Assembly: GCA_028717685.1 (NCBI GenBank)
Contig: JAQUNI010000001.1
Location: forward strand, 54,306-118,305
Origin: Patescibacteria group bacterium
GTDB lineage: Bacteria > Patescibacteriota > JAQUNI01
Reading direction: 5' to 3'
Length of the DNA: 64,000 nucleotides
Shown here: positions 1 through 64,000 of the stretch, piece by piece
Position numbering within the stretch: the first letter of the stretch is position 1
Layout: each line of letters opens with the position of its first letter
Notes under the pieces: generated by a model
What the model was told of the DNA's origin: nothing
Database searches by the model: none
The model's input: the letters and a program-made list of their open reading frames with translations, nothing else
Program-made: the position numbers and the translations under genes

Positions 1-199
1 ACTCTTTAGCTATCCTTTGAGGAATAGTGCTTGCAATATTATTTGCAGCTAATACCTCCTCTGAGAATCCCTCACAAATTAGGTCTGCAGAATATTTCTT
101 TATTATTTTGACTAACAAGCATTTAAGGGAATTATTCCTATCTAAACATTGTCTTTTATGATCTATACCTATCAAATTTATTTGTTTATGATTTTTCAT
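1..199 (-). CDS. hypothetical protein, N-terminal fragment (gene runs off window start)
   Basis: Minus-strand ATG at 197-199 opens a frame that stays open to position 1 (MKNHKQINLIGIDHKRQCLD...). It is absent from the ORF track because it is truncated by the edge. No motif recognised. Confidence 0.3.
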   Translation of the reverse strand, partial: MKNHKQINLIGIDHKRQCLDRNNSLKCLLVKIIKKYSADLICEGFSEEVLAANNIASTIPQRIAKE

Positions 200-365
200 T
201 TTGCGCGGTAATAAAACCTACTTCGTATTCGAACTTACCTTCGAACCAATATCTTGGCTAATCTAAGCTCATTTTTGGGAAAATCGTCCGGACTGGGGTA
301 TCGAGGTCTTCGAATTAATATTTTGGCTAAAGAATCGCATTTTCAGGAAATTCGTATGGACTAGC

Positions 366-436
<71 letters not shown>

Positions 437-440
437 AAAG

Positions 441-873
441 ACGAATTACGAAGTACGAATTATAGTTTTAGTAGTTTTAATGAGGCCATTGATCATTTTA
501 CTAAGTTCAATGGTTTGGGTAGCTACAGGGTCAAAATCTTTATTGCTCAAATAGTTTATATCTCTGGCAATTAACAACTGATTTTGAACCTCGGTTAAGG
601 ATCCTAAAGCGCGGCAATAAAACTGCATCTTCTCTTTATAAGAAGGTCTACTAAATCCTTCAGCAATATTAGAAGTGAAAGAAACGGCTGCTCTCCTTAA
701 TTGGCTAGTTAAACCAAAGATTTCTTCTCTGGGAAATTTTTGGGTGACTTTGTAGATCATCAAGACTAATTTGTGTCCTTCTTTCCAAACTCGCAAATCG
801 GTAAAAGATTTAATTTTATTTTGATCCATGAAAATTGTTTATCCGTGATTCGTAATTCGGAATTCGTGATTCG
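441..873 (-). mobile_element. inverted-repeat-bracketed four-helix-bundle cassette (IVS-like), copy 1
   Basis: ORF 446-829 is flanked by inverted gaattac-type heptads. 442-452 cgaattacgaa is the exact reverse complement of 849-859 ttcgtaattcg. The arms extend imperfectly to 441-460 and 844-873, and the left arm overlaps the last codons of the ORF. Confidence 0.5.
446..829 (-). CDS. four-helix-bundle protein (23S rRNA intervening-sequence protein / Avd-like family)
   Basis: 127-aa ORF with the family signature FP.EE.FGLTSQLRRAAVS..SNIAEG and an N-terminal F.DL.VW motif. It is a paralog of ORFs 59104-59463 and 61765-62124. Confidence 0.85.
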   Translation of the reverse strand: MDQNKIKSFTDLRVWKEGHKLVLMIYKVTQKFPREEIFGLTSQLRRAAVSFTSNIAEGFSRPSYKEKMQFYCRALGSLTEVQNQLLIARDINYLSNKDFDPVATQTIELSKMINGLIKTTKTIIRTS

Positions 874-2397
874 CTATTTCACAATCTCCCCTCCCAAAAC
901 CTCCAGTGCTTCTTTAGTTAAATTGTTATTCTGTTGCAATTCTACCTTTTCACATTGAATCTGCCATTTGCCACCTAAGATTTGGTCTAAAACCCCTTCC
1001 ACTGTTTTTTTATTGCGGGCTTGAGAAACCATATCCTTATGGAAATCCCGCGGGAAACCCAAAACTAAAGAGCCATCGCGAAAAGCGACTGGCTGGCAGA
1101 GTTTCAAGAAAGCGCACAAAGAATAATTTAAAGGCTCCACCGCCTTTAACACCTCATTCCATTTACCTACCACCTGTTCTAAATTCATTGTCGGCTTTTG
1201 ATATTCGGGTAAGGAAGGAAATGATGTTTTTTCTTCTTTTTCTTCCAGTTTCGGGCTTTGGATTTTTTCCCGCGCTTCCGCTACCTTACCCATTGCTTCA
1301 CTATATTCTATAATGGCTAACTCCAAAGACAATTGAGGAATTAAAGCCGCATCCAAACTATTCTTCGCGGCCATAAAAAGCCTCACTAAATAGGCTAAAC
1401 TTTTCAGAGAGAAATTTTGGGCGCGAGCAACTAATTCTTCTTTTTGGGCAGAAGAAAAAGAAAGCCCGGCGTGATCCAGCAAAGCGGGCTGAACCTTAGC
1501 CAACATCATTCTGCGGAGATAATCAACAAGCTCGTCCGTAAAATTAAATAAGTCTTGACCATTGGCGACAGTCTCATTTACTTTGCGAATAGCTTGCGCA
1601 CTGTCGCAAGAAGCCAGCATATTCACGAAATCTGATATTAAAGACCAATCGACCGTGCCTAAAAAATCAGCCACTTTGCGGAGCTTGAGCTCTTTTTTGG
1701 GCCAAGAGAGAATCTGACCTAAAACACCTTCGGCATCCCGCTCCCCGCCGTCCGCTTTGATGGCGATCAATCTCAAAATCTCGGGGTTTAAAACGCGCTT
1801 CTCCTCCCTTAAAATCCGCGTTAAGCGGTGTTCAATTTCAGCGACGGTCAATTTTTTAAAATCAAATCTCTGACAGCGCGAGAGAATCGTCTCGGGCACT
1901 TCGTGCACCTCTGTCGTCGCTAAAATGAAAAGAGTATGCGGAGGCGGCTCTTCCAAGGTTTTCAAAAGAGCGTTAAAGGCTTCCCGCGTCAACATATGCG
2001 CTTCATCAATAATATAAACTTTAAAACTATCTCTTTGGGGCGCGAAACGCACATTCTCACGGAGAGCGCGAATTTCATTGATGCCGCGGTTGGAGGCGGC
2101 GTCAATCTCAACCAAATCCAATGACCTGCCAGAGGTAATCTCCTGACAACTCGCGCAACGGTTGCAGGGTTCCACCTTTCCGAGCCTGCGTTCGCGCGCG
2201 CTTTTTTTGTTCTGGCAATTAATCGCCTTAGCGAGAATGCGCGCCACGGTGGTCTTGCCAATGCCGCGAGGACCCGCGAAAATATAAGCATGGGCAATCT
2301 TGCCCAAGCTTAACTCATTCTTTAAAGTTTGGATAATGGCAGTCTGTCCTTCCATTTCAGAAAATTTTTGAGGTCTGTATTTACGATATAAAGTCAT
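874..2397 (-). CDS. dnaX: DNA polymerase III subunit gamma/tau
   Basis: 507 aa. Walker A GPRGIGKTT, zinc module CNRCASCQEI, SRC motif LSRCQRF, and N-terminus MTLYRKYRPQKF typical of DnaX. Confidence 0.95.
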   Translation of the reverse strand: MTLYRKYRPQKFSEMEGQTAIIQTLKNELSLGKIAHAYIFAGPRGIGKTTVARILAKAINCQNKKSARERRLGKVEPCNRCASCQEITSGRSLDLVEIDAASNRGINEIRALRENVRFAPQRDSFKVYIIDEAHMLTREAFNALLKTLEEPPPHTLFILATTEVHEVPETILSRCQRFDFKKLTVAEIEHRLTRILREEKRVLNPEILRLIAIKADGGERDAEGVLGQILSWPKKELKLRKVADFLGTVDWSLISDFVNMLASCDSAQAIRKVNETVANGQDLFNFTDELVDYLRRMMLAKVQPALLDHAGLSFSSAQKEELVARAQNFSLKSLAYLVRLFMAAKNSLDAALIPQLSLELAIIEYSEAMGKVAEAREKIQSPKLEEKEEKTSFPSLPEYQKPTMNLEQVVGKWNEVLKAVEPLNYSLCAFLKLCQPVAFRDGSLVLGFPRDFHKDMVSQARNKKTVEGVLDQILGGKWQIQCEKVELQQNNNLTKEALEVLGGEIVK

Positions 2398-2402
2398 AAA
2401 TT

Positions 2403-2439
2403 GGGAATGGGGAATTAAGAATTAGGAATCAGGAATAAG
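2403..2439. repeat. tandem heptamer array (gggaatg gggaatt aagaatt aggaatc aggaata)
   Basis: Period-7 purine-rich array in the dnaX/gtrA spacer. It uses the same word family as 32563-32696 and 47000-47642. No complementary partner lies nearby. Confidence 0.6.
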
Positions 2440-2440
2440 A

Positions 2441-2923
2441 TTACGAATTACTTATATTTTTGCTTGCTTCTTTTTTATTAAACACAAAAAATTTATAGCC
2501 AATAAAATTCCAGATTAAAGAAACCGCGGTAGCCACAACCTTGACCGCGTTCGCCCATAATCCGACCGAGAGCCCGAAATGCGCGCTTACCACGGTAGTG
2601 CCCAAATAAACAATCGAACTGTTAATCCCCATTCCTATAATTGTCACAAAGATAAACTGGGCATATTGAAAAACTGCCCGCTCCTCTCCTTTATATTTGA
2701 AGGCCCACAGGCGATTCCAAAAGAAACTGTTCGTGGAAGCAATCGCGAAAGAGATCGCATTAAAAACGAAAACCGGCCAGCCGCGGTAAATACTAAAAAC
2801 CCACATCTCTAAATTTAAAATCCCGAAGTCAATCGCCGTGTTTATAAAGCCGACAACCACAAAACGCAAGAATTGACCAATAATGGGATACTTTTGCAAA
2901 AGATTTTTATTTTCTGGACCCAT
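2441..2923 (-). CDS. GtrA-family membrane protein
   Basis: 160 aa with four predicted TM helices. N-terminal RFVVVGFINTAIDFGILN is typical of GtrA-like proteins. Confidence 0.8.
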   Translation of the reverse strand: MGPENKNLLQKYPIIGQFLRFVVVGFINTAIDFGILNLEMWVFSIYRGWPVFVFNAISFAIASTNSFFWNRLWAFKYKGEERAVFQYAQFIFVTIIGMGINSSIVYLGTTVVSAHFGLSVGLWANAVKVVATAVSLIWNFIGYKFFVFNKKEASKNISNS

Positions 2924-3025
2924 AATTTTGTTTTATCTGATTAAAATTAAACAATTTTATTTTAACAAAAAAAAGAGAATCCAGCAATTAAAAAGATTCT
3001 TCGTTTCTGAAATTACGAAATAGGC

Positions 3026-3049
3026 AGAGACGCAAGATTTTGCGTCTCT
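3026..3049 (-). terminator. stem-loop immediately after ORF 3051-3746 (AGAGACGCAA family)
   Basis: Perfect 10-bp stem agagacgcaa / ttgcgtctct with loop gatt, starting 1 nt after the stop codon. The downstream U-tract is only moderate (gcctatttcg). Confidence 0.5.
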
Positions 3050-3050
3050 A

Positions 3051-3746
3051 CTACTCCTCATCTACCAATCCTTCCAAACCTTCCAGCTCGCTGTCCAAGT
3101 CATCCACAATCTGACCGGGAACGACTTCTTTCTCTACCTCGGCAGAAGGCACAGCATTCTCATTTCCCCTTTTTTCTACCATATCTTTCAAACTCGTTTT
3201 CTTGATAATATTCTCCACCGCGCCCCATTCGGATTCGCCTTGAGCGGGAATAACCAATGTTACCTCATCACCAGCTTCGCCTTTAAAATAAGTGACGCTC
3301 GCTAATAAAACTTTGTAGGATTTGTTTTCAACAATTACCTGATACTCCCCTTTATCATCCTGGGAAAGCACGCCTAACACCTTTTTACGCTCCACGGGCC
3401 CAATTTGTTTGTAAATAAAAGAACCGTCCTCGGTAATGGTAAGTTTAAGGGTATCACCCTGAATAATCTTGGATTTAGAGGCATAATTGGCAGGCACGGG
3501 GTATTCTGTGTCGTCCGGCGCGACCATACTCTGACCATTGAAAATTCCCTGAATAATCCGCGTTTTTCCCACAGAAGAGGCTAACTCTTGAGCCTTTTCT
3601 ATAATTTGTTTTTTACTGATTTTTGGCTTGGAGCTTTCCACATCTCCCCCCAAAAATTCAGTCAGAACCTTTTTAGCCTGGGAAAGATTGGACTCCGCTT
3701 GCTCTAATATTTCACGAATTAAAGCGATTTTTTCTAAATCTGCCAT
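3051..3746 (-). CDS. hypothetical protein (N-terminal coiled coil, acidic C-terminus)
   Basis: 231-aa ORF with coding-like composition, followed by a stem-loop. No motif recognised. Confidence 0.6.
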   Translation of the reverse strand: MADLEKIALIREILEQAESNLSQAKKVLTEFLGGDVESSKPKISKKQIIEKAQELASSVGKTRIIQGIFNGQSMVAPDDTEYPVPANYASKSKIIQGDTLKLTITEDGSFIYKQIGPVERKKVLGVLSQDDKGEYQVIVENKSYKVLLASVTYFKGEAGDEVTLVIPAQGESEWGAVENIIKKTSLKDMVEKRGNENAVPSAEVEKEVVPGQIVDDLDSELEGLEGLVDEE

Positions 3747-3873
3747 TTTTTTGCAATTTCTCTTTTATTTTATTTTTGGAGAAATTACCTGTTAATTTTT
3801 AGTTTTTGTTTTTGCGACTTTTTGATAAAAATAATATAGCAAAAAAAAGGGGAAAGGTCAATGATTTGCATTT

Positions 3874-3922
3874 GACCCCACTAGAGAAACATGCCCCACA
3901 CGAATTTCTAACGGGGTTGACC
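3874..3922. repeat. CCCCGTTAGAGAA-type palindromic element (imperfect copy)
   Basis: gaccccactagagaaa...tttctaacggggttgacc. The arms ccccactagagaaa and tttctaacgggg are near-complementary. Confidence 0.6.
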
Positions 3923-3999
3923 TTCCAGAAATAAAGTTTTATAATTAATTTAACAGCACGAAACTTGCCTGTACTTTTTGAAGTTAAGACGAATAATGT

Positions 4000-4027
4000 C
4001 CTCCTTCGTTCTAGCGAACTACGGAGG
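4000..4027 (+). promoter_or_regulatory. possible SD-sequestering hairpin upstream of corA
   Basis: cctcc (4000-4004) can pair with ggagg (4023-4027), which is the SD 8 nt upstream of the corA ATG at 4036. An inner stem ttcg/cgaa lies between them. Confidence 0.3.
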
Positions 4028-4035
4028 GCAAAAAA

Positions 4036-4980
4036 ATGAAAACCAAAAAAATCAGAATCATTAAATCTTATAATCTAACTTGGTATGATCTGGAGGCGCC
4101 GGAAGAAAAAGAATATAAATTTTTGCGTGAGCGTTTTCAATTTCACCCCCTAGATATTCAGGACTGCATTTCACCGGTGCAACGCCCTAAGATGGAAGAA
4201 TATAATCACTATATTTTTTTAATTGTCCGCATACCCTTCTACCAAAAGGAGGAGAGAGTGATTCGCGCTATGGAGATAGATATCTTTGTGGGGCAAAATT
4301 ATCTCGTTACCGCGCATCAGGGCAAAAGCACTACCTTGAAAGACTTTGTCCGCGAATGCCACGATTATCGCACGATTCGGGAAAAATATTTTCAATTTGG
4401 ACCTGGCTTCTTATTATATGAAATCTTAAACCGGATGTTTGACCGCTGCTATTCTCTCCTTGACGCCGTAGGTAGCGAAATTGACCGCGTGGAAAATAAA
4501 ATGTTCAAAGGCCAGGAAGGAGAGATCGTGGAAATCATCGCGGGAATCAAGAGAAATGTAATCAATCTACGCAAAATCATGAAAGCGCACGGACCACTGA
4601 TGAAAAGATTAATCAACAACGAAAAATTCTTTTTAAATTTAAACGGCGCCCGCTTTAACAACAAGGACATTCTTTTTGATAATCTTTCAGACAAGGTCCA
4701 AGACATCTGGGACATCCTTGACGGCCATACGGAAACGATTGCCGCTTTAGAGACTACGAATGAAAATCTGATTTCTCATCGTTTGAATGAAATCATGAAA
4801 ACCCTCACGATTGTCTCATCTATCCTTTTACCAGCAGCGTTGGTGACACAAATCTTCGGCATGTCCTACGACAACGCGCCTCTTTTAACCAATCGGATCG
4901 GATTCATTATTGTTTTCCTTTTAATCTTCTTTTTACCGCTTACTCTCATTCTTTTTTTCAAAAAGAAAAAATGGTTGTAA
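4036..4980 (+). CDS. corA: CorA-family divalent cation transporter (variant GMS motif)
   Basis: 314 aa with a cytoplasmic N-domain and two C-terminal TM helices. The inter-helix loop reads FGMSYDN where the CorA consensus is YGMNF. Confidence 0.85.
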   Translation: MKTKKIRIIKSYNLTWYDLEAPEEKEYKFLRERFQFHPLDIQDCISPVQRPKMEEYNHYIFLIVRIPFYQKEERVIRAMEIDIFVGQNYLVTAHQGKSTTLKDFVRECHDYRTIREKYFQFGPGFLLYEILNRMFDRCYSLLDAVGSEIDRVENKMFKGQEGEIVEIIAGIKRNVINLRKIMKAHGPLMKRLINNEKFFLNLNGARFNNKDILFDNLSDKVQDIWDILDGHTETIAALETTNENLISHRLNEIMKTLTIVSSILLPAALVTQIFGMSYDNAPLLTNRIGFIIVFLLIFFLPLTLILFFKKKKWL

Positions 4981-5084
4981 AATTGATTGACTTACGTTAT
5001 ATTATAAAGGCAGCTTTTTAAAAAATAGCTGTCTTTATTAGTTATGTGCTGTTGGCAAAGAATACCGGAAAGGAGGGATAACTG

Positions 5085-5789
5085 ATGCACCTTGCAAAAA
5101 CTACGGCGGCACTCCATATGGGTTCCGAGCTAATCGGTAAAATATACAGAACCCAAGGAGGCTTAGCGCTAAGGATCGTGCGCGTGGTTCATCAATGGCC
5201 AATTTTCAAATGGGTCACAGCGGATATATTGACAGCAATGCGTATGGTAATTGCATTTACCAATGTCTTGCTGTTTATCCTAGGAATAAAATGGGGCTTA
5301 AAGAATTTTCTTCCTTTCTTGCTAAGCCTTACCATTATTGCCTATGGATCCGACCTCTTTGACGGACAAATGGCCCGCTTGGAAGTAGAAGAAGGGAAAA
5401 AGAAAAAAGATACAAATTTTGGTCCTTGGTTTGACAATATGGCGGACAAAGCCGTATGCATACCAAGTATGTTTTTCATAATGTGGTTGCGGAGAGTTTA
5501 TCTTGCGCCGATTGCAATGCTAATCGTAGATATCACTTTGGGAATTTTTCGCTGGGTGATTGCTCGGAAATATAAAATCCAGCTTAGCGCTAATCATTAT
5601 GGAAAATTCAAAACATGGTTGCAGGGTTTTAGTATCAATTTTGTTTTAGTAGACTACCTTATTCCGGGTATTGGACAGGTGGGATATTACATTTTGCTCT
5701 TTGGGGCTATCCCTGTAGGCATATTAAGCTTCCTAAAACATTATCAGAATGCATATCCTCAAATCAAGAGAGCGCAAAACGGGCTTTGA
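5085..5789 (+). CDS. CDP-alcohol phosphatidyltransferase family protein
   Basis: Multi-TM 234-aa ORF. DLFDGQMAR...GPWFDNMADK matches DG(x2)AR...G(x3)D(x3)D with a Lys-rich insertion. SD ggaaaggaggg lies upstream of the ATG. Confidence 0.6.
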   Translation: MHLAKTTAALHMGSELIGKIYRTQGGLALRIVRVVHQWPIFKWVTADILTAMRMVIAFTNVLLFILGIKWGLKNFLPFLLSLTIIAYGSDLFDGQMARLEVEEGKKKKDTNFGPWFDNMADKAVCIPSMFFIMWLRRVYLAPIAMLIVDITLGIFRWVIARKYKIQLSANHYGKFKTWLQGFSINFVLVDYLIPGIGQVGYYILLFGAIPVGILSFLKHYQNAYPQIKRAQNGL

Positions 5790-5889
5790 AATAAAAGGCC
5801 CTTTTTTTTATCAATTTAATGAGGTAAAATAGGAGAAGGAATGAAATTATTCTACCTTGAATTACGAAATTCATTTGTCTATTAGCAGG

Positions 5890-5964
5890 CTATTCTCCCT
5901 CCCCCTCCAACTCCCCCTCGGGCAGGGGGAGTGTAATCAAGCTTATCGCTAATAGACGATACAT
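5890..5964. repeat. C-tract/G-tract hairpin repeat, copy A (also at 26135-26209)
   Basis: ctattctccctccccctcc..ctccccctcgggcagggggagtgtaatcaagct is shared almost exactly with 26135-26209. It contains the stem ctccccc/gggggag. Upstream, 5853-5880 also resembles 26048-26075. Confidence 0.8.
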
Positions 5965-5992
5965 TTTAGAATAATTAGAAATTTACAAATTT

Positions 5993-7459
5993 ATGCTTCA
6001 ACTCTACAACACTCTAACCAAAAAAAAGGAAACATTTATACCTCTGCATCGCGGCAAAGCAACGATGTATACCTGCGGTCCGACGGTTTATAATTACGCC
6101 CACATTGGCAATTTTCGCGCCTATTTAACCGCGGACATTTTGCGCCGTTTTTTGGAATATTCAGGCTATGAAGTAAAACACGTAAAAAATATTACCGATG
6201 TGGGACACTTAACGTCTGATTCCGACACTGGCGAGGATAAAATTGAAGCAACCGCGAAAAAGAAAAAATTGGATCCTTATGAAATTTCGCGTTTTTACAC
6301 GGAAAGATTTTTAGAGGATGAGGCACGGCTTAATATCCTCCCGGCGCACAAATATCCCCGCGCCACCGCGCATATTCAGGAAATGATTAAAGCAATCGCC
6401 AGTTTAATCAAAAATGGCTACGCCTATGAAAAAAATGGCAATGTATTTTTTGATATTGCGCGCTTTAAAGATTATGGTAAATTATCCGGCAACACTTTGG
6501 AAAAACTAAAACAAGGAGCGCGGATTGAACCCCATCCGGATAAAAAAAATCCTTTTGATTTTGCCCTCTGGAAAAAAGCGGAAAAGGACCATATTATGCG
6601 CTGGGAATCGCCTTGGAGCGCGGGGTATCCCGGGTGGCATATTGAATGTTCAGCAATGAGCATGGAATACCTTGGCGAAACATTAGATATTCACACGGGC
6701 GGAGAGGATAATATCTTTCCTCACCACGAAGATGAAATCGCCCAATCAGAAAGTTTAACAGGCAAGCCCTTTGTCCATTATTGGGCGCATACAAGCTGGC
6801 TCCTTGTGGACAACGAAAAAATGAGCAAATCGCGCGGTAACTTTTACACTTTGCGCGATCTTGTTAAACTTGGCTACTCGCCGATGGCTTTCCGGCTTTT
6901 GGTTTTGCAATCACACTACAAAAGCCATCTCAATTTCACCCATGGGGCAATTGACGCGGCGCAAGAAGGCTTACAAAAAATATACGATTTTACAGAAACT
7001 ATGCTCTTATCCGGCGAACACGAAAAAGGCGGCGCTTCGCCTCAAACAATCCGAAAGTTGATAAAGGAATACGAAAAAAAATTCATAGAAGCGCTGAACG
7101 ACGATTTGAATACGCCCCAAGCCGTAGCCGTATTGTTTGATTTTATACGAAAAATCAATAATCTCGCTCCTCTGCGCAAGCGCGAAGCAAAGCCGATTTA
7201 CAAATTTATATTACATTTGGATCGGGTTTTGGGACTCAAGATAGACAAAGTGGGTCAAGAAAAGCAGGAAATTCCAGAAGAAATAAAAAAGATGGCAGAG
7301 GAAAGAGAAAAGGCGCGCGAGGCAAAAGATTTCGCGCAAGCGGATAACTTGCGAAGGGAAATTAAAAAGGCCGGATTCCTAATCCGCGATACAAAGAAAG
7401 GCGCAATTTTGACTAAAAAAAGAGGGCACTCTCTAAACAGTGCCCACGTAAGGAGCTAA
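5993..7459 (+). CDS. cysS: cysteine--tRNA ligase
   Basis: 488 aa. Class I motifs YAHIGNFR (HIGH-type) and KMSKSRGN (KMSKS), plus CGPTVY near the N-terminus. Confidence 0.95.
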   Translation: MLQLYNTLTKKKETFIPLHRGKATMYTCGPTVYNYAHIGNFRAYLTADILRRFLEYSGYEVKHVKNITDVGHLTSDSDTGEDKIEATAKKKKLDPYEISRFYTERFLEDEARLNILPAHKYPRATAHIQEMIKAIASLIKNGYAYEKNGNVFFDIARFKDYGKLSGNTLEKLKQGARIEPHPDKKNPFDFALWKKAEKDHIMRWESPWSAGYPGWHIECSAMSMEYLGETLDIHTGGEDNIFPHHEDEIAQSESLTGKPFVHYWAHTSWLLVDNEKMSKSRGNFYTLRDLVKLGYSPMAFRLLVLQSHYKSHLNFTHGAIDAAQEGLQKIYDFTETMLLSGEHEKGGASPQTIRKLIKEYEKKFIEALNDDLNTPQAVAVLFDFIRKINNLAPLRKREAKPIYKFILHLDRVLGLKIDKVGQEKQEIPEEIKKMAEEREKAREAKDFAQADNLRREIKKAGFLIRDTKKGAILTKKRGHSLNSAHVRS

Positions 7460-7482
7460 CAATTTTTTAACTTGAATCATTA

Positions 7483-8568
7483 TTAGGACAGGGGTGGGTA
7501 GAAAAAAAACAACTGGACGCGGGGATTGCCCACGATCATATAATCTCTTTCTGATAAACAGTGGGGCATCATTAGGGTCACGCCCGGTTTTAAATAAAGG
7601 TCGGAACCAAATCCCCTTAAGTATCCGCTCCCAGAAGTCACGGCTATTCCATAGAAGAAGCCCTCTTTGCATATTTTAACCTCTGAATTAACCGTAAGGC
7701 GAGAAGCGCCAAAGAATTGCTGTGTACCATCTGGCAGGATGGCGCATTCGTTATTTCCGCCTTCCGCCCAGATGGTGCGGGGCTTCATAAACACTTCACT
7801 TTCAAACTTTTCCCTGTTGAGATAGCCAAAGTCAAGAGAACCTAGGGCTGTTTCCCAGTCCAATCCTAATAGCCCGTCGGCAGCACGAGGCAGACCAAGC
7901 ATCTTCCACTCGGCGAAGATGCTCCAGTCCGTCGGTTCCTGCGGCTCAAGGACACAGCAACCCATCAAGGAATGTGGCACTCCCGCGGGAATATAGAAGA
8001 TATCCCCCCCAATCTCTGGTTCATATATATACATATAGTTGCGCATCGCGTTTCCGTTTTGATCCTTATACCATCCCGTAATGTCACGGCGAGTGATCTG
8101 GCGGTCCCAGCCCACCCATACTTTGGCATCTCTCCTTATTGCTATAATAATCCAGGCTTCCGTCTTCCCAAAAGGAGAGTTTAAATGTTTTTGCGCAAAT
8201 TTGCGATCCGGATGCCAGTGGACAGGGATATAGCTTGCTGTGTCAAAAATCTTTACTAAAATCCCCAGCGCCTGCCCCCATTTTAGTAAATGGTCGGGTC
8301 CTAACATTTCGGCTGGGAATTGCGCAATCAGCTCGGTTAAAAGGACGGTGCCGCCTTCAGGAAGCGCAACCCGCCCAATCCCTTCATTGGGCTCGTTCGT
8401 TCTTCCTGGCGTCATTGCCTTGTTTGTAGAAAGAAACCAGCCTTCGGGGCGGCGATCATCTTTAGGATGAGGTTCGCCAAAGAATTGCGCCCTTAACTTT
8501 CCACCCTGGTAACAATGTGGAAAAACACTGGGGACCAGAACCAACGGACGTTCTAATAAGCTTCCCAT
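7483..8568 (-). CDS. class I mannose-6-phosphate isomerase-like cupin protein
   Basis: 361 aa. IPVHWHP, GKTEAW and PAGVPHS resemble the metal-ligand motifs of type I PMI. Assignment is by motif only. Confidence 0.6.
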   Translation of the reverse strand: MGSLLERPLVLVPSVFPHCYQGGKLRAQFFGEPHPKDDRRPEGWFLSTNKAMTPGRTNEPNEGIGRVALPEGGTVLLTELIAQFPAEMLGPDHLLKWGQALGILVKIFDTASYIPVHWHPDRKFAQKHLNSPFGKTEAWIIIAIRRDAKVWVGWDRQITRRDITGWYKDQNGNAMRNYMYIYEPEIGGDIFYIPAGVPHSLMGCCVLEPQEPTDWSIFAEWKMLGLPRAADGLLGLDWETALGSLDFGYLNREKFESEVFMKPRTIWAEGGNNECAILPDGTQQFFGASRLTVNSEVKICKEGFFYGIAVTSGSGYLRGFGSDLYLKPGVTLMMPHCLSERDYMIVGNPRVQLFFFYPPLS

Positions 8569-8657
8569 CTTTGACCTCCTTGAAAGAGAGTTATTGGTTT
8601 ATAGCGTTGTGAAAAAGAGCCCTCTAGAATTTAAAATTTTAACACTGTCTTATAAAA

Positions 8658-9704
8658 ATGTCTAATTTTTGGCAAAAACTTCCCAAACCCTTTATTTGTC
8701 TGGCTCCCCTGGCAGGGATCTCTGACTCCCCTTTTCGCCAAATCTGCAAGGAATTTGGCGCGGATGCGGTTTTTACCGAAATGATCTCCGCTGAAGGACT
8801 TAGCCGCGAGCAAAATAAAACTCTAGAACTTACTTATTTTTCTCAAAAAGAACGACCCATTATTTTGCAACTCTTTGGTAAAAATCCAGAGAGTTTTGGG
8901 CGCGCCGCGCAAGTGATTCAAAATTTATCGCCTAGGAAAAAACCAGATGGCGTTGATTTAAATCTAGGCTGTCCGGCGCGCAAGGTAAAAACTCACGGTT
9001 CGGGAATCGCTTTGATGCGCGATCCCGATCTTGTTAATAAAATTATCGCCGCAATCACCGCGAACACCGATCTGCCGCTCTCCATTAAAATCCGCGCGGG
9101 AATTAGGAAAGAAGGGATTAAAGCGGCGAGTTTCGCCTCAAAAATCAACTGGCAAAAACTAGCCGCCATTATTGTCCACGGCCGTTATCTAGAACAAGGA
9201 TTTTCCGGACCCATTGATTATACGGAAATTAAAAAAATCAAAATGATTGTGGGCGATAAAACCGTGATTGGAAATGGAGGGATTAATGGCTTAAGAAGCG
9301 CCCAAATAATGTTTAAAAAAACAGATGTTGATGGCATAATGATTGGCAAGGGAGCTTTGGGGAGACCGTGGATTTTTGAAAAAATTAAAAAAGCCTTAAA
9401 AAGAAAGACTCCCCCCTTCCTCCCGGAGGTCAAGGGAGAAATAAATACTCCCCCTCTTGATAAAGAAGGGGAAAGAGAGAGGGTCTTCGCCCCTTTATTG
9501 CCAAACACAATAAAAACCGCCCTCAAGCACGCGAGATTGATGATTGAACTCAATGGCGAGGGAAAGGGAATACGGGAAATGCGGAAACACCTTTTGTGGT
9601 ATTTCCGCGATTTTGAGGGCGCTAAAGGAATAAGAAAAAAACTTACTAAAATTGAAACATTTAGAGATTTGGAGGACACTCTCCTTTATCTTTCCAGCAA
9701 TTAG
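8658..9704 (+). CDS. dus: tRNA-dihydrouridine synthase
   Basis: 348 aa. LAPLAGISDSPFR, DLNLGCP, GNGGI and GRPWIF are typical of the Dus family. It carries an extra Pro/Glu-rich segment encoded by a repeat-like sequence at about 9406-9487. Confidence 0.9.
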   Translation: MSNFWQKLPKPFICLAPLAGISDSPFRQICKEFGADAVFTEMISAEGLSREQNKTLELTYFSQKERPIILQLFGKNPESFGRAAQVIQNLSPRKKPDGVDLNLGCPARKVKTHGSGIALMRDPDLVNKIIAAITANTDLPLSIKIRAGIRKEGIKAASFASKINWQKLAAIIVHGRYLEQGFSGPIDYTEIKKIKMIVGDKTVIGNGGINGLRSAQIMFKKTDVDGIMIGKGALGRPWIFEKIKKALKRKTPPFLPEVKGEINTPPLDKEGERERVFAPLLPNTIKTALKHARLMIELNGEGKGIREMRKHLLWYFRDFEGAKGIRKKLTKIETFRDLEDTLLYLSSN

Positions 9705-9822
9705 CCGCAACAATCATACCGCAAAAGATTAAGGCTGAAAGAATGATGAGCAATTTTATTATAAGCATCCCCCACCTTTTTTTAAAAGATGGGGAACCCT
9801 CTTTCTTTAATAAACGCACCCT

Positions 9823-9851
9823 TTGAACCCCTTCTTTTTCTATGCTATACT
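9823..9851 (+). promoter_or_regulatory. sigma70-like promoter upstream of dnaB
   Basis: TTGAAC (9823-9828), a 17-nt spacer, then TATACT (9846-9851) preceded by TGC (extended -10 like). It lies 33 nt upstream of the dnaB ATG. Confidence 0.5.
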
Positions 9852-9883
9852 AAAATGAATTAACAGGCAAAATCTAGAAGCCT

Positions 9884-11242
9884 ATGGCCGGAACGCAAAA
9901 TCAAAAAGAAATAGAAAAAATGCCGCCTCAAAATATTGAAGCCGAGAAATCGGTTTTAGGGGCGGTGATGCTTGATCAAGACGCAATCATAAAAATCGCG
10001 GACACGATTAATGCCCAGGATTTTTATGTGCAAAAAAACAAACAAATTTTTGAAGTAATGCTTGAGCTTTATGAAAAGAGAGAACCGATTGACATCTTAA
10101 GCCTGTCTAACTGCCTGGAAAACAAAGGCACATTAAAAGAGCTGGGGGGGTCAACGTATTTAACGAGCCTCGTGAATAGCGTGCCTAGCGCCGCGAATAT
10201 TTTGCATTACGCGAAGATTGTTCGGGAAAAAGCGACCTTGCGCAGACTGATTCAAACTGGCCAAAAGATTGTGGAGTTAGGATATCTGGAAGAAGAGGAT
10301 TTGGAAAAATTATTAGATAAAGCAGAGCAAGGATTATTTTCCGTTTCCCAGAAATACTTAAAACACAATTTCATCCCCATCCAGAGTATTTTAACCGAGG
10401 CCTTTGACCGCATTGATGAACTCCACAAACAGAAAGGCAAGCTCCGCGGCTTGCCGACAGGCTTTACAGATTTAGATAATCTCCTGGCAGGTCTGCAAAA
10501 TTCCGACCTTATTGTCCTCGCCGCCAGACCTTCAATGGGGAAAACTTCTTTAGCCCTGGATATTGCCCGCCAAGTAGCCACGCAAACGAAAGTGCCGGTT
10601 GGCATCTTTAGTTTGGAAATGAGTAAAGAACAGCTTGTGGACCGTCTCCTTTGCGCCGAAGCGGGCGTGGACCTTTGGAAAATGCGTACCGGTAAAATTA
10701 AAGAGGATGAATTCCCATATATTGGCGAGGCAATGGGCGTTTTGGCGGAAACGCCGATCTTTTTAGATGATTCCGCAACCAGTAATATTATGGAAATCCG
10801 CACTAAAGCCCGCCGCCTGCAAATGGAGCATAAAGTGGGACTCTTAATTATTGATTATTTGCAGTTGATGGAGGGCCGCACAACTGACAATCGGGTGCAG
10901 GAAGTTTCAGAAATTTCCCGCAATTTAAAGGCAATTGCCAGAGAACTTAATATCCCCGTCCTTGCTTTGTCTCAGCTCTCGCGCGCCGTGGAATCGCGCT
11001 CACCGGCCATTCCTCAACTTTCTGATTTACGCGAATCGGGCAGTATTGAACAAGATGCCGATGTGGTAATATTTATCTATCGGGAAGTAATGTACAAGCG
11101 GGAAACCGAACGCGCTAATATTGCCGACATCTTTATTAAAAAACACCGCAATGGTCCTACTGGCCAACTGGAGCTTTATTTTAACGAAAATCAAGCTTCA
11201 TTCAAAAATCTAGACAGGCAACACAGTGAACTAACTACCTAA
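9884..11242 (+). CDS. dnaB: replicative DNA helicase
   Basis: 452 aa. PPQNIEAEKSVLG at the N-terminus, Walker A ARPSMGKTS, IIDYLQLM and SQLSR. Confidence 0.95.
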   Translation: MAGTQNQKEIEKMPPQNIEAEKSVLGAVMLDQDAIIKIADTINAQDFYVQKNKQIFEVMLELYEKREPIDILSLSNCLENKGTLKELGGSTYLTSLVNSVPSAANILHYAKIVREKATLRRLIQTGQKIVELGYLEEEDLEKLLDKAEQGLFSVSQKYLKHNFIPIQSILTEAFDRIDELHKQKGKLRGLPTGFTDLDNLLAGLQNSDLIVLAARPSMGKTSLALDIARQVATQTKVPVGIFSLEMSKEQLVDRLLCAEAGVDLWKMRTGKIKEDEFPYIGEAMGVLAETPIFLDDSATSNIMEIRTKARRLQMEHKVGLLIIDYLQLMEGRTTDNRVQEVSEISRNLKAIARELNIPVLALSQLSRAVESRSPAIPQLSDLRESGSIEQDADVVIFIYREVMYKRETERANIADIFIKKHRNGPTGQLELYFNENQASFKNLDRQHSELTT

Positions 11243-11328
11243 CTGTCATTTCATAAAGCAGCCTGCCATGGGCGGACTTCGTCACGCCGAAGGCGGACTC
11301 CTCGCGTAATGACATTTATTTACTAACT

Positions 11329-11610
11329 ATGTTTGACTCTCTTAAAAATCTCAACCAATTAAGGCAACAAGCTAAAAAAATCAAAAAAGAATTAGGTAAA
11401 GAAATCTTGATCGGCACCGCGGAAGATGGCAAAATTCAAATCACGATGGACGGCAACCAAGAGGTGAAGGCTGTGCGCGTAGAACCGGATTTGCTTACTT
11501 CCGAAAACAAGGAAAAAATTGAAAAAGGCATCAAAGAAGCGATTACCCAATGCATTACCCAAATGCAAATGGCGATGGCAAGGAAGATGCAGAATGGAGG
11601 AATGTTTTAA
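11329..11610 (+). CDS. ybaB: YbaB/EbfC family nucleoid-associated protein
   Basis: 93 aa. The LKNLNQLRQQAKKIKKEL ... DGKIQITMDGNQEVKAVRVEPDLL pattern fits, as does the conserved position upstream of recR. Confidence 0.85.
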   Translation: MFDSLKNLNQLRQQAKKIKKELGKEILIGTAEDGKIQITMDGNQEVKAVRVEPDLLTSENKEKIEKGIKEAITQCITQMQMAMARKMQNGGMF

Positions 11611-11739
11611 GTTAAAAGTTAAAAGTGCAAAGTGAAAAGTTGAATTTAAAGTTTAAAGTTTCTTTTGTAAAAGCAGCTGCTCCGCAATAATTTTGTACTT
11701 TAAACCGCAATTTTGAACTTTGAATTTTTAACTTTGAAC
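11611..11739. repeat. heptamer-array hairpin (gttaaaa/gtgaaaa words)
   Basis: Left array 11611-11659 (gttaaaa gttaaaa gtgcaaa gtgaaaa ...). Right array 11697-11739 is its imperfect reverse complement, about 26/32 over the outer part. The loop of about 37 nt contains gcagctgc. Confidence 0.7.
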
Positions 11740-11746
11740 TAATTTT

Positions 11747-12352
11747 ATGTCTCTTCTTCCCCAATCCATAAAAGATTTAATAGACGAATTTGCCAAGCTG
11801 CCCGGCATCGGTCCTAAGACCGCGGCTAGGCTTACTTTTTATTTATTAAAACAGCCGGATCAAGAACTGGAACGTTTTGGCGAAACCTTGCAAAATCTAA
11901 AGCAGAAAATCAACCTCTGCCCCACTTGCTTTACATTAGTTCAAAATAACTTCTGTCCTTTTTGCGATAATGTTAACCGCGATTCTGATCTAATCTGCAT
12001 AGTGGAAGAACCTTTGGATATTATTGCCCTGGAAAAAACCAAAGAATACCGCGGGCTTTACCATGTCCTCCACGGCATCATTTCACCGATGGATGGAATC
12101 GGACCCGAACACCTAAAAATCCCCGAGCTAATCTCCCGCATTAAAAAAAATAAACCCAAGGAGATTATCATCGCGACCAATCCCTCTCTTGAGGGAGAGG
12201 CAACGGCGATGTATTTACAACGGATTTTAAAAGATTTCAAGATCAAGCTTACTCGCCTTGGACGGGGATTGCCCACAGGCGGCGAATTGGAATATGCGGA
12301 TGAAATTACCCTAGTGAACGCTCTGCAAGGGCGGAGAGAAATAAAGCTGTAA
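11747..12352 (+). CDS. recR: recombination protein RecR
   Basis: 201 aa. HhH N-terminus LPGIGPKTAARL, C4 zinc finger CPTCFTLVQNNFCPFC, and Toprim ATNPSLEGEATA. Confidence 0.95.
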   Translation: MSLLPQSIKDLIDEFAKLPGIGPKTAARLTFYLLKQPDQELERFGETLQNLKQKINLCPTCFTLVQNNFCPFCDNVNRDSDLICIVEEPLDIIALEKTKEYRGLYHVLHGIISPMDGIGPEHLKIPELISRIKKNKPKEIIIATNPSLEGEATAMYLQRILKDFKIKLTRLGRGLPTGGELEYADEITLVNALQGRREIKL

Positions 12353-12407
12353 AACAAAATATAGAGACGCAATTCATCATATCTCTATAACATATTGATT
12401 CTATTTT

Positions 12408-12448
12408 CTATAGAGACAGGTTTAAAATTTGTCTCTATAGTTTTTTTT
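12408..12448 (+). terminator. Rho-independent terminator after recR
   Basis: Perfect 11-bp stem ctatagagaca / tgtctctatag with an 11-nt loop, followed by eight T (12441-12448). Confidence 0.85.
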
Positions 12449-12453
12449 ATTTA

Positions 12454-12492
12454 CCCCGTTAGATTCGGTTTAGAAATATATTTCTAAACGGG
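12454..12492. repeat. CCCCGTTAGAGAA-type palindromic element
   Basis: ccccgttagattcgg tttagaaatatatttctaaa cggg. The inner 20-nt stretch is a perfect palindrome (12469-12488). Confidence 0.7.
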
Positions 12493-12499
12493 ATTGGAT

Positions 12500-12823
12500 C
12501 TAACCTGGTTTACACACAATCTCTTGCACTTGTAAAACTGTATACTGCGGACGAAAACCTTGCCTTTTGGTATATCGCTTTTTCGCTTTGAATTTCAAAA
12601 TATGCACTTTTTTACCTTTCTTCGCTGGCTCCAAAACCTTGACGGAAACCAAAGCGCCAGAGACGCGCGGCTGACCGATCTTAATCCCTTTGTCATCTGC
12701 ATATGCTAGAACATCATCTAAATTCACGATTTCTTCTTTTTGGACATCCATTTTATCCACTTCTAAAACATCACCCCGCGAAACCATATATTGTTTTCCC
12801 TGAACACGAATAATCGCAAACAT
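12500..12823 (-). CDS. rplU: 50S ribosomal protein L21
   Basis: 107 aa. MFAIIRVQGKQYMVSRGDVLEVDK matches L21. Confidence 0.95.
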   Translation of the reverse strand: MFAIIRVQGKQYMVSRGDVLEVDKMDVQKEEIVNLDDVLAYADDKGIKIGQPRVSGALVSVKVLEPAKKGKKVHILKFKAKKRYTKRQGFRPQYTVLQVQEIVCKPG

Positions 12824-12915
12824 AAAATAAGGTAAATAATAATACGTGTTGAGATTATAGCAAAAAAAGAAAAACTGGTCAAATAAAAATAATACGCGCT
12901 TCTCTAGAAAAGGTG

Positions 12916-14037
12916 CTATAAAGAAACATTACGCGCCTCCTTACGGCGGTACCGCAAAACCAAGGTTAAAGCCAGACTAACCATAACGACGATCATAATG
13001 ATCAGCGCCAAAAGTTTTTCTTTAGCTTGTAGAAACAAACCCGAAACCCCAAAGGCAAAAGATAAAAAATATAGAAAGAGCACGGCTTGACGATGAGTAA
13101 AGCCAATGCCCAAAAGACGGAAATGCAGATGTTTTGCGTCGCCCTTAAATGGCGAACGGTGCTCAAAAAAGACACGGCGGCAAATCACCCACAATGCGTC
13201 TAAAATCGGAATCCCCATAATAAGGAGCGTGGTGGCGATTTTTCCTCCCGCTAAAATAGCAAGCACCGCAAGCATAAAACCAGCGAACGTACTCCCGCCT
13301 TCGCCTAAAAAAATCTTCGCTGGATGGAAATTCAGAACTAAAAACCCCAAGAATGCGCCGGCGCAAATCACGGATAATAAAGCCGTTTCTGGCTGGTGCA
13401 CGGCTTGGCTTAAACTTAAAAAAAACAAAATGCCTGCTCCAATCGCTGTAACCCCCGAAGCCAAACCATCCAAACCATCCAGATATTTCGTAGTGTAGAT
13501 CATGCCCAAAATCCAGAAAAAGGCAAACAAATCCGCAAACAAAGTAAGATAATAAGGAATACCCGCTAAAGTAAAAATATGGATTTTCACCTGATCAAAA
13601 TAAAAAAGCCCACCCAAAGGATTAGTCGCGTATTTGATGCCAATGCCGGAAGCTACGATGGCGGCAGCGGCAAGGAGCGGCCAGATAAACTGCTTCCACG
13701 GTTTCAAATTATATTTGTCGTCTAAAATTCCTCCAATCATTAAAAATAAGCCGCCTATTAAGACGCCAATAATATTTTTCAGCCTAATCGTGCCTGTGGC
13801 TAAACTATGCGTAAAGAAAAGGTAAAATAGAACTACCAAAGCGAAAGCCGCATAAACCGCCAGACCGCCTAAAAGAGGAATCGGCGCCTTTTGAATCTTG
13901 CGTGGTAAAATTGGATAATCCAAAATCTTGAAATGCAAAGCCAACTTGCGTACTAAAAAAGTCAAAATCAAACATAGCAACGCTCCAATGAAAAAGGGAG
14001 GAATAAAACTGGCTAAATTATAATTGAAAGTTGACAT
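12916..14037 (-). CDS. glycosyltransferase family 4 (WecA/TagO/MraY-type polyprenyl-phosphate sugar-1-phosphate transferase)
   Basis: 373 aa with about 10-11 TM helices. Motifs LDDKYNLKP, YLDGLDGLASG and FLGEGGS. It lacks the PTMGG motif of true MraY. Confidence 0.8.
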   Translation of the reverse strand: MSTFNYNLASFIPPFFIGALLCLILTFLVRKLALHFKILDYPILPRKIQKAPIPLLGGLAVYAAFALVVLFYLFFTHSLATGTIRLKNIIGVLIGGLFLMIGGILDDKYNLKPWKQFIWPLLAAAAIVASGIGIKYATNPLGGLFYFDQVKIHIFTLAGIPYYLTLFADLFAFFWILGMIYTTKYLDGLDGLASGVTAIGAGILFFLSLSQAVHQPETALLSVICAGAFLGFLVLNFHPAKIFLGEGGSTFAGFMLAVLAILAGGKIATTLLIMGIPILDALWVICRRVFFEHRSPFKGDAKHLHFRLLGIGFTHRQAVLFLYFLSFAFGVSGLFLQAKEKLLALIIMIVVMVSLALTLVLRYRRKEARNVSL

Positions 14038-14041
14038 TGAA

Positions 14042-14142
14042 AAAAATTAAAAATGAAAAGTGAAAAATGTAAAATTAAATTGAAAACAATTTTTTCATTT
14101 TAGATTGTGATTTTTAATTTTTCATTTTATATTTTACGTTTT
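14042..14142. repeat. heptamer-array hairpin (atgaaaa/gtgaaaa/gtaaaat words)
   Basis: An A-rich array (attaaaa atgaaaa gtgaaaa atgtaaa ...) is followed by a T-rich complementary array (ttttcat, attttac ...). The pairing register is ambiguous because of low complexity. Confidence 0.55.
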
Positions 14143-14145
14143 CTA

Positions 14146-15735
14146 CTACACTTCCTTAAACAGCGCGCTGGAATGGGCTTTTGCGTCTTTGATATTTTCG
14201 GCTTTATGCAGCCGCGGTTTAGGCGTTACTAAAAAGCCCATATATTTTTTTAAGGCAAGTCGCGTCTGGGCGTCAATCGCGGGCACGCTCCCAAAAAAGA
14301 TGGTTACAACGGGCAGTAAAATCCACTGTAAAACCATATAAAAATACTCATAACGCCGATGCCGTTTGGGTCGCGGCGGCACTAAAACTGTGGAAATAAT
14401 CGCGGAAACGAAAATCCCAACCATAGAAAGGGACATTAAAAGCCGCGTCAAATAGGGAAGATTGCGCGCTAACACTGTTTCCCGAAAATCATCGCCTCCC
14501 AGAAATATGGGCATCCAACCGACAACCATTAAAATAATCGCCGTTACCGCCCAAGAATATTTTCCCTCTAACTCCCTGTAAATAATGCGCGTCTTTTTGA
14601 AAAAAGGAATGCCGCGCGTTCTTATGGAACGAAAAATCACATAAGGCAAATTTTCCACGCCCCAACCCCAACGCCTCCGCTGTTTATATTGATTTACAAT
14701 ACTTTCCCAAAAAGATCTGCCCAAAACCGTATCCATAGAGACCGGCATATAAAGAGGAATCACGCGATAGTTCCCGCGATAATGGAAAAAGCATTGATAG
14801 AAAATGCGCGAGTCTTCCGAGACGATATTCGTCTGCCAAAAACCGATTTCCACCGCGGTTTGGAAGCTCATCGCGTGGGAAGAAAAAGTTCCCATTCGCT
14901 CTGGACGCTCCTGCTCCATCATATGCCAAAAGGTAGTGGAAGCGCTAGCCACGCGCGCGAGAGCCGGCGCATCCCAAAGGTTGTTATTAAAGAAAGGAAC
15001 AGGTTGGTAGGAAGCGCGCGTCCGATTTGGTGTCGCAAGATAATGATAGGCAAGACAGGAAAAATATCTGGGGTGGACACAGGTATCGGCGTCAAAAACA
15101 GAAACGATCACATTGTCATAGGGGATACCCTCTCTATCAAGCCATTTTTGGACCTCGCGACCCGCCCAAGTCTCGTTAGAACCCTTGCCGGCAAGTTCGC
15201 CGATAATATCGCCAGGGTGCACCGTAACCATAAATTTATAAAACTTGCTGCCAAATTTTTCTTCTAGGGCACCTGCGTTTTTTAAACCGTTTTCACAATC
15301 CCTCTCTTCCACGCCGAGCACAACAATCATCTTCCCTGTAGGATAATCGGAATCCACTAGGGCTTTAAAAGTGGTTTCTAAAACCTCCAATTCTTCTTTA
15401 TAAGTAGGCAGGATAATCAAATGATAAAGCTCGCTCCATTTTTTATCACCCTGAAAGCTCTGGCATTTTGAGAACCAATCCGTTTTCAGATAGCGCTTCA
15501 TGCGAAAATAAGAAGCAACCTGGTGGATGCAAAGATAAGAAACGCGCAAGAGCCAGTGCAAATCAAAGGCAATAATAAAAATCGCCACGGAGACAGGCTC
15601 AATAAATGAGAATATAATACAAGAAAGAAGCGTGCCCCAAGCCAAAGCCGCAGGAAGAATTTCTAAACTGCGATAAAGAATCCGATCAGAGGGGCTATCT
15701 AAACTTGTGTAGTGAGCGATACCTTTAGGGTCCAT
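14146..15735 (-). CDS. processive family 2 glycosyltransferase with integral membrane domain
   Basis: 529 aa. VFDADT, SEDSR and QRRRWGWG (QxxRW) motifs, flanked by TM helices. Confidence 0.8.
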   Translation of the reverse strand: MDPKGIAHYTSLDSPSDRILYRSLEILPAALAWGTLLSCIIFSFIEPVSVAIFIIAFDLHWLLRVSYLCIHQVASYFRMKRYLKTDWFSKCQSFQGDKKWSELYHLIILPTYKEELEVLETTFKALVDSDYPTGKMIVVLGVEERDCENGLKNAGALEEKFGSKFYKFMVTVHPGDIIGELAGKGSNETWAGREVQKWLDREGIPYDNVIVSVFDADTCVHPRYFSCLAYHYLATPNRTRASYQPVPFFNNNLWDAPALARVASASTTFWHMMEQERPERMGTFSSHAMSFQTAVEIGFWQTNIVSEDSRIFYQCFFHYRGNYRVIPLYMPVSMDTVLGRSFWESIVNQYKQRRRWGWGVENLPYVIFRSIRTRGIPFFKKTRIIYRELEGKYSWAVTAIILMVVGWMPIFLGGDDFRETVLARNLPYLTRLLMSLSMVGIFVSAIISTVLVPPRPKRHRRYEYFYMVLQWILLPVVTIFFGSVPAIDAQTRLALKKYMGFLVTPKPRLHKAENIKDAKAHSSALFKEV

Positions 15736-15759
15736 AAAAAAAATGTAAAATTAAAAATG

Positions 15760-15795
15760 AAAAATGTAAAATAACATTTGAGATTTTACATTTTT
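15760..15795. repeat. perfect AT-rich hairpin (aaaaatgtaaaat / attttacattttt)
   Basis: 13-bp perfect stem (15760-15772 with 15783-15795) and a 10-nt loop. It uses the same words as 14042-14142, and its right arm overlaps the stop codon of ORF 15794-16207. Confidence 0.75.
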
Positions 15796-16207
15796 ACTGG
15801 TTAATATAAATAAGACTTACTGCTCCGATTAAAACAAAAATTTGCACCGTGAACGCGGTTAAAAGTAAAATATAATTTACAAGACGATCTTTCAAATAAA
15901 ACCAAAAACCGAGGACAAAATTCATTAAGATAATGAAGAGCCCGATTAAAGGAAGGGTAAAAACACGGTGATAAGAACCGATTAAATCAATGCCAAAATA
16001 GATATTATAATGAAGAGGAATGGGATATTCCGAGGGTTTGATAAAATAAGCCAAAAAAATCCAACTTAAAATGTTAAAAAATAAGCTCCCCAAAAAAAAT
16101 CCTAAATTAGTTTTATTGCGCCAAAACTGGGCGCGAAAAAAGCTCCGGACATAAGCCCAGAAATGGCGAAAAATATTCGGTTTTTCTTGATTCTGAACTT
16201 CTTGCAT
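15794..16207 (-). CDS. hypothetical small membrane protein
   Basis: 137 aa with about four hydrophobic helices. It sits in the same-strand block as the GT2/GT4 genes. Confidence 0.5.
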   Translation of the reverse strand: MQEVQNQEKPNIFRHFWAYVRSFFRAQFWRNKTNLGFFLGSLFFNILSWIFLAYFIKPSEYPIPLHYNIYFGIDLIGSYHRVFTLPLIGLFIILMNFVLGFWFYLKDRLVNYILLLTAFTVQIFVLIGAVSLIYINQ

Positions 16208-16374
16208 CTTGCTATAACTATATCTAAAAAAGCCTTAAAAGTAAACCCCGTTAGAGAATTTTGTCGTCCTTCGGTTCTTTGAGCTGAGCTCAAAATTATA
16301 TCCCTACTGTTCATAAATTAGATTGCTAAAATGTGGAATATTTTCTATAATAAATACGAAGTGACATCAGTAAA

Positions 16375-16405
16375 CCCCATTAGGGAACGAAGCTTTCTAG
16401 CAGGG
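16375..16405. repeat. CCCCGTTAGAGAA-type palindromic element (degenerate)
   Basis: ccccattagggaa cgaag ctttctagcaggg, flanked by gtaaa / gtaaa. A half site gtaaaccccgttagagaa lies at 16241-16258. Confidence 0.5.
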
Positions 16406-16414
16406 TAAATAAAA

Positions 16415-18019
16415 ATGCACACAAAAAGCAAAATCACAGTAGTTTTATTTTTACTGATTTTGATTCTCGCCGGCGTCTTCCGTTTTTGGCAAATCAGGGA
16501 TCTTCCTGGCGGACTCTACTCGGATGAAGGCGCGAATGGCTTGGATGTTTTGGATATCTTATCCGGCAAGAACCGCGATGTCTTTTATGAGCGCAACTAT
16601 GGTCGGGAGGGATTATTCTTCTACCTGCTCGCTCTCTCGGTTAAAATTTTTGGCATTGGTGTCTGGCAAATGAAAATCGTCTCGGGGATTTTAGGAATCC
16701 TCACGATTATCGGCCTTTATCTCTTGACCAAAACACTTTTTAACCGCACGATCGCCCTTTTAGCCTCTCTATTTGCCGCAGTGTCTATTCCTTATACTTT
16801 CTTGAGCCGCGTGGCTTTCCGCGCCAATATGCTGCCTTTTGTCTCGGTTTTTCTTTTTTATTTCTGCGTGAAGACCCTCAAAGATAAAAAGGATAAATAC
16901 TTTTATTCTTTTTTAGCCGGCATCTTCTTAGCCTTAGGATTTTATACTTATATTTCTTTCCGCATTATCCCCTTCTGCATCATCGCTCTTATTATCCTAT
17001 TTGAAATTATTTGCCGCCGCACTGGCAACCCGAAAGGATTTATTGTCCCTCACCGAAAACAAATTTTCACTGCTCTTATTGCTTTTCTGATTGCCATCGC
17101 GCCTCTTGCTTTCTATTTCTACCAACACCCCTCTTCTTTTTTTGGCCGCGCCAATGATGTTTCTATTTTGAATCCCAATCTAGCGCATGGCCCTTTTTAT
17201 TATCTCCTCCGTAATGTTGGTCTCACCGCAATTATGTTTAATGTCTATGGCGATGCCAATTGGCGCCATAATCTTTCGGAAGCGCCATTTTTTGACCCTG
17301 TGACTGGCGTTCTTTTCTTAGTCGGCTTGATCATCGCGGCGACTATATTTTTAAAAACAGGTTTAAAAGTTTTAAAGCATAAAGACATCGCTTTGCGCGA
17401 AACCTTTGCCGGCTATCTTCTTATTTTTGGCTGGCTTTTCAGCCTCCTTGTTCCGATGATAGCAACAGAAGAAGCAATTCCGCATTTCTTGCGCAGTATT
17501 GGCATTATCCCTGTCGTGTTTATTTTTCCCGCTTTGGGTCTGCGCGCCCTTTTCTTACGCATCCGCTACCGACCAGTGATGCTCGGTTTCCTGCTTCTTC
17601 TTTTAGTTGTCTTTGTGGTTAATTATAATCTCTGGCTATATTTTCAAGTAGCTAAAAACTCTTACGGATATTATACCTCCTATTATGGCGATTTAACTTT
17701 GGTCAGTAACTATATCAATGAAATTAACACGGGTAATACTAAATCCTCTCTCACTACTAGCGCTAATACTTTTCTAGTGCTTGATGATAAGGCTGACCGC
17801 ACTGTCAGCTTCTTAACTGCGCCCGCGAATCCTTATACTTTAATACCAATCAACGCAGAGATAAAAACGACCTATCCCGAAAGCGCGAAAATTATCTTCC
17901 CCTCTTTAAGTTTTAATCGCTTGGCTTCCTTCCAGAATATTTTCCCGGAAGCGAGATTAGTCTACGAAGAATACAATCGGTTTGGGGAAAAGGCGTTTGA
18001 AGTATATACCCTGCAATAA
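16415..18019 (+). CDS. ArnT/PMT-like (GT39/GT83) membrane glycosyltransferase
   Basis: 534 aa with more than 10 TM helices. The N-terminal loop YSDEGANGLD is typical of lipid-carrier dependent glycosyltransferases. Confidence 0.7.
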   Translation: MHTKSKITVVLFLLILILAGVFRFWQIRDLPGGLYSDEGANGLDVLDILSGKNRDVFYERNYGREGLFFYLLALSVKIFGIGVWQMKIVSGILGILTIIGLYLLTKTLFNRTIALLASLFAAVSIPYTFLSRVAFRANMLPFVSVFLFYFCVKTLKDKKDKYFYSFLAGIFLALGFYTYISFRIIPFCIIALIILFEIICRRTGNPKGFIVPHRKQIFTALIAFLIAIAPLAFYFYQHPSSFFGRANDVSILNPNLAHGPFYYLLRNVGLTAIMFNVYGDANWRHNLSEAPFFDPVTGVLFLVGLIIAATIFLKTGLKVLKHKDIALRETFAGYLLIFGWLFSLLVPMIATEEAIPHFLRSIGIIPVVFIFPALGLRALFLRIRYRPVMLGFLLLLLVVFVVNYNLWLYFQVAKNSYGYYTSYYGDLTLVSNYINEINTGNTKSSLTTSANTFLVLDDKADRTVSFLTAPANPYTLIPINAEIKTTYPESAKIIFPSLSFNRLASFQNIFPEARLVYEEYNRFGEKAFEVYTLQ

Positions 18020-18064
18020 TTTTTTTACTATTTATCAAAATTTAATAATTTTCCCTGCGAAAAA

Positions 18065-18176
18065 TTTTCAATTTTCAATTTCTAATTTTTATTAAATTTT
18101 TAATCTTAAAATTTTTAAACATTTAAAATTGATTTATTGAAAATTTAATAAAAATTGAAAATTAGAAATTAAAAAT
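18065..18176. repeat. heptamer-array hairpin element, copy 1 (ttttcaa/tttctaa words)
   Basis: A 17-nt perfect inner stem (aatttttattaaatttt, about 18084-18100, against about 18141-18157) sits inside arms of about 36 nt. The element is about 91-93% identical by eye to 19932-20085. Confidence 0.75.
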
Positions 18177-18181
18177 TACTT

Positions 18182-19933
18182 ATGAAATGGCTCACTAAAT
18201 TTGCTCCTCCTCTTCTGATCACTATAATAGTTTTGGTTTCCTTTTTTTCGGTCCAAAAAGATTCCGCGATTATGGATGAGGTCGCCCATATCCCTGCTGG
18301 CTATTCCTACCTGAAATTTGGAGACTACCGCTTAAATCCCGAGCATCCCCCTTTAGCGAAAATGCTGTCCGCTCTTCCTCTCCTTTTCTTGCACCTCCAA
18401 TTCCCCTTAAACCATCCCACTTGGACAACCGACGTGAATGGTCAATGGGAAGCGGGATATCAGTTTTTATACCACCTTGGCAATGACGCGGATCAAATAC
18501 TCTTTTGGTCGCGCCTGCCGATTATCGCTCTTTTAATCTTGCTGGGGATCTATGTCTGGAAATGGGCAAAAGAGCTCCTGGGGGCAAAATGGGCGCTGGC
18601 GGTTCTGTTTTTGTATGCTTTCTCTCCCACGATTATTGCCCATAGCCACTATGTGACCACTGATTTAGCCGCAACATGTTTTATCTTTATCGCCTTTTAT
18701 TATTTTGTTCATTATTTAAAAAAACCGAGCCTTAAGAATACTCTTTTGGCTGGTCTTGCTCTGGGCTTAGCCGAGGTCGCTAAATTTTCGGCGGTTCTTC
18801 TTTTCCCGTGTTTTGTTCTCCTTGCCCTTATTCCCCTCCTTTTAAACAGGTCTCCCCAAACTTCTTGGCTCAAGCAAACAAAAAACCATATCGGCAAATT
18901 TATCCTCATTTGTTTGATCGCGCTCGGAGTAATCCTTATTGTCTATCAACCCGCGGTCTGGGCTTTCAATTTAGAAAAACAACAAGAATTAATCCGCGGT
19001 TCTATCGGACCGGAAAAAATTGAAAATATTGTGCTCGCTATAAGTAAAATCCCAGGAGCGCAAGGTTTTGCCCAATATATCTTGGGCGTTGTGATGGTCT
19101 TTGCCCGCGTGGGAGGCGGCAACACCAATTACTTCTTGGGTCAGGTTTCTAATCAAGGGTGGTGGTATTATTTCCCAACCTGTTTTTTTCTAAAAGAAAC
19201 AATTTCGGTCTTAATCTTAACAGGATTAGCTTTGCTTTTTGTGATTCGCAAATTTGTCATCAATCTCGTAAAAGACCGTCCGCGCAAATGGCTTCCTTGG
19301 TTTAGGGAATACGCGCTTTGTCATCTGGCGGAAATCTCAATGGTAGTTTTTATCATTGTTTATGGGGTAGTCAGCATGAGAGGCAAACTGAACTTAGGCG
19401 TCCGCCACATTATGGTCCTTTTCCCCTTTATCTATATTTTAATCATTAAAGAATTCAAACGGCGTATAGCAGAAACTGCCTATAAAAAACTTTTCACAGG
19501 AATATTGATTGTTCTCCTTGTTTGGGTTGGCGTGGAAGTCACGATAAATTATCCTTCGTACCTTGCTTATTATAACGAGCTTGGTGGCGGTCCGAAGAAT
19601 GGCTATAAATTGATCACAGATTCCAATCTGGACTGGGGGCAGGATTTAAGACGTATGGCGGAATGGGTGAACGCCAATCCTGAAATCTCAAAAATTAAAG
19701 TAGATTATTTTGGCGGCGGAGTGCCCTCTTATTATCTTGGCGATAAATATCAAGAATGGCATTCGCAAAATGGACCAACAACGGGTTGGATTGCTGTCAG
19801 CGCAAATTATTTTTCTGAAAGTATTTATCGCAAAGATTCCACCTTTGCCACCTCTTACTATTATCTAGAATTAAAAAAGCCCGAAAAAATCTTCGGGCAT
19901 TCCATATTTGTGTATTATATACCGGAGGAATAA
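18182..19933 (+). CDS. GT39-family phospholipid-carrier-dependent glycosyltransferase
   Basis: 583 aa, multi-TM. DEVAHIPAGYSYL ... NPEHPPLAKML is typical of the PMT_2 / GT39 family. Confidence 0.75.
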   Translation: MKWLTKFAPPLLITIIVLVSFFSVQKDSAIMDEVAHIPAGYSYLKFGDYRLNPEHPPLAKMLSALPLLFLHLQFPLNHPTWTTDVNGQWEAGYQFLYHLGNDADQILFWSRLPIIALLILLGIYVWKWAKELLGAKWALAVLFLYAFSPTIIAHSHYVTTDLAATCFIFIAFYYFVHYLKKPSLKNTLLAGLALGLAEVAKFSAVLLFPCFVLLALIPLLLNRSPQTSWLKQTKNHIGKFILICLIALGVILIVYQPAVWAFNLEKQQELIRGSIGPEKIENIVLAISKIPGAQGFAQYILGVVMVFARVGGGNTNYFLGQVSNQGWWYYFPTCFFLKETISVLILTGLALLFVIRKFVINLVKDRPRKWLPWFREYALCHLAEISMVVFIIVYGVVSMRGKLNLGVRHIMVLFPFIYILIIKEFKRRIAETAYKKLFTGILIVLLVWVGVEVTINYPSYLAYYNELGGGPKNGYKLITDSNLDWGQDLRRMAEWVNANPEISKIKVDYFGGGVPSYYLGDKYQEWHSQNGPTTGWIAVSANYFSESIYRKDSTFATSYYYLELKKPEKIFGHSIFVYYIPEE

Positions 19934-20085
19934 ATTTCTAATTTTCAATTTCTAATTTCTATTAAATTTTTAATTTTAAAATTTTCAAACACCATTAGAA
20001 ATGAAAAATTTCTAGACGGGATAAACCTTTTAAAAATTAATTCATTAGAAATTTAATAAAAATTGAAAATTAGAAATTGAAAATT
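19932..20085. repeat. heptamer-array hairpin element, copy 2 (direct repeat of 18065-18176)
   Basis: It has the same arms as copy 1. Its loop carries about 50 extra nt, including a degenerate ttagaaat...atttctag palindrome (19991-20020). Confidence 0.75.
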
Positions 20086-21136
20086 ACTTATAATACACCA
20101 ATCCCTGCACCCTTAAATCAATATAGTATTTAATTTCTTTATTATTTTTCCCAATATCCTCTTTGAAAACTAAGGTTAAAGCTTCAAGTTGGTTTTGCAA
20201 GCTCTGTCTAGTGTCAAAAAATATTTGATAACCTTTGTCCGTTTTTATATACAAGTCGCGGGAATCAGAAATCGGCACAATGAATTCTTGGATTTTCAAA
20301 TCCGTCTTTAGAGATAACAAATCCCGCACTTGAAAAAGGAAACTTAAAAAAGAGGGGTCTAAAATCTGCTCGCGCGGTTCTACTTTTTTAAAAGACTGAT
20401 CATAAAGAACGGGTAATCCCTTTTCCCATACCGTTTCCTCGGGAATTTCCTCGCCGATTATTCCTTCCGCATCTAAAAAGTGATAAAGAATAGTGGGATT
20501 TTCGGGATAGGAGGTTGGAGTCAAGATGGCTTGTGACTCTTTATCTTTAACTTCCCCGATTTCCTCCCTACTCGTAGAATCACTGGCAAAAGCTTCAGGG
20601 GGTAAAAATAAATCCTGCGGCGCGCCATTTGCCCAAATCGCTTTCGGCTCCCTCTCGGTAATGATAATTTTTAAAACATCGGGGAATTCTTTTTTAATGT
20701 CTATTTTCTCAATCTGGGCAAAATGGGCATAGATTACGCTGCTTAAATGCTTTTTACCCGCAATAATCAAATTTTCTTTGGGAAAAATAAAGGCGCGTCC
20801 CTTTAAATTCTCGCGCGCCAAATTTTCCACATCTTCACCCTTGACATTAACATTGCCTACCACTACAATCTCCTTGATTTGCCAGAACGGAAAAAAGAAT
20901 AAAAAATAAACAAGCGAACCTAACGCAAGCAAAAAAAGGAAAAAGGCAATTTTCCGCTGCAAATGTCCCGAAGCCTCGCGGACGCGAAAACGAGGAGTCG
21001 CGAGATAAATCCTCGGGCTCGCTAAGGTCCGCTTTTTCCTAAAAAACCCGCGTTTCCACTCCACTTTCCTTTTGCGGGATTTTTGTTTATACGGGTTTAA
21101 GTATAATTTTTTGCGGCTGGGTTTATGAGAAAACAC
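20084..21136 (-). CDS. FtsQ/DivIB-like cell division protein (POTRA domain)
   Basis: 350 aa with a basic N-tail, a single TM, then the POTRA-like WQIKEIVVVGNVNV...LKIIITEREPKAIW. The ORF-track start is GTG. Confidence 0.65.
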   Translation of the reverse strand: MFSHKPSRKKLYLNPYKQKSRKRKVEWKRGFFRKKRTLASPRIYLATPRFRVREASGHLQRKIAFFLFLLALGSLVYFLFFFPFWQIKEIVVVGNVNVKGEDVENLARENLKGRAFIFPKENLIIAGKKHLSSVIYAHFAQIEKIDIKKEFPDVLKIIITEREPKAIWANGAPQDLFLPPEAFASDSTSREEIGEVKDKESQAILTPTSYPENPTILYHFLDAEGIIGEEIPEETVWEKGLPVLYDQSFKKVEPREQILDPSFLSFLFQVRDLLSLKTDLKIQEFIVPISDSRDLYIKTDKGYQIFFDTRQSLQNQLEALTLVFKEDIGKNNKEIKYYIDLRVQGLVYYK

Positions 21137-21166
21137 TTGACAAAATACTAATGTTTATTATATAAT
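21137..21166 (+). promoter_or_regulatory. near-consensus sigma70 promoter
   Basis: TTGACA (21137-21142), an 18-nt spacer, then TATAAT (21161-21166). It lies 90 nt upstream of ORF 21257. Confidence 0.7.
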
Positions 21167-21256
21167 ATTAACTCGCTCTTTGATGGTACATTCTATATCT
21201 ATATTTAGTTGTGCTTTGAATAGTTACAAAAAATTCTAATAATAAGGAGAGATGTT

Positions 21257-21751
21257 ATGTCTTTTAATAGCGATATATATGATAGTTTTAGGGATATAAC
21301 AACACCATATCAAGAGAAAAAAGTCGTAGCAGAAAAATTAGAAGGGATTATGCAAGAAATAGGAGAAATCTCTGCTAATTTGGTGCAACTCAACTCTGTG
21401 GAATTGTTAAAAGAGATTCTTTCCTTCCTTAAGCAAGATAGGCGAGGAGAAGCAGAGGAAGCCATTGGAAAAGCATGGCCAACTCTGGAACGTGAGTATT
21501 ATAGTCTCGCGGAAGGATCCTCTTCCATCCCTCCTGAAAAGAAAAAAAAATTCTGGAAAATAGCCTCTTTAATAGAAGAGGCTGAGGACGATTTTATAGC
21601 CCAAGGATTAGATACTAACGTGTCTTTTTCTTTGGGCGGGGATAGCCATATAAGAACCATTAAACAGGACATGTGGCTCCCTCCAGACAAAAGAACCTAT
21701 ACGGTTCTTTTGCAAGAATTAATGCAAGCTGTATCTCTTCCGCAACCCTAA
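21257..21751 (+). CDS. hypothetical protein
   Basis: 164 aa. Strong SD (taaggagag) upstream, and its stop codon lies in the loop of terminator 21740-21768. Confidence 0.6.
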   Translation: MSFNSDIYDSFRDITTPYQEKKVVAEKLEGIMQEIGEISANLVQLNSVELLKEILSFLKQDRRGEAEEAIGKAWPTLEREYYSLAEGSSSIPPEKKKKFWKIASLIEEAEDDFIAQGLDTNVSFSLGGDSHIRTIKQDMWLPPDKRTYTVLLQELMQAVSLPQP

Positions 21752-21768
21752 AAGTTGCGGATTTTTTT
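21740..21768 (+). terminator. Rho-independent terminator
   Basis: Stem ccgcaac / gttgcgg with loop cctaaaa, followed by a then seven T. Confidence 0.8.
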
Positions 21769-21861
21769 ATAAGAATTGAAATATGATTTTTCACGATGCG
21801 ATTTCCCAAACACTTGCTCTGTGATTAATCTTCTGCTTTAATATAAACAGGTTTGTTCCTA

Positions 21862-21880
21862 AATGCACCCTTAATGCACC
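21862..21880 (+). promoter_or_regulatory. direct repeat aatgcacc x2, 11-bp spacing (operator-like)
   Basis: aatgcacc occurs at 21862-21869 and 21873-21880, ending 13 nt before the SD aggagg of ORF 21905. Confidence 0.35.
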
Positions 21881-21904
21881 TTGAATATCTTCAGGAGGTG
21901 AAAA

Positions 21905-22165
21905 ATGGCGGAAGGTTTAAATATAAAACTAAGCCCTGTCCAAAGCTTAACAGCAAGAATAATCGCTGGAAAAGAAAATATGACAGGAGAAGAAATAATA
22001 ACTGTCGCCCTAAACCTATATGAAACCGTACAGGGTGAGCTAGACTCATCACCTGACCGAGTAACCTTAGCGTTGGTGAAAAACGATGGAGAAATTTACA
22101 AGGAAATAATTCTCCCTAACCATATTCCTATACTACCCGCCCACACCGATATAATTTCAATATAA
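21905..22165 (+). CDS. hypothetical small protein (paralog of 22194-22469)
   Basis: 86 aa with SD caggagg upstream. It shares the pattern AL.....EL.S......LALV......I.KEI.LP with the next ORF. Confidence 0.55.
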   Translation: MAEGLNIKLSPVQSLTARIIAGKENMTGEEIITVALNLYETVQGELDSSPDRVTLALVKNDGEIYKEIILPNHIPILPAHTDIISI

Positions 22166-22193
22166 AAACCATCATCTTAAGGGAGGTTTAACA

Positions 22194-22469
22194 ATGTCAG
22201 AGTTGAGTATCACATTTAGTAAGAACTGGAGTGCCGAGATAACAAGAATGGCTGAAAAAAGGGGAATAGAACCAAAAAACTTGATTTTAGACGCGCTGAC
22301 TGTATTATCAGCCTTAGAAGAAGAACTAGCTTCTGGAGAGGGAAAACAAGGTTTAGCTTTAGTAAGCCCCCGTTTCCGAATCAGAAAAGAAATAGTGCTT
22401 CCCCGTTATTCCTCTAAACTATTAACAAAGAATGCGCTCACAATAGAGCCCACACTCGCCGTAGACTAA
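22194..22469 (+). CDS. hypothetical small protein, possibly ribbon-helix-helix-like
   Basis: 91 aa with SD agggagg upstream. The N-terminus ITFSKNWSAEITRMAEKRGIEPKNLILDALTVL has a strand-helix-helix look, by pattern only. Confidence 0.55.
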   Translation: MSELSITFSKNWSAEITRMAEKRGIEPKNLILDALTVLSALEEELASGEGKQGLALVSPRFRIRKEIVLPRYSSKLLTKNALTIEPTLAVD

Positions 22470-22485
22470 AAGCTACGGTTTTTTT
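22459..22485 (+). terminator. Rho-independent terminator
   Basis: Stem ccgtag / ctacgg with loop actaaaag containing the stop codon, followed by seven T. Confidence 0.8.
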
Positions 22486-22492
22486 ATTCTAC

Positions 22493-22639
22493 TAGACCCT
22501 TCTCCGCCTCCCGCTTCCCAAGGGGAGAGGAGTTATTATCCCCTCCTTTCCAAGGAGGGGCTAGGGGAGGTTCTGAGTCAGAACCCCACCCATCCTCCCC
22601 TTGGAAAGGGGAGGTGGGGGGAGAAAGGAAGGGGTCTTT
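22493..22639. repeat. C-tract/G-tract nested-hairpin element
   Basis: It is bounded by tagacccttc ... gaaggggtct. Internal stems are cccctcc/ggagggg, ggttctga g tcagaacc (22569-22585) and cctcccc/ggggagg. It abuts the serS stop codon. Confidence 0.7.
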
Positions 22640-23926
22640 CTACCTCTTAATCTCTTTGAACCCACAATACTTCTGCAAAATCTTGGGCACTTCAATGGAA
22701 CCGTCTTTGCGCTGGTAATTTTCCATAATCGCAATTAAAACCCTACCAATCGCAATAGCAGTAGAGTTGATAGTATGGACAAATTTTTTATTCCCTTTCT
22801 CGTCTTTATATTTGATATTCAGACGGCGCGCTTGGAAATCCGTGTCGTGACTCGCCGAAACTACCTCGCGATAACAACTCTCTGACGGCAGCCAAGCTTC
22901 TAAGTCAATTTTTTTAGCATTAGGCGCGCCCAGATCGCCGGTTGCGATATTCACGGCTTGATAATGAATTCCCAAGCCCTGCCAAATTTCTTCCACGATT
23001 TTAACAATCATTTCGTAAACTTGCCACGAATCTTCTTGCGTAGCGAACGCGAACATTTCCAGTTTATCAAATTGATGCCCCCGCAAAATTCCTTTTAAAT
23101 CCTTACCATAAGCGCCAGCCTCCCGCCGAAAGCAAGACGAAAAACCCATATAAAGTTTTGGTTTCCCGGGGGCTAGCCCCAAAATCTCGTCCATATGGTA
23201 CGCTGCAAGCACAACCTCGGCAGTGCCAATTAAATATAATTTTTCTTTTTCATCACCCGTGAGCTCATAAATCTCATTTTTATCCGCGGGGAAGAAGCCT
23301 GTGCCATACATCGCGGCTTCGCGCACGAGCATAGGCGGCAGGATCGGAGTAAAACCTTTTTTAATTAAAATATCTAAGACATATTGTATAAGAGCAAATT
23401 CCAGGCTCACAAGCTCGTTTTTTAGATACCAAAAACGGGCGCCTGAAACCTGCGCGCCTTTTTTAATATCTATTAAATCCAAAGCCTCTCCCAATTCATA
23501 ATGGGATTTGGGTTTAAAATCAAATTTTGATGGCTCTCCCCATTGATGATCCACCGCGTTGCCAGAAGCATCCGACGCCACTGACACAGAATGATCCGAA
23601 AGATTGGGAAATTGATCTAATAAAATTTTGATCTCCGCTTCTTTCTTCTCCAATTCCTCCCTTAAAACCTGCAATTGCTCCTTGTTCTTTTTCATTCCCA
23701 TAATCATCTTGGCTTTTTCCTCCTCGCCCTGCGTCTGCACAACCTTTGCTGAAAATTCGTTCTTGACTTGTTCCAACTCATTTTTCTTTTGAATTAATGC
23801 CCGCCGTTTTTTATCCCAATCTAAAAATTCATCCACTTTTCCTGATGGCATTGCCTTTAAATGGCGATTTTTTAATTCTTGGCGCCAGAGGTCTGGCTGT
23901 TCGCGCAATAATTTTATGTCAATCAT
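22640..23926 (-). CDS. serS: serine--tRNA ligase
   Basis: 428 aa. N-terminal coiled-coil arm and class II motifs CFRREAG and NSTAIAIGRVLIAIMEN. Confidence 0.95.
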   Translation of the reverse strand: MIDIKLLREQPDLWRQELKNRHLKAMPSGKVDEFLDWDKKRRALIQKKNELEQVKNEFSAKVVQTQGEEEKAKMIMGMKKNKEQLQVLREELEKKEAEIKILLDQFPNLSDHSVSVASDASGNAVDHQWGEPSKFDFKPKSHYELGEALDLIDIKKGAQVSGARFWYLKNELVSLEFALIQYVLDILIKKGFTPILPPMLVREAAMYGTGFFPADKNEIYELTGDEKEKLYLIGTAEVVLAAYHMDEILGLAPGKPKLYMGFSSCFRREAGAYGKDLKGILRGHQFDKLEMFAFATQEDSWQVYEMIVKIVEEIWQGLGIHYQAVNIATGDLGAPNAKKIDLEAWLPSESCYREVVSASHDTDFQARRLNIKYKDEKGNKKFVHTINSTAIAIGRVLIAIMENYQRKDGSIEVPKILQKYCGFKEIKR

Positions 23927-23950
23927 AATTTTATCTTTATAACGTGAATA

Positions 23951-26068
23951 TTAAAGTCCTAAATTTTGAGATATATCTTGCATCGCCCGGAGGCCGATTT
24001 TCACAAACTCTTCTAAAGATAAACCAAAGGATTCACAAGAAGTAATTACTTCTCGCCGCGCGCCTTGGGCGAAGGATTTTTCTTTAAATCTCTTTAAGAT
24101 AGACTGCATTGATAAATCAGATAATTTTTTTGATGGCAAAACCAAGGTGGCAGCCACAATCAAACCAGTCAAAGGATCCACAGCGTAAATCGCTTTTTCC
24201 ATCAAGGTTTTGCGAGGCGCGCCGCATTGATCATTATGCGCCTTAATGCCAACCAAAATTACGGGATGCACTCCTTCCTGCTCTAAAATCCCTACGGTGG
24301 TCGGACCGTGTTTTTCCGGCGCTTCGCGATAATCAAACATTTCCATATCTAAGTCGTGCAGAAGACCAGTAAGCCCCCAGACTTCCTTATTCTTTTGAAA
24401 ATGCTTGGCAAGAGCAGCCATTATCGCTTCCGTTGCCAACATATGTTTGCGCGAATTTTCATTCTTCACATATTGGCAAACCAAATCCCAAGCTTTGGCG
24501 CGCGTAATCCCTAGGTTCTCTGCCTCTTCGTTTTGAGCGGGCGCTTTTGTCGCTGGACAGACCTTTTGCGTATTTAATGGTTTCATTAAAGGAAAAAATA
24601 CTGCCTCACGGATGCTCGGAGCGTTGGTTAAAAACATTACCAGACGATCAATACCCATGCCCCAACCCGCGATCGGCGGCATTCCGTATTCCATTGCCCG
24701 CACATAATCTTCATCCATCATATGCGCCTCCGCGTCTCCCGCTTCCCGCATTTCAACCTGTTCTTCAAAACGCCTACGCTGCTCCAGAGGGTCAACTAAC
24801 TCAGAATAAGCATTGACTAATTCCTGCCCTAAAACCACTAACTGAAAACGATCCACAATCTTTGGATTCTGGTCATTCCTGCGCGCCAAGGGCGATAATT
24901 CAATGGGATGACCAGTTAGAAAAAGGGGACCTTTAATTTTCGGCCGCGAAACCTTTTTGTATAATTGATCTACTAAACCCCCAAAGCCTAATTTGCCAAA
25001 GCCTTCAATTTCAATTTTTTTCTTCCGCATTTCCTTTCTAAGTTTCTCCGCGGTATCAGCCTTGTTAATATCAATACCGCAATCTTCCAAAATCAAGCTT
25101 CCAAAATTTTTTCTCTGCCAAGGAGGAGTAAAATCTATTTTCTGACCTTGATAGTCAATCTGCAAGCTCCCAAAAACGCGGTTTAAGAGATAAACCAACA
25201 TTTCTTCAGTTTGCGCCATTAAAAATTCATAATTTTTGTAAGCCCAATAAAATTCCAGCATCGTAAAATCTTGAAGATGGGCGGTGTCCATTCCTTCATT
25301 GCGAAAAACCCGCGCCATCTCAAAAACCTTTTCCAAACCGCCTACAATTAAGCGCTTCAAATATGTTTCCGGCGCAATCCTTAAATACAAGGGAATTTGC
25401 AGGGCTTCGTGCTCTGTAATGAAAGGACGCGCGAGCGCGCCCGAAGCCTTGGTTTGAAGCACTGGCGTCTCCACCTCCAAAAAACCCCTCTCCGTCAGAA
25501 AATCACGCAGGGCATCGCAGATCTCCGCGCGCTTTTTGAAACGCTCACGCACTTCCGGATGAACAAGCAGATCCAAATAACGTTCCCGAAATCTAATCTC
25601 TTGATTAGAGAGACCTTTCCATTTTTCCGGCAAAGGACGGATGGATTTAGCGAGAATTTTATAATCGGAAACGAGGAGGGTTCTTTCCCCTTTCCGAGTG
25701 ACAAATACGGTTCCTTGGAGTTCAATAAAGTCGCCAATGTCAAAATTTTTAAAAAATTTGTATTTCTCCGGACCTGAAATGTCTTTTTTGAGATAAGCTT
25801 GGATTCTGCCGCTTTCATCATCAATATGGATGAAGGTAGAGCCGCCGTGTTCGCGAATGTTGCGTATGCGCCCCGCGACCACAATCTCGCCTTTTTCTTT
25901 TTCTATGGCTTCAAAATCATCCAATATTTTTTTGACTGTATGCGTCCGACGCGAAGAATCAGGGTAAGGATTGATTTCGGCTTTTAAAATTTTATTCAAT
26001 TTTTCTTTGCGATTTTGGATTAAATCTTTAAGCATATATTTTATTATACCTTGAGTTACGAAATTCAT
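23951..26068 (-). CDS. lysS: lysine--tRNA ligase (class II) fused to a C-terminal HD-domain hydrolase
   Basis: 705 aa. OB fold plus class II core (FRNEGMDTAHLQDFTMLE, GWGMGIDRLVM), then about 190 extra residues with H...HD...D (HMLATEA, LLHDLD, HND). The true start may be Met12 (26035). Confidence 0.9.
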   Translation of the reverse strand: MNFVTQGIIKYMLKDLIQNRKEKLNKILKAEINPYPDSSRRTHTVKKILDDFEAIEKEKGEIVVAGRIRNIREHGGSTFIHIDDESGRIQAYLKKDISGPEKYKFFKNFDIGDFIELQGTVFVTRKGERTLLVSDYKILAKSIRPLPEKWKGLSNQEIRFRERYLDLLVHPEVRERFKKRAEICDALRDFLTERGFLEVETPVLQTKASGALARPFITEHEALQIPLYLRIAPETYLKRLIVGGLEKVFEMARVFRNEGMDTAHLQDFTMLEFYWAYKNYEFLMAQTEEMLVYLLNRVFGSLQIDYQGQKIDFTPPWQRKNFGSLILEDCGIDINKADTAEKLRKEMRKKKIEIEGFGKLGFGGLVDQLYKKVSRPKIKGPLFLTGHPIELSPLARRNDQNPKIVDRFQLVVLGQELVNAYSELVDPLEQRRRFEEQVEMREAGDAEAHMMDEDYVRAMEYGMPPIAGWGMGIDRLVMFLTNAPSIREAVFFPLMKPLNTQKVCPATKAPAQNEEAENLGITRAKAWDLVCQYVKNENSRKHMLATEAIMAALAKHFQKNKEVWGLTGLLHDLDMEMFDYREAPEKHGPTTVGILEQEGVHPVILVGIKAHNDQCGAPRKTLMEKAIYAVDPLTGLIVAATLVLPSKKLSDLSMQSILKRFKEKSFAQGARREVITSCESFGLSLEEFVKIGLRAMQDISQNLGL

Positions 26069-26134
26069 TTTGTTATTGTGGGAGATTTTTCCTCCTCTTG
26101 ACCTGCGGGAGACAGGGAGGGGTCTAATAAATGA

Positions 26135-26209
26135 CTATTCTCCCTCCCCCTCCGCCTCCCCCTCGGGCAGGGGGAGTGTAATCAAGCTCCTCGTTAATAG
26201 ATGACATAT
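26135..26209. repeat. C-tract/G-tract hairpin repeat, copy B (see 5890-5964)
   Basis: About 88% identical by eye to 5890-5964 over 75 nt. It lies in the region upstream of lysS, on the opposite strand relative to the gene. Confidence 0.8.
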
Positions 26210-26259
26210 TCCGCAATTCAAGGTCTTTAATATATTATACCAAAAACCGTAAATTTTAC

Positions 26260-26294
26260 CAAACAAAAACAGAGACGCAAAATTTCACGTCTCT
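26260..26294 (-). terminator. Rho-independent terminator after greA (AGAGACG family)
   Basis: The minus strand reads agagacg tgaaattttg cgtctct gtttttgttt. That is a 7-bp stem with a U-rich tail, 29 nt after the greA stop. Confidence 0.65.
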
Positions 26295-26322
26295 ACGCAT
26301 AAAATATTTATCATCCCTCTCC

Positions 26323-26781
26323 TTAAGATATTTCCAAAATTTTGTATTCTATCTTACCACCCGGGGTCTCCACCTCTACTGTATCTCCTTTTTTCTTACC
26401 AAGAAGCGCCTGACCAATCGGGCTTTCATTAGAAATCTTCCCCAATGGAGGGTCAGCCTCGTTGGAGCCGACAATAGTAAATTCCTTCTCGCTGGCATTA
26501 TTTTTCACCTTCACACTGTTTCCCACTGCCACAATATTATGCTGACCATTTTTATCAATAATAACCGCATTTTTAATCGTATTTTCAATCTCTATGATCT
26601 TTCCTTCATTAAAAGCCTGTTCATCCTTTGCGTCTTGGTATTCCGCGTTTTCAGAAAGATCGCCCAGTTCCTTGGCTACTTTAATCCGATTGGCAATTTC
26701 TCTTCTCTTGACTGTCTTGATAAACTCCAATTTTTCTTTTAATTTTTTAAGCCCTTCGGCAGTAATATATTTCTTTGTCAT
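26323..26781 (-). CDS. greA: transcription elongation factor GreA
   Basis: The start is taken at internal Met12 of ORF 26323-26814, giving MTKKYITAEGLKKLKEKLEF. DLSENAEYQDAK and the C-terminal FKBP-like domain fit GreA. Confidence 0.9.
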   Translation of the reverse strand: MTKKYITAEGLKKLKEKLEFIKTVKRREIANRIKVAKELGDLSENAEYQDAKDEQAFNEGKIIEIENTIKNAVIIDKNGQHNIVAVGNSVKVKNNASEKEFTIVGSNEADPPLGKISNESPIGQALLGKKKGDTVEVETPGGKIEYKILEIS

Positions 26782-26947
26782 ATTTTGTAAGTTTTTTAAA
26801 ATGCGCTTACGCACTATATAAGCACATTTCTAGAGTTTTCTATTTAATTTAATATCACCATCATAATCCAAGGAAAAGGTGATGTCAAGAGGATAAATCA
26901 AATGCAAACTTTAAAAATCAAGATGCCTGCCTAAGCTGTTACTTAAG

Positions 26948-27766
26948 CTAACGGGGATTTTTAAACTTTGCATTATTTACCAGTTCCACCAGATTCATAA
27001 GGAGCATCATCACGGTCATTGGTCCGACGCCGCCCGGCACAGGCGCCAGAAAAGAAGCTTTTTTCTTCACGCTCGCCGCTTCCACATCCCCTTGGATTTT
27101 TCCCGCCCTCCAGCTCGTACCGGCATCAATTACGACGGCTCCTTTCTTGATCATCGTCCTGCGAATTAAATTGGGTTTACCCACACCCGAAATAATGATA
27201 TCAGCTTTTTTAACTTGAGCGGCTAGAGCTTTTGTATTTTGATCGTAAACCTTTACGCTTGCGCCTAGTTTTTGCATTAAACGCGCCGTTGGCTCGCCCA
27301 CTAATTTCCCCGCTCCCACTACCGCTACTTTCCGACCCTTCACTCCAATCTTATATTCCGCAAGAAGCGCGGCAATTCCTAAAGCCACAGGCGAGACGAC
27401 AGCGCGATTTTTAAAACCCTCTACGTCCATCTTCTTGGGTATACATTTCAAGACTTGATCTCTATCAATACCTTGAGGCAGGGGCAATTGTACCACTACG
27501 CCGTGAGGTTTTTTTTCTTTAATCGCTAAACGCAATATTTGGCAAATCTTTGGAGCGGGAGAAGAGGGAGGCAAAGTGACTAAGGAAAAGCTGACCCCCA
27601 AGGAATGGCAAATTTCCTTTTTCTTGCGCACAAAAATTCGGGAGGCTCGATCCTGTCCGACCATCAAAACTAAAAGGCGAGGCTTTATAGATAGGCCCTT
27701 TATCTCCTTCTGAAGATAATGAAAAAAATTTCGGGCTAGTTTTTTACCATCTAAAATCTGGAACAT
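26948..27766 (-). CDS. folD: bifunctional methylenetetrahydrofolate dehydrogenase/cyclohydrolase
   Basis: 272 aa. VVGAGKLVGEP and PVPGGVGPMTV motifs. Confidence 0.9.
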   Translation of the reverse strand: MFQILDGKKLARNFFHYLQKEIKGLSIKPRLLVLMVGQDRASRIFVRKKKEICHSLGVSFSLVTLPPSSPAPKICQILRLAIKEKKPHGVVVQLPLPQGIDRDQVLKCIPKKMDVEGFKNRAVVSPVALGIAALLAEYKIGVKGRKVAVVGAGKLVGEPTARLMQKLGASVKVYDQNTKALAAQVKKADIIISGVGKPNLIRRTMIKKGAVVIDAGTSWRAGKIQGDVEAASVKKKASFLAPVPGGVGPMTVMMLLMNLVELVNNAKFKNPR

Positions 27767-27772
27767 AATATT

Positions 27773-27807
27773 GGTAATCAGTAATTAGTAATTAGTAATT
27801 GGTAATC
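27773..27807. repeat. tandem heptamer array (ggtaatc agtaatt agtaatt agtaatt ggtaatc)
   Basis: Five exact-period heptamers starting 7 nt from the folD start codon. An adjacent core of about 50 nt (27836-27890) resembles 32626-32678. Confidence 0.75.
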
Positions 27808-27897
27808 GGGAGTCCTATAAATTACAAAATTTTTGAAAAGGAGTGAGCAAGAAAATTAGAGACAAATACTTAATTCCTGCTTCCTGATTTGTTCTTC

Positions 27898-29823
27898 CTA
27901 CTGCCTATTGAAATACCACTCTAACACATTTTTTGCGATAGGCACGGCTGCTGCTTCACCGCCACCGCCGCCTTCAATTAAAATAGTAAGTGCAATTTTA
28001 GGGTGGTCGTAAGGCGCAAAACCAGTAAACCAAGCATGGGTAGGCTGTCCGCTGCCCGCAAATTGCGCGGTGCCTGTTTTTCCCGCCACCGCCACGGGAA
28101 GGCTATTAAGCAAACGGGCGGAACCTTCGGTCACGGTTTGGCGCATACCTTGCCGCACCACCTCTAAACTTTTGCTACTAATAAAATCTTTTCGGATAAT
28201 CTCGGGGGAGATTTCTGTTTCTTTTTTTTCTATCTCATCAATCATCTTGTAGCCAATCTTTGGCTTGTAAAGAATCCCGCCATTCGCAATAGTAGCAATA
28301 TAATTAGTAAGCTGCAAGGGACTCACTAAAATATCCCCTTGGCCAATACTCGCGTGATAAGTGTCTCCGATGTACCATTGTTCCCCTTTGACTTTTTCTT
28401 TCCATGCCGCATCAGGCACGAGGCCCGCTGCTTCTCCCGGTAAATCCACGCCGAGAGGGGCATTAAAACCAAACTTACTTGCCCAGGCTTTTATTCTATC
28501 TATTCCTAAACCCTCAATTCCAATGTCTTCATTTCCTCCGCCTACCATATAAAAAAACACATTGCAGGACTCGGCAATCGCGCGTCTGACATCCACCGCG
28601 CCGTGGGCTTTCCAGTCCGGAAAATTCCAAACCGTCCCTCCCCAACCTTGGTAAATGAGATTCCCCGGGCAATTCACTACTTCCGACGGGGTAATAATTT
28701 TTTCCTCTAAAGCGGCGGCGGCGATGAGAGGTTTGATAATGGAACCCGGGGGATATTCTCCGGAAATCGCTCGATTAAACAAAGGCTCGCTAGGATCACG
28801 ATTCAACTCGTTCAATTTCTCTTCTGAAATCCCTTGGGTAAAAAGGTTATTATCATAAAAAGGGAAATTAACCAGCGCTAGAATGTGGCCATTCTCCGGA
28901 TCCATAGCCACAACGGCTGCTCTTTCTGTTTTTGTTTGAGAAAGCATTGCCTTAACTTCCTCGGCAATCTTTTTTTCCAATTCTAGGTCCAAAGAGAGCT
29001 GCAAACTGCGACCCGCCTCGGGACTTTCTTGCCCGATGATCTTGGCAATTTGCCCGCGCGAATTTACCTCCGCAATCTTGCGACCATTTTTACCTTTTAA
29101 GACTTGTTCGTAGGAATATTCCACACCTTGTTTGCCAATATAATCGGTTAAAAAATAGCCCTGCTCTTTGTTCGCGGCGTACTCTTCCGGCGAAATCCTG
29201 CCGGTATAACCTATAATATGGGAAATAAGTTCCCCGCCAAGATATTCCCGCACAGGAGAACTAAGAAGACTAATCCCGGGCAGAGAAGATAATTTTGCGT
29301 CCAGAATTAACGCCTGGTCGCGCCCTAAATTACGCACCAAGATTTCCGGTTCATAAGAATGAGGATCCGCCTCCTGAAAAGCGGTCTCAATCTCTGTCGC
29401 GTCTTTCCCTAAAATCTGGGCTAAATTTTCAATAAAACTTTTTCTCTCGGGAGGAGGAGGCAAATCCGCAGGAATGAACACAACCTCGAAATTGGGAATG
29501 TTGCGCACCAATAAGTTACCCTTCTGATCATAAATAACGCCCCGAGGAGCCGCCAGGCTTAAAGTGCGAATCCGATTACTTTCCGCTTCCCTGGTGTAAG
29601 ACTCCCCAGCTAAAATCTGCAGGGAAAAAATACGCCAACCCAAGATCAAAAAACAAATAATCACTACCAATCTGAAAAGACTCAAGCGCCCTAAGCGGAA
29701 ACGCAGATCCGCCGGCCTTAAATCATCCTCTTGCGCAAAACCTTCCTGTCCCTCCCAATCCTTCTCCGCTAAAAACTTTTCGGAAATCTTAAATTCGGAT
29801 TTTGAAAAATTAAAAAAATGCAT
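27898..29823 (-). CDS. mrdA: penicillin-binding protein 2 (elongasome transpeptidase)
   Basis: 641 aa with an N-terminal TM. Transpeptidase motifs SIIK (SxxK), SCN (SxN) and KTGTA. It sits downstream of mreBCD. Confidence 0.9.
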   Translation of the reverse strand: MHFFNFSKSEFKISEKFLAEKDWEGQEGFAQEDDLRPADLRFRLGRLSLFRLVVIICFLILGWRIFSLQILAGESYTREAESNRIRTLSLAAPRGVIYDQKGNLLVRNIPNFEVVFIPADLPPPPERKSFIENLAQILGKDATEIETAFQEADPHSYEPEILVRNLGRDQALILDAKLSSLPGISLLSSPVREYLGGELISHIIGYTGRISPEEYAANKEQGYFLTDYIGKQGVEYSYEQVLKGKNGRKIAEVNSRGQIAKIIGQESPEAGRSLQLSLDLELEKKIAEEVKAMLSQTKTERAAVVAMDPENGHILALVNFPFYDNNLFTQGISEEKLNELNRDPSEPLFNRAISGEYPPGSIIKPLIAAAALEEKIITPSEVVNCPGNLIYQGWGGTVWNFPDWKAHGAVDVRRAIAESCNVFFYMVGGGNEDIGIEGLGIDRIKAWASKFGFNAPLGVDLPGEAAGLVPDAAWKEKVKGEQWYIGDTYHASIGQGDILVSPLQLTNYIATIANGGILYKPKIGYKMIDEIEKKETEISPEIIRKDFISSKSLEVVRQGMRQTVTEGSARLLNSLPVAVAGKTGTAQFAGSGQPTHAWFTGFAPYDHPKIALTILIEGGGGGEAAAVPIAKNVLEWYFNRQ

Positions 29824-29950
29824 TAATGGTTCGGCACAGCTCCTTAAGCTTTGCCCTGTAATCCGCCTAAGGCGGACAGGGCTTTGCCGAAGGATTAAAG
29901 TATAAGTCCGCCCAGCCGTATGGCGTGCGCGGCCTGCCTGCCTCCTTTTT
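29824..29950. other. GC-rich structured spacer inside the mreD-mrdA junction
   Basis: Nested stems are ttcggca/tgccgaa, ccctgt/acaggg, ccgcc/ggcgg and ggcggac/gtccgcc. Composition is very different from the AT-rich heptamer spacers. Confidence 0.4.
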
Positions 29951-30505
29951 TTATTTAATTTGTTCTTCTGTCTTTAATAATACAGAATAACAATATCTTA
30001 ATATCCTGTAGCTCAATATTGTCACCGCTAAATTATAAAATATTGTGGGCAAAACCAGATATTTTAAATCATAAAATAAATCTATTTGAAGATCGCTTAA
30101 GCGCATCCAGCTAAAAAGTTTTACCAAAATAATCAGGGCTAAATTGTAAATCATACTGCCTAAAATAGTCATGAGAATAATCGCGCTCACGCCCCTTTCT
30201 CTGAATAACTTAAGAGATAATATTCTGACCAAGAAGATAACTAAAATAAAACTTAGAGTTACCACCCCGAAAGGAAGACTGGAACTAAAGTCTAAAAAAA
30301 GCAAAAATGGGAAATACCATTTCAAGGTTGTCTTGACTCCGAGGGTAAGAAAACAAATTAAGAAACCAATCAAAATAAAGTTTGGCCTCGCTAATCCAAT
30401 ACTTAAATGAGGTCCCCAAACCAACTCCAGAAAAAGTAAAAATAATAAAATCAGCAAGAAAAAAAATTTATTCATAATAGTTAAGCTTGCGGCAAAATTC
30501 TCCAT
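29951..30505 (-). CDS. mreD: rod shape-determining protein MreD
   Basis: 184 aa with about five TM helices, positioned between mreC and mrdA. The call is by synteny and topology. The start may be Met11. Confidence 0.6.
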   Translation of the reverse strand: MENFAASLTIMNKFFFLLILLFLLFLELVWGPHLSIGLARPNFILIGFLICFLTLGVKTTLKWYFPFLLFLDFSSSLPFGVVTLSFILVIFLVRILSLKLFRERGVSAIILMTILGSMIYNLALIILVKLFSWMRLSDLQIDLFYDLKYLVLPTIFYNLAVTILSYRILRYCYSVLLKTEEQIK

Positions 30506-30579
30506 TTAAAAGATGCGGACCACACCTATCTCCTTAAAATCTTCAATCTGAAGGATTGATGGTTCGGCTTCGCTCACCA

Positions 30580-31410
30580 TTAATCATTGAGCGTAGTTGA
30601 AGAGTTGACATCCGTCACGACCAGCACCTTTTCTAATTTTGAAAAGTTCACATAAGACCGCACTTGGGCTTTTTGGAAAAGTTCACCGCTATTACTTTCC
30701 ACCTTCACAATTTCACCAATCACTAACCCTTTGGGCAATTCACCGGAAAGCCCAGAGGTAATAACTATATCCCCGACCTGCACAATCTCGTTTTGGGGAA
30801 TCATCTCCATTGTCAATCCCAAACCATGCTGACCATAAATATTACCACTTGCTCGCGAATCAATAATTAAAGCGTTCACCACGCTATTTTGATCAGTAAT
30901 TAATAAAACGGTCGCTGTTTTGGAAAAAACTTCAATTACCTTGCCGACCAAAAATCCTTCCCCGAAAATCACGGGCGCGCCAACCCTGACATTATCTTGC
31001 GCGCCGCGATTGATTTTCAGACTCTGAATGAGATTGTCCGGATTCCGCCCAATGACTTCAGCGTCAATTCCTCTCACTCCTCCCTTCTCTTTAAATTTTA
31101 ATTGATCACGTAAAAACACGTTTTCCTTCTCTATTTCTCTTAATCTCACATTTTCCGCAATTAAATGATAATTCTCTTCACTTAAACCTTGGTTTTCCCG
31201 CGCGAGATCTCGGATCGCCGTCAAGAGATGAAAAAAATTATCAATTTTATTGACTGTTTTAAAAGCCGCTCTTTCCACGGACGCAGTAACAACAAAAATC
31301 GCATTTTCCACAGGACGCAAAACCTTCACGTAATGCAAAAAAATGAGCAGTGTAATCACGCCCATTGCTAATAAAATCATACCCGATTTAGAACGAAAAA
31401 AACGAGGCAT
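30580..31410 (-). CDS. mreC: rod shape-determining protein MreC
   Basis: 276 aa with an N-terminal TM, a coiled coil, then beta-barrel repeats (VITSGLSGELPKGLVIGEIV). Confidence 0.85.
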   Translation of the reverse strand: MPRFFRSKSGMILLAMGVITLLIFLHYVKVLRPVENAIFVVTASVERAAFKTVNKIDNFFHLLTAIRDLARENQGLSEENYHLIAENVRLREIEKENVFLRDQLKFKEKGGVRGIDAEVIGRNPDNLIQSLKINRGAQDNVRVGAPVIFGEGFLVGKVIEVFSKTATVLLITDQNSVVNALIIDSRASGNIYGQHGLGLTMEMIPQNEIVQVGDIVITSGLSGELPKGLVIGEIVKVESNSGELFQKAQVRSYVNFSKLEKVLVVTDVNSSTTLND

Positions 31411-31414
31411 AAAA

Positions 31415-31519
31415 AAGCGTAAAGTGAAAAGTGTAAAGCGTAAAGTGTAAAAAATAATAACCCAGTATTTTAAGTTGCACGCTGTTCATTTTATGCTTTA
31501 CGCTTTAAGTTTTAAGCTT
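31415..31519. repeat. heptamer-array hairpin (gtaaagc/gtaaagt words)
   Basis: 31433-31452 gtaaagcgtaaagtgtaaaa pairs with 31489-31508 ttttatgctttacgctttaa at 17/20 positions. The loop is 36 nt. It lies between the mreB stop and the mreC start. Confidence 0.7.
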
Positions 31520-32559
31520 TATTTATACTGCGTGTCCACCAACACCTCGCGCAAGAGGTCTAAATTTTCTAAGACCATGCCCGCGCCCCGAACAACACAA
31601 GTCAAGGGATCATTGGCGATCTGGACGGGCATCTGCGTCTCGCGTGCGACAAGACGGTCAAGACCGCGCAGGAGCGCGCCTCCGCCCGCCAAAATAATAC
31701 CCCGATCCATAATATCCGCGACAAGTTCAGGAGGGGTTTCCTCAATCGTTCCTTTAATATTAGAAACTAGATTTCTGATGGAACGCGATAAGGCTTCGCG
31801 CACCTGACTATCATTAATAATCACCTCCTTTGGCAGACCCGTGACGAGGTCCCGACCGCGCAACTTTGCTTCCAAGGGTTTCTTCAAAGGCCAAGCCGAG
31901 CCAATGGCGATTTTAATTTCTTCGGCTTTCCTTTCGCCGATTAATAAATTAAAGTGGTCGCGGGAATATTGAATAACATTCTCGTTTAATTCATCTCCCG
32001 CAATCCGCAACGATCGCGCCACCACGCCCCCGCCCAGAGAAATTACCGCCATCTCGGTTGTGCCGCCGCCGATATCCACAATCATACTTCCCGAAGCATC
32101 TTGCACGGGAAGGCGGGAACCGATGGCCGCGGCCATCGGTTCTTCAATCAAGAAAGCTTGCCTCGCGCCAGCCGTGCGCGTGGCATCCTCCACCGCTCGC
32201 CGCTCCACTTCGGTGCAGCCCGAAGGAATGCCAATCACTACCCTAGGTCGCGGAATAAGAGTGAACATTCCTTGGTGCACCTTCTGAATAAAATATTTTA
32301 ACATCTGCTCGGTCACTTCAAAATCAGAAATCACCCCGTCCACAAGTGGACGAGTGGCTACAATATGCATCGGCGTTCTTCCCACCATCTTTTTCGCTTC
32401 ATTGCCAATTGCCAAAACCTGACCCGTCTTCGTATTCATAGCCACGACCGAAGGCTCATTGATGACGATGCCTTTCCCACGCACATACACTAAGGTATTC
32501 GCTGTCCCTAAATCAATGCCGATGTCGCGGGAAAAAGCGCCTAAAAAACGATTAAACAT
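31519..32559 (-). CDS. mreB: rod shape-determining protein MreB
   Basis: 346 aa. GIDLGTANTLVYV, DIGGGTTE and GGGALLRGLD. Confidence 0.95.
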   Translation of the reverse strand: MFNRFLGAFSRDIGIDLGTANTLVYVRGKGIVINEPSVVAMNTKTGQVLAIGNEAKKMVGRTPMHIVATRPLVDGVISDFEVTEQMLKYFIQKVHQGMFTLIPRPRVVIGIPSGCTEVERRAVEDATRTAGARQAFLIEEPMAAAIGSRLPVQDASGSMIVDIGGGTTEMAVISLGGGVVARSLRIAGDELNENVIQYSRDHFNLLIGERKAEEIKIAIGSAWPLKKPLEAKLRGRDLVTGLPKEVIINDSQVREALSRSIRNLVSNIKGTIEETPPELVADIMDRGIILAGGGALLRGLDRLVARETQMPVQIANDPLTCVVRGAGMVLENLDLLREVLVDTQYK

Positions 32560-32562
32560 AAT

Positions 32563-32696
32563 TTGGAATTAGGAATAGAGAATAATGAATAAGGAATAAG
32601 GAATTCTGAAAGTTACGCAATTCCTAAAAAAGGAGTAAGCAGAAATCTAAGGCAAACGCTTAACTCCTGCTTCCTAATTCCTGATTCCTGATTCCC
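32563..32696. repeat. heptamer-array hairpin (ggaatta/ggaataa versus attcctg/attccta)
   Basis: 32587-32605 gaataaggaataaggaatt pairs with 32676-32694 at 17/19 positions. The central core of about 50 nt (32626-32678) is about 80% similar to 27836-27890. Confidence 0.65.
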
Positions 32697-32699
32697 AAC

Positions 32700-34187
32700 C
32701 TAGTACGCTTGGGCGAAGAGCCAGCGATATTTCGCGTCTTTGCCGCAGTAAATACATTTACCTCTCTCTTCCTTTACGTCAAGCTCCAAACATCGCGCAG
32801 TCGCACGAGTTTCTTCTTTAATCTTATCCTCGCATTCGCTCTTCTCACACCAAAAGGCGCGCAGAAAACCCCGCTCCTTCTTCATTATATCTTGAAACTC
32901 CGGATAAGAATCAATAAGATGGGTGTGCTCTTGCGTGAATTTTTGGTGCCGCTCGAAAATCTCTTTTTGCATTATCTCCAGAGCCTTGCGAACCATAGAC
33001 GGCAATTCCGCAAGTTTTATTTTCTCTTTAACAAAATTATCGCGCCTGACTAAAGTCGCCGCTCCCGCTTTCATTTCCCGCTCACCAATTTCCACGCGCA
33101 GAGGCACCCCTTTCAATTCCCACTTATTAAATTTAAAACCGGCAGTTTCTCCTTCTCTTAAATCCACTTCCACGCGGAAATCTTGGAGCGACTCTTTCAC
33201 CTTTTCCGCAAAACCCAATACCTTGTCCTGACTTTCTGTTTTGAATATTGGAATAATGATGACCTGTAGGGGCGCGATTTGCGGAGGGAGAACCAAACCA
33301 TTATCATCGCCGCCCGCCATCACAAGACCGCCGATGCTGCGCGTGGAAAGACCCCAGCTGTTCTGCCAAGGATAAAGATCGCGCCGGTCTTTGTTTTGCA
33401 CGGTCCAATGAAAAGCGCGCGAGAAGTTTTGACCCAAATCGTGCGAAGTGCCACCCTGCAGAGCCCTGCCATCCGGCATCAAAATTTCAAAACTAAAAGT
33501 TTTTGCGGCGCCGGCAAATTTTTCTCTCTCGCTCTTCACGCCCGCGATGCCATAAAGAGATAAAAGCTCATTGTAGACTTTTTTGTATGTTTGAAGCGCC
33601 CACGTTACTGTCTCCAGACTCTCTTTCTGGGTCGCGTGCGCGCAGTGCCCTTCCTGCCACAAAAATTCCGAAGTCCTTAAAAATAAATAGGTTCTTTTCT
33701 CCCAGCGCACTACATTATTCCACTGATTAATCATAATCGGCAAGTCGCGCCAAGACTTCACCCATTTTTTGTACATTTCATACATCACAGTTTCCGAGGT
33801 GGGACGAATCACAAGTTTCTCTTTCAGTTTCTCGCCGCCTGCTTCCGTGACAACAGCCATCTCCGGAGCAAATCCCGCCACATGCTCTTTCTCTTTATTT
33901 AAAAAACTTTCCGGAATAAAAAGGGGAAAATAAGCATTTTGGACGCCATGGGTTTTAATTAAAGGGTCAAGAAAGGCTTGGATTTTCTCCCACAAAGCGT
34001 AACCATAAGGCCTAATAACCATACAGCCCTTCACAGGCGCGTAATCCGCGAGTTCCGCTTTCAAAATAACATCTTGATACCACTTTCTTAGATCTTGGCT
34101 CTTTTTGGTAATTTGTTTAACCCTCCCGCTGTTCGCCTCAGATAAACTGTTTGAGGATTTCGCTTGTTCGGTTTTATTTTTAATCAT
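32700..34187 (-). CDS. proS: proline--tRNA ligase (archaeal/eukaryotic-type architecture)
   Basis: 495 aa. Class II core, no bacterial insertion domain, and a C-terminal zinc-binding domain (CIYCGK ... ending in Y). Confidence 0.95.
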   Translation of the reverse strand: MIKNKTEQAKSSNSLSEANSGRVKQITKKSQDLRKWYQDVILKAELADYAPVKGCMVIRPYGYALWEKIQAFLDPLIKTHGVQNAYFPLFIPESFLNKEKEHVAGFAPEMAVVTEAGGEKLKEKLVIRPTSETVMYEMYKKWVKSWRDLPIMINQWNNVVRWEKRTYLFLRTSEFLWQEGHCAHATQKESLETVTWALQTYKKVYNELLSLYGIAGVKSEREKFAGAAKTFSFEILMPDGRALQGGTSHDLGQNFSRAFHWTVQNKDRRDLYPWQNSWGLSTRSIGGLVMAGGDDNGLVLPPQIAPLQVIIIPIFKTESQDKVLGFAEKVKESLQDFRVEVDLREGETAGFKFNKWELKGVPLRVEIGEREMKAGAATLVRRDNFVKEKIKLAELPSMVRKALEIMQKEIFERHQKFTQEHTHLIDSYPEFQDIMKKERGFLRAFWCEKSECEDKIKEETRATARCLELDVKEERGKCIYCGKDAKYRWLFAQAY

Positions 34188-34212
34188 ATGGATGCAAAAA
34201 ACTTGTAGTGAA

Positions 34213-34243
34213 CCCCATTAGAGAATGAAGTTCTCTAACGGGG
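34213..34243. repeat. CCCCGTTAGAGAA-type palindromic element
   Basis: ccccattagagaa tgaag ttctctaacgggg has one mismatch in 13 bp and is flanked by gtgaa / gtaaa. Confidence 0.75.
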
Positions 34244-34258
34244 TAAATTTATTGAATA

Positions 34259-35356
34259 TTAGAAGAACATTTTAATTTTGTCCACAATGCCGAATTTTAA
34301 AACATCACGCGAAGTAATCATCAGCATCAATCCCATCAAAAGCACAAAACCCACTGTATTAGCCCATCTTTCAAACTTCCGATTCAAAGGGCGACGGATG
34401 ATGCTTTCCACGCCTAAAAAGAGCAGACGCCCGCCATCCAAAGCGGGAAAAGGAAGGATATTGATAATCGCGAGATTAATGGAAAGAAGAGCGGTAAACT
34501 GCATCAAATAAACAAACCCTAAAGCAGTCGCGCGCCCCGTCATCACCGCCACGCCCACGGGACCAGACAGGTCCGCGGAAACTTTTCCCGTCATAATAAT
34601 GTTCGCAACGAGATCATACAAAGTCCGCGCAATGAATTTCACGGCATAAGCAGTATCTATAATTCCCGCTTTCACCGCCTGCAGCAGGGGATAAGAAATA
34701 ATCGCGGTTTTTACAAGCCCCACGCCCATAGGACCGTCGCCCTCGGGAAAATTAACGCGCGGCGTCCCTTTAAGGATAATTAATTCCTTACCCCTTTCAA
34801 CGAGGAAGGTGGTTTCGCTACCGCGCGACGCGTTGATTATTTGCTGCATATCCTCTATTTCTTTAATTTCCTTGCCATTAATCTCGCGCACGGTATCGCC
34901 TATTTCCAAACCTGCGGCTTCAGCGGGCGAACCTTTATTAATCTCCAAAATCTGTACTTTAGGATCCCTAATGTTGCCTTTAACCTCGCCCTCCACCGTC
35001 TGCGGCGCGCCAATCTTGTAGCCCGCGGAAATTAAGACAGCAGCTAAAACAAGGTTCATCACGACCCCTGCCACCAAGGTGAGAGCGCGCTTGCCATAAG
35101 ACTTAGAGGTAAAACTGCGCGGATCTTGCTTTTCTCCTCCGTCTTCACCCTGAATCTTAACAAAACCGCCTAGGGGAATAAGATTCATCGAGTAAACCGT
35201 CTCCCCGCGCCGCACAGCAAAAAGACGCGGCGGAAAGCCGAAGCCGAATTCTTCTACCCCCATTCCGAATTTCTTTGCCATCACAAAATGGCCCAACTCG
35301 TGGACAAAAATCAGCAAACCTAAAATTAAAATAAAAACAAAAAGAGTAAAAAACAT
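34259..35356 (-). CDS. rseP: RIP metalloprotease RseP (site-2 protease, M50)
   Basis: 365 aa. HELGHF, a PDZ domain, and NILPFPALDGGR. Confidence 0.9.
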   Translation of the reverse strand: MFFTLFVFILILGLLIFVHELGHFVMAKKFGMGVEEFGFGFPPRLFAVRRGETVYSMNLIPLGGFVKIQGEDGGEKQDPRSFTSKSYGKRALTLVAGVVMNLVLAAVLISAGYKIGAPQTVEGEVKGNIRDPKVQILEINKGSPAEAAGLEIGDTVREINGKEIKEIEDMQQIINASRGSETTFLVERGKELIILKGTPRVNFPEGDGPMGVGLVKTAIISYPLLQAVKAGIIDTAYAVKFIARTLYDLVANIIMTGKVSADLSGPVGVAVMTGRATALGFVYLMQFTALLSINLAIINILPFPALDGGRLLFLGVESIIRRPLNRKFERWANTVGFVLLMGLMLMITSRDVLKFGIVDKIKMFF

Positions 35357-35365
35357 GGAAAATTT

Positions 35366-35470
35366 CTAATTGACCTAATGTCTAATTTCTAAATAATTCC
35401 CAATGTCTAATAACCAATGACTAAAGAAAAATTTTAGACATTAGACATCAGTTATTAGTTAGGTCAATAT
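35366..35470. repeat. heptamer-array hairpin (ctaatgt/ctaattt words)
   Basis: The outer 10-bp perfect stem is attgacctaa (35369-35378) with ttaggtcaat (35457-35466). The inner arms are built from tgtctaa / ttagaca words. Confidence 0.65.
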
Positions 35471-35480
35471 AAAAATTAGA

Positions 35481-36056
35481 TTAATGAGGCATGATTTCCT
35501 TTTCTTTCTTCTCGCTCATCATTTCTAATTTCAGGGTATATTCCTTGGTCTTCTGATCCAATTCCTCTAAACCACGAAACTTTTCATCCTCGGACATAGC
35601 TCCTTGTTTGGTCGCTTCTTGAACCTCTTCCCTGACCTTGTCACGCCAATGCCGCAAAGCAATCCGACTCTGCTCCAGTTTTTCCCTCAAAACCTTGATG
35701 AGCTGCTCCCTCCTCTCCTCCGTAAGATCAGGGAGTTTAATCCGAATAGCGTCCCCTTCTATGCTCGGATTTAAACCTAAGGGGGAACTCGCAATAGCCT
35801 TTTCCACATCCTTAATCACATTTTGATCCCAAGGTCTCACCACTAATATATTCGGTTCCGGAGCGGAAATGCTGCCTAGCTCTCGAATCTGCATCCGCGA
35901 GCCGTAAACCTCTACGACTAAATTTTCCACCAGAGAAGGATTTGCCCTGCCCGTCCGTATCCCCGCCAATTCTTCACCAAAATGCTTTAATGCCGCATCA
36001 AACTCGGGAGCGTATTTTTTAAAAATTGACTCAAACATATAGTAAGTAAACCCCAT
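35481..36056 (-). CDS. frr: ribosome recycling factor
   Basis: 191 aa with IRTGRANPSLVENL. The start may be Met7. Confidence 0.95.
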   Translation of the reverse strand: MGFTYYMFESIFKKYAPEFDAALKHFGEELAGIRTGRANPSLVENLVVEVYGSRMQIRELGSISAPEPNILVVRPWDQNVIKDVEKAIASSPLGLNPSIEGDAIRIKLPDLTEERREQLIKVLREKLEQSRIALRHWRDKVREEVQEATKQGAMSEDEKFRGLEELDQKTKEYTLKLEMMSEKKEKEIMPH

Positions 36057-36165
36057 TAGAGAACTTCTTTTCTCTAACCCCGTTTGGAAATATGTTTCTA
36101 ACGGGGTCAGCGTCTATATTTTTCCCACCACCGACTTTGTCGGCGGCTTTCTCTAACGGGGTAAA
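36046..36165. repeat. cluster of CCCCGTTAGAGAA-type palindromic elements
   Basis: gtaaaccccattagagaa..ttctctaacccc, ccccgtttggaaatatgtttctaacgggg, and a terminal ctttctctaacggggtaaa. That makes three partial or complete copies in 120 nt. Confidence 0.7.
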
Positions 36166-36170
36166 AATAA

Positions 36171-37217
36171 TTATTTCTTGACTGCTCTCAAACCTAAATA
36201 AATAGTGTTGGGATTCACAGGATGATACCTGATGATATGGATCGCTTCAGCCGCATACATTTTGCGCACCTGCCAAGACTCGCCCTCGTTCACCGACTTA
36301 AAGACCGTATTCCCAGCAATAAAAAACAACTCTTCTTGATTCTGGGGATTCACCGCGATCGCCACAATCGGCAAAGAAGCGGAGGGCGTTAAAGTCTTCA
36401 TCGGCGTCCAAGTCCTGCCTCCGTCTTGACTTAAGAGCAAGCCATAGCTCGTCGCCAGATAAAAAGTATTATTCCGCCTATCCCTTTCCAATTGATAAAT
36501 CCACGACCCGCCCTTAAAGGGCTTTAAACCCTCCAGGGCAATTTCCGTCCAGGAAATGCCGCCGTCCTCGCTTTTAAAAATACCCTCGGTAGACGTTACA
36601 TACCACATCATTCTAGAATCCTGCTCGTCCATCTGCAGCCTTCCTGTCTTCGCCGTAAGTTCTGCTAATTTAGTCCATGTTTTGCCCTGATCCTCTGATT
36701 TTAAAATCCCGCCCCAACCCGTGGTGGTAATGATATTATTATGATTATACCAATCAATCACAACATTATAAAGGGGCTGTCCCGCTATCGCGTCGGTAAA
36801 AATCATCTCCCAATTTTCTCCGCCGTCGCGCGTCGCGTATAGCCGGCCTGCCCCGCCCGAAAACACGCTCACATACATAATCTTAGGGTCGTCAGAATCA
36901 ATAGCCATATCCCAAACGTCCCCAATGGTAATTTTCGTTGCCGCCCAGGTGTCCCCATTATTGCGAGAAACATACATTCCCTTGCCTTCCGAACCAAGAT
37001 AAATTGTCTCTTTGTCCACGGGGTCAAAAACAATCTTTAAGATATTTAAAGCGGCAATGCTACTCTTCTCGTCAATCTTCACTTTGAAGGCCCAGGTCTC
37101 ACCCCCGTCATCCGATCGCCAAATCCCCGCCTGCTTGGATTGAAAACAACCTGGCAGGCTTAAACCTAAAAAGAGGAAGGTTATAGGGAGCAAAAGAAGG
37201 AACGATTTTCGGGTCAT
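36171..37217 (-). CDS. BNR/Asp-box repeat beta-propeller lipoprotein
   Basis: 348 aa. Lipobox LSLPGC and seven SxDxGxTW-type repeats (SDDGGETW, RNNGDTW, RDGGENW, SEDQGKTW, SEDGGISW, SQDGGRTW, VNEGESW). Confidence 0.75.
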   Translation of the reverse strand: MTRKSFLLLLPITFLFLGLSLPGCFQSKQAGIWRSDDGGETWAFKVKIDEKSSIAALNILKIVFDPVDKETIYLGSEGKGMYVSRNNGDTWAATKITIGDVWDMAIDSDDPKIMYVSVFSGGAGRLYATRDGGENWEMIFTDAIAGQPLYNVVIDWYNHNNIITTTGWGGILKSEDQGKTWTKLAELTAKTGRLQMDEQDSRMMWYVTSTEGIFKSEDGGISWTEIALEGLKPFKGGSWIYQLERDRRNNTFYLATSYGLLLSQDGGRTWTPMKTLTPSASLPIVAIAVNPQNQEELFFIAGNTVFKSVNEGESWQVRKMYAAEAIHIIRYHPVNPNTIYLGLRAVKK

Positions 37218-37222
37218 AAAAA

Positions 37223-38167
37223 TTAGATATTAATTAACAATGTTTCTAAAGCCAAACGTTTATTAATATTAAATTTCAAATTTTTTAAAATGATTTGCGT
37301 TGTCTGCGCAAGAGACAAAACCTCTCGGCTGGCGTAAGCTTGGCTTGCCTTCACAATCTCCGGAGCAAAATCGGGATTACTCGCTAAATCCAGGCAATTA
37401 TTTTTGGCTAAGATTAAATTGTGATAAAAACCAAGCCACTCTCTTAGCATCTCTTCTAAAGCTTTGCCGTCGCGGGAGACTTTTTCCGCAAAGATAAAAC
37501 GCCTGGCCAGAGAATCACTTTTTAATCGGATCAGATTGCGGACATAATCTATTTTCTTTTCCACTTCCTCGGGATTTTGAAAATAAGTCCAAGCCAATCC
37601 CGGACGCCCTTCCGAAAGATAAGCCAAGACGCGGGCTTGCTCCGAAGAGGCTCCCGCGCTCTTTAAAAAACTTTCTATCTCGCATAGGGCGACGCGGTAA
37701 AACTTAAAAATCTGGCACCGCGAAACAATCGTGGGCAATAAAATTTTTGCAGAGGGAGCGATTAAAATCAAAATCGTCTGCCCCGATGGTTCTTCTAAAA
37801 GCTTCAAAAAAGAATTCGCCGCTGGTCGGTTCATCTTTTCCGCGCAGGGCAGAAAGGCGATTTTATAAGAAGCGAAATAAGGAGTAAGAGCAAGATGATG
37901 TTTTAGTTCCCTCATCTGGTCAATAGTCACCAGTTTTTCTCCCTCCACAATTTTCACATCTGGATGCGCGCTTATTTTTTCCTTGTCTGCCAAATCCAAA
38001 ATTTCCGCGATAAACCGCTTTGCGATTGCTTCTTTTCCTAAATGCGGATCGCCCGCAAAAAGATAGGCATGAGCAAAATTTTTCCGCGCCAAACTATGGC
38101 TCAAAATCTCAAGCTGAATTTTATGTCCCGCAATGCCGGAAAAAACATTCTTTGGAGGATTCGCCAT
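37223..38167 (-). CDS. holB: DNA polymerase III subunit delta prime
   Basis: 314 aa. AHAYLFAGDPHLGK (degenerate P-loop) and SRCQIF. Confidence 0.8.
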   Translation of the reverse strand: MANPPKNVFSGIAGHKIQLEILSHSLARKNFAHAYLFAGDPHLGKEAIAKRFIAEILDLADKEKISAHPDVKIVEGEKLVTIDQMRELKHHLALTPYFASYKIAFLPCAEKMNRPAANSFLKLLEEPSGQTILILIAPSAKILLPTIVSRCQIFKFYRVALCEIESFLKSAGASSEQARVLAYLSEGRPGLAWTYFQNPEEVEKKIDYVRNLIRLKSDSLARRFIFAEKVSRDGKALEEMLREWLGFYHNLILAKNNCLDLASNPDFAPEIVKASQAYASREVLSLAQTTQIILKNLKFNINKRLALETLLINI

Positions 38168-38301
38168 ATTTTCTGTGTCCAGCGCCTTTTTGAACGCCCC
38201 GCCGTCTTTTTCGTCGGAGGAAAAGAAACTACAACTTTTCGGTGAGGCTTTAATAGCTTGCCAAAAAGGGGCTTTAATTTATTATAACATAATTTTGAAA
38301 T

Positions 38302-38329
38302 AAAAAAAGTGCGGGCTAATTGACCGCAC
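38302..38329 (-). terminator. Rho-independent terminator after the IMPase gene
   Basis: The minus strand reads gtgcgg tcaattagc ccgcac followed by seven T. Confidence 0.75.
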
Positions 38330-38380
38330 CTAAACATAAAAAGTCTGTATTCGCAATCTAAATTTCTGTCTGTGGAACAA

Positions 38381-39151
38381 TTATAAAATCTTTAATAACT
38401 GCTCATGAATTTTCGTGCCATTACTCGCCAAAAAGATACTATTTTTATCATTCTTTTCCTGCCTCCCTTTAAAATCGGTGATTAAAGCCCCTGCCTCTTG
38501 AGCAATTAATTTACCCGCAATATAATCGTAAATTTCATTGTCATTATTGATAATCGCCTCAATTTTCCCAGAAGCTAAGAGACAAAAATCCAAGGCGGGC
38601 GACCAATTAGTTAAGACTCTTTTCACTTTTACTGCGTTTAGTTTTCTGGTAAGATTATCGGCGTATTCTCTGGAATTAACATCATTACAAGTATAAACAA
38701 CACTAACTCTTTTGATGTCCGCTTCTTGATTAACTCGCAGTTTTTTATTTTCCAAAAAGGCGCCTTTTCCTTTTTCGGCGCGATAGGTCTGATTTAAGAT
38801 GGGGCTGTGAATCACCGCGGAGATCACCTCATTATTTTTCAATAAAGCGATGCAAACCGAAAAATTGGGAATACCTAAAACAAAATTATTGGAGCCATCC
38901 ATAGGATCAACAACGAAGGTGTAATCTGATTTTTTATCTATTATTCCTTTCTCTTCGGAAAAAATATTGTAATGAGGAAATTCCAGGGAGAGAATCTTTA
39001 AGATTACAGCTTCGGATTCCAAATCCGCCTCTGTACGAAAATCAGAAACAGTGGATTTCTCTTGCAGCTCCATCGTCTTGCCAAAATATTTTTTGAGAAT
39101 TCGGCCGCCATTTTCTGCGGCTTGGATTATTTTTTTTAAGCTAGAATCCAT
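38381..39151 (-). CDS. inositol monophosphatase family protein
   Basis: 256 aa. FSEEKG, VVDPMDGSNNF and WSPALD motifs. Confidence 0.9.
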   Translation of the reverse strand: MDSSLKKIIQAAENGGRILKKYFGKTMELQEKSTVSDFRTEADLESEAVILKILSLEFPHYNIFSEEKGIIDKKSDYTFVVDPMDGSNNFVLGIPNFSVCIALLKNNEVISAVIHSPILNQTYRAEKGKGAFLENKKLRVNQEADIKRVSVVYTCNDVNSREYADNLTRKLNAVKVKRVLTNWSPALDFCLLASGKIEAIINNDNEIYDYIAGKLIAQEAGALITDFKGRQEKNDKNSIFLASNGTKIHEQLLKIL

Positions 39152-39234
39152 ATATCCCTATTTTACCAAAAAATCCTGCTTGCGGATAAAAAAACAGAAT
39201 TATATTCATTTTAAAAAAATAGTTAGCCCTACCT

Positions 39235-40245
39235 TTAAGTTTTACTAGACAGAATACTGTGCTTGTAGAGTTCCAAATTCTCTAGGGCTATGCCCGTGCC
39301 GCGAACCACGCAGAGAAGGGGATCTTCGGCAACATAAGAAGGCACGCCGATTGCTTTGCTCACGAGTTTATCCATATTGCGTAAAAGGGCGCTTCCACCG
39401 GATAAAACCATCCCCCGATCAATCACGTCCGCGGAAAGCTCGGGCGGTGTTTTTTGAAGCACGGATTTAATCACGTTGATAATCTCTCGCAAAGGATCTT
39501 GAATCGCTTCGGTCACTTCATTAGAGGTGATTTCAATGCTGCGCGGCAATCCCCCGACAATGTCGCGACCGCGAATCTCCGTCTTTTTATTTTCCGAAAG
39601 AGGCAAAGCGCTTCCGAGCTTGATTTTTACCGCTTCCGCCGTGGCGTCGCCAATCGCTAAATTATGCTTCGCACGCACATAATCTGTAATCGCTTGATCA
39701 AATTTATTGCCAGCCACGCGCGCAGAATTGGAGGTTACCACCCCTCCCAAAGAAATAATCCCCACCTCGGTCGTCCCGCCGCCGATGTCAATAATCATAT
39801 TCCCCACGGATTGACCGATTGGAATCCCCGCTCCAATTGCCGCCGCCACAGGTTGCTTGATTAAATAAACCGCTTTGGCGCCCGCGTTCATCGTAGCGTC
39901 CACCACCGCTCTCCTCTCTGTGGAAGTAATCCCCACAGGCACAGAGACCATCACTTCCGGACGAAATAACCTGACCCCGCCAGTCGCTTTGTTAATAAAA
40001 TAACGCAGCATCGTTTCGGTAATCCGATAATCCGCAATCACCCCGTCGCGCATTGGCTGGGAAGCTTTGATGTTTTCGTGGGTGCGGCCAAGCATTTGCT
40101 TCGCTTCCAACCCCACCGCTAAAATTTTATTGTCATCTAAAGAAACCGCCACTACTGTCGGTTCGTTAATCACCATTCCCCTCTTCGGCACGCAGACTAG
40201 GGTATTCGCGGTGCCGAGATCAATACCAATGCGTTTTGTGAACAT
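39235..40245 (-). CDS. mreB: MreB-family actin homolog, second paralog
   Basis: 336 aa. GIDLGTANTLVCV and DIGGGTTE. It is clearly homologous to 31519-32559. Confidence 0.9.
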   Translation of the reverse strand: MFTKRIGIDLGTANTLVCVPKRGMVINEPTVVAVSLDDNKILAVGLEAKQMLGRTHENIKASQPMRDGVIADYRITETMLRYFINKATGGVRLFRPEVMVSVPVGITSTERRAVVDATMNAGAKAVYLIKQPVAAAIGAGIPIGQSVGNMIIDIGGGTTEVGIISLGGVVTSNSARVAGNKFDQAITDYVRAKHNLAIGDATAEAVKIKLGSALPLSENKKTEIRGRDIVGGLPRSIEITSNEVTEAIQDPLREIINVIKSVLQKTPPELSADVIDRGMVLSGGSALLRNMDKLVSKAIGVPSYVAEDPLLCVVRGTGIALENLELYKHSILSSKT

Positions 40246-40248
40246 AAT

Positions 40249-40302
40249 GAAAACTTAAAACGAAAAGCGTAAAACGCAAAACTACAATGCAAAACTTAAA
40301 AC
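40249..40302. repeat. tandem heptamer array in the leader of the second mreB
   Basis: tgaaaac ttaaaac gaaaagc gtaaaac gcaaaac tacaatg caaaact taaaac has period 7. It is single-armed and abuts the start codon. Confidence 0.7.
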
Positions 40303-40327
40303 TTTTTTTATCTTACTTGACGCCTTG

Positions 40328-40357
40328 ATTATAGCATAGCGGAAATTGACGAGTCAA
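40328..40357 (-). promoter_or_regulatory. sigma70-like promoter for the second mreB
   Basis: The minus strand reads TTGACT (40357-40352), an 18-nt spacer, then TATAAT (40333-40328) preceded by TGC (extended -10). Confidence 0.65.
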
Positions 40358-40417
40358 AGGAACGAATCTAGCAGTTGGAATTAAGAATCAAGAATTAAGG
40401 GATTGTTATATTTGTTT

Positions 40418-40441
40418 CATTGTTGCATTGTTGCATTGTTG
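40418..40441. repeat. tandem octamer cattgttg x3
   Basis: Three exact copies in a row. Confidence 0.8.
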
Positions 40442-40508
40442 AATTCGTAAATATCTTTTCGACCGTCATTGCGAGGCTATTTCCATAGAATCTTAGAAGC
40501 TACATTAT

Positions 40509-40617
40509 CAACCCCCCTACCCCCTTGCCAGGGGGGTCAATTTTTTCCCCTTAGAAAATGAAGGGTGGGGGCTGGAAAAATTTTCTCCCCTGATAAGGGG
40601 AGAAGCAAGAGGGGTTG
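40509..40617. repeat. C-tract/G-tract nested-hairpin element
   Basis: It is bounded by caacccc ... ggggttg. Internal stems are ccccc ttgcca ggggg and tctcccc tgataa ggggaga (40584-40603). Confidence 0.7.
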
Positions 40618-40630
40618 TAAAATGTAAATC

Positions 40631-40657
40631 AAAAAAGACAAGATTTTTTTTCTTGCC
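40631..40657 (-). terminator. probable Rho-independent terminator downstream of murA
   Basis: The minus strand reads ggcaaga aaaaaaa tcttgtc tttttt. That is a 7-bp stem including one G-U pair, about 90 nt after the murA stop. Confidence 0.5.
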
Positions 40658-40746
40658 TTTTCTGTTGTAACCTCTTGATAATCTAATTTTTTAAAAATAG
40701 AACTTTAAGCCCCTCACTTGGTGGCATGGGGGAGAATTCAGAGAGA

Positions 40747-42021
40747 TTATTTTACTCTTTTTATTTCCGCTCCTAAAGACTTTAATTTTCCTTCTATATT
40801 TTCATATCCCCGATCAATCTCCTCCGCCCGTTCAATGATTGATCGTCCGGAGGCGGCGAGAGCGGCGAGAACCAAGGTCGCGCCAGCGCGCAAATCAAGG
40901 CTCGTAATCTTACGACCGCGAAGTTTGGTCGGACCAAAAATTTTGGCGCGGTGGGCGTCCAGAATCTCCACTCTCGCGCCCATCTTTTTAAGTTCCCCTA
41001 AATATTGCAACCTGCCTTCGTACATTGGATCGTGAACCATACTCTCGCCTTTAGCTTGAGTCAAAAGCACGGCAAAGGGCGCCTGCAAATCTGTAGGAAA
41101 ACCGGGATAGGGCAAGGTTTGGATTTTCAGAGCATTAAAACGGGGCGAGGGTAAAGTCTGCACATAATCCTTGCCCACGACAAAATGAGCGCCTGTTTCT
41201 TCTAACTTCTTCAAAAAAATCTTCAAATGTCCCGGATCCAAATTCTTTACTTTCACTGCGCCACCCGTGATTAAACCCGCGATAATCAATGTTCCCGCTT
41301 CAATCATATCGGGTATAATTTTGTGCCGAACGCCATGCAAAGTCTTGACGCCTTCAATCACAATCGTGTGCGTCCCCGCCCCATGAATCTTGGCTCCCGC
41401 TTGCCTTAAAAAACGCGCCAGATCTTGGACATGGGGCTCCGAGGCGGCAAGCTTAATCACGGTTCTACCCTTGGCCGTCACAGCCGCCATAATTAAATTC
41501 TCAGTTGCCGTCACGCTAAATTCTTCTAAAACCACTTCCGTTCCTCTCAATGCTTTCGTTTCCAAAACATAACAATCTTTCTCATGACGGATTTTCACCC
41601 CTAAGGATTGCAGAGCGTCCAAATGCGTATCTATAGGTCTTGCGCCAATATGACAACCACCAGGGTGAGGAATTTTTACTCTTCCAAAACGCGCGAGGAG
41701 TGACCCCACTAAAAGAATAGAGGAGCGCATCTCCCGCACTTCGGGAAAATTTAAGCCTCGAGATTTGACCGCCATCGCGTTCAATCGCACGCGATGGCTT
41801 CTCAGGTCACTTGCGACCTCTATATTCAGCCGCTCTAAGATTCGCTTCATCTTTTCCACATCCAAAATATTAGGGACATTTTCCAAAACCGTGCTACCCT
41901 GAACAAGTAGGCTTGCTGCCAAAATGGGAGTAGCTGCATTCTTTGCGCCTTGCACAGTAACCTCACCATTTAATTTTTTTCCACCTTGGATAATAAATTT
42001 TGCCATAAATGACTTTGACAA
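40747..42021 (-). CDS. murA: UDP-N-acetylglucosamine 1-carboxyvinyltransferase
   Basis: 424 aa. GAKNAATPILAASLL and active-site loop PGGCHIGARPID. The start may be Met6. Confidence 0.95.
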   Translation of the reverse strand: MSKSFMAKFIIQGGKKLNGEVTVQGAKNAATPILAASLLVQGSTVLENVPNILDVEKMKRILERLNIEVASDLRSHRVRLNAMAVKSRGLNFPEVREMRSSILLVGSLLARFGRVKIPHPGGCHIGARPIDTHLDALQSLGVKIRHEKDCYVLETKALRGTEVVLEEFSVTATENLIMAAVTAKGRTVIKLAASEPHVQDLARFLRQAGAKIHGAGTHTIVIEGVKTLHGVRHKIIPDMIEAGTLIIAGLITGGAVKVKNLDPGHLKIFLKKLEETGAHFVVGKDYVQTLPSPRFNALKIQTLPYPGFPTDLQAPFAVLLTQAKGESMVHDPMYEGRLQYLGELKKMGARVEILDAHRAKIFGPTKLRGRKITSLDLRAGATLVLAALAASGRSIIERAEEIDRGYENIEGKLKSLGAEIKRVK

Positions 42022-42146
42022 TTGGTTCTTAATATGCTAAGTTAAATGCCGCCTTATTTTCCCTTGTTCAATGGCTGGCTGGATTATAATATGGTTAAAT
42101 TCTCAAGAACAAACACTAAAACAGTTAAATAACAAACAATTGATTT

Positions 42147-43505
42147 ATGCCCTATCTTTTCCGCCGCTTTCTTCTATTTCTAATCATCTTCATCTTTCTC
42201 TTGGCTGCCCCTTTAGTCTGTTTTTACGCTCGAGGGTATCGTTTTGATTTCCAAACTTTAGAATTCACGAAAACCGGCACCATCAGCATTAAAACTATTC
42301 CGCGCGGCGCTAGTATTTATCTGAATAATAAACTCTATCAAAACTTAAGCCCGACAAAAATTGATGGCTTAAAACCCAAAGACTACACCCTGAAAGTCAC
42401 CAAACCCGGATACCAAGACTGGCAAGCGACCTTGACCGTAAAGCCCGAACTGGTAACCTCGGCAACACACATTATCCTCTTCCCAGAAAAAATCGAAGAA
42501 GAAGTATTGACAGCCGGCCAAATCAATAATTTTAATTTAAGCCCAGACCAAAAAAAAATTATTTATAATATCGCGCAGGGCGAGGATAAAGGTCTCTGGA
42601 TCTTTGATCTGGACAAAAAACAAAATCTCAAAATTTCTGACATTTATTTTGATGAATTTGATTGGTCAGAGGATAGTCAGAAAGCGATTTTAACAAGAGA
42701 AGAAAAAAGCCAAAAAAGATACGGCATTTTGAATCTGAAGGCAAATGATGCGCCAGATTATTCATTTAAAATTCAAGATTTAGGAAGTGTCTTCCAAAAA
42801 CCAATTGAAGAGGTGCATTGGCAAGCGGGTAATAATCAGAGGCTATTTCTTTTAAGCCAAGGTGATCTTTATGAAGTGAACTTTATAAAACTTGAAATTA
42901 CCTTGCTCCAAAAAAACATTAAAGCCTACGCGCCCAATGCTTACGGCCTTTTCTGGATTCAAGAAGATCAAAGAAATTATTCCCTCGTTGCTCAAGATTA
43001 CCGTCTTCTGAATCGCACCCAAATGATTGCTTCTTTGCCGGCGCGAGAAGAATATAAGATTATCCCGGGCGCAAAAAAAATTGCCGTTCTCGCGGATAAT
43101 GATCTTTTCTTAATCCAAGACGAATCAACCTTGCAAATTGCGTCTAACGTAATAGACGCAATTTGGTCGCCAGACGGACAAAGATTGCTCTATTTTAACG
43201 AGCATCAATTAGGGAATTATTACTTAAAAGATGAAGAGAATATAATCTTAACGCGAGATAGCAGAATTCTAAAAAATGTCGGCTGGTGGCCGCGATCACA
43301 ATATATAACCTTCACTGCGGAAGGAAAATTAAAATTTCTTGACGCAGCGCCAGAGATGAATACCCACTATATTACCGAGATAAAAAACACCCGCATCCCT
43401 GACACCAGAATTTACTGGAATAAAGATACAAAAGGAATCTTTATGCTTTCCCAAAATAGTCAAGAAGAAAGGGAAATTATGGAGATGAGATTAATAGAAG
43501 AATAG
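42147..43505 (+). CDS. PEGA domain membrane-anchored protein with C-terminal beta-propeller-like region
   Basis: 452 aa with an N-terminal TM. PEGA-like PRGASIYLNNK...YTLKVTKPGYQDW is followed by TolB/WD40-like repeats (WSPDGQRLLY). Confidence 0.65.
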   Translation: MPYLFRRFLLFLIIFIFLLAAPLVCFYARGYRFDFQTLEFTKTGTISIKTIPRGASIYLNNKLYQNLSPTKIDGLKPKDYTLKVTKPGYQDWQATLTVKPELVTSATHIILFPEKIEEEVLTAGQINNFNLSPDQKKIIYNIAQGEDKGLWIFDLDKKQNLKISDIYFDEFDWSEDSQKAILTREEKSQKRYGILNLKANDAPDYSFKIQDLGSVFQKPIEEVHWQAGNNQRLFLLSQGDLYEVNFIKLEITLLQKNIKAYAPNAYGLFWIQEDQRNYSLVAQDYRLLNRTQMIASLPAREEYKIIPGAKKIAVLADNDLFLIQDESTLQIASNVIDAIWSPDGQRLLYFNEHQLGNYYLKDEENIILTRDSRILKNVGWWPRSQYITFTAEGKLKFLDAAPEMNTHYITEIKNTRIPDTRIYWNKDTKGIFMLSQNSQEEREIMEMRLIEE

Positions 43506-43532
43506 AATCTTAAGGGCGGCTTCGCCATTTAG

Positions 43533-43559
43533 GGTGTCGCTCGCAAGCGACACCTTTTT
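43533..43559 (+). terminator. Rho-independent terminator
   Basis: Perfect 9-bp stem ggtgtcgct / agcgacacc with loop cgca, followed by five T. Confidence 0.85.
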
Positions 43560-43661
43560 AACAAATTAACAAAAAATTCAGGTTTAAGTTTACCCCCACA
43601 CCAATACATTGATGGTGGGGGCACACCAAAATCTTTGGTGAAGGATTTGGCGCCGCATACT

Positions 43662-44189
43662 TTACCTCTTGGAAAACTGCGGCGCGCGCCGGGCTCCTTT
43701 GAGCCCGTATTTTTTTCTCTCTTTTTTACGCGGATCGCGCTTTAGGAAACCGGCTCGTTTTAGCCTTTTCCGGAAATTGGGCTCAAAAAGGAATAAAGCT
43801 CGCGCAATCCCATGGCGCACTGCTTCGGATTGGCCCTTGACCCCGCCACCCTTGACCTTCACTTCCAAGTCAAAACCCTCCGGACGACCGACACAATTCT
43901 GGGCTTCGCATACTATTTTTTGCAAGCGGGATTCTAAAAAATATTTTGGGTAATCTTTATTATTGACTGTGATCTGACCCTTTCCGACCCTTAATTTGAC
44001 ACACGCAACCGCCTCTTTTCGCCTCCCCACAGCATAAAAATAACGCCCCTTGCGCGATCCCTTGCCCTTGGATACCTTCAGGTCCACTTCCTTCTCCGCT
44101 ATTTGCGCGGGAGTCTCTTTTTTCGATTTAGATCCGGGTTTGACCTTCACCTTTTTGGAAATACTTTTCGTTTTTTTTGAACTCTGCAT
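43662..44189 (-). CDS. rpsI: 30S ribosomal protein S9 (Lys-rich N-terminal extension)
   Basis: 175 aa. The C-terminus GLKGARRAPQFSKR fits S9. About 45 extra basic residues sit at the N-terminus. Confidence 0.95.
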   Translation of the reverse strand: MQSSKKTKSISKKVKVKPGSKSKKETPAQIAEKEVDLKVSKGKGSRKGRYFYAVGRRKEAVACVKLRVGKGQITVNNKDYPKYFLESRLQKIVCEAQNCVGRPEGFDLEVKVKGGGVKGQSEAVRHGIARALFLFEPNFRKRLKRAGFLKRDPRKKERKKYGLKGARRAPQFSKR

Positions 44190-44265
44190 AAATTAATTGT
44201 TCTTTTGAAAACTTAGAAGATAAAAATTTTTTAAGAAATAATAAACCCTTACCACAAACTAAAGC

Positions 44266-44697
44266 TTAAAACGACCTCTGATGTTCTGATAACGAGGTAA
44301 ACTTATTTTGATAAGGATGTTTCTGAGCCGTAAAAATTTTTAACCGTCTTAACATTGTCTTCCTTAATTTATTATCGGGCAGCATTCCCCTCACTGCTCT
44401 TCTTAATACGAGAGACGGATCGCGACCAAAGGCCTTTTTAAATGTTTCCGTCTTTAAACCGCCAGGATAGCCGCTATGACGATAATATTTCTTTTGCTCG
44501 ACCTTTTTGCCTGTGACCCTTATTTGACGCGCGTTAATCACTACCACCCAATCCCCCCGATCTTCATAGAGAACAAATTGGGGCTTGTTTTTCCCCCTTA
44601 AAAGAATAGCAGTCTCACCTGCCAAACGTCCCAGCACTTTATTTTTGGCATCAAGGAGATGCCACTCTCTTTCAATTTCTCTCCCTTTGACTTTCAT
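44266..44697 (-). CDS. rplM: 50S ribosomal protein L13
   Basis: 143 aa with WHLLDAKNKVLGRLA. Confidence 0.95.
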   Translation of the reverse strand: MKVKGREIEREWHLLDAKNKVLGRLAGETAILLRGKNKPQFVLYEDRGDWVVVINARQIRVTGKKVEQKKYYRHSGYPGGLKTETFKKAFGRDPSLVLRRAVRGMLPDNKLRKTMLRRLKIFTAQKHPYQNKFTSLSEHQRSF

Positions 44698-44765
44698 AGA
44701 GATAATATCTAATTTCTAATATTAAATACAATAGCTAATAATTAAAGCTTTTGTAACTTATAGCC

Positions 44766-44809
44766 TATAACTTGTGACTCAAGCCTTGTATTACAAGTTT
44801 CAAGTTATA
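44766..44809. repeat. hairpin within heptamer-like spacer (aacttgt/caagtta words)
   Basis: Perfect 9-bp stem tataacttg (44766-44774) with caagttata (44801-44809), in the rplM/rplQ spacer. Confidence 0.6.
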
Positions 44810-44825
44810 AATTATAAAAATTATT

Positions 44826-45176
44826 TTACACTAATTCTATCTTCACCATTTTTGCACTGTCGCCAGCACGAGAGGAAAGTCTGATTATTCTGGTATAACC
44901 GCCAGGGCGCGTTTTATATTTCGGCCCTAGGACTTTAAAAACTTTTCCAGTCGCTTCTTTGGTCAAAAAGCGCAAAACATAACGCCGGTTCGCCAAACTT
45001 TCCGATTCTTTTCCCCGGGTCACCAATCTCTCCGCTAAAGGCCGCACCGCTTGCGCTCTGGCAGCTGTGGTCACAATTTGGTTATGCAAAATCAAAGCAT
45101 TAGCCAACTGCCTAAGCAAAGCCTTTCTTTCATCGGGAGTTCTTTTTAATTTATTTCCCTTCTTTAAATGACGCAT
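44826..45176 (-). CDS. rplQ: 50S ribosomal protein L17
   Basis: 116 aa with MRHLKKGNKLKRTPDERKALLRQLA. Confidence 0.95.
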   Translation of the reverse strand: MRHLKKGNKLKRTPDERKALLRQLANALILHNQIVTTAARAQAVRPLAERLVTRGKESESLANRRYVLRFLTKEATGKVFKVLGPKYKTRPGGYTRIIRLSSRAGDSAKMVKIELV

Positions 45177-45303
45177 AATAAAATCTTTTTACCCCACACC
45201 TTTGTAAGAAGAGTACCCCGCGAGCCTAGGCTAACGGGTATGAATAGATATCAGTGAAATCCTTGCCTTCCGAGGTTTAATACTTCACGAGAAAGTGCGG
45301 GAT

Positions 45304-46281
45304 TTATTTTTTTTGCTGCAATAAAATTCCTTTCCGACCTAGAATTCTTTTTATCTCTTTTCTCGCCGAATCACCAATGCCGGGGATTTTGCCCAACTTC
45401 TCTTCAGTCATTTTAGCTAAATCTTTCACCTTGGTAACTCTTTTCTTCTTGAGAGCGTTCAACGTCCGCTTAGATAACCTTAGTTCCTCCAAAGACAAAT
45501 CTTCTAAAATGGCGGCGCTTGCCAAAACCGCTTTCTCTCTCTTATCCCCTACGTTCCGTCTCGGAGTCTTTTTAATCATCTCCTTGACTTTAGCCAGTTT
45601 TAACCCTGCCAGACAAGAAAAATGATTCACTAAAATCTTTGCCGCTTCTTCCAAGGCGTCTTTAGGGCTCACTGTACCATCCGTCTCCAAGTCTATATTC
45701 AACTTATCAAAATTCGTCATTTCTCCCACCCGAATATTCTCAATCTTGTAGGATACATTCTTAATAGGAGTAAAAATCGCATCAACGGCAATTTCACCAA
45801 TTTCGCGCTTCTCTTCCTCCCTTTGTTCCACTGGTTTGTACCCCCTCCCTTGACTCACTGTAATTTCCATCTCCAGTTCAGCTTTCTTATCCGTCAAGGT
45901 CGCAATGCGCAAATCGGGATTAGCGATCTCCACATCGCTCCCCGTTTTTATATCACGCGCCTTCACTTCCTTTTCACCCTTAACATTTAAAGTAATCTTG
46001 ACTGGTTCTCTTTTATACACTTTGAACCTCAACTGCTTCAAATTTAAAATGATATCCACCATATCTTCTTTCACAAAAGGCAAAGCGGAAAATTCATGAT
46101 CCACCCCCTTAATCTTTACCGCGGTTACCGCCCCTCCAGGCAAAGAGGAAAGCAATACCCTCCGCAGAGCATTGCCCAGGGTTAAACCGTATCCTGGAAA
46201 ACAGGGCTCAATTACTAAAGTCGCCCGATTCCCTTGGGATTTAATGATTTCCACTTTTTGCGGTAATTGAATTTCCTCCAT
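45304..46281 (-). CDS. rpoA: DNA-directed RNA polymerase subunit alpha
   Basis: 325 aa. NALRRVLLSS in the N-terminal domain and a C-terminal HhH domain (LSKRTLNALKK). Confidence 0.95.
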   Translation of the reverse strand: MEEIQLPQKVEIIKSQGNRATLVIEPCFPGYGLTLGNALRRVLLSSLPGGAVTAVKIKGVDHEFSALPFVKEDMVDIILNLKQLRFKVYKREPVKITLNVKGEKEVKARDIKTGSDVEIANPDLRIATLTDKKAELEMEITVSQGRGYKPVEQREEEKREIGEIAVDAIFTPIKNVSYKIENIRVGEMTNFDKLNIDLETDGTVSPKDALEEAAKILVNHFSCLAGLKLAKVKEMIKKTPRRNVGDKREKAVLASAAILEDLSLEELRLSKRTLNALKKKRVTKVKDLAKMTEEKLGKIPGIGDSARKEIKRILGRKGILLQQKK

Positions 46282-46367
46282 ATTATTTGGTTCTAAAAGA
46301 CACTTCTTGAAGACTTAGGGTAAATTTTTATCTCTAAGCCTTGAAGCGCTTTTTATCTAAAATGTTA

Positions 46368-46994
46368 TTAACGCGAATAGTACTCCACAATCAACGCCAT
46401 ATCCACGGAATGATCGACATCTCTGCGACCTGGTTTTCTTAAAACTGTAATTACCTTAGTTTTAGGCTCTACAGAAAGCCACGTTACGGGTGCTTCCACA
46501 GGCAAATCAAGTTCTTTAAAATACTTATTATTTTGCGCCCTGGGAATTAAGGCAATCTTATCCTTCTCCTTCACCTCATAAGAGGGGATATTAACTTTTT
46601 TACCGTTGACTACAAAAAATTCATGATTCACTAATTGCCTCGCCTGCTGACGCGAACGAGCTAATTGCGCCCGATAAACGACATTGTCCAATCTGGATTC
46701 TAAAATTTGAAACAAAATATCGCCGGTAACTCCTTTTTTTTGACTTGCCACTTTATAATAGCGGCGGAATTGCCGTTCCAGAATACCATAAAGACGGCGC
46801 AGTTTCTGTTTCTCGCGCAAATGAAGACCATATTCGGATAGCCTGGCATTAAAGGCTTTAGGGCCTGTCCTGCCAGGAATATAATTTTTGCGCACCATCG
46901 CGCATTTAGGACTAAGACACCGCCCACCCTTTAAAAAAAGTCTTATTCCTTCACGGCGACAAAGGCGACATTTAGGACCTATTAATTTAGCCAT
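46368..46994 (-). CDS. rpsD: 30S ribosomal protein S4
   Basis: 208 aa with CRLCRREG and an S4 RNA-binding domain. Confidence 0.95.
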   Translation of the reverse strand: MAKLIGPKCRLCRREGIRLFLKGGRCLSPKCAMVRKNYIPGRTGPKAFNARLSEYGLHLREKQKLRRLYGILERQFRRYYKVASQKKGVTGDILFQILESRLDNVVYRAQLARSRQQARQLVNHEFFVVNGKKVNIPSYEVKEKDKIALIPRAQNNKYFKELDLPVEAPVTWLSVEPKTKVITVLRKPGRRDVDHSVDMALIVEYYSR

Positions 46995-46999
46995 AAATT

Positions 47000-47097
47000 C
47001 GGAATTAGGAATAGGGAATTATGAATCATGAATCAGAAATTAGGAAGCGAGGAAAAAAGCTGTTCATCTTTATTCCTGATTCCTGATTCCCACTTCC
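47000..47097. repeat. heptamer-array hairpin in the rpsK/rpsD spacer (ggaatta/gaatcat versus attcctg)
   Basis: The left purine-rich array and right array ctttattcctgattcctgattccc are imperfectly complementary, about 16/20. The core gaaaaaagctgttcatctttattcct is shared with 47598-47635. Confidence 0.65.
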
Positions 47098-47102
47098 TTT
47101 AG

Positions 47103-47561
47103 TTATACTCTTCTTGCTTTGCGCGGCCGACAACCATTGTGAGGAATAGGCGTAACATCCTGAATAGATAGAATAGTTAAACCGTTGGCCGCAAGTGCTC
47201 TCACTGCCGATTCACGCCCCGACCCAATCCCGTTTAAGAAAACGTCCACCTTTTCTAAACCATAAATCTGTGATTTTTCGCAAGCGCTTTGAGCTACTTT
47301 AGAAGCGGCATAAGGCGTGGATTTCTTTGCTCCCCTGAATCCCAAGCGTCCAGCAGAACCTTGGGCAATCACATTACCATGCAAATCGGTCAAACTAATA
47401 ATAGTATTATTATAAGTAGCATAAATGTGTGCTTGACCTTGCGGCACGTATTTCCGAATTTTCTTGCGTTTTCCCTCGGGTTTCGCCTCGCCCGTTTTGG
47501 CTTTCTGCTCTGTATCGTAATCCGCATTAGATTCAATTGTTTTAATCTTCTTTTTGCCCAT
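47103..47561 (-). CDS. rpsK: 30S ribosomal protein S11
   Basis: 152 aa with AHIYATYNNTIISLTD and PHNGCRPRKARRV. Confidence 0.95.
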   Translation of the reverse strand: MGKKKIKTIESNADYDTEQKAKTGEAKPEGKRKKIRKYVPQGQAHIYATYNNTIISLTDLHGNVIAQGSAGRLGFRGAKKSTPYAASKVAQSACEKSQIYGLEKVDVFLNGIGSGRESAVRALAANGLTILSIQDVTPIPHNGCRPRKARRV

Positions 47562-47565
47562 AATG

Positions 47566-47642
47566 TTGGAATTAGGAATTGTGAATCAGGAATTAGGAAA
47601 GAAGAAAAAAGGCTATTCATCTTTATTCCTTATTCAGATTTT
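47566..47642. repeat. heptamer-array hairpin in the rpsM/rpsK spacer
   Basis: ggaatta ggaattg tgaatca ggaatta ggaaag lies opposite ctttattccttattcag. The conserved core is as in 47051-47080. Confidence 0.6.
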
Positions 47643-48030
47643 ATGTTTTTTCTGACGCCGACCTGCGACCGCTGCCTGCTGTTTTACGGACATTGCCCCG
47701 CACTGTCCGAGAGTTGGTGCGGGTACGTTGACCGCGGGCAGGAAGATTCTTCGCGTGCCGCGAGCCCCTATAACTTCCAATTTCTTTAAGACGTTTAATA
47801 TTGGTGGCGACTATCCTTCTTAAATCCCCTTCCACCTTATATTTTTTTTCAATAATATCCCGGAGCCTCCCTTCTTCTTCACTCGTCAGGAGAGACACAT
47901 GTTTATCGACATCCACCCGCGCCTCCACTAAAATTTTTCTAGCCAAAGATTGCCCTATGCCATAAATATAGGTTAAACCAATCTCTATTCTCTTATTGGG
48001 AGGTAAAATAACCCCTGCGATGCGAGCCAT
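47641..48030 (-). CDS. rpsM: 30S ribosomal protein S13
   Basis: 129 aa with MARIAGV and [17 protein letters not shown]. Confidence 0.95.
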
Positions 48031-48036
48031 AAAATT

Positions 48037-48130
48037 GGAATTGTGAATTATGAATTATGAATTATGAAATTTGACAGCACATTCTTAATTTTAGATTTTC
48101 GCGATTCGTAATTCGTAATTCTAGATTCGG
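48037..48130. repeat. paired heptamer arrays in the rpmJ/rpsM spacer (tgaatta x3 versus gtaattc x2)
   Basis: 48037-48071 reads ggaattg tgaatta tgaatta tgaatta tgaaatt. 48101-48130 reads gcgattc gtaattc gtaattc tagattc. They are complementary except for one position per word. Confidence 0.6.
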
Positions 48131-48132
48131 TG

Positions 48133-48246
48133 TTAGCCTTGCCTTTGTTTATGTTTGGGATTTTCACAAATCACAAAAACCCGTCCCCTCCGCCGGACAA
48201 TTTTACATTTTTTGCAAATCTTTTTTACAGAAGGTCTGACTTTCAT
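48133..48246 (-). CDS. rpmJ: 50S ribosomal protein L36
   Basis: Too short for the ORF track. The minus strand translates to [37 protein letters not shown] (37 aa). It holds the conserved position between infA and rpsM. Confidence 0.9.
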
Positions 48247-48261
48247 AATCCAAAATTATTA

Positions 48262-48310
48262 ACTCTTCGGCAAAGTTCAGGCCGTTCAGGTCGTTCAGAC
48301 TCCGAAGAGT
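48262..48310. repeat. hairpin with internal gttcag repeats in the infA/rpmJ spacer
   Basis: Perfect 9-bp stem actcttcgg / ccgaagagt encloses agttcag gccgttcag gtcgttcag. Confidence 0.65.
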
Positions 48311-48364
48311 CTTCAGACTCAAGGAGCTCTGAAAAGGTACTGAACAAAGTCGAAGCATTAAAGA

Positions 48365-48631
48365 CTATAATGATCGATAAACGATGCGGCCGAGGGAAAG
48401 ATCATAAGGACTTAATTCCACGCGAACCCTGTCACCCGGCATAATCCGAATCTTGTTCAGCCGCATTTTACCGGAGAGATGTGCTAAAATCTCATGGCCG
48501 TTTTCCAGTTTCACCTTAAAGGTCGTAGATGGCAAAACTTCGGAAACTTTCCCCTCCATTTCAATTACATCTTTTCTGGACATCCTGCCGGAAAACACAG
48601 GATTATTTTTAGTCTTCTTGAACTTAATCAT
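48365..48631 (-). CDS. infA: translation initiation factor IF-1
   Basis: 88 aa with an S1-like core [35 protein letters not shown]. It has an N-terminal extension of about 18 aa if the first ATG is used. Confidence 0.9.
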
Positions 48632-48738
48632 AGGAAATAAAACCCCTTGAAAATCTTACTTAATGTAACATAAAATACTAAAAAAAACAAGGATTTCTGC
48701 TAAACCCGATTTACCCTGCGTGATAAACCCCGTTAGAT

Positions 48739-48764
48739 CCCGTTAGAAATATATTTCTAACGGG
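48739..48764. repeat. CCCGTTAGAAATA perfect palindrome
   Basis: cccgttagaaata|tatttctaacggg is a 26-nt perfect palindrome, preceded by a partial duplicate aaccccgttagatc. Confidence 0.85.
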
Positions 48765-48931
48765 GCCACGCGTAGTTTAAAAACCACGCTCAAGGTGTTT
48801 TTATATTATATAACCAAAGACACTAAAGAAGCAATACCTCCCAAAGAAATATGACGAAATCCTTATCTCGCGGAGACAAATGCCTTTTAAATATTCTAAC
48901 ATTACAACTTCTTAAATTTACCAACTATTCT

Positions 48932-50686
48932 TTAGGGAAGGGCGCTTAAAACTTGAACTTCTATCTTTTTCTCCAAGGCAGGAACCTTTCGAACCCAAAA
49001 TGGCCAAAGGCGAATATCTACCTGCCGTACCTCCGCAAGCGATTGCAGATATTTTTGAGCCGCTTCTTTGTTTAAATTGACAATCTTTTCCTTAACCTTC
49101 CCCTCGTCAATTTTCCAAAATACCTCCTTTTCTATATGCACCGTCATTAGGGCTTTTTTTTCATTTAAATCAACGCTCTCTAACTTATAACTTACCCCCT
49201 CTTCAGAAAGATTAAGGATATATTTATCGGTTCCCAAAAGACTACTTACCGCGCGCAAGGCCGCATCCCGAGCCTCTTCTTGGGAAAAAATGAGCGCCCT
49301 CATTTGAATTTTAACGACGGTCTCAAATGTATCCGCTTCCTCGTCAACCTTCTTACTGTGTTTCACTTCCGAAACCTCGCTAATAAGCGCCCCCTCGGAT
49401 AAGGTAAACCCAGCAGGGAGATTATTATTAATTTCTGCGCGGGCGCTAGACGTGAGACTCTCAGTAATCGCTTTTTGCGCTTCCTCTAAATCCTTTTGGG
49501 TTACTATTTCTATATCGCGCGAAATTCCACCGACGAATGGATTACTGCTCTTCGCATAAATCTTCTCTTGTTTAGCGGGCGAAAAGGCCACGATGTAAAA
49601 ATCCGATGGTCCGATATTGCCTTCGGGACCAGCCTGATCCGCTACCACGCCGACCTTCACGCTGCCCGGAATCACCTTGCCTTCGCCAGAAACTGACGCA
49701 GGAGGAATAGTCACCTGACTTTCTGTCCGAAATAAAATATTTTCTCGCGACATTAAACGAGTAGTGGGCACAAGGAGCTGACTCACGCCCAATTCATTAT
49801 AAAGGATGACCTCTCCCCGCGCTTTTTCTAAAACCTGTTTCTTTCCCGTAGGTTTAAAAATTCGCGTTTCCTGTTTTTCCAAAGTAATGATCCGCCCGCT
49901 AATGCCCTCTTTTGAATTATCCGTTGCAGGGACGTCAGCTTTCACGACAAGGCTCACGTTCTCGCTCAAAGGTTCACTCTTGGGCACAATCGTAACCGTT
50001 GCCTTTGGTAAAATCAAAAAAATAATCACTAAAATCAGAAAAAAGCTAAAGCCGATAAATCCTAAACCCACTTTTGCCGAAAGAGAGGAAAGCCTTGTTG
50101 TTTTTCGTTTAGATCTCTTCTTTATCCTCCCTCTGTATTCTCTTTCGGGAGAAGGGTCCGGCGGGCGGGAAGAATCAGATTCCACAGGCGACGACCTCCG
50201 CCTTGGATCGGCGAGACTAGTCTGCCCAGAGGAAGAATCTTGCCGTAAAGGGTAAAACTTATTGCTCTTGGCACGGCGAATAATATCAGACACAGAGACC
50301 GCGGCCACGCCATCAGGGGACAAAAATGGATTGGCGGCTCGCGGAGAAGATTGACGCCAATCTTCTCTTTGCGGGATTGGATTTCCCATCTTCGTCTCTT
50401 GCGGCTTTTCAATCTCCGTAGTCAAGACTGCTTGGTTGCCTACTTTTTCTCGGACTTCTAAGCCGGCGCGAGTAGCCAGATGCTTCCCCAGTTGATCGGC
50501 GGTAACAATAATAATCTTTCGGCCTAAAATGTCACCCTGGCTTTTTAAAAGCTTCAGATTGATGAAACTTTGCGAGAGGAGAGCCCTTTGAGGAATTACC
50601 AAAATAATCTCTCTATCGGTAATCTTCCGAATCCGATCAATTACGCTCGTAATCTCTTCATCAATATCAATGTAAATGGTTTTCAT
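48932..50686 (-). CDS. hypothetical bitopic membrane protein (structured N-domain, Pro/Ser/Arg-rich linker, TM, large C-terminal domain)
   Basis: The start is taken at the first ATG (MKTIYIDIDEEITSVIDRIR); the ORF track extends to a TTG at 50707. The TM is LGFIGFSFFLILVIIFLILP. No family recognised. Confidence 0.65.
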   Translation of the reverse strand: MKTIYIDIDEEITSVIDRIRKITDREIILVIPQRALLSQSFINLKLLKSQGDILGRKIIIVTADQLGKHLATRAGLEVREKVGNQAVLTTEIEKPQETKMGNPIPQREDWRQSSPRAANPFLSPDGVAAVSVSDIIRRAKSNKFYPLRQDSSSGQTSLADPRRRSSPVESDSSRPPDPSPEREYRGRIKKRSKRKTTRLSSLSAKVGLGFIGFSFFLILVIIFLILPKATVTIVPKSEPLSENVSLVVKADVPATDNSKEGISGRIITLEKQETRIFKPTGKKQVLEKARGEVILYNELGVSQLLVPTTRLMSRENILFRTESQVTIPPASVSGEGKVIPGSVKVGVVADQAGPEGNIGPSDFYIVAFSPAKQEKIYAKSSNPFVGGISRDIEIVTQKDLEEAQKAITESLTSSARAEINNNLPAGFTLSEGALISEVSEVKHSKKVDEEADTFETVVKIQMRALIFSQEEARDAALRAVSSLLGTDKYILNLSEEGVSYKLESVDLNEKKALMTVHIEKEVFWKIDEGKVKEKIVNLNKEAAQKYLQSLAEVRQVDIRLWPFWVRKVPALEKKIEVQVLSALP

Positions 50687-50736
50687 AATAATAAACTCAA
50701 AGCTCAAATGTCAAAACTCAAAACTACAGGTCAAAA
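50687..50736. repeat. tandem heptamer array (aaactca aagctca aatgtca aaactca aaactac aggtcaa)
   Basis: Period-7 array filling the spacer between ORF 50737-51096 and ORF 48932-50686. Confidence 0.65.
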
Positions 50737-51096
50737 CTAAAAATTTTTCTTTTTATATTTTTTTAAAAGTTGATTTAATATTTTCAATAAAGGTTTTCGC
50801 CAATCATCTTCTAACTGAGATTTGATGAGTTGCACTAATATCTTATCTCCTGAAGTCAGATGCAATTTTTCCAACTTTTTACATTGAGCTAAAATTTCAA
50901 AATCAATATCGGTGGCTAAAACATATTTGCTTTTCTCTAATGGGGTTAACTGAAACTGCTTTGTCAATCTCTGTTTTCTTCTTTGAAGTAATTCCTGATA
51001 ATGCCTATCTTCTTTTAAAACTTTTCTTAATTTATATCCCTGATATCCTAGATTCAGATAAAAATCTTCAATCGCTTGCATTGATTTCTCTTGCAT
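50737..51096 (-). CDS. hypothetical helical protein
   Basis: 119 aa, predicted all-alpha by composition. It is bracketed by heptamer arrays (50687-50736 and 51097-51118). No family motif recognised. Confidence 0.55.
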   Translation of the reverse strand: MQEKSMQAIEDFYLNLGYQGYKLRKVLKEDRHYQELLQRRKQRLTKQFQLTPLEKSKYVLATDIDFEILAQCKKLEKLHLTSGDKILVQLIKSQLEDDWRKPLLKILNQLLKKYKKKNF

Positions 51097-51118
51097 AACT
51101 TTTAACTTTTAACTTATC
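51097..51118. repeat. tandem heptamer array (aactttt aactttt aacttat)
   Basis: It fills the 22-nt spacer between the ftsA stop and the ORF 50737-51096 start. Confidence 0.65.
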
Positions 51119-52381
51119 TCATGTTTGCATCATCCTCACCACGCGCCTTAAAATGCCGCCCATCGCCCCTTCCTCGCCAGCTAAATCCAGAGCCAAGTTT
51201 GCGAGCGCCATTGGCGTCACATCTTGAGTCTGGGTGAGTTTCCCGGTTTGATCCACAATATTTACCACTTCCTCCGGTTTAATAAAACTTACTTGCGGCA
51301 GTTTGGCAAAAGCTAAATCTTCTGACCAGCGAGGATTCACAATACTCGCTTTGATTTCCGGCAAGAGAGAGCCGCCGCCGCAAAGCAGAATCCGCGAAGG
51401 CAATAAATCAGATTCAGTAAACTCTGATAAAGCGAGTTCCAAACCCGACATCCAGACTCGCGTATCGCCGGCCAAAACTTCTTTAACGCGATTGAGCTCT
51501 CTTATATCTAACTGACCTAAGGAATATTTGATTTTTAATTCCTCTGCCTCGGGCAATCCTATCCCTAATTCTTGAGAGATTCTTTTGGTAAAAGCGCGTC
51601 CGCCGAGGGCGAACATTTTGGTCCCCTCCACACCTCCATTGCGCACGACCGCGATATCCGTCGTCCCGCCGCCTACATCAAGAAAAATAGCGGAAAATTC
51701 CGGCGCGTCTTCAAGCCCCAAGGAACGCGCCACGGCGTAAGGCTCGGCGGCGATAGAGAGTAAATCTAAATCTAATTCCGCGGCAATAGTCTGAAGCGCG
51801 CCCAAGTGCACTAAAGGGGCGTAAGCATTGAAGATGCCAATAGAGACATCTTTGCCTTGAAAACCCAAAGGATTAGTCACCCTGTAGCCATCAATCCTGA
51901 CATCCACAATCGCCGCGTTAATCAATTTCACGTCAATCTCCGCGTGCCCTGTTTCCCAAGCAAGCTGCTTCCTTACTTTATCAAAAGCTTTCCATTGCAC
52001 CTTATGCAGAATATTCTTTAATTCCGGCATATCAATCTTGGTTTTAGGCTTCAATCTTTCATAATGCACGGTCGTTGTGGACCCTTTAACAAGTTCGCCA
52101 GCAATACCCAAAATAACCTGCGTGGGGCGAAAACCCACTTCCTTCTCCGCTTCCCGGATCGCTTTCTCGCAGGTAGTGACGACGCCGGCAATATCCGTCA
52201 CCGCGCCTGATTGCATGTCGCCGAAAGCCTGATTCGCGCGACCCACTCCACCAACATAACCTTTACCCTCTTTAGAATCTACCTTGAAAATCAAAGCCTT
52301 TACTACCGCTGTCCCGATATCCAAAGCAAGAGCGTAATGGTTCTTTTCCTTTCTTTTTTTTAATCTTGCCAATAATCCCAT
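51119..52381 (-). CDS. ftsA: cell division protein FtsA (actin-like ATPase)
   Basis: The start is taken at Met13 of ORF 51119-52417 (MGLLARLKK). ALDIGTAVVKA, DVGGGTTDIAV, and a C-terminal amphipathic tail GGILRRVVRMM. Confidence 0.8.
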   Translation of the reverse strand: MGLLARLKKRKEKNHYALALDIGTAVVKALIFKVDSKEGKGYVGGVGRANQAFGDMQSGAVTDIAGVVTTCEKAIREAEKEVGFRPTQVILGIAGELVKGSTTTVHYERLKPKTKIDMPELKNILHKVQWKAFDKVRKQLAWETGHAEIDVKLINAAIVDVRIDGYRVTNPLGFQGKDVSIGIFNAYAPLVHLGALQTIAAELDLDLLSIAAEPYAVARSLGLEDAPEFSAIFLDVGGGTTDIAVVRNGGVEGTKMFALGGRAFTKRISQELGIGLPEAEELKIKYSLGQLDIRELNRVKEVLAGDTRVWMSGLELALSEFTESDLLPSRILLCGGGSLLPEIKASIVNPRWSEDLAFAKLPQVSFIKPEEVVNIVDQTGKLTQTQDVTPMALANLALDLAGEEGAMGGILRRVVRMMQT

Positions 52382-52625
52382 AGTAATCCTCTTAAAAACC
52401 CAAAAATTTCCCCGCAAAATTAGGAGTTGATTTTTATTAACAGATGAGGTTTAAAATCGTTTATTTTTTTATTCAGGCGTTCCTCTCTACTTCATTTCTT
52501 TAAAAAATACAACATATCACAAAAAATATGACCTTCAGCGATAAAATATGTCTCGCCTCTTACTGAAATAATTATACAATTTTTGTCTTGATTTGACAAA
52601 TGTTTATCCACAAAGCCTTCTGCTA

Positions 52626-52654
52626 TTGACTTTTCCTGATTTTTATATTATATT
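52626..52654 (+). promoter_or_regulatory. sigma70-like promoter upstream of the RlpA-like gene
   Basis: TTGACT (52626-52631), a 17-nt spacer, then TATATT (52649-52654). It lies 43 nt upstream of the ATG at 52697, which has SD agggagg. Confidence 0.6.
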
Positions 52655-52696
52655 AAACACTCCCCAAAAACCGAAAAAATAGGGAGGAAAAACAGA

Positions 52697-53281
52697 ATGA
52701 TAAAAGTATGGCTTGTCCTTATTATTTCTATGTTGGCAGGGGTGCTCGTTTATCAACTCACACATCCCGCGATACCCATTACGCCTACGCAGAATTTGCC
52801 GACTCAACGGTCCGAGAAAAAAGAAAATGCGCGGAAAACAATTTTATGTCGTAACGTTCATTATACCATAACAACATCGCGCTTGCCCCGCAGCAAGATA
52901 ATGCAAATTAAAATTGAAGCGCTTGCCAGTTGGTATGGCGAAATATTCCACGGCAAAATAATGGCGAATGGCGAAAAATTTGATAAAAATAATTTCACTA
53001 TTGCCACGAATCTATCAAAAACCATTCTACCTTTAAACCAAAGGGTGACGGTGCAAAACCCGCGGACTAAAAAAGAAGTCATCGCCCGCGTGACCGATCG
53101 CGGACCGTGGGATTGTGCTATGGAGAATGGTAAAATAGAACTAGTATATCTGAATGAACATCTCGTGCCTCATCCCGAAAGAAAGTTTGACCTTTCCGAA
53201 AGGATGGCGCGCGAGTTAGGTTTTTGGGAAAAAGGGGTAGAGAAGATTATTATCCTCTTCTCCATACCCGCAGAGTCTTAA
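52697..53281 (+). CDS. RlpA-like double-psi beta-barrel protein
   Basis: 194 aa with an N-terminal TM/signal. DPBB motifs ASWYGEIFHGKIMANGEKF and RVTDRGPW. Confidence 0.8.
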   Translation: MIKVWLVLIISMLAGVLVYQLTHPAIPITPTQNLPTQRSEKKENARKTILCRNVHYTITTSRLPRSKIMQIKIEALASWYGEIFHGKIMANGEKFDKNNFTIATNLSKTILPLNQRVTVQNPRTKKEVIARVTDRGPWDCAMENGKIELVYLNEHLVPHPERKFDLSERMARELGFWEKGVEKIIILFSIPAES

Positions 53282-53296
53282 AAAAGACTCTTTTTT
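53272..53296 (+). terminator. Rho-independent terminator
   Basis: Stem agagtctt / aagactct with loop aaaa, followed by five T. The stop codon overlaps the stem-loop junction. Confidence 0.8.
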
Positions 53297-53464
53297 ATTT
53301 TATCTTTATCCCTTCGCCTTTTTAGAGAAGAATACTCCGCAGTCTCTGCGGAGTGATAGATTTATATATCAATCCATCAAACAGCTTATCCCCCATTCAA
53401 TCTTTGACAAAATTAATATTCAATTATATAGTATCATCAGAAACTTAAAAAAACAAAAAACCTT

Positions 53465-54166
53465 ATGGAAAAAACAAAAAAATCTCCAACTACCTCTCTT
53501 AAAACAGTCCTGACCTTCATCTTGTTATTGCTTATTACCGCCGTCTTAATTTGCGCTGGTTACTGGTATAAGGATAATAAGACGGATCAAACGCAAAAAT
53601 CCGCTCCCGCGCCAGCAGCAACAACAACCAAAAAAAATAATACAGGAGTCTGGAATACATATGTAAATCAGAGATTTAATTATTCCGTGCAGTATCCCCC
53701 TAAATTAATCTTAATGCCTCTTTCCGAGGGGGATAATCCCTTCACGGACGCTGTAGAAATAGGCGATGAGGGCACCTTCATCGTGGAAAAAACAGAAACA
53801 CCAGGCGAGACGGACAAAACAATGGTTGTTGAGGGCATCTATTTAAACGACCAGAATAAAAATCTCACCCTTAAAGAATTCGCAGAAACCCAAGGTTCAT
53901 TTATTAATCTCTGTCATGAAGATAGACCAGAAAAAACCCAAGAAGTAACCGCTAAAAACGGCGCTAAAGGAATTGAAGCCTGGTATTGGGTTAAAGAGGG
54001 ATGCGAGGGAGCAGAGGCAAGGAAGTTAAATGATCCCTATGTTTTCTTTGACGCGCGACCAACTAACGATGTGATCATTGAATTATATGAAGGTCAAATA
54101 GATGATGTATTTCCCGAAATCGTCTCCACCTTTACTTTTATTGAACCTCGTAACTACGGAGATTAA
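53465..54166 (+). CDS. hypothetical membrane-anchored protein
   Basis: 233 aa with an N-terminal TM (LKTVLTFILLLLITAVLICAGYWY), then a low-complexity linker and a globular region. No family recognised. Confidence 0.6.
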   Translation: MEKTKKSPTTSLKTVLTFILLLLITAVLICAGYWYKDNKTDQTQKSAPAPAATTTKKNNTGVWNTYVNQRFNYSVQYPPKLILMPLSEGDNPFTDAVEIGDEGTFIVEKTETPGETDKTMVVEGIYLNDQNKNLTLKEFAETQGSFINLCHEDRPEKTQEVTAKNGAKGIEAWYWVKEGCEGAEARKLNDPYVFFDARPTNDVIIELYEGQIDDVFPEIVSTFTFIEPRNYGD

Positions 54167-54375
54167 TCCTCGCCCCAATAATCTGAAACCGTAATATATC
54201 GCACTAAAAGAAACGATCGGCGTAAAACATAAGTTTAATTATCAAAAAGGCTTTAAAGCACCATAAATCCCGCGCCTTTGCGAGCGGAATAAAAAGACCT
54301 TGGAAGGTAAGGGATTTTTTGATACCTAACTTGCCTAACGGCAGGTATTCTTCTCTAAAAGGCACGAGATAAACC

Positions 54376-54402
54376 ATTCATCTCTAATGAATAGTTTTTT
54401 TT
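54376..54402 (+). terminator. plus-strand stem-loop with T8 tract, 210 nt downstream of the nearest plus-strand gene
   Basis: Stem attcat / atgaat with loop ctcta, then ag and eight T. Confidence 0.55.
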
Positions 54403-54407
54403 AAATT

Positions 54408-54432
54408 AAAAAACCTAGCAAAAAATGCTAGG
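54408..54432 (-). terminator. Rho-independent terminator for the nitroreductase operon
   Basis: The minus strand reads cctagca ttttt tgctagg tttttt, starting 6 nt after the stop of ORF 54438-54755. Confidence 0.8.
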
Positions 54433-54437
54433 GTAAT

Positions 54438-54755
54438 CTAAGAGATATCAAACACCTGAAAATCACTGCCTATGGCGACGAAGTAACCCGGACGACCGAA
54501 TTCTCCTGCCACTATTGTCCAAAACAAAGACCAAAGCAATAAAGATTGAGATGAACTTTGATGCCGCATACACAATGTGTATAGCGTTTTTGTGGACATC
54601 CCCAGGCTTTGCCGAGAATGACCGCCACCAAGCTCAGTCTCCAGAGCGGGAGGACTAATTATGTCTTCCTCTCTAATCGCATCATACTCGGCGAGTAGCG
54701 CGGATGGCAAATTATTTCGGATCAACTCCTTGTTATTGGTCTCGTTCTTTCCCAT
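54438..54755 (-). CDS. hypothetical protein
   Basis: The start is taken at Met17 of ORF 54438-54803 because gaaggagg lies 7 nt upstream (MGKNETNNK...). It is followed directly by a good terminator. No family recognised. Confidence 0.5.
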   Translation of the reverse strand: MGKNETNNKELIRNNLPSALLAEYDAIREEDIISPPALETELGGGHSRQSLGMSTKTLYTLCMRHQSSSQSLLLWSLFWTIVAGEFGRPGYFVAIGSDFQVFDIS

Positions 54756-54781
54756 ATGAAAACCTCCTTCACAAAAAGAAT

Positions 54782-55291
54782 CTAGCTGAACTTTTCCCAA
54801 CACACAATCTCTGTAATGTTCTTGCGCGGCTTTGCCGCTGGCGTTTCATCTGGAACGCCAATAGGTAAAAGGGCGACTATTTTATATTTCTCCGGCACTT
54901 TTAATATTGCTTCTACTTTCTTTTGATCAAAAGAGCCAATCCAGCAAGCGCCCAATCCTTCCGCGGTGGCTTGCAGCGCCATATGCTCCACGGCAATAGC
55001 CAAGTCTACCGCATAGGCGGGAACTTCGCAAGACATCAGGCTTTTAGGATTCAAAGCCACAGCCGCGATCACAACAGGCGCCTCGGCGATAAAACTTTGG
55101 TTGGCAACAATACTAATCTTCTTGCGAATCTCTGTGTTGCGCACCACAATAAATTTCCAATCCTGGGCATTATGCGCCGAAGGGGCGAGCCGTGCGGCTT
55201 CCAAAATTTTATTCAGTTTTTCTTCAGGCACAGGATCCGCTTTGTACCTTCGAATACTGCGCCGTTCGCGAATTGCTTGCGTAACATCCAT
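54782..55291 (-). CDS. nitroreductase family protein
   Basis: 169 aa with RRSIRRY and APSAHNAQDWKF. Confidence 0.9.
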   Translation of the reverse strand: MDVTQAIRERRSIRRYKADPVPEEKLNKILEAARLAPSAHNAQDWKFIVVRNTEIRKKISIVANQSFIAEAPVVIAAVALNPKSLMSCEVPAYAVDLAIAVEHMALQATAEGLGACWIGSFDQKKVEAILKVPEKYKIVALLPIGVPDETPAAKPRKNITEIVCWEKFS

Positions 55292-55294
55292 ATT

Positions 55295-55702
55295 TTATTT
55301 TTTCACTTTTTTAAAGCCTAAACTTTTTAATACTCTTATTGCCTGAATTAAATCCTTATCCTTCACTAAAATATGATCAGTGGAATAACTGGAAAGGACG
55401 AAAACACTGATCTTTGCCAGAGCTAACGACGTAGTGACTTTTGCCAGAAAACCCACTAATTCAAAGGGGAAAACTAAATCAAAAGTAATTATTTTCCATC
55501 CATTTTCCACGGATATTACACCATATTCAGGAATTTTCTCTTGTTCTATCACGACAGTGGTTTCCTTCTGGTCTTGGATCACCGCAAACGCATTAGGTAA
55601 AGGTCTCTTGGTTTTCAAAACTGCGTAAGTTTCATGGTGGATATAGATTTTTCCCTCCTTAAAATAATTTTTTAGTTCACTTTGATTTTGCTGACGGGCC
55701 AT
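55295..55702 (-). CDS. ACT domain-containing protein (ACT_7/CASTOR-like)
   Basis: 135 aa. The C-terminal GFLAKVTTSLALAKISVFVLSSYSTDHILV pattern fits an ACT domain. Assignment is by pattern only. Confidence 0.55.
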   Translation of the reverse strand: MARQQNQSELKNYFKEGKIYIHHETYAVLKTKRPLPNAFAVIQDQKETTVVIEQEKIPEYGVISVENGWKIITFDLVFPFELVGFLAKVTTSLALAKISVFVLSSYSTDHILVKDKDLIQAIRVLKSLGFKKVKK

Positions 55703-55854
55703 AATGACATTTGCGGGTTTTAATTTTAGAAATCTCTAAATTTTTTCGGTACCGAAAACTTGCCGATGTCCGATACGCCGGCCGACCTTTGCGACTGCCA
55801 ATTTTGGCATAATTTCTCATATCAAAATTATCACCCCTCTTACACTCAATTGCT

Positions 55855-56289
55855 TTACTTTACTTTGCGTGGCACCATGTCTTTTGGCTTATCCTTGATA
55901 TTTAAGAAATCCATAATACCTGATTTTATTCCCTCTAAAGTTTTGCTATTGTGCAGGCCAGCTTTCTCCGCCTGATTATAATCCAAGAATGATAATGCGC
56001 TTTCCCATTGCTCATTGTGGATATTTCCGATATTTTTCAAAGATAATTCCCCCCAAATGGCGTCAGAGGCATTCGTATTGCCTGGTTCACTAAACGATAG
56101 AGTGATTTCTCCCCTATTTTTGAGAGCAAAGTAGATTGGTCCACCCCCTTTTTTTAAAGAATTTCTTAAAAGGTCTTTATTCATAGCAGGCGGATCTATC
56201 CGGAAGGTATAACCTTTTTGCTCTTCGCTTTCAGGAGATAAATCTGGGTCCCCAGCTTCTTCAGGGTTAAATTTGATTTCTTCAGGCAT
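55855..56289 (-). CDS. hypothetical protein
   Basis: 144-aa ORF. An extended -10-like TGATATAAT lies upstream on the minus strand (about 56330-56340). No family recognised. Confidence 0.55.
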   Translation of the reverse strand: MPEEIKFNPEEAGDPDLSPESEEQKGYTFRIDPPAMNKDLLRNSLKKGGGPIYFALKNRGEITLSFSEPGNTNASDAIWGELSLKNIGNIHNEQWESALSFLDYNQAEKAGLHNSKTLEGIKSGIMDFLNIKDKPKDMVPRKVK

Positions 56290-56405
56290 AGATTTGGTTT
56301 TAATTAGTTAAATTAATTGTCTAACTGCTATCCCGCTGCAGAGGCATCTTGCTTATATTATATCAAAAATTTTGGAAATAAAAAGGGCTATACCGCGAAC
56401 TTTTC

Positions 56406-56474
56406 GGAGGTCAGACGAAAGTCTGACAATTACCCTCGCGCGACCTCCGCGTGTCAAGCTTTCGCTTGACCTCC
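56406..56474. other. compact multi-stem structured element (candidate small RNA or regulatory site)
   Basis: gtcagac GAAA gtctgac (56410-56427) and gtcaagc tttc gcttgac (56453-56470) are each preceded or followed by ggagg / cctcc, which can pair long-range. It lies in a 415-nt gene-free region. Confidence 0.35.
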
Positions 56475-56705
56475 TTATGCGCGCCGCAACTTTTTGGAGA
56501 AAATAAAGATAAAACACGAAGCATTCTGCTACTGGGGCGCGTGCGTTTCTGGATTTCTGCTCCCTTGTCTCTTATCAAATATTTTGGTAATATTAGAATG
56601 TGGCAGGCGGTAATGTTCATATATAAAGTATTCCGCAATTTAATATTGCTAATAAATTATAATAAACTCGGGCAAAATCAATATAAAAACGGATAAGGGG
56701 AAAAA

Positions 56706-56861
56706 TTGGCTTATCATAAGGGAAAATTAGCCCATCTTGTCGATGTTTCCAATAATACGGTTACTGACATTAAAGCAGGAAAACAAGGTAATCTCACTAT
56801 AAGAAACTCTAAAAAAATCGCCAAAGCCCTCGGTATATCTGTGGATAATTTTTTAATATAA
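56706..56861 (+). CDS. short XRE-type helix-turn-helix protein, possibly truncated
   Basis: A 51-codon frame opens at TTG (in-frame taa at 56694). (M)AYHKGKLAHLVDVSNNTVTDIKAGKQGNLTIRNSKKIAKALGISVDNFLI matches helices 2-5 of Cro/C1 HTH, but the first helix is missing. It is too short for the ORF track. Confidence 0.35.
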   Translation: MAYHKGKLAHLVDVSNNTVTDIKAGKQGNLTIRNSKKIAKALGISVDNFLI

Positions 56862-56870
56862 TACATTCAT

Positions 56871-57242
56871 ATGGCAACAACAAAGAAAAAAATTCTCATC
56901 ATAGAAGACGAAAAGCCAATGGCACGCGCGCTTGAACTTAAACTCACGCACGCGGGCTTTGAGGTGAAAGCGGTATTTAATGGCGAGGAGGGAATCAAAC
57001 TTCTCCAAGAAGAAACCTACGCGCTCATCCTTCTCGATTTGGTAATGCCCAATGTGGACGGATTTATGGTACTGGAGATCCTTAAAGAGAAAAAAATAAA
57101 AACTCCGGTCATGGTTCTTACTAATTTGAGTCAAGATAAGGATGAGGAGCGTACGAAAGCGCTCGGCGCAAAGGAGTTTTTTATTAAATCCAATACGACA
57201 ATTGCAACCATCGTTGAGAAGGTAATAAAACTTCTAGAATAA
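56871..57242 (+). CDS. stand-alone response regulator receiver domain
   Basis: 123 aa. KKILIIEDE, phospho-acceptor context LILLDLVMPNVDG, and a conserved T (VLTN) and K (FIKS). Confidence 0.9.
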   Translation: MATTKKKILIIEDEKPMARALELKLTHAGFEVKAVFNGEEGIKLLQEETYALILLDLVMPNVDGFMVLEILKEKKIKTPVMVLTNLSQDKDEERTKALGAKEFFIKSNTTIATIVEKVIKLLE

Positions 57243-57312
57243 CTATTTTCTTGTGAACCCCGCTAGAGTTATTTTTATGGTTAAAACGGGGAAAAAAATA
57301 AAAATATAAAAT

Positions 57313-59061
57313 ATGAAGGACAAATTAAAAAACGATACAGTCAATTCCAACGGGGTGAAATTTGACGACAAAACAATAAAGAAGATTCTCTTAAAAGGGA
57401 ACTATATTACTGAAGAAGATGTTAAGAACGCGGATGATTTTGCCACAACGCACCAAGTGTCATTCATAGGGTATCTGCTCCAAGAAAATCTCATCACCAA
57501 GGACCTCTTGGGGCAGGCGATTGCCGAATCGTTCAAGGTTCCCTACGCTGACTTAAATTCAGCACCACCCGCACCTCTGCAGGTGCAAAAAATTCCGGAG
57601 GAGACCGCGAAAAAATATCACGCGGTTATTTTCGCTGAAGAAAAAAACAAAACCGTAGTCGCCACCGATAATCCAGAAGATCCAACACTCCTGCCGGAAT
57701 TAGAAAAGCTGTTTGTCGGCAGGAGGTTGAGCATTGTCTATTCGCTGACCGAGGACATCAACGCGAGCTTTGTGCATTATCAAAAGCCGCTTGAAACCCG
57801 CTTCTCTAAGATTATTGAGAGCAAAGGGCGAGTCGCGCCAGAGCTTTTGGAAGAAATTTTTGATGACGCGCTCGTATATCATGCCTCCGACATCCATTTT
57901 GAACCCAGGCAGAAAGATGTGCTTGTGCGGTTTCGCATTGACGGCGTTTTACAAGAAACCGGCAGGATCCCCAAAGAATATTACGAAAATATTCTTAATC
58001 GCATCAAGGTGCAAAGCGGTTTGCGCATTGATGAACACTTTGCCGCGCAAGACGGTTCGCTCCGGTATGAACCCTCCTCCTTTAAAGCTTCCTCCTACGC
58101 TAACGCTCCAGCGGGCAAAAAGGATAGCGTTGTTGTTGACCTTAGAACCTCAGTTGTCCCCACTGTTGAAGGAGAAAAAGTGGCATTGCGCGTACTCTCG
58201 GCATATGTGCAAGGATTTTCTCTTGGTGATCTTGGTCTTTCGCCGGCACATCAGCAGATACTTGAGCAAGCCGCCACAAAACCATTTGGCATGATTCTCG
58301 TAGCAGGTCCCACTGGTTCCGGAAAAACCACTACGCTTTACGCACTTTTGAAACTTGTAAATAGCCCAGAGGTGAACATCACCACTATTGAGGACCCGGT
58401 GGAGTACAGGGTGCTCGGCGTGAATCAAATTCAAATCAATCCTCTAACAAATCTCACTTTTGCCAAAGGACTGCGTTCTATCGTCCGCCAAGACCCGGAT
58501 ATTATTCTGGTCGGCGAGATTCGCGACGAAGAAACAGCAGAAATCGCCGTAAATGCGGCACTCACCGGCCATCTTCTCTACTCCACATTTCACGCCAACG
58601 ATGCCGCTACCGCCATTCCTCGGCTTCTGGATATGGGCATTGAACCGTTTCTTTTGGCTTCCACGCTTGAGGTTATTGTCGCCCAGCGACTCGTGCGTAA
58701 AATTTGCGAACATTGCCGGCATAGTGTTACCAAATCGGCAAATGATTGGAAGACGCCTCAGCTTCGGTCAGTTATGCCATATCTTTCCAAAAAGTCGATC
58801 ACGCTCTATGAAGGGAAGAAGTGCGAGATGTGCGGCTATACGGGGTACAAAGGACGAACTGCTATTTTTGAATTCATCCAAATCACTCCGGAGATGCGGA
58901 ATCTCATCTTACACTCCCCGTCAACTAAAGAAATCTGGCAACTCGCCAGTAAGGATGGTTCAAAAACACTTTTTGAAGACGGCATTGAAAAAGTTAAGAC
59001 TGGAGTAACCACAATAGAAGAGCTGCTTCGCGTCGCCGAACCGCCGCAGAAGAGTGGGTAG
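57313..59061 (+). CDS. pilB: type IV pilus assembly ATPase (GspE/PilB family)
   Basis: 582 aa. Walker A GPTGSGKTT, Walker B DPDIILVGEIRD, His box TGHLLYSTFH, and a tetracysteine CEHC...CEMC. Confidence 0.9.
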   Translation: MKDKLKNDTVNSNGVKFDDKTIKKILLKGNYITEEDVKNADDFATTHQVSFIGYLLQENLITKDLLGQAIAESFKVPYADLNSAPPAPLQVQKIPEETAKKYHAVIFAEEKNKTVVATDNPEDPTLLPELEKLFVGRRLSIVYSLTEDINASFVHYQKPLETRFSKIIESKGRVAPELLEEIFDDALVYHASDIHFEPRQKDVLVRFRIDGVLQETGRIPKEYYENILNRIKVQSGLRIDEHFAAQDGSLRYEPSSFKASSYANAPAGKKDSVVVDLRTSVVPTVEGEKVALRVLSAYVQGFSLGDLGLSPAHQQILEQAATKPFGMILVAGPTGSGKTTTLYALLKLVNSPEVNITTIEDPVEYRVLGVNQIQINPLTNLTFAKGLRSIVRQDPDIILVGEIRDEETAEIAVNAALTGHLLYSTFHANDAATAIPRLLDMGIEPFLLASTLEVIVAQRLVRKICEHCRHSVTKSANDWKTPQLRSVMPYLSKKSITLYEGKKCEMCGYTGYKGRTAIFEFIQITPEMRNLILHSPSTKEIWQLASKDGSKTLFEDGIEKVKTGVTTIEELLRVAEPPQKSG

Positions 59062-59498
59062 TAGGATTAGTTGGTAGTTTGTAGTGAGTAGTTAGTAGTA
59101 AATATGAAAATTGAATCGTACGAAAATTTAATTGTGTGGCAAAAGTCAATGGATCTGGTGATTGCTGTTTATGCATTGACAGAAAAATTTCCAAAAGAAG
59201 AACTATACGGTTTAACTTCACAAATGCGCCGCGCAACTGTTTCAGTTCCTTCCAATATTGCGGAAGGTAGTAGGCGTGGTTCTCGAAAAAATTTTAGAAA
59301 TTTTTTACTCAATGCGTATGGTTCCAGTGCAGAGCTTGGGACTCAGATCAAAATCGCGAAACGGCTTTCATACGGAAAAACCAAAAATTATGAGCAAGCG
59401 GATGCACTGCTTGATGAAGTAATGCGCATGTTAGACAAATTGACGTATGGGCTCAAAGAATAAAAGTCTACAAACTACCAACTACAAACTACAAACTA
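59059..59498 (+). mobile_element. hairpin-loop four-helix-bundle cassette (IVS-like), copy 2
   Basis: 59068-59084 tagttggtagtttgtag is the exact reverse complement of 59468-59484 ctacaaactaccaacta (17 bp). ORF 59104-59463 fills the loop. Confidence 0.65.
59104..59463 (+). CDS. four-helix-bundle protein (23S rRNA intervening-sequence protein / Avd-like family)
   Basis: 119 aa. YENLIVWQKSMDL, FPKEELYGLTSQMRRATVSVPSNIAEG. It differs from ORF 61765-62124 at 10 of 119 residues. Confidence 0.9.
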   Translation: MKIESYENLIVWQKSMDLVIAVYALTEKFPKEELYGLTSQMRRATVSVPSNIAEGSRRGSRKNFRNFLLNAYGSSAELGTQIKIAKRLSYGKTKNYEQADALLDEVMRMLDKLTYGLKE

Positions 59499-60886
59499 TC
59501 TTCCTAGGCAAAGAACGGGACTATTTTATTGAGAATTTAAGCATGCTGGTCGCCGCTGGCATGCCGATTTTGGGCGTTCTCGACTCCATTGCCAAAGAAC
59601 TGCGCTCGCGCCGCATGAAAAAAATTCTTGCTCTTATTCGGGAATATATTGAATCTGGCTCGCCAATTTGGAAAGCGCTTCAAACAACTAACCTGTTTGC
59701 CGACCACACTATCTCGCTTATCCGCCTTGGCGAAGAATCGGGAAAGCTTACGGAGAACTTAAAAGTGGTCGCGAATGAACAAGAAAAAAATCGGGTGTTC
59801 CACTCCAAGCTTCGTTCCGCCATAATGTATCCTGTATTCGTACTCTCACTCACGGTCATTATCGGTGTGGGCATTGCGTGGTTTATTTTGCCCAAGCTGG
59901 CGCTGGTGTTTGCCCAGCTTAAAATAACCTTGCCCCTTATCACAAAAATTTTGATCGGATCGGGAACATTTCTTGGCGAATATGGCCAATACGTCGTGCC
60001 CGCGGCAGTTATAGCAATATCAGTTATTTTTTTCTTTATTTTCTCATTTCCAAAAACAAAATTTATCGGGCAATTTATTTTATTTTCTTTGCCCGGCGTT
60101 AAACAACTTATTAAGGAAGTGGAGCTGGCGCGGCTCGGTTATCTTTTAGGCACGCTTCTTGACGCTGGACTGCCGGTAACCCAAGCGCTCAACTCGCTCG
60201 CAAGCGCTACCGAGATTGCGCCATACAAAAAACTCTACAAACACCTGCGCGACTCGGTAGAAGACGGCAATCCGTTCCGGAAAAGCTTTATTTCCTTTAA
60301 GCGCACTAATCATCTTATTCCCGAACCTATTCAGCAACTCATCGTCGCTGGTGAACAGTCAGGCACTCTTTCAGCAACTCTTCTTAAAATCGGAGAGACT
60401 TATGAAGCTAAAGCGGACACGACGACAAAAAATTTGACCGTGATTCTGGAGCCGATATTACTCGTCATCGTGTGGCTCGGCGTTGTAGCCGTGGCGTTAG
60501 CAGTGATTTTGCCAATCTACAGCCTTATCGGCGGATTTAACGCCAACCAGCCCGCAGCGGCACAGCCTCCTCCTGCCGAAGAACAGGTAATCAGTCCGCC
60601 GCCAAGTGTGGAAACAACAGCTCCAGATACAGAAACCGTGGAAGTAATACCCCCTCCGGATACAGAAATCATAGAGAAAAAACCAACAACGCTCCGCGTT
60701 CTTCCCACTAGCGTAGGGTATCTTAACGTGCGCGAGAAACCATCATTAACAAGTAAAATCGTCACGCGCGTTAAGCCGGGTGAAACATTTGAATACACTG
60801 AAAAAAACGAGAGCTGGTATAAAATTATTTTGCCGGATGGCAATTCCGGATGGGTGTTTGAAAAATATGTTGAAGAAAATGAATAA
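59447..60886 (+). CDS. pilC: type IV pilus platform protein (GspF/PilC family) with C-terminal Pro-rich linker and SH3b-like domain
   Basis: 479 aa. Two T2SSF-type repeats (FIENLSMLVAAGMPILGVL and LGYLLGTLLDAGLPVTQAL) and three TM helices. The C-terminal YLNVREKPS...SWYKIILPDGNSGWVFEKYV is SH3_3-like. The ATG lies 17 nt inside the preceding ORF. Confidence 0.85.
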   Translation: MGSKNKSLQTTNYKLQTIFLGKERDYFIENLSMLVAAGMPILGVLDSIAKELRSRRMKKILALIREYIESGSPIWKALQTTNLFADHTISLIRLGEESGKLTENLKVVANEQEKNRVFHSKLRSAIMYPVFVLSLTVIIGVGIAWFILPKLALVFAQLKITLPLITKILIGSGTFLGEYGQYVVPAAVIAISVIFFFIFSFPKTKFIGQFILFSLPGVKQLIKEVELARLGYLLGTLLDAGLPVTQALNSLASATEIAPYKKLYKHLRDSVEDGNPFRKSFISFKRTNHLIPEPIQQLIVAGEQSGTLSATLLKIGETYEAKADTTTKNLTVILEPILLVIVWLGVVAVALAVILPIYSLIGGFNANQPAAAQPPPAEEQVISPPPSVETTAPDTETVEVIPPPDTEIIEKKPTTLRVLPTSVGYLNVREKPSLTSKIVTRVKPGETFEYTEKNESWYKIILPDGNSGWVFEKYVEENE

Positions 60887-60892
60887 ACAAAA

Positions 60893-60998
60893 CTAACAAA
60901 TGACACATAACATCTGACACATGACATTTGACACATATGAAACAAAAAAAATTATAGGAAAATAAAAGGGCATCGTCAGATGTTAGGTATCAGATGTT
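60893..60998. repeat. heptamer-array hairpin (ctgacac/atgacat words)
   Basis: The left array is ctaacaa atgacac ataacat ctgacac atgacat ttgacac. 60909-60932 pairs with 60975-60998 at about 19/24 positions. Confidence 0.65.
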
Positions 60999-61013
60999 CC
61001 AAAAGGGTTTACC

Positions 61014-61309
61014 CAGCACCACTTTTTAGATTATAAACATGTATTACGTCTATACCTTAATTAGTAAGTTAAAAAATAAGACAGAAATATATATTGGATC
61101 AACAAATGATCTGAGAAGAAGACTAAGAGATCATAATAATGGTAAAGAAAGATCTACAAAACGTTATAGGACGTGGAATCTGATTTACTACGAAGCATAT
61201 ATAACAGAGAGTCTAGCAAGATTAAGAGAAAAACGATTGAAACATCACGGAAATGCGATGAAAGAATTAAAAAAAAGAATCGGATTATCCGAATGGAAAA
61301 GTGGTGCTG
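61014..61309 (+). mobile_element. GIY-YIG nuclease-carrying element with 13-bp terminal inverted repeats and 8-9-bp flanking direct repeat
   Basis: 61014-61026 cagcaccactttt is the exact reverse complement of 61297-61309 aaaagtggtgctg. ggtttacc lies immediately outside both ends (61006-61013 and 61310-61317). Confidence 0.6.
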
Positions 61310-61731
61310 GGTTTACCTTGCTGGAAGTTCTTCTCTCTATCGCGGCGATCGCGATTATCGCCGTAATTTCTATTCCCATTTATCAGTCGTTTCAGGTGCG
61401 AAACGATCTTGATATCGCGACCATGGAAATTGCCCAAACTTTGCGGCGCGCGCAAGTACTTTCCCAAGCGGTTGATGGCGACACAAGCTGGGGCGTTTCT
61501 CTCGCAAGCGGAAATATCACGCTTTTTAAGGGCGTAAGTTACGCCACCCGCGATACCAATTTTGATGAAGTGTTTGATGTATCAACAAATATCACTCCAT
61601 CGGGACCTTCCGAAATCGTGTTTGTAAAATTTACAGGCTTACCACAGACCACGGGGACAATAATGCTATCCTCCAATATGAATGAAACGAGAAATATAGT
61701 AATTAACCAGAAGGGAATGGTTAATTATTAG
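61039..61731 (+). CDS. GIY-YIG nuclease domain fused in frame to a type IV pseudopilin (GspH/FimT-like)
   Basis: 230 aa with no internal stop. Residues 1-85 read YYVYTL..IYIGSTNDLRRRLRDHNNG..YYEAY..REKRLK (GIY-YIG). Then comes KSGAG|FTLLEVLLSIAAIAIIAV (class III signal with E5). An internal Met74 lies at 61258. Confidence 0.8.
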   Translation: MYYVYTLISKLKNKTEIYIGSTNDLRRRLRDHNNGKERSTKRYRTWNLIYYEAYITESLARLREKRLKHHGNAMKELKKRIGLSEWKSGAGFTLLEVLLSIAAIAIIAVISIPIYQSFQVRNDLDIATMEIAQTLRRAQVLSQAVDGDTSWGVSLASGNITLFKGVSYATRDTNFDEVFDVSTNITPSGPSEIVFVKFTGLPQTTGTIMLSSNMNETRNIVINQKGMVNY

Positions 61732-62158
61732 TTGGTAGTTTGTAGTGGGTAGTTGGTAGTAAATATGAAAATTGAATCATACGAAAATTTAATTGTGTGG
61801 CAAAAGTCAATGGATTTAGTGATTGCTGTTTATGCATTGACAGGAAAATTTCCAAAAGCAGAACTATACGGTTTAACTTCACAAATGCGCCGCGCGGCTG
61901 TTTCAATTCCTTCCAATATCGCGGAGGGGAGCAGGCGCGGTTCTCGGAAGGATTTTAGAAATTTTTTACTCAATGCGTATGGTTCTGGTGCAGAGCTTGA
62001 AACTCAAGTTAAAATTGCGAAACGACTTTCATACGGAAAAACCAAAGATTATGAGCAGGCGGACGCGCTGCTCGATGAAGTAATGCGCATGTTAAACAAA
62101 TTGACGTATGGGCTCAAAGAATAAAAATCTACCCACTACAAACTACAAACTACCCACT
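61729..62158 (+). mobile_element. hairpin-loop four-helix-bundle cassette (IVS-like), copy 3
   Basis: 61735-61752 gtagtttgtagtgggtag is the exact reverse complement of 62129-62146 ctacccactacaaactac (18 bp). ORF 61765-62124 fills the loop. Confidence 0.65.
61765..62124 (+). CDS. four-helix-bundle protein (23S rRNA intervening-sequence protein / Avd-like family)
   Basis: The start is taken at the ATG homologous to 59104 (MKIESYENL). The ORF track begins at a TTG (61753) inside the hairpin arm. Confidence 0.9.
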   Translation: MKIESYENLIVWQKSMDLVIAVYALTGKFPKAELYGLTSQMRRAAVSIPSNIAEGSRRGSRKDFRNFLLNAYGSGAELETQVKIAKRLSYGKTKDYEQADALLDEVMRMLNKLTYGLKE

Positions 62159-62746
62159 CAACAAGGCTTCAGCCTTGTTGAAGTTATTCTCGCCAGCGCG
62201 GTGTTTGTTTTGTTCGTTACCGCGCTTGTCGGAGCGTACCTCTATGGGCAGGAGTCAACCGCGCTTGCCGGCAATCGCGCGCGCGCGACGATTCTTGCCG
62301 AAGAAGGGCTTGAGGCAGTGCGCAATATCCGCGATGCCGGATTTTCTAATCTCACCGACGGCACCTACGGATTGGCTGTTGTCGGCAACCAATGGGCGTT
62401 ATTCGGAACATCAGACACAACGGGTATTTTTACCCGCCAAATTACAATTTCCGCTGTAGATTCAGAACGAAAAAGCGTGACTGCGAATGTCGCTTGGCAA
62501 CAAAATGCCCAGCGCCCGGGAGCAGTTGCCCTGACGACCTATCTTACTAACTGGAAAAAGGCGACTCCTGTCAATTCCTGCGATATTTACTGCCAGTTGT
62601 TGGGAACCTATACCACTGGTACCTGTCGGGAAAATTCCCAACAATGTACTAAGTATGACGAGATTTATGAGGCGGGCGGTGATCCTATTTGTGTGACTAG
62701 TTTTCCTGGCGACGCCAGCCATGATACTTGTTGCTGCAAACCATAA
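62108..62746 (+). CDS. type IV pseudopilin with cysteine-rich C-terminal domain
   Basis: MGSKNKNLPTTNYKLPTQQG|FSLVEVILASAVFVLFV is a class III signal with E5. There are 8 Cys in the last 57 residues. The ATG lies 17 nt inside the preceding ORF. Confidence 0.75.
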   Translation: MGSKNKNLPTTNYKLPTQQGFSLVEVILASAVFVLFVTALVGAYLYGQESTALAGNRARATILAEEGLEAVRNIRDAGFSNLTDGTYGLAVVGNQWALFGTSDTTGIFTRQITISAVDSERKSVTANVAWQQNAQRPGAVALTTYLTNWKKATPVNSCDIYCQLLGTYTTGTCRENSQQCTKYDEIYEAGGDPICVTSFPGDASHDTCCCKP

Positions 62747-62755
62747 TTTAGGGAT

Positions 62756-62814
62756 TAGTTTGTAGTGAGTAGTTGGTAGGTTGTAGTTTTCTACTCACTA
62801 CTCACTACAAACTA
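62756..62814. repeat. unoccupied heptamer hairpin between pseudopilin genes
   Basis: 62756-62772 tagtttgtagtgagtag is the exact reverse complement of 62798-62814 ctactcactacaaacta (17 bp). The 25-nt loop contains a small gtag tttt ctac stem. Confidence 0.8.
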
Positions 62815-62823
62815 CAAACTAAC

Positions 62824-63348
62824 ATGCTACCAACTACAAACTACCAACTACAAACCCAGCGTGGCTTCACGCTAATTGAACTGCTTCTCTATGTTGCCGT
62901 TGCGTCGGCGATACTTTTGGCGATTTCGGTTTTTCTTTCAATCCTCCTTCAGTCGCGCATCAAAAATCAAACTATCGCTGAAGTGGAACAGCAGGGGCTT
63001 CAAGTTATGCAACTCGTTACGCAAACCGCGCGCAACGCCGAGGCAATCACCTCGCCAGCGCAGGGCGCAAGCGCTTCATCTTTGACGCTTGACGTTATTT
63101 CTGCTGCCAGTGACCCCACTATTTTTGATCTCGCAAGCGGCGCGATTCGCGTCAAAGAAGGGGCTGGTTCAGCTACCGCTCTTACTAATTCTCGCGTTAC
63201 CGCTTCCGCTCTCACATTCCAAAATCTCTCTCGCACCGACACTCCGGGCACGGTTCGCGTCCAATTCACCCTCGCACATACAAATCCAGAAGGCAGAAAT
63301 GAATACTCATTTACTAAAACATTTATCGGCTCTGCGAGCCTGCGCTAG
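62824..63348 (+). CDS. type IV pseudopilin (GspJ/PulJ-like)
   Basis: The start is taken at the ATG giving MLPTTNYQLQTQRG|FTLIELLLYVAVASAILL. The ORF track begins at a TTG (62773) inside the hairpin. Confidence 0.75.
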   Translation: MLPTTNYQLQTQRGFTLIELLLYVAVASAILLAISVFLSILLQSRIKNQTIAEVEQQGLQVMQLVTQTARNAEAITSPAQGASASSLTLDVISAASDPTIFDLASGAIRVKEGAGSATALTNSRVTASALTFQNLSRTDTPGTVRVQFTLAHTNPEGRNEYSFTKTFIGSASLR

Positions 63349-63370
63349 TCATAATGCGGCAAATGCCGCA

Positions 63371-63477
63371 ACGACTGACACTTGATACCTAGCACCTGAC
63401 AACTGACCACTAACATCTAACATTTTGTTAGGTGTCAGATGCCAAATGTCAGGTGTTAGGTGCTAGGTGTCAAGTGT
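63371..63477. repeat. long heptamer-array hairpin (ctgacac ttgatac ctagcac ctgacaa ctgacca ctaacat)
   Basis: The outer stem 63376-63395 acacttgatacctagcacct pairs with 63458-63477 aggtgctaggtgtcaagtgt at 19/20. The inner arms are imperfect, with loop tttt near 63423-63426. Confidence 0.75.
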
Positions 63478-63507
63478 TAATTGTATAGAACCAGGTTATT
63501 CACACTC

Positions 63508-63927
63508 ATGATTATTTTAAAATATAAAAAGTGTTATAATAAACAGGAGGATGGGTTCATTACCCTAATAAGTGTCTTGGTGGTTGGAGCGGTTGGAATA
63601 GCCCTCACAATTTCCGTGATTTTGCTCGGGCTTGGGTCGTCGCGAACAAGTTTTACGAATGAGCAGTCAAACCAAGCGAAAGCCCTCACTAACGCCTGTG
63701 CCGAAGAAGCTCTTCAGCAAATTCGTGATTCTGTGAATTTTGAAGGTACCGGTAGCCTTACTTTAGGTCTGGGCAGCTGCACCTATACCGTGACCAAACT
63801 TGTTAGCCAGAACCGAACCGTCACCGCCAGCGGGACAGTGGGAACAATCATAAGAAAAGCAAGTATTGCTCTTGATACAATCAGACCGAGCATCAACATC
63901 ACTTCCTGGCAAGAGGTGGCTGATTAG
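63508..63927 (+). CDS. PilX/minor-pilin-like protein
   Basis: The start is taken at the first ATG, giving MIILKYKKCYNKQEDG|FITLISVLVVGAVGIALTISVILLG. It has a hydrophobic N-terminal helix but no Glu at +5. The ORF track begins at TTG 63481. Confidence 0.55.
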   Translation: MIILKYKKCYNKQEDGFITLISVLVVGAVGIALTISVILLGLGSSRTSFTNEQSNQAKALTNACAEEALQQIRDSVNFEGTGSLTLGLGSCTYTVTKLVSQNRTVTASGTVGTIIRKASIALDTIRPSINITSWQEVAD

Positions 63928-63989
63928 TTAGTAGTTTGTAGTGAGTAGTGAATAAAAAACTACCAACTAACACGCTACCAACTACAAGC
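63925..63989. repeat. heptamer arrays of the pilus-locus family at the window end
   Basis: tagttagtagtttgtagtgagtagtg is followed by actaccaactaacacgctaccaactacaagc. The words match 59059-62857 but complementarity is degenerate. The next gene lies beyond the window. Confidence 0.5.
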
Positions 63990-64000
63990 TAAATAAACAT

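Follow-up and report, generated by a model that had tools for sequence, protein, structure and literature searches.

An S23p-family gene between inverted heptamer arrays at the dnaX/tRNA-Gln junction of a Patescibacteria genome: a gene layout that recurs in three bacterial groups

The 64-kb stretch of Patescibacteria DNA analyzed here, which we call the window, carries near one end a small open reading frame (ORF; 446–829) between dnaX (874–2397, identified from named homologues), its upstream co-directional neighbor, and a tRNA-Gln(UUG) gene (364–436, found by ARAGORN and matching Rfam RF00005 with 69.5 bits). All three genes lie on the reverse strand, and no terminator-like site was found between dnaX, the ORF and the tRNA gene. 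The ORF encodes a four-helix-bundle (S23p) protein of 127 amino acids with a pI of 9.8, which matches PF05635, 23S_rRNA_IVP (E = 3e-37, 127.3 bits against a cut-off of 33.8, domain positions 2–106 of 106) and TIGR02436 (122 bits against a cut-off of 24). Rfam applied to the whole window returned this tRNA only and no rRNA. The earlier note had described the ORF as a divergent member of the family found in two cassettes at the pilus locus, in agreement with its 42% identity to the genes at 59104–59463 and 61753–62124.

Comparison with 94%-identical orthologues gives dN/dS values of 0.14–0.24, within 0.11–0.24 overall, showing that purifying selection acts on the protein. It also matches PDB entry 2gsc (E = 1e-19, sequence similarity only). 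The protein is basic and related to the pentameric S23p/Avd proteins, and it probably binds nucleic acid. Searches of Pfam and NCBIfam with the protein gave only PF05635-type matches and no Y1/HUH transposase, and PADLOC gave no defence-system match.

Both flanks of the ORF are period-7 tandem arrays (TRF), inverted relative to each other. In transcript orientation the 5′ arm (841–874, reverse strand) begins directly after the dnaX stop codon, consists of approximately 4.3 heptamers (CGAATCA, CGAATTC, CGAATTA, CGAATCA) and stops 11 nt short of the ATG (841 versus 829), while the 3′ arm (441–462, reverse strand) has approximately three (AATTCGT, ACTTCGT, AATTCGT) and is followed downstream by the tRNA gene. 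The details of the arms given in the earlier note hold in the sequence: CGAATTACGAA at 442–452 is the exact reverse complement of 849–859; the imperfect extension it proposed corresponds to 20–21 nt of 86–90% complementarity between 441–462 and 841–874; the downstream arm does overlap the end of the ORF, since its final codons (IIRTS) and the stop codon lie within 441–462; and the distance to tRNA-Gln, given as 5 nt, is measured as 4–5 nt. Aligning flank against flank gives a Smith-Waterman score of 30, compared with 13.7 ± 2.3 for shuffled sequences (maximum 23; 0 of 300 reach 30). The cassette word, allowing at most one mismatch, occurs 8 times against 1.7 expected. Note that dnaX is itself bracketed by arrays, with a flank inverted-repeat score of 33, the fifth highest in the window: an (ATTCNNN)n array (2399–2450, reverse strand; TRF) between a GtrA-like gene and the start of dnaX is complementary to the array at 841–874, and it is kept in the relatives L090 and L091.

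The two arms of the ORF pair in both the minimum free energy and the centroid fold, with a predicted stem of only 11 + 6 bp containing an internal loop and a z-score of −1.5 for the whole transcript. On the sense strand the mismatches within the arms of 71 loci show no excess of G:U over A:C (46 versus 66). They thus carry no sign of selection acting on RNA, and what maintains the complementarity could be the DNA itself. When heptamer units were permuted, the order of units in one arm was not mirrored in the other beyond chance.

All three family genes in the window have inverted heptamer arms. The second cassette (59061–59498, forward strand) has a GTAG-type arm at 59061–59099, its ORF at 59104–59463 and the inverted arm at 59468–59498, with a flank score of 43 that 0 of 300 shuffles reach. 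The third (61729–62153, forward strand; TRF, shuffle test) has arms at 61729–61760 and 62135–62153 around the ORF at 61753–62124. In addition, approximately 15 cargo-free hairpins lie in the intergenic parts of the window, most of them built from words that differ from the cassette words. Three, all within these 64 kb of the genome, do share words with the cassettes: one at 48038–48121 (no strand assigned) with a 35-nt loop and the GAATTAT/ATTCGTA words of the dnaX-side cassette, and two, at 62756–62855 (no strand assigned) and 63921–63985 (both TRF, fold), with the GTAG/CTAC words of the pilus-locus cassettes. A mini-ORF of 15 codons can be read across the loop of the hairpin at 48038–48121: its ATG directly abuts one arm, and its TAA lies within the opposite arm. 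That the word family recurs without cargo, as the earlier note had it, is therefore true only in part: the occurrence at 48101–48130 is an arm of this hairpin (48038–48068 paired with 48104–48121), the one at 5861–5875 is a single word rather than an array and adjoins a different repeat family, and at 26055–26068 there is no match with at most one mismatch.

The note further claimed that the association between ORF and arms is general and independent of any one arm sequence, and a census of family genes, which spans species and represents this genome by the 64-kb window only, strongly supports this also beyond the genome. Specifically, arms are present at 62 of 78 homologous loci in other CPR species against 30 of 596 other genes (5%), and the Bacteroidota-type loci show them in 57 of 70 cases, compared with 8 of 119 (7%) for other genes; the metagenome scan used the Riemerella protein alone as query. 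Arms also occur in most of 13 plasmid copies from outside the CPR, a largely cyanobacterial set, and in the cyanobacterial copies they are built from entirely different words. The best period of the flanking arrays is 7 for 92 of 95 in the CPR census, where the arrays are 3–5 units long, and the two arms of one locus score a median of 34 against each other, compared with 17 for arms paired across loci. Word preference tracks the protein clade, with GAAT/GTAG in CPR and GGTTYMA in Bacteroidota-type loci, and arm words can be unlike among cassettes whose proteins are 60–70% identical. What is conserved despite the change of words is the 7-base period, a G-rich arm before the ATG and an arm over the stop codon. 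The arms are thus specific to the PF05635 gene family, and the layout is conserved across CPR, Bacteroidota-type and cyanobacterial copies.

The junctions between arrays and gene are precise and conserved: at 38 of 55 loci a distance of 0–5 nt separates the 5′ array from the ATG, at 42 of 67 the ORF is still running where the 3′ array begins, the start codon keeps phase with the array, and array sequence supplies the C-terminal tail (IIH/RxS) and stop codon. The gene has the orientation of its upstream neighbor at 69 of 75 CPR loci (median gaps of 33 and 27 nt) and at 65 of 69 Bacteroidota-type loci. The identity of the neighbors varies: homologues with 57–72% identity have a different gene context in all 80 species, the dnaX synteny is absent from the 80 related loci, and adjacency to a tRNA gene was not seen in 60 scanned loci and so is not a general feature. 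Shine-Dalgarno 4-mers precede the ATG in 15% of cases against 14% for other genes, which makes the 4-mer test uninformative in these genomes. Some copies deviate from the layout. The arrays are direct rather than inverted in the Pseudanabaena and Gemmatirosa copies and in 10 of 70 Bacteroidota-type loci, and a stem model does not explain those copies. In Pseudanabaena and among the Bacteroidota-type loci some arrays exceed 10 units, which contradicts the idea that each pentamer corresponds strictly to five heptamers. An Azospirillum copy has a heptamer arm, and its host gene reads, by eye only, as 23S rRNA.

Close relatives show how such a locus changes. The junction orthologous to that of the dnaX-side cassette is bare in one relative (L092), carries an empty heptamer hairpin in two (L090 and L094), or holds a cassette. 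Mini-ORFs with both their ATG and their stop codon supplied by the arms were seen in two hairpin loops, that at 48038–48121 of the window among them. In the orthologue L089 the 3′ arm has two extra heptamers (+14 nt) and the ORF still encodes 127 amino acids. Gain and loss at an orthologous junction and change of heptamer copy number between close relatives are thus both seen. The bare relative lacks all arrays at the dnaX-side junctions, so the arrays are dispensable to the host. The target-site duplication expected of a classical transposon with terminal inverted repeats, or of a MITE, was not found: the filled junctions of the window, L090 and L094, compared with the bare one, show no duplicated bases. 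Some insertions are stable across species, e.g., at the Moraniibacteriota POR locus.

We favor, with some reserve, the explanation that 446–829 and its arms are an IVS-type stem-loop gene cassette lodged in the dnaX–tRNA transcription unit, because the published intervening sequence (IVS) of Coxiella 23S rRNA is built alike and is cut by RNase III. There a 28-bp stem has the S23p ORF in its loop, three or four GACAGAT heptamers in tandem lie just 5′ of the ATG, with a copy number that varies among strains, and RNase III cleavage was mapped to where the first of them begins (PMC4990558). At the present locus, a promoterless PF05635 gene has its start and stop codons within or abutting two inverted arrays of 3–5 heptamers, and the cassette is wedged between co-directional genes. 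It is presumably transcribed together with dnaX and the tRNA. The arms would then pair in the RNA into a stem of 17–28 bp that hides the ATG, and by analogy with Coxiella RNase III may cut this stem, which would release the RNA of the ORF and part the transcripts on either side. We propose that this separation is why the insertion is tolerated inside operons. Since 7 = 1 mod 3, an array containing ATG or TAA would offer either codon in all three frames, and slippage or insertion would then never destroy start or stop. However, this argument fits any period that is not divisible by 3 and does not explain 7. The lack of a G:U excess, the unmirrored unit order, the short predicted stem and the copies with direct arrays weigh against this explanation.

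The likeness to the IVSs of Coxiella burnetii and Leptospira extends to terminal inverted repeats that form a stem with an S23p-family ORF in its loop, tandem heptamers of variable copy number directly 5′ of the ATG (a description from Coxiella rather than a formal criterion), an ORF in sense orientation to the host transcript, and a sporadic distribution among species. There are differences too. The rRNA elements sit in helix 9, 25 or 45, whereas this cassette lies between dnaX and tRNA-Gln; here both arms are heptamer arrays, and many cargo-free heptamer hairpins accompany the cassette; in Coxiella the ORF is decaying and does not seem to be translated, whereas the one here is under purifying selection; and RNase III cleavage is known for the rRNA-borne homologues only and is predicted here.

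The comparison originally suggested for the locus was with REP elements bracketing RAYT genes, and of this the geometry stands: a small gene within inverted repeats, with related cargo-free hairpins scattered through intergenic regions of the 64 kb. The rest does not, since RAYTs are Y1 (HUH) transposases of the IS200/IS605 type whereas the protein here is a four-helix bundle without such a match, and REPs are one conserved palindrome per genome whereas these are tandem heptamers with locus-specific words and no target-site duplication. The 23S rRNA IVS with its S23p ORF is the closer precedent (PMC4990558). A mobile system of this kind acting at the DNA level, in which the four-helix-bundle protein recognizes or propagates the arrays, the cassettes are autonomous and the cargo-free hairpins are deletion derivatives mobilized or maintained in trans, nevertheless deserves to be weighed, unlikely as we consider it. 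It would account for the symmetric mismatch spectrum expected of DNA-level palindromes, the word families shared between cassettes and the nearby cargo-free hairpins, the empty hairpins of relatives, the mini-ORFs in two loops, the changing contexts of homologues in 80 of 80 species, the clade-specific words, and the arms of different periodicity that PD-(D/E)XK_3 genes have of their own; in addition, the proteins are basic, and the homologue 2gsc forms a pentameric ring (PMC4990558). However, no catalytic or transposase domain was found, target sites are not duplicated at the junction, words differ among cassettes with 60–70% identical proteins, many words of the window's cargo-free hairpins are never seen beside a four-helix-bundle gene, arrays can be far longer than five units, which speaks against simply matching each heptamer to one subunit, and some insertions are stable across species. 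The more specific form, in which the basic PF05635 ring is a trans-acting partner that binds and perhaps generates or spreads 7-nt arrays, with the cargo-free, STRR-like hairpins of CPR, Bacteroidota and cyanobacteria as non-autonomous derivatives of autonomous cassettes, is a speculation to which we give little credence. If true, a system resembling REP/RAYT would rest on a protein that is not a transposase, and the IVS ORFs would share one explanation with the heptamer repeats.

The order of events could also be the reverse. The hairpins would then be slippage-born host elements for intercistronic mRNA processing or stability, and small selfish genes (4HB, PD-(D/E)XK_3, GIY-YIG, DUF5680) would simply settle in their loops, where an insertion does no harm. 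The abundance of cargo-free hairpins points this way, as does an excess of period-7 arrays (358 in 854 kb versus 17–58 for other periods), and paired arrays are separated either by short loops or by loops of approximately 310–450 nt; moreover, ordinary genes are bracketed too (dnaX, 14146–15735 and 18182–19933), the array upstream of dnaX is kept in relatives, and several unrelated small gene families lie in similar inverted-repeat brackets. We regard it as doubtful all the same, because random lodging would not yield the precise junctions with an in-phase ATG and an array-encoded tail and stop, because period 7 is tied to four-helix-bundle cargo while PD-(D/E)XK_3 arms are spaced otherwise, and because the bare relative does without the arrays. 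Finally, the gene could be the Avd accessory gene of a diversity-generating retroelement (DGR), a distant homologue with a common fold family that is likewise basic and pentamer-forming. The similarity to bAvd (PF22296, 29 bits), NF033474 (27.5 bits) and PHROG 3206 ('Avd protein of DGR') is weak, with scores under the curated cut-offs of 40 and 80 bits (27.5 versus 80 for NF033474), no reverse transcriptase adjoins the gene as a partner, its neighbors being dnaX, a GtrA-like gene and a tRNA, and the same gene lies between unrelated housekeeping genes in 80 other species, so that this origin is very improbable.

Intergenic heptamer repeats have been known in cyanobacteria since 1990, with the STRR repeats reportedly described by Mazel in 1990 and by Jackman and Mulligan in 1995. 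TAACTGA repeats are found in Beggiatoaceae, Cyanobacteria and Bacteroidetes (PMC4679880). Like the arrays studied here, these are intergenic tandem heptamers of variable sequence and lasting structure, and they occur in phyla where PF05635 genes carry heptamer arms in our analysis. In contrast, the searchable literature does not link them to PF05635 genes, and the host here is a CPR bacterium. We found no description of heptamer arms as a general trait of the PF05635 family in the open-access literature, and earlier ones may exist.

The same layout of a gene within a heptamer hairpin recurs in three bacterial groups and ties the IVS genes to the heptamer repeats. Because across 160 loci in at least three phyla the period of 7 is conserved, the sequence is not and the arms are family-specific, a mechanistic link is indicated. 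This joins two old puzzles, the function of S23p ORFs in 23S rRNA IVSs and the origin of intergenic heptamer repeats. It also means that IVS-type elements are not confined to rRNA and lie within ordinary operons (dnaX–tRNA, pilus genes, suf, cas, POR), which is relevant to genome annotation and to how operon expression is read in CPR genomes.

On the minus strand of the window (42% G+C), a GtrA-like gene (2441-2923) is followed in order by dnaX (874-2397), the 127-aa four-helix-bundle (4HB) ORF (446-829) and tRNA-Gln (364-436). The closest dnaX is labelled Candidatus Doudnabacteria, and a protein identical to the ORF product is on record from a metagenome-assembled Patescibacteria (CPR) genome. 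The ORF scores 127 bits against its family profile (cut-off 34), is similar to the pentameric XCC0516 structure 2gsc (E 1e-19), matches DGR Avd models weakly, and is 42% identical to its pilus-locus paralogues at 59104-59463 and 61753-62124. A dN/dS of 0.11-0.24 for the 4HB ORF indicates purifying selection.

Period-7 arrays flank the ORF at 441-459 and 844-873 (TRF), and a repeat search of the window gives arms of 20-21 nt with 86-90% complementarity. Read in the direction of transcription, the 5' arm is CGAATCA CGAATTC CGAATTA CGAATCA and begins directly past the dnaX stop codon; the 3' arm, AATTCGT ACTTCGT AATTCGT, supplies the IIRTS and stop codons, ending 4-5 nt short of tRNA-Gln. The 11-mer at 442-452 is, as the earlier note stated, the exact reverse complement of 849-859. 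When the flanks are aligned with each other and compared with 300 dinucleotide-type shuffles, the ORF scores 30, while the shuffles score 13.7 +/- 2.3 and 0/300 attain 30; both pilus-locus cassettes score 43 in the same test. The earlier observation is real, with the exception of two of the three sites where the word had been said to recur without cargo: 48101-48130 is indeed an array, forming one arm of the hairpin 48038-48121, but at 5861-5875 the word stands alone and 26055-26068 gives no match. The latter two looked alike because the G+C-rich 31-nt element CCCCCTCGGGCAGGGGGAGTGTAATCAAGCT lies near both (identical at 5913-5943 and 26158-26188, both intergenic and preceded by CCCTCC repeats). 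This element has no relation to the heptamer arms; a G+C-rich hairpin region was noted alongside it at 22470-22639.

The window contains 20 strong period-7 arrays, against 0-2 at every other period from 4 to 12, and about 15 of its intergenic regions form hairpins whose imperfect heptamer-array arms use one word each. Cargo-free intergenic examples lie at 11609-11740, 14042-14142, 15739-15793, 18063-18178, 19932-20086, 31414-31521, 32560-32695, 35395-35470, 46996-47090, 60896-61005 and 63385-63477. Their words are individual (AAGTTAA, AAAAATG, AATTTTC, AAAGTGT, AATTAGG, TTAGACA, TGACACA and others), with one family common to the hairpins on either side of genes 14146-15735 and 18182-19933. When the genes of the window are ranked by inverted-flank score, all three 4HB genes fall within the top six, the remaining places going to dnaX and two long genes whose flanking hairpins share a word family. 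Heptamer arrays are a feature of the genome, but bracketing by inverted arms is specific. A separate palindromic family, ACCCCGTTAGAGAA / TTCTCTAACGGGGT, forms REP-like hairpins (10 matches, 0.3 expected) at 3875-3917, 16245-16387, 34212-34244, 36050-36162 and 50933-50946, and brackets an 86-aa ORF in L006 (9560-9900), one of the loci retrieved from other genomes. Pilin or type IV pilus loci have clusters of 4HB cassettes and of heptamer arrays, which alternate with pilin-like genes, in the window (57313-64000) and in two unrelated CPR loci (L049 2366-4349; L017 7886-8272).

Scanning one genome per species yielded 80 loci, mainly CPR-labelled, with some records labelled otherwise. In nearly all 80, an array ending in or beside the ATG precedes the ORF (e.g., ..GAATTATG, ..GTAGTATG, ..AGAATATG), and a reverse-complement array follows it, starting at or within the last codons. 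Inverted flanks, called at a score of at least 24, were found for 62/78 4HB genes compared with 30/596 other genes of the same loci. The best period is 7 in 92/95 flank arrays, which have 3-5 units (median about 4), and the words combine a constant 4-nt core, GAAT, GTAT or GTAG, with a variable 3-nt part. Median arm scores are 34 within a locus versus 17 between loci, and the own partner arm is the best in its row for 18/78 loci (1 expected). The 4HB gene is co-oriented with its upstream gene in 69/75 loci (background 73%) with median gaps of 33 nt upstream and 27 nt downstream, so the arms fill the space between the genes. Several of the 30 other flagged genes are additional 4HB paralogues; further ones belong to the small families PD-(D/E)XK_3, GIY-YIG, Y1_Tnp and DUF5680. 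Bracketed non-4HB genes lie at L005 4500-4877, L027 5221-5625, L051 146-535, L018 4450-4914, L016 7750-8187 and L068 2145-2402. The Y1_Tnp genes are IS200-like, PD-(D/E)XK_3 arms have core repeats (CGCGGAA, GCTAAT) at spacings other than 7, and DUF5680 arms are heptamers with an ATG at their end.

The same geometry recurs in other phyla. A tblastn search of plasmids returned 30 records, mainly cyanobacterial, plus Riemerella, and among the fourteen inspected, copies from Nostoc, Calothrix, Picosynechococcus, Leptolyngbya, Geminocystis, Anabaena and Riemerella carry inverted heptamer arms with words unrelated to those of the CPR (CAGGAGT, AGTAGGG, GGGTGTA, GGAGATA, AAGGGAA, AGGTGAC, GGTTTAA). 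In Pseudanabaena and Gemmatirosa the arrays are direct, and the Azospirillum copy, which has a heptamer 3' arm, lies within sequence judged by eye only to be a 23S rRNA gene. A scan of metagenomes with the Riemerella protein as seed retrieved 80 Bacteroidota-type loci, with inverted arms at 57/70 loci versus 8/119 other genes, words of the GGTTTCA/GGTTCAA type and co-orientation with the upstream gene in 65/69. In almost every case the arm 5' of the ATG is G- or purine-rich on the coding strand. The link between 4HB genes and inverted heptamer arms, proposed earlier as general for this genome, is thus supported far past the window by both censuses and the plasmid copies. On many flavobacterial contigs (L085, L108, L111, L112, L114, L119, L120, L124) the cassette occupies one site with a conserved upstream gene 3' end and next gene start; the upstream gene encodes an iron-sulfur cluster assembly accessory protein in the Riemerella annotation, beyond which both genes were matched by eye only. 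On cyanobacterial plasmids L086, L101 and L098 the cassette lies between cas6 and cas4, or cas10 and cmr3.

The 80 CPR-census homologues have 80 different contexts, 0/80 dnaX-adjacent. Some insertions are nevertheless old, since Moraniibacteriota L021, L027, L045 and L046 appear on flank inspection to use one common site. Relatives of the window retain the order CorA - ORF232 - GtrA - dnaX - tRNA-Gln. The cassette is present at the junction in L088 and L089, with 4HB proteins 94% identical to the window's. L090 (dnaX 89% identical to the window's) has an empty hairpin, GAATTAT GAATCAG GAATTGT GAATCAT ..., with a 13-nt loop and ... ATTC arrays, as does L094 (69%) with GAATCAA words, and L092 (70%) has only 7 nt from dnaX stop to tRNA-Gln. 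In L091 (82%) a GIY-YIG gene interrupts the tRNA gene, 21 nt of whose 5' part are duplicated. An (ATTCNNN)n array 5' of dnaX is common to the window, L090 and L091 and missing in L092, and no target-site duplication is visible when the junctions are compared. This series of cassette, empty hairpin and bare junction implies that arrays, hairpins and cassettes are dispensable and are gained and lost over the time-scale of genera. Small GIY-YIG genes (86-94 aa) lie beside tRNA-Gln at L091 4590-4956, L092 4784-5044 (preceded by a 19-nt tandem repeat) and L094 4774-5058, and the junction seems especially prone to acquire small selfish genes. L090 also has, between the GtrA-like gene and dnaX (2700-2900), a nested hairpin of heptamer families TTCTAAT and GACCAAT that is not in the window.

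A published precedent is Coxiella burnetii's 23S rRNA intervening sequence (IVS), where an S23p ORF occupies a loop closed by a 28-bp stem of terminal inverted repeats, excised by RNase III (PMC4990558). Directly 5' of the ATG stand three tandem GACAGAT heptamers and a degenerate unit, variable in copy number by strain, and the 5' cut falls where the first heptamer begins; the authors handled the heptamers as a local detail (PMC4990558). The best-supported reading of our locus is an IVS-type cassette co-transcribed with its neighbours. No terminator-like site separates dnaX from the ORF or the ORF from the tRNA, and the arms pair in both MFE and centroid folds. By analogy with Coxiella, the stem would be cut by RNase III. 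Since 7 = 1 mod 3, any array with an ATG or TAA in it puts that codon in every frame, which fits L089, whose 3' arm is longer by two heptamers while its ORF is still 127 aa.

Several observations count against selection at the RNA level: G:U is not in excess among the mismatches of the arms (46 vs 66 A:C), the arms show no mirrored unit order, the stem of the dnaX/tRNA-Gln cassette is short, and direct-array variants exist. Two other explanations therefore stay alive. The arrays could belong to a DNA-level system of autonomous and non-autonomous elements, recognised by the basic, predicted pentameric 4HB protein, which we consider unlikely; or host hairpins came earlier and small selfish genes later colonised them, to which we give little credence. 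Both leave the period of 7 unexplained. The likeness to REP elements bracketing RAYT genes, drawn in the earlier note, is one of geometry only. The cassette is best filed with the IVS/S23p kind, as a variant outside rRNA. It lies at dnaX/tRNA-Gln instead of the rRNA location that defines an IVS, so it is not an IVS, and by analogy may be IVS-like in its working.

No statement of heptamer arms as a general hallmark of the 4HB/S23p family was found in the searchable literature. Our observations suggest that the heptamers are such a hallmark of the gene family, in rRNA and mRNA operons alike, and their regularity across phyla is a reason for experimental follow-up.

Follow-up and report, generated by a model that had tools for sequence, protein, structure and literature searches.

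Our favoured reading of the heptamer-rich spacers in the window (the whole 64,000-nt stretch of DNA analysed here), held with middling confidence, is that they are occupied by DNA elements of two inverted 7-nt arrays, kin to the PF05635/S23p-bearing 23S IVS, that are tolerated and largely selfish or neutral. The arrays are real, nearly all intergenic and mostly paired; they turn over quickly between species, such that all units and both arms change in concert and elements are gained and lost, and the centres of elements are flipped via recombination between arms. The four-helix-bundle (PF05635/S23p) family lives in such cassettes across phyla, as sense insertions between operon genes in unrelated contexts, sometimes inverted. 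From this comparative context, we suggest that the elements are IVS-like, invertible and probably mobile cassettes, together with their ORF-less relatives. Intergenic heptamer repeats, inverted pairs included, were already known from Xanthomonas, Nostoc, Beggiatoaceae and Geobacter, and the arrays described here are a genuine example of that repeat; what is new is the close association of heptamer hairpins, in this genome as in many other phyla, with a gene for a small four-helix-bundle protein. The elements of the window, whose source organism is a Patescibacteria/Doudnabacteria-like MAG of the candidate phyla radiation, are as follows.

435-465, minus strand: 3' arm of the four-helix-bundle gene 3 hairpin, ATTCGTA/CTTCGTA in gene sense, overlapping that gene's stop codon, with tRNA-Gln (364-436) next.
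446-829, minus: four-helix-bundle gene 3, a PF05635-like ORF of 127 aa that shares 42% identity with the copy at 59104.
838-878, minus: 5' arm upstream of gene 3, CGAATCA/CGAATTA x5, complementary to 435-465 (z=8.6).
2399-2450, minus: lone array for which no partner was found, taking up the 43-nt spacer ahead of gene 874-2397; words ATTCCTG/ATTCCTA in gene sense.
11602-11741, plus: hairpin spacer between a ybaB-like gene and gene 11747-12352 (MFE z=-4.6), arms AAGTTAA (11602-11661) and AACTTTG (11708-11741).
14039-14142, minus: hairpin spacer (z=-1.9) and paralogue of 15738-15793, with AAAATGN and NCATTTT arms.
15738-15793, minus: short hairpin spacer, 13-bp stem (z=-3.9), word family as 14039-14142.
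18060-18180, plus: hairpin spacer, arms TTTTCAA/TTTCTAA and TTGAAAA/TTAGAAA (z=-4.1), 94-97% identical to the arms of 19932-20086 across one shared gene.
19932-20086, no strand: hairpin spacer between convergent genes, family of 18060-18180 (z=-4.5).
27768-27897, minus: element with a conserved ~65-nt core, one arm GTAATNA in every unit; complementarity is lost in the window (z=0.0), whereas the relative L001 retains GGAATNA/TNATTCC arms (z=-5.5).
31413-31523, minus: mreB-mreC hairpin spacer, AAAGCGT/AAAGTGT arms and complement.
32560-32700, minus: proS-mreB hairpin spacer, GGAATNA and TNATTCC arms, core paralogous to that of 27768-27897.
35357-35480, minus: hairpin spacer, CTAATGT/ACATTAG words (z=-5.2), weakly tandem.
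40250-40445, minus: arrays in the 501-nt spacer before a MreB-like gene, comprising GAATTAA x3, the 8-nt TTGTTGCA x4 and (ACGTTTT)n, the last adjoining the start codon downstream of a promoter-like site (40357-40328).
44698-44825, minus: rplQ-rplM hairpin spacer, partial heptamer words.
46996-47099, minus: rpsK-rpsD hairpin, GGAATCA and TGATTCC arms.
47562-47640, minus: rpsM-rpsK hairpin of the same family, 84% identical to the rpsK-rpsD element over 68 nt, loop included.
48031-48129, minus: hairpin immediately before rpsM (z=-4.5), its arms built of GAATTAC and ATAATTC.
50693-50743, minus: array downstream of ORF 50737-51096, TTTTGAG in gene sense, not complementary to 51095-51124.
51095-51124, minus: array between ftsA and ORF 50737-51096, AAGTTAA x3.
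59061-59109, plus: 5' arm between pilB and four-helix-bundle gene 1, TAGTTGG/TAGTTTG/TAGTGAG.
59104-59463, plus: four-helix-bundle gene 1, 119 aa, PF05635 (E=8e-39), TIGR02436.
59463-59503, plus: 3' arm, gene 1 to pilC, CTACAAA/CTACCAA, complementary to 59061-59109 (z=9.2).
60896-61000, plus: hairpin spacer upstream of a GIY-YIG/pilin ORF, CTGACAC/ACATCTG arms, complement GTCAGATG (z=-3.3).
61725-61762, plus: 5' arm before four-helix-bundle gene 2, TAGTTGG-type words.
61753-62124, plus: four-helix-bundle gene 2, near-identical copy of gene 1 (92% aa identity by alignment).
62126-62163, plus: 3' arm after gene 2, CTACCCA/CTACAAA, in the 5' end of a pilin-like ORF (z=8.7).
62756-62857, plus: ORF-less hairpin of the TAGTNNG/CNNACTA family, to which the arms of gene 2 belong; its 3' arm carries an ATG at 62824 and codes the leader of a pilin-like protein.
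63371-63484, plus: strongest hairpin of the window, CTGACAC-type and GTGTCAG-type arms (-74.5 kcal/mol, z=-11.6).
63921-63985, plus: ORF-less hairpin, TAGT family (z=-4.5).

The intergenic DNA of the window totals 8,526 nt; bases 7 nt apart are identical there at a frequency of 0.349, whereas dinucleotide shuffles give 0.282±0.005 (z=14.4), and harmonics follow at lag 14 (z=9.4) and lag 21 (z=4.8). The coding DNA of the window shows no such peak. The intergenic enrichment over shuffled sequence on which the earlier note had staked its claim is present. A threshold of at least 16/21 matches gives 35 heptamer arrays: 31 lie between genes and, of the other four, three fall in over-extended 5' ends of ORFs; gene boundaries are respected exactly. 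Roughly a third of intergenic gaps hold heptamer rows, with arrays in 18 of the 52 spacers of 40-330 nt, and TRF recovers arrays at essentially every coordinate that had been listed from the letters, including the 8-nt array (40412-40445). Their words form at least ten mutually unrelated families, and most units are without a YAGK core (present in 8 of 31, 5.3 expected). The periodicity is a feature of the lineage: z is 5.4-9.4 in related loci, compared with 0.0 and -1.2 in Saccharibacteria and Calditerrivibrio loci.

Each of the three four-helix-bundle genes in the window sits within a heptamer hairpin with complementary arms (z=8.6-9.2). The suggestion that such proteins are lodged in three of the hairpins is borne out for 446-829 (minus), 59104-59463 (plus) and 61753-62124 (plus), but not for ORF 50737-51096, whose product is not of that fold. 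The window has two types of the protein, which carries a strongly conserved polar motif, GLTSQxRRAAVSVPSNIAEG; the closest PDB relative of the gene 1 product is 2GSC. As an association, the proposed link is strong well beyond the window genome: in 71 metagenome loci, the stretches up to 150 nt from four-helix-bundle gene ends show a 20-fold enrichment of arrays, and flanking inverted repeats (z>3) are found in 43 of the 71; viral contigs repeat the pattern, with such repeats at 21 of 32 loci. The loci compared are not independent of one another in phylogeny. The layout across phyla runs from a G-rich (YAGKNNN)n array through the ORF to a complementary array, with fixed polarity (G-rich arm upstream in 37 loci versus 4) and a YAGK core in 27 of 39 upstream units (7.4 expected). 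Neighbouring genes mostly run in the direction of the four-helix-bundle gene, by 49:7 on the upstream side (median gap 45 nt) and by 42:15 on the downstream side (median gap 59 nt). Related cassettes are alike in gene and arms alone, their contexts being unrelated; one is inverted between two loci (L081 and L084), and gene 1 is missing from the pilB-pilC junction of two relatives (L091 and L092). No transposase, target-site duplication or other machinery for mobility was found for cassettes or empty hairpins. A further 120 viral-contig loci have (CAGTNNN)5 arrays and no four-helix-bundle gene, which argues that the gene is not needed in cis by the arrays.

Measured against shuffles, 14 of the 18 heptamer spacers of 40-330 nt fold at z<=-1.9, the best being 63349-63480 (-74.5 kcal/mol, z=-11.6); most arrays are paired, but several, at 2399-2450, 27768-27815 and 40250-40302 among them, are single arms. 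The loops span ~1 to ~70 nt rather than the 25-60 nt given earlier; the ctaatgt/ctaattt site at 35366-35470 makes a good hairpin but a weak tandem array, and the supposed pairing of AAACTCA with AACTTTT around ORF 50737-51096 fails (z=-0.2). The window holds ~20 hairpins, just three of them with a four-helix-bundle gene inside. They lie inside operons, one arm ending 5-15 nt ahead of the start codon; the remark that this arm sits where a Shine-Dalgarno (SD) site would be carries little weight, as such sites are scarce genome-wide and an SD-like motif precedes just 8 of 49 genes without upstream heptamers, versus 0 of 17 with them.

Comparison with relatives shows the turnover directly. Between the window and L001, genes are 91.5-94.6% identical and heptamer spacers just 52-67%, with unit-wide and arm-wide changes; the mreB-mreC words are GTAAAGC in the window versus AAAACTC/GAGTTTT in L001, both arms having changed together; at rpsK-rpsD, the window uses GGAATCA words, L004 GTAAAGC and L007 TTTTTAA/GAAAATT. 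The claim that structure is maintained rather than sequence therefore stands, in that periodicity and arm complementarity persist while words differ at orthologous spacers. Mispairs in the arms show no excess of sense-strand G·U (44) over A·C (47), and some orthologous spacers have no hairpin, with L004 having spacers of 12, 9 and 5 nt at rpoA-rplQ, rplQ-rplM and rplM-rpsI. At rpsM-rpsK, the spacer is 127 nt long in L004; that of L007 has 29 nt and no hairpin. At 27768-27897 and 32560-32700, in genomes ~92% identical, the cores are reverse-complemented between the window and L001 (59/64 and 42/53 identical, solely as the reverse complement). Strains that are 99.95% identical have stable arrays, from which it follows that slippage is not rapid.

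We suggest that the ORF-less hairpins may be relatives or derivatives of the four-helix-bundle cassettes, or of like origin, and that arrays would lengthen through slips of replication that keep the 7-nt register. Inversion of cores between relatives points to DNA recombination between arms, which keeps complementarity without selection; complementarity would then stem from intra-element recombination or template switching, not from selection on each RNA. Because they lie inside operons, the elements would form long imperfect stems in the transcripts, which RNase III probably cleaves, by analogy with the Coxiella IVS, and as passengers the elements may uncouple cistrons without being gene-specific regulators. 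Taken together, the change of words, loss of hairpins, flipped cores, lack of G·U bias and scarcity of SD sites point to concerted evolution at the DNA level, which suffices to keep structure and not sequence, so that an RNA role is not required.

One possibility, which we regard as doubtful, if a serious one, is that the hairpins are under selection as cis-acting RNA elements within operon transcripts. They would serve in intercistronic processing, in stabilisation or in translational coupling, and the repeated heptamers would do no more than make stems robust to register shifts. The operon setting and the position of one arm just before start codons are consistent with this reading, as are the purine-rich arm lying 5' in the mRNA at most co-directional spacers, the cleavage of the analogous IVS stem by RNase III (PMC4990558), the transcription of most Xanthomonas heptamer repeats (PMC4692102), and the recurrence of hairpins, despite other words, at the same spacers in relatives ~72-89% identical in S11; this recurrence, a point against the cassette reading, could equally mean selection for a stem-loop. 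Yet the G·U asymmetry is absent, complementarity at 27767-27897 is lost, several orthologous spacers are without any hairpin, cores flip, non-heptamer spacers of the window fold as well as heptamer spacers, no hairpin in 30000-49500 resembles an intrinsic terminator and none matches an Rfam family; the RNA-level role advanced in the earlier note does not follow. We think it unlikely that the arrays are binding sites through which a reader of 7-nt-periodic RNA or DNA (a pentameric four-helix-bundle protein or ribosome-associated factor) would control how the adjacent gene is translated or transcribed. The embedding of the family in arrays across phyla, with its fixed polarity, common YAGK core and conserved polar motif, argues for such a reader, and both nucleic acid and reverse transcriptase are established ligands of Avd. 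Avd is homologous to the four-helix-bundle protein (PMC10053308), and a heptamer-binding partner is likewise postulated in the papers on Beggiatoaceae and Nostoc. Against this, two protein types in the window would face at least ten unrelated word families, most window units are without the core, viral-contig arrays occur without the gene, and Coxiella S23p is apparently not made in vivo, because excision takes away an AG-rich SD-like region (PMC4990558).

Polymerase slippage favouring 7-nt units in non-coding DNA, with pairing incidental and no gene link or function, is quite improbable and already disfavoured. In its favour, heptamers are described as outnumbering every other long simple-sequence repeat in many bacteria, with a polymerase footprint offered as the explanation (Mrazek 2007, as relayed in PMC4679880), and arrays are dispensable and variable between relatives. 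Slippage alone gives no account of the complementary array that 14 of 18 spacers have at a distance of 1-70 nt, of paralogous loops (paralogous copies, loops included, occupy neighbouring spacers), of the enrichment at four-helix-bundle gene ends or of the restriction to certain lineages. An assembly or binning artefact, conceivable for a metagenome-assembled genome, has a negligible chance of being correct, given that an independent Logan assembly (L009) is identical across 12 kb, three other assemblies (L004-L006) carry equivalent arrays, and arrays keep exactly to gene boundaries. Against the preferred cassette reading, under which gene-bearing and gene-free arrays may have a common origin, the YAGK core is not common to the many word families of the window.

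Arrangements like those of the window cassettes are found in known systems. In the Coxiella 23S IVS, GACAGAT heptamers precede the S23p ORF, with RNase III cutting at the first repeat (PMC4990558); in Xanthomonas, the start of the four-helix-bundle gene XCC0516 (PDB 2GSC) is overlapped by a GGGAATC array (PMC4692102 supplement). Four-helix-bundle copies on plasmids of Nostoc punctiforme and Anabaena sp. 90 are likewise flanked by inverted arrays. Heterocystous cyanobacteria are known for STRR repeats, and nearly all plasmid matches are from cyanobacteria, mostly of heterocystous lineages.

Lag-7 base identity in the intergenic DNA of the window (8,526 nt) reaches 0.349, compared with 0.282±0.005 after dinucleotide shuffling (z=14.4), with harmonics at 14 and 21 and no lag-7 signal in coding DNA; the autocorrelation check proposed in the earlier note is thereby answered in favour of its heptamers. 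TRF places period-7 arrays of 2.6-8.6 copies at ~35 sites, recovering practically all of those the note had recorded, including its single 8-nt array. At a threshold of at least 16/21 matches, 31 of 35 arrays are intergenic, in a window of which 13% is intergenic DNA, and three of the remaining four fall where the 5' extension of an ORF is doubtful. The 64 kb contain at least 10 different families of words, mostly A/T-rich and clustered locally. Arrays are carried by 18 of the 52 spacers of 40-330 nt, and 14 of these 18 fold at z≤-1.9 relative to shuffles, arm complementarity having also been aligned explicitly; the strongest hairpin (63349-63480) reaches -74.5 kcal/mol (z=-11.6). Complementary arms 25-60 nt apart had been described, and the pairing itself stands, but some arrays are single arms and the hairpin loops span ~1-70 nt. 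An origin of the repeats in faulty assembly can be discounted almost entirely, as an independent assembly (L009) is identical in sequence and equivalent arrays occur in three further assemblies of a relative.

A cyanobacterial origin, as might be expected from STRR-like repeats, was rejected. HIP1 is not enriched in the window (G+C ~42%), and L001, a 'Candidatus Doudnabacteria' MAG with a 95%-identical MreC, is the closest genome. S11 and PilB have 100%-identical counterparts on a 722-kb 'Patescibacteria group bacterium' contig. The gene blocks comprise ftsA, infA-rpsM-rpsK-rpsD-rpoA-rplQ-rplM-rpsI, mreB-mreC and a pilB-pilC-pilin cluster, and proS is of the TIGR00408 family-I type; ftsA, the rpsM-rpsK-rpsD order and a family-I (TIGR00408) ProRS are all a misfit for cyanobacteria. 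The Doudnabacteria relative, the gene content and the lack of HIP1 enrichment together mark this as a candidate-phyla-radiation (CPR) genome, despite its repeats.

Three genes of the PF05635 (S23p) family, whose products have 2GSC as best relative in the PDB, are enclosed by heptamer arms with inverted-repeat z scores of 8.6-9.2:

446-829, minus strand, four-helix-bundle gene (PF05635/TIGR02436), complementary heptamer arms
59104-59463, plus strand, four-helix-bundle gene (PF05635/TIGR02436), complementary heptamer arms
61753-62124, plus strand, four-helix-bundle gene (PF05635/TIGR02436), complementary heptamer arms

The earlier note had lodged such genes in three hairpins, and three there are, the third being 446-829, just outside the range it had covered; ORF 50737-51096, on the other hand, does not belong with them. 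As a candidate for a fourth lodged gene this ORF was rejected, since its protein is not a four-helix bundle and the arrays around it, previously read as a complementary pair, are not complementary. [quoted passage not shown]

Two of the three genes are near-identical and have common TAGTNNG/CNNACTA arms, a family that the pil cluster also holds as ORF-less hairpins. The cassettes are located between protein-coding genes (pilB-pilC, and between pilin-like genes) or beside tRNA-Gln, and in relatives pilC comes directly after pilB with no gene between. There is no rRNA in the window, and the cassettes are therefore not in a 23S rRNA helix. Their borders have inverted arms and no visible target-site duplication, and none of the window ORFs examined encodes a transposase-like protein.

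The cassette of 446-829 has a protein gene on one side and tRNA-Gln(UUG) (364-436, minus strand) on the other, the tRNA beginning 5 nt past the heptamer arm that closes the four-helix-bundle gene. The 3' arms (CTACAAA/CTACCAA) at 62108-62165 and 62824-62865 are apparently translated as pilin-like leader peptides (e.g. MLPTTNYQLQTQR|GFTLIEL), the pilin ORF at 62108 starting inside the end of the four-helix-bundle gene. Alignment of 59104-59460 with 12 homologues shows an invariant polar motif, GLTSQ-RRA-VS-PSNIAEG, as well as invariant W12, F29-P30, E33, S74 and E77; such conservation suggests that this family has a site for specific binding or for catalysis.

All related loci show the period-7 signal (z=5.4-9.4); one Saccharibacteria and one Calditerrivibrio locus do not. 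Between the window and L001 the genes are 91.5-94.6% identical and the heptamer spacers only 52-67%, with the spacer changes being concerted: both arms at mreB-mreC consist of GTAAAGC-type words in the window and of AAAACTC-type words in L001, and in the element at ~27767-27897 one arm has changed in the window from GGAAT to GTAAT in every unit, such that pairing is destroyed (z=0.0, against -5.5 in L001). Across the ftsA-to-rpsI block of more distant relatives, hairpins are found at the same spacers with wholly different word families, and on this evidence from orthologous spacers the earlier claim that structure and period are kept while sequence changes is real. L004 has no hairpins at rpoA-rplQ, rplQ-rplM and rplM-rpsI, where its spacers measure 12, 9 and 5 nt, and the 29-nt rpsM-rpsK spacer of L007 is likewise without one. 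Neighbouring elements can be paralogous, loops included (46995-47102 and 47562-47640, 84% identity over 68 nt), and the arms of 18020-18181 and 19934-20083 are 94-97% identical. Hypervariable contingency loci were rejected as an explanation, since three 99.95%-identical assemblies show no differences in array copy number.

Comparison of the window with L001 shows the ~65-nt cores of two elements (~27767-27897 and ~32560-32699) in opposite orientation, with flanks unmoved; the cores match L001 only as the reverse complement (59/64 and 42/53 identical). Flipping of these cores between close relatives is direct evidence of recombination between inverted arms, and the same process homogenises the arms. 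The conserved core (…CTCACTCCTTTTCAAAAATTTCGTAATTTGTAGGACTCC…) is found in two hairpin elements per genome, at 8787-8808 and 13631-13652 in L001; the two copies have the same orientation within each genome and both are flipped between the window and L001, which could reflect two independent events or one coordinated inversion.

Retention of structure had been taken to point to an RNA-level role, but concerted evolution at the DNA level explains why structure and period persist while sequence changes. Selection for RNA stem-loops is in our judgement possible but rather unlikely. Among sense-strand mispairs in the arms G·U is no commoner than A·C (44 and 47), which means no wobble bias, no terminator-like heptamer hairpin (short G+C-rich stem and U-tract) occurs within 30000-49500, and tRNA-Gln is the sole match to Rfam 15 at gathering score in the window, leaving intrinsic terminators and known RNA families without support as the identity of the hairpins; an RNA function is possible all the same. 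Nor does it carry much that the arm next to a gene sits where an SD would be: SD-like motifs occur in 8 of 49 genes without upstream heptamers and in 0 of 17 with them, and given this scarcity throughout the genome, an arm abutting a start codon does not imply replacement of an SD site, an idea that we set aside as uninformative.

The association of four-helix-bundle genes with heptamer hairpins extends well beyond the window. Among 71 usable metagenome loci (homologues 46-63% identical, G+C 33-68%), inverted repeats flank the gene significantly in 43, and in the 150 nt adjoining the gene ends heptamer arrays are 20-fold denser than in the rest of these loci. The words vary widely between loci, their similarity tracking that of the four-helix-bundle proteins, and upstream units are enriched in a YAGK core (27/39, with 7.4 expected) and in CAGT (12, with 1.2 expected). 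For the window's own arrays a universal YAGK core was rejected, its frequency there (8/31, with 5.3 expected) not being significant. In 37 loci the G-rich arm is on the upstream side of the gene, and in 4 it is not; close neighbours run in the same direction as the gene 49:7 on the upstream side and 42:15 on the downstream side, at median gaps of 45 and 59 nt respectively. Related cassettes are found in unrelated contexts, and in one case the cassette is turned round between flanks that are homologous; the remaining arrays of these loci tend to use the same word as the cassette and to make up inverted pairs without an ORF.

This flanking pattern was replicated in 21 of 32 viral-contig loci, recovered by alignment-based search (the single protein 446-829 as query gave no matches in viral contigs). 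Among 72,556 plasmids, homologues are almost entirely cyanobacterial, mostly from heterocystous lineages known for STRR repeats: pNPUN01 of N. punctiforme has (TCAGGAG)n, the gene, then (CTCCTGA)n (z=15), and on pANA02 of Anabaena sp. 90 the gene is again flanked by inverted arrays. The latter arrangement, (GGTGACA)n/(TGTCACC)n at NC_019429.1 43692-45233, lies within a CRISPR-Cas locus, with cas6 on one side and cas4 on the other. For Xanthomonas, the published table of repeats has a GGGAATC array that runs into the start of XCC0516 (PMC4692102), which is the PF05635 protein of PDB 2GSC, and the 23S rRNA intervening sequence (IVS) of Coxiella has 2-3 GACAGAT heptamers before its S23p ORF, with RNase III cutting inside the stem at the first of these repeats (PMC4990558). 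From metagenomes and viral contigs to Xanthomonas, Coxiella and Nostoc, the suspected link holds as a strong, reproducible association. In the opposite direction, from arrays to gene, it fails: of 120 viral-contig loci with (CAGTNNN)5 arrays, 88 of whose 382 arrays are in inverted pairs, none has a four-helix-bundle gene nearby, and the gene is thus not needed in cis.

Cyanobacterial STRR and other heptamers (Calothrix, Nostoc/Anabaena) are highly repeated, intergenic and often adjoin start codons. The STRR words CCCCAGT and CAACAGT contain CAGT, the core found around four-helix-bundle genes. They belong to a different phylum, however, and to genomes with few dominant words, and for the G-rich family of Nostoc only few inverted pairs are reported; the window shares with this LSSR/STRR class its tandem 7-nt units and intergenic confinement, but not the dominance of a few words. 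More generally, intergenic tandem heptamers are a recognised, widespread and unexplained feature (PMC6344855; also Mrazek 2007, as far as it is relayed in PMC4679880).

The ~185 GGGAATC repeats per genome of Xanthomonas campestris and X. axonopodis are intergenic and of ~4 units, 70-75 of them being convergent inverted pairs capable of forming stem-loops, and they are conserved in position between species, variable in length and sequence, and mostly transcribed (PMC4692102, Rehm et al. 2015). The window resembles them in its intergenic heptamers, in its complementary convergent arrays within one spacer, and in keeping position while sequence varies. Xanthomonas, however, has one G-rich family, read as G-quadruplex-forming, whereas the window has at least 10, and their mostly A/T-rich composition makes G-quadruplex formation impossible for most of them; the PF05635 link went unnoticed in that paper. 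In marine Beggiatoaceae, TAACTGA heptamers end a few nt from start codons, including in ribosomal-protein operons, and a translational role and a binding protein have been proposed (PMC4679880, MacGregor 2015), but there one word is used, nearly always as direct repeats (1 inverted among 170 sets), in place of many words mostly in inverted pairs. Geobacter metallireducens has multicopy sites of 4-5 tandem heptanucleotides (GGACCGG, MTYCTGA), considered putative global regulatory sites and depicted in some cases as strand-switching pairs (PMC2700814); these are GC-rich words, with some of the sites inside genes, and they come without a comparative or protein link.

For the 23S rRNA IVS elements with an S23p/PF05635 ORF, known from Coxiella, Leptospira and others, a selfish or mobile nature has long been suspected; their RNase III excision from the transcript is shown only for Coxiella and others, and the number of Coxiella heptamers varies between strains (PMC4990558). 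Like the three window cassettes they have terminal inverted repeats, a long stem and a four-helix-bundle ORF in the loop, but they sit in rRNA helices rather than between protein-coding genes, and most window hairpins hold no ORF. REP, REPIN and MITE sequences are similarly short, abundant, intergenic, hairpin-forming and often in operons, with paralogous families within a genome and variable presence between relatives. Unlike REP/REPIN, the window elements have tandem 7-nt arrays as arms and no single consensus palindrome, and in the part of the window ORFs scanned we saw no RAYT (TnpA_REP) or IS transposase, nor any target-site duplications; the inverted arms of a MITE are present, but without duplication at the four-helix-bundle cassette borders, and with cassettes in unrelated contexts. 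The window is thus a new variant: a CPR host with many A/T-rich families, mostly hairpin-paired, and IVS-type cassettes in protein operons.

Our best reading, which we hold with about even confidence, is that the spacers contain IVS-like, heptamer-armed inverted-repeat elements, a minority carrying a four-helix-bundle ORF. We suggest that in this minority the ORF belongs to a polar, invertible and probably mobile cassette, and that the ORF-less majority may be relatives or derivatives of such cassettes, with arrays growing, we presume, through slippage and arms likely co-evolving through intra-element recombination. In operon transcripts the elements would form long stems that, by analogy with the rRNA IVS, are probably RNase III substrates; they may accordingly be tolerated passengers that might uncouple cistrons. 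Of this reading, the anatomy of the repeats, their turnover, inversions and paralogy, and the association with the gene are demonstrated, whereas a common origin of empty and ORF-bearing elements, the mechanism of mobility and the processing of the RNA are inferred. Slippage, which would here account for array growth, seems improbable as the whole explanation. That the arrays are binding sites for a protein is unlikely, though not negligibly so, and is compatible with the IVS-like reading.

Both the Nostoc and the Beggiatoaceae studies call for an interacting partner of their heptamers, and we tentatively propose, while regarding it as a doubtful extension, that PF05635/TIGR02436 four-helix-bundle proteins (S23p, Avd-like pentamers) are the missing partner of bacterial intergenic heptamers. 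The unit would be a mobile, invertible cassette of (YAGKNNN)n, four-helix-bundle ORF and complementary array; the protein would bind or help to propagate 7-nt periodic hairpins; and the ORF-less hairpins of CPR, STRR, Xanthomonas, Beggiatoaceae and Geobacter would be non-autonomous relatives. If true, this would join the 'prime-number periodicity' of prokaryotic intergenic DNA with a widespread protein family that has solved structures and no function. The association makes a descriptive puzzle accessible to concrete experiments and suggests a much broader class of element, with 23S rRNA intervening sequences as one of its habitats; coverage of the literature searched is incomplete, and although no paper in it generalises the PF05635-heptamer association, its novelty is therefore provisional. 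The window also extends the heptamer phenomenon to a reduced CPR genome, in which non-coding DNA is scarce and heptamers occupy much of it; the number of words and the pairing into hairpins make this an extreme form.

Spacers in this genome are dynamic, and several kinds of repeat are found in them. A second, G+C-richer palindromic family, CCCCGTTAG…CTAACGGGG, has 23 matches (at most 1 mismatch; 8.9 expected), and at least the copy at 34188-34258 is missing from the orthologous L001 spacer:

34188-34258, 36057-36170, 48720-48770, 12440-12470, 16240-16390 and 3908, sites of the CCCCGTTAG…CTAACGGGG repeat

Further G+C-rich intergenic repeats or hairpins lie at 26069-26322 (compared with 5790-5992), 22470-22639 and 29824-29950; they include a 67-nt segment common at 92.5% and show large indels relative to L001.

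In the region 61003-61320, ORF 61039-61731 (plus strand) joins a GIY-YIG nuclease domain (residues 1-75) in frame to a type IV pilin-like protein, the junction lying just before the pilin G|FTLLEV processing motif. Bounded by a direct repeat GGGTTTACC (G-F-T codons) and an inverted pair CAGCACCAC/GTGGTGCTG, the insert resembles a selfish element whose insertion duplicated the target site and which now stands in place of the prepilin leader. A near-consensus sigma-70-like promoter (40328-40357, minus strand; TTGACT-18-TATAAT, extended TG) is found just upstream of the (ACGTTTT)n array adjoining the start of the MreB-like gene 39235-40245, which would place that array in a 5' UTR. Lastly, PilB (57313-59061, plus strand) is 582 aa long, compared with ~551 aa in its closest relatives (97% query coverage), and the excess may come from an extension at one terminus specific to the lineage or from a start codon that was called wrongly.

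Follow-up and report, generated by a model that had tools for sequence, protein, structure and literature searches.

Lysyl-tRNA synthetase (LysRS) is the main cellular source of diadenosine tetraphosphate (Ap4A), and whether this dinucleotide is a signal or a by-product of damage is a long-standing question. In the DNA analysed here (the window, 64,000 nucleotides of contig JAQUNI010000001.1 of a Patescibacteria group bacterium), lysS continues in frame into a module resembling HD phosphohydrolases. This raises the questions whether the fusion is real, to which family the appended module belongs and what it might do next to a LysRS.

The initial annotation gave a length of 705 aa for lysS, which is correct for the single open frame spanning the whole gene (Table 1). 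The real protein probably has 694 aa and initiates at M12, since homologues begin at the equivalent of this residue and the 11 codons before it overlap with an intergenic repeat. The LysRS portion comprises the OB domain and the catalytic core of a class II lysyl-tRNA synthetase and scores above the equivalog cut-off (lysS_bact of NCBIfam, TIGR00499, 563 bits against 427.6, aa 14-497; PRK00484, 629.6 bits against 468). It terminates at ...REAVFFPLMKP (aa 487-497), the end point named in the initial annotation, and 208 residues remain, consisting of a 23-aa linker and a 185-aa HD module. The approximately 190 residues proposed there as a C-terminal HD domain (23951-24526) correspond to aa 515-705 plus the stop codon. 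An HMM check of this tail, also suggested there, supported the assignment: Pfam HD (PF01966) matched aa 541-617 above its gathering cut-off of 22, scoring 25.6 bits when the whole protein was searched and 27.9 bits with only the tail. The H...HD...D motif of the superfamily is present (H542, H571-D572, D631), and the motifs listed earlier were all found again, with H542 in KHMLATEA, H571-D572 in LLHDLD and H611-N612-D613 in AHND. The HDIG model (TIGR00277) gave 25.0, 27.4 or 27.7 bits depending on the construct, which is borderline at a cut-off of 27.6, while all 50 family members matched it (best 7e-17); by these scores the family clearly belongs to the HDIG branch, with the window copy at its border.

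Table 1. Features of the lysS::HD locus (positions in the window; residue numbers refer to the 705-aa frame).
Feature	Position	Strand	Basis or remark
serS (seryl-tRNA synthetase)	22640..23926	-	Pfam Seryl_tRNA_N and tRNA-synt_2b; 24 nt downstream of the fusion gene
lysS::HD fusion gene	23951..26068	-	Longest ORF 705 aa; probable true start M12 at 26035 (694 aa)
OB-fold anticodon-binding domain of LysRS, aa 63-139	25652..25882	-	Pfam PF01336, 59.8 bits
Class II catalytic core of LysRS, aa 155-495	24584..25606	-	Pfam PF00152 (tRNA-synt_2), 274.6 bits; NCBIfam lysS_bact
Flexible low-complexity linker LNTQKVCPATKAPAQNEEAENLG, aa 498-520	24509..24577	-	AF2 pLDDT <50 for aa 501-514
HD (HDIG-type) phosphohydrolase module, aa 521-705, all-helical	23954..24508	-	Pfam HD; AF2; stand-alone homologues
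Span with six predicted metal ligands and invariant D574	24176..24445	-	Conservation in 117 fusion tails and 120 stand-alone proteins; YqeK alignment
Predicted ligand H542	24443-24445	-
Predicted ligands H571-D572	24353-24358	-
Invariant D574	24347-24349	-
Predicted ligand H587	24308-24310	-
Predicted ligand H611	within 24233-24238	-
Predicted ligand D631	24176-24178	-
Conserved basic segment PSKKLSDLSMQSILKRFKEKSFAQGARR, aa 645-672, family-specific C-terminal lobe	24053..24136	-	Invariant columns
Promoter-like site TTGGTA-17-TATAAT with TG, for lysS::HD-serS	26234-26262	-
Terminator-like hairpin after greA	26269-26296	-
greA, conserved upstream neighbour	26323..26814	-	Pfam GreA_GreB

The AF2 model of the HD module has a pLDDT of 95.3 and a pTM of 0.92, and that of the full protein a pTM of 0.75 with a disordered linker. 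The models suggest that LysRS and HD module form two independently folded bodies. The linkers of 117 fusion proteins are unconserved, rich in A, E, D, P and K, and 10 to 187 aa long (median 29).

The lysS and HD genes of many Patescibacteria are direct neighbours or even overlap, and a single sequencing error could join them. The fusion might thus be an artefact of assembly, a frameshift or a lost stop codon connecting two neighbouring genes. The probability of this is negligible, and the explanation was rejected because the continuous gene recurs in independent assemblies, at 95%, 81%, 72%, 70%, 69% and 68% identity as well as at the loci L007, L089, L091 and L104. The closest of these relatives, a 694-aa protein, was found in the same syntenic context in assemblies from ENA, Logan, JGI and NCBI. 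The frameshift or missed stop between two genes that the initial annotation had considered is absent from the junction. Furthermore, the two parts of the fused proteins are separated by a dedicated linker, never shorter than 10 aa, where the overlap would be, and the HD module lacks a start codon of its own, I521 (ATT) being aligned with Met1 of the stand-alone proteins.

Conservation of the fusion in related genomes, for which a survey had been proposed, is borne out by more than 115 fusions with 30-94% tail identity in Patescibacteria-, Spirochaete- and Planctomycete-labelled assemblies. A homologous tail is borne by 117 of the best 120 full-length matches, a figure inflated because the tail adds bits to fused proteins; in a core-only sample, most LysRS at 45-51% identity were unfused, with three fused loci among the four closest relatives. 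The database search with the tail only listed stand-alone proteins alone, and fusions including the 95% relative were missed through candidate selection and not for biological reasons. The HD module is 54-66% identical to such stand-alone 185-aa proteins. Among 80 genome loci of the family, lysS lies immediately upstream in 28, and in the 26 unfused lysS-HD loci that were measurable the median gap is 3.5 nt, with seven pairs overlapping. About 50 of the 80 loci lie away from lysS, and the Bacillota gene is located between secG and rnr-smpB. Neomoorella and Desulfovirgula are among the carriers of a stand-alone gene. By sequence, the module belongs to a so far unnamed family of the HDIG branch (HD superfamily), and the window protein fits the lysS-linked form of this family (a module of about 185 aa with the invariant residues, encoded after or fused to lysS). 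In Patescibacteria, the family member is normally a separate protein of about 185 aa translated in tandem with LysRS and has repeatedly been fused to it. At least three fusion or fission events are inferred, and one close relative (P0127/P0128) has lost the HD domain. For the family, which runs to hundreds to thousands of sequence clusters, annotation goes no further than 'HD/HDIG domain-containing protein', and the fusions are listed simply as 'lysine--tRNA ligase'. Full-text searches of a literature collection turned up no description of the LysRS-HD architecture, which is real, widespread and unstudied.

YqeK (COG1713), the symmetrical bis(5'-nucleosyl)-tetraphosphatase, is an HD-domain enzyme of Firmicutes that hydrolyses Ap4A/Ap4N and removes Np4 caps. 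Like the LysRS module, it is a small (about 185-200 aa), all-helical HD protein with a logical link to the by-products of aminoacyl-tRNA synthetases. A profile of the family run against 177,635 PDB sequences matched only YqeK Ap4A hydrolases (E 4e-6 to 2.5e-4), and hhalign against a YqeK alignment gave 97.7% probability (E 2e-12, 30% identity over 112 columns). These comparisons make the module a remote homologue of YqeK. All six ligands of the dinuclear centre of GtYqeK, H21, H50, D51, H83, H109 and D127 (PMC13627108), correspond one-to-one (H, HD, H, H, D) to H542, H571, D572, H587, H611 and D631, so that the metal ligands survive a proper alignment, and two metal ions are predicted for the HD site of the window protein. 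The window protein and 94 of 117 fusions retain every catalytic ligand. Across the family, H571, D574, H611, G635, A639, F666, A667 and R672 are 100% conserved, and every one of them is present in the window protein. The gene product is best described as a predicted functional class II LysRS with a flexibly tethered, apparently active metal-dependent HD phosphohydrolase at its C-terminus.

Several features set the module apart from YqeK. It lacks the insertion of approximately 17 aa between the HD doublet and the third histidine, and has the motif HDxD instead of HDYAK. The YqeK residues R18, K54 and R133, which bind polyphosphate, and F135 and F163, which stack on the distal base, are needed for Ap4A binding and hydrolysis (PMC13627108). 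In the window tail the Ap4A contacts of the YqeK type are missing, with R18 replaced by S539, K54 by M575, R133 by L636 and F135 by V638; homology stops at the last ligand Asp, and the C-terminal lobe (aa 634-705), including the F163 region, is not alignable. TIGR00488 (YqeK, cut-off 70.15 bits) did not match the window tail at E<=1 and reached approximately 21 bits with partial coverage in the best family member. No NCBIfam equivalog cut-off was reached by the HD module, and the models for RNase Y HD, aTrm56-HD (PRK12703), DVU_1551 and TIGR00295 scored equal to or better than YqeK. YqeK, encoded in the nadD-yqeK-rsfS neighbourhood, is moreover not known to be fused to LysRS. Of the comparison with YqeK made in the initial annotation, remote homology with all ligands aligned was retained, whereas membership in the YqeK family was rejected because of the missed TIGR00488 cut-off and the differing contact residues and C-terminal lobe.

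The C-terminal lobe contains a basic segment (aa 645-672, net charge +5 to +6) with P645, K647, F666, A667 and R672 as invariant or near-invariant residues, a candidate phosphate- or substrate-binding patch. With this one basic patch, the module is overall neutral to acidic (median pI of the stand-alone proteins 5.5), a charge pattern that is enzyme-like and not typical of RNA-binding domains. This speaks against the unlikely, though not far-fetched, reading that the module is a phosphodiesterase, end-healing enzyme or endonuclease for tRNA-Lys or RNA ends, or only helps to bind the acceptor arm, with LysRS providing tRNA specificity in cis. Removal of a 2',3'-cyclic phosphate or a 3'-phosphate would be examples of such activities, and the HD domain of the bacterial GlyRS beta-subunit is an example of acceptor-arm binding. 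[quoted passage not shown] The LysRS module, in contrast, keeps all ligands and exists also as a free protein, and its long, variable and disordered linker provides no fixed geometry that would place it on the acceptor arm. The stand-alone 185-aa proteins are devoid of a recognisable RNA-binding domain, and the matches to RNase Y (21-35 bits against a family cut-off of 454) and PRK12703 are all far under the cut-offs. The module also differs from RNase Y, PgpH and HD-GYP proteins (dinuclear or trinuclear phosphodiesterases of the HDIG and 7TMR-HD branch) by the absence of KH, transmembrane or GYP elements and by its partners and genomic context. Triple fusions with B3_4 deacylase-like, tRNA_bind, DUF2000 and HAD inserts were seen, and the module may act on tRNA-Lys (end healing or quality control) within a C-terminal 'toolkit' together with these inserts. 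The DUF2000 insert of one such protein (P0167) had no sequence match in the PDB; DUF2000 presumably has a PTH2-like fold. Should tRNA be its substrate, the module would represent a novel type of RNA-processing domain appended to a synthetase.

It is improbable that the module hydrolyses another signalling nucleotide ((p)ppGpp/(p)ppApp, c-di-AMP, c-di-GMP or pApA) and thereby links translation capacity to second-messenger turnover. No match to such families was found at the sequence level, the PDB matches of the profile being confined to YqeK, and GYP and Mesh1/SAH-type motifs were not seen at conserved positions. The repeated and specific partnership with LysRS would be left unexplained.

A Planctomycete-type clade of 23 fusions carries both H542Q and D572N. 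It still conserves K647, F666/A667, R672, H571, H587 and H611, and conservation of its tails equals that of the LysRS core (tail-to-core identity ratio 0.98). This is the only group resembling GlyRS-beta, whose non-catalytic state is absent from the window protein with its intact H571-D572. The clade favours a mainly non-catalytic module, i.e. a nucleotide sensor or allosteric LysRS regulator that binds Ap4A or another nucleotide and tunes aminoacylation or Ap4A synthesis. Consistent with this, the H50A/D51A mutant of YqeK binds Ap4A and cannot hydrolyse it (PMC13627108), and an allosteric role was suggested for the cavity of the GlyRS-beta HD domain (PMC8464048). Such a sensor is nevertheless a shade less probable still than a second-messenger hydrolase, as retention of every ligand in the window protein and most of the family would be costly for binding alone and a role as LysRS regulator would hardly account for stand-alone copies encoded far from lysS.

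The leading reading, to which we give somewhat less than even confidence, is that the HD module clears a nucleotide by-product of the LysRS active site, most likely Ap4A. LysRS forms Ap4A and related Ap4N/Ap3A from lysyl-AMP and ATP, and the module would hydrolyse these to ADP/ATP-type nucleotides, so that a cell with a small genome would neither accumulate nor lose dinucleotides. Like YqeK, it might also strip Np4 caps from RNA. The substrate would be bound by the family-specific K647, F666/A667, R672 and D574 instead of the residues used by YqeK. LysRS is a documented Ap4A producer (PMC13627108), and so is SerRS according to the passage of PMC8464048 that cites Belrhali 1995. Ap4A clearance is favoured because the HD gene of Patescibacteria sits between the genes of these two producers, and by the complete ligand set, the remote homology to YqeK, the tight genetic coupling to lysS, the real and conserved fusion and the enzyme-like charge. 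It is weakened by the unmatched Ap4A contacts and C-terminal lobe of YqeK, by the TIGR00488 cut-off that was never reached while other HD models score as well or better, by the many loci distant from lysS, by the loss of the domain in a close relative and by substitutions of ligands, namely the conservation of the 23 fusions without the HD dyad and H587Q in 41 of 120 stand-alone proteins. Given the missing YqeK-type contacts, the distant loci and the Q542/N572 clade, a coupling of Ap4A synthesis and degradation is therefore a reasonable hypothesis and not a finding.

A more far-reaching and somewhat more tentative proposal is that the module represents an unrecognised family of enzymes that hydrolyse Ap4A/Ap4N or decap Np4-RNA. 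Physically linked to the main Ap4A source, this family would replace YqeK, ApaH and Nudix enzymes in Patescibacteria and some Spirochaetes and Planctomycetes. Motif scans detected no Nudix, HIT or ApaH protein within the 64-kb window, a result that holds for this part of the genome only. If the proposal is true, Ap4A would be destroyed at its source as a by-product and would not be a freely diffusing alarmone. A LysRS carrying its own YqeK-related hydrolase would offer a direct and simple test system for the Ap4A question, and a function could be assigned to the so far generically annotated HD family. The coupling spans several phyla and includes the translationally coupled gene pair of Patescibacteria. 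A comparable arrangement is LysX, in which a class II LysRS is likewise joined to another catalytic module that uses or deals with a LysRS product, and the LysRS part of the window protein matches region 621-1100 of the LysX model. The partner in LysX, an MprF-like lysyl-phosphatidylglycerol synthase, is N-terminal, membrane-bound and consumes Lys-tRNA, whereas that of the window protein is a C-terminal, soluble HD phosphohydrolase.

The gene order greA-lysS-HD-serS of the window matches that of unfused loci. The greA gene is found upstream in 18 loci and serS after the HD gene in 17 other loci, with the same order in L004/L005 and L087; serS is probably co-transcribed with lysS::HD. The structured lysS leader yielded no Rfam match to a riboswitch or T-box, lacks conservation of its central part in the 95% relative and contains a 67-nt hairpin repeat with a second copy at 5890-5956, which is therefore not a lysS-specific regulator. 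On these three grounds, a regulator specific for lysS in the leader was rejected. The hairpin after greA and the promoter-like site (together 26234..26296) are nearly identical in the independent relative at L087.

The lysS gene of the window encodes a bacterial LysRS (aa 14-497 according to NCBIfam, 563 bits with a cut-off of 427.6) followed in the same unbroken frame by an HD domain above the Pfam gathering cut-off. The NCBIfam HDIG signature in the tail scored 25.0-27.7 bits against a threshold of 27.6. Neither a stop nor a frameshift was found in the DNA of the LysRS/HD junction, and the HD motifs named in the initial annotation are present as KH542MLATEA, LLH571D572LD574 and AH611N612D. 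With the continuous frame, the domain matches, the clean junction and these motifs, the 705-aa LysRS with a C-terminal HD domain described there is confirmed. The closest full-length match, a 694-aa protein with 95% identity found in NCBI, JGI, ENA and Logan data and labelled Candidatus Doudnabacteria by one source, is fused as well and lies in independent contigs with the gene order of the window (mreB-mreC-x-PBP2-folD-greA-lysS::HD-serS). An artefactual joining of two genes is effectively excluded, its probability being negligible. The first residue of all close homologues corresponds to M12 of the window protein, and there is overlap between a repeated intergenic element and the 33 nt ahead of the M12 codon; a true product length of 694 rather than 705 aa is probable. 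In the start region, the nearest AGGAGG precedes the first ATG by 22 nt, and a TATAAT immediately ahead of the M12 ATG is conserved in the 95% relative.

Features of the lysS::HD gene and its surroundings (window coordinates, or residues of the 705-aa frame where marked aa)
Feature	Position	Strand	Length	Remark
lysS::HD frame	23951..26068	-	705 aa	single unbroken frame
Probable start (M12)	26035	-	694 aa	instead of 26068
Start region	26033-26068	-		
OB anticodon-binding domain	aa 63-139			Pfam
Class II D/K/N core	aa 155-495			Pfam, 274.6 bits
HD domain	aa 541-617			Pfam, 25.6 bits in full protein, 27.9 bits in tail alone; gathering cut-off 22
G/C-rich hairpin, lysS 5' leader	26135-26201		67 nt	recurs at 5890-5956, 92.5% identity
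Further repeat pair	26041-26070; 5847-5876			
Small ORF past serS	21905-22165	+	86 aa	
Small ORF past serS	22194-22469	+	91 aa	
Possible FtsQ-like protein	20084-21136	-	350 aa	no Pfam match in window scan
Gene at presumed mreD position	29951-30505	-	184 aa	no Pfam match in window scan

The fusion is kept in related genomes. Further fusions were obtained in the full-length search at 81, 72, 70, 69 and 68% identity, followed by about 110 at 42-55%, with source names including Patescibacteria, Spirochaetes and Planctomycetota; according to BLAST of the tail, 117 of the 120 best full-length matches have a tail that is homologous along the entire module (30-94% identity). Since full-length ranking favours fused proteins, loci were sampled a second time with the LysRS core alone. 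Here, three of the four closest relatives are fused (84, 73 and 59% identity) and one, at 76%, is unfused; all 76 more distant LysRS (45-51%) end 0-12 aa past the core, and no HD gene followed in any of the 33 with enough downstream sequence. On the basis of this core-only sampling, the fusion is the less common architecture across LysRS as a whole, yet conserved within the window's own clade. P0127/P0128, a close relative without the fusion, ends in ...PLMKPLDKQKVCPGAKKSK, similar to the window linker PLNTQKVCPATKAP, and is followed by an unrelated gene, a state most simply read as secondary loss of the module. At the loci of the closest unfused relatives (L001-L003, encoding P0128, and L090; 75-76% identity), a terminal remnant PLDKQKVCPGAKKSK resembles the window linker, and downstream a 402-aa gene without Pfam match takes the place of HD or serS. 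These features suggest that the module was lost and the region locally rearranged. Linker length varies from 10 to 187 aa among the fusions (median 29); the linker sequences are unconserved, with many A/E/D/P/K residues. Because of this variability and a pLDDT below 50 at aa 501-514 in the full-length AF2 model (pLDDT 93.3, pTM 0.75), the linker is predicted to be a flexible tether without a fixed interface.

Among 177,635 PDB sequences, only five entries, all of the YqeK family, matched the profile of the HD family (E 4e-6 to 2.5e-4). No relative other than YqeK has a solved structure, and YqeK is among the few that are characterised. Alignment with 28 YqeK sequences by hhalign gave 97.7% probability (E 2e-12, 30% identity over 112 columns). 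The metal ligands of YqeK, H21/H50/D127 and D51/H83/H109 (PMC13627108), align one-to-one with H542/H571/D631 and D572/H587/H611, so that all six predicted ligands are kept on proper alignment; the family invariants D574, N612, K647, F666, A667 and R672 are present as well. In contrast, homology stops at the last ligand, residues 634-705 being unalignable with the C-terminal lobe of YqeK, and R18, K54, R133 and F135, needed for Ap4A binding according to mutagenesis (PMC13627108), are replaced by S539, M575, L636 and V638. When 50 family members were compared with NCBIfam models, all matched the HDIG model and none reached an equivalog. Best family E-values were 1.4e-11 for the HD part of PRK12703 (aTrm56 tRNA methyltransferase fusion), 4.4e-11 for the DVU_1551 NTP transferase, 5e-9 for RNase Y and 4.5e-9 for TIGR00295, all far below the model cut-offs, and 2.3e-6 for YqeK (approximately 21 bits with a cut-off of 70). 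Membership in YqeK was rejected, given the unreached cut-off, the end of homology at the last ligand and the replaced contact residues. Since no equivalog was reached and homology to YqeK is partial, the module is assigned by sequence to a family without a name of its own, within the HDIG branch of dinuclear HD phosphodiesterases. That such a module turns over some other signalling nucleotide is improbable.

The tail is most closely related to stand-alone proteins about 185 aa in length (54-66% identity; Patescibacteria and Parcubacteria where named). An exhaustive profile search gave 350 clusters at E<=1e-30 and 2,156 at E<=1e-10 (clustered at 50% identity); the best 150 comprise 113 stand-alone proteins and at least 21 LysRS fusions. 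Among 80 genome loci from the HD profile, one holds a fusion; in 27, lysS immediately precedes the HD gene in the same orientation, and about 50 lack a lysS within 4 kb. In 26 measurable unfused pairs, a median of 3.5 nt separates the lysS stop from the HD start, with 18 pairs within 30 nt and seven overlapping by 4-11 nt; this spacing indicates translational coupling. The usual form of the HD module is a protein of its own, coupled to lysS. When 238 modules were placed in a neighbour-joining tree, the seven fusions of the window's clade were nested inside stand-alone clades, and at least three fusion or fission events would be needed. The window's order matches a recurrent Patescibacteria operon, PBP2-greA-lysS-HD-serS, placing the HD gene between those of two synthetases. 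LysRS and SerRS both make Ap4A.

The architecture is that of a synthetase with an appended catalytic domain from a family sister to a known Ap4A hydrolase. The best-supported reading, still tentative, is that an active dinuclear-metal phosphohydrolase tethered to LysRS would cleave a nucleotide that the synthetase active site produces, most plausibly Ap4A/Ap4N and possibly Np4 RNA caps, with family-specific contacts standing in for those of YqeK. The position between two Ap4A-making synthetases supports this reading, as does the charge of the module: with a median pI of 5.5 in stand-alone and 6.7 in fused proteins, it is on the whole neutral to acidic and has a single basic conserved segment (aa 645-672, net +5 to +6). 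Action on tRNA or RNA, or binding of the acceptor arm as in GlyRS-beta, is rather unlikely; the GlyRS-beta domain is the only synthetase-embedded HD domain found discussed in the literature and is degenerate (PMC8464048). The charge seen here fits a nucleotide enzyme better than an RNA-binding domain. The key functional claim can be tested very directly.

Several variants and contexts complicate a simple Ap4A reading. The stand-alone gene of Bacillota is flanked by secG and by rnr (RNase R), with smpB following, at 12-14 loci (e.g. L049 from Neomoorella carbonis, L042, L059, L070 and L075). At 13 loci, an H+-translocating pyrophosphatase is encoded on the same strand, about 550 nt upstream. 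H587Q occurs in 41 of 120 stand-alone proteins. Coupled H542Q and D572N were found in 23 fusions, several named Planctomycetota (P0169, P0173, P0175, P0184, P0192, P0209, P0231 and 16 others), which keep K647, F666/A667 and R672. Because these tails are as conserved as the LysRS cores (tail/core identity ratio 0.98, compared to 0.78 in the canonical group), the function selected there cannot rely on the canonical HD dyad. The domain of this clade looks like a conserved version that is probably non-hydrolytic. For the module as a whole, a mainly non-catalytic sensor or allosteric role is improbable. To our knowledge, class II LysRS normally has no editing module. Rare triple fusions have an additional insert after LysRS and ahead of the terminal HD: B3_4 in P0439 (973 aa), tRNA_bind-B3_4 in P0494 (1072 aa), DUF2000 in P0167 (868 aa) and a HAD hydrolase in P0420 (918 aa). 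The best PDB match of the B3_4 insert is the trans-editing canavanyl-tRNA deacylase CtdA (9f7e, E 1.2e-5), which suggests that some LysRS acquired an editing-like module. Other fusion partners of the HD family are AMMECR1, endonuclease V, PAS-PAS-GGDEF and a PQQ-type beta-propeller (P0388, P0499, P0415 and P0368).

The LysRS-HD architecture is already in public protein databases, where fusions are named only 'lysine--tRNA ligase' and stand-alone proteins 'HD/HDIG domain-containing protein'; full-text literature searches gave no paper on the fusion or on this HD family.

The 350-aa and 184-aa proteins are conserved neighbours; for the former, only a faint POTRA_1 match is on record in L087, the locus of the 95% relative. 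The two adjacent small ORFs look like tandem paralogues sharing ...AL.L...EL.S......LALV......KEI.LP., and two 91-aa genes without Pfam matches on record hold the same position in L087 and in locus L088. The lysS leader, which had no match in Rfam, folds stably (z = -2.8); its central ~150 nt are entirely different in L087, with the flanking promoter and terminator nearly identical. The hairpin, whose second copy lies in another intergenic region, is probably a small intergenic repeat that is mobile or variable.
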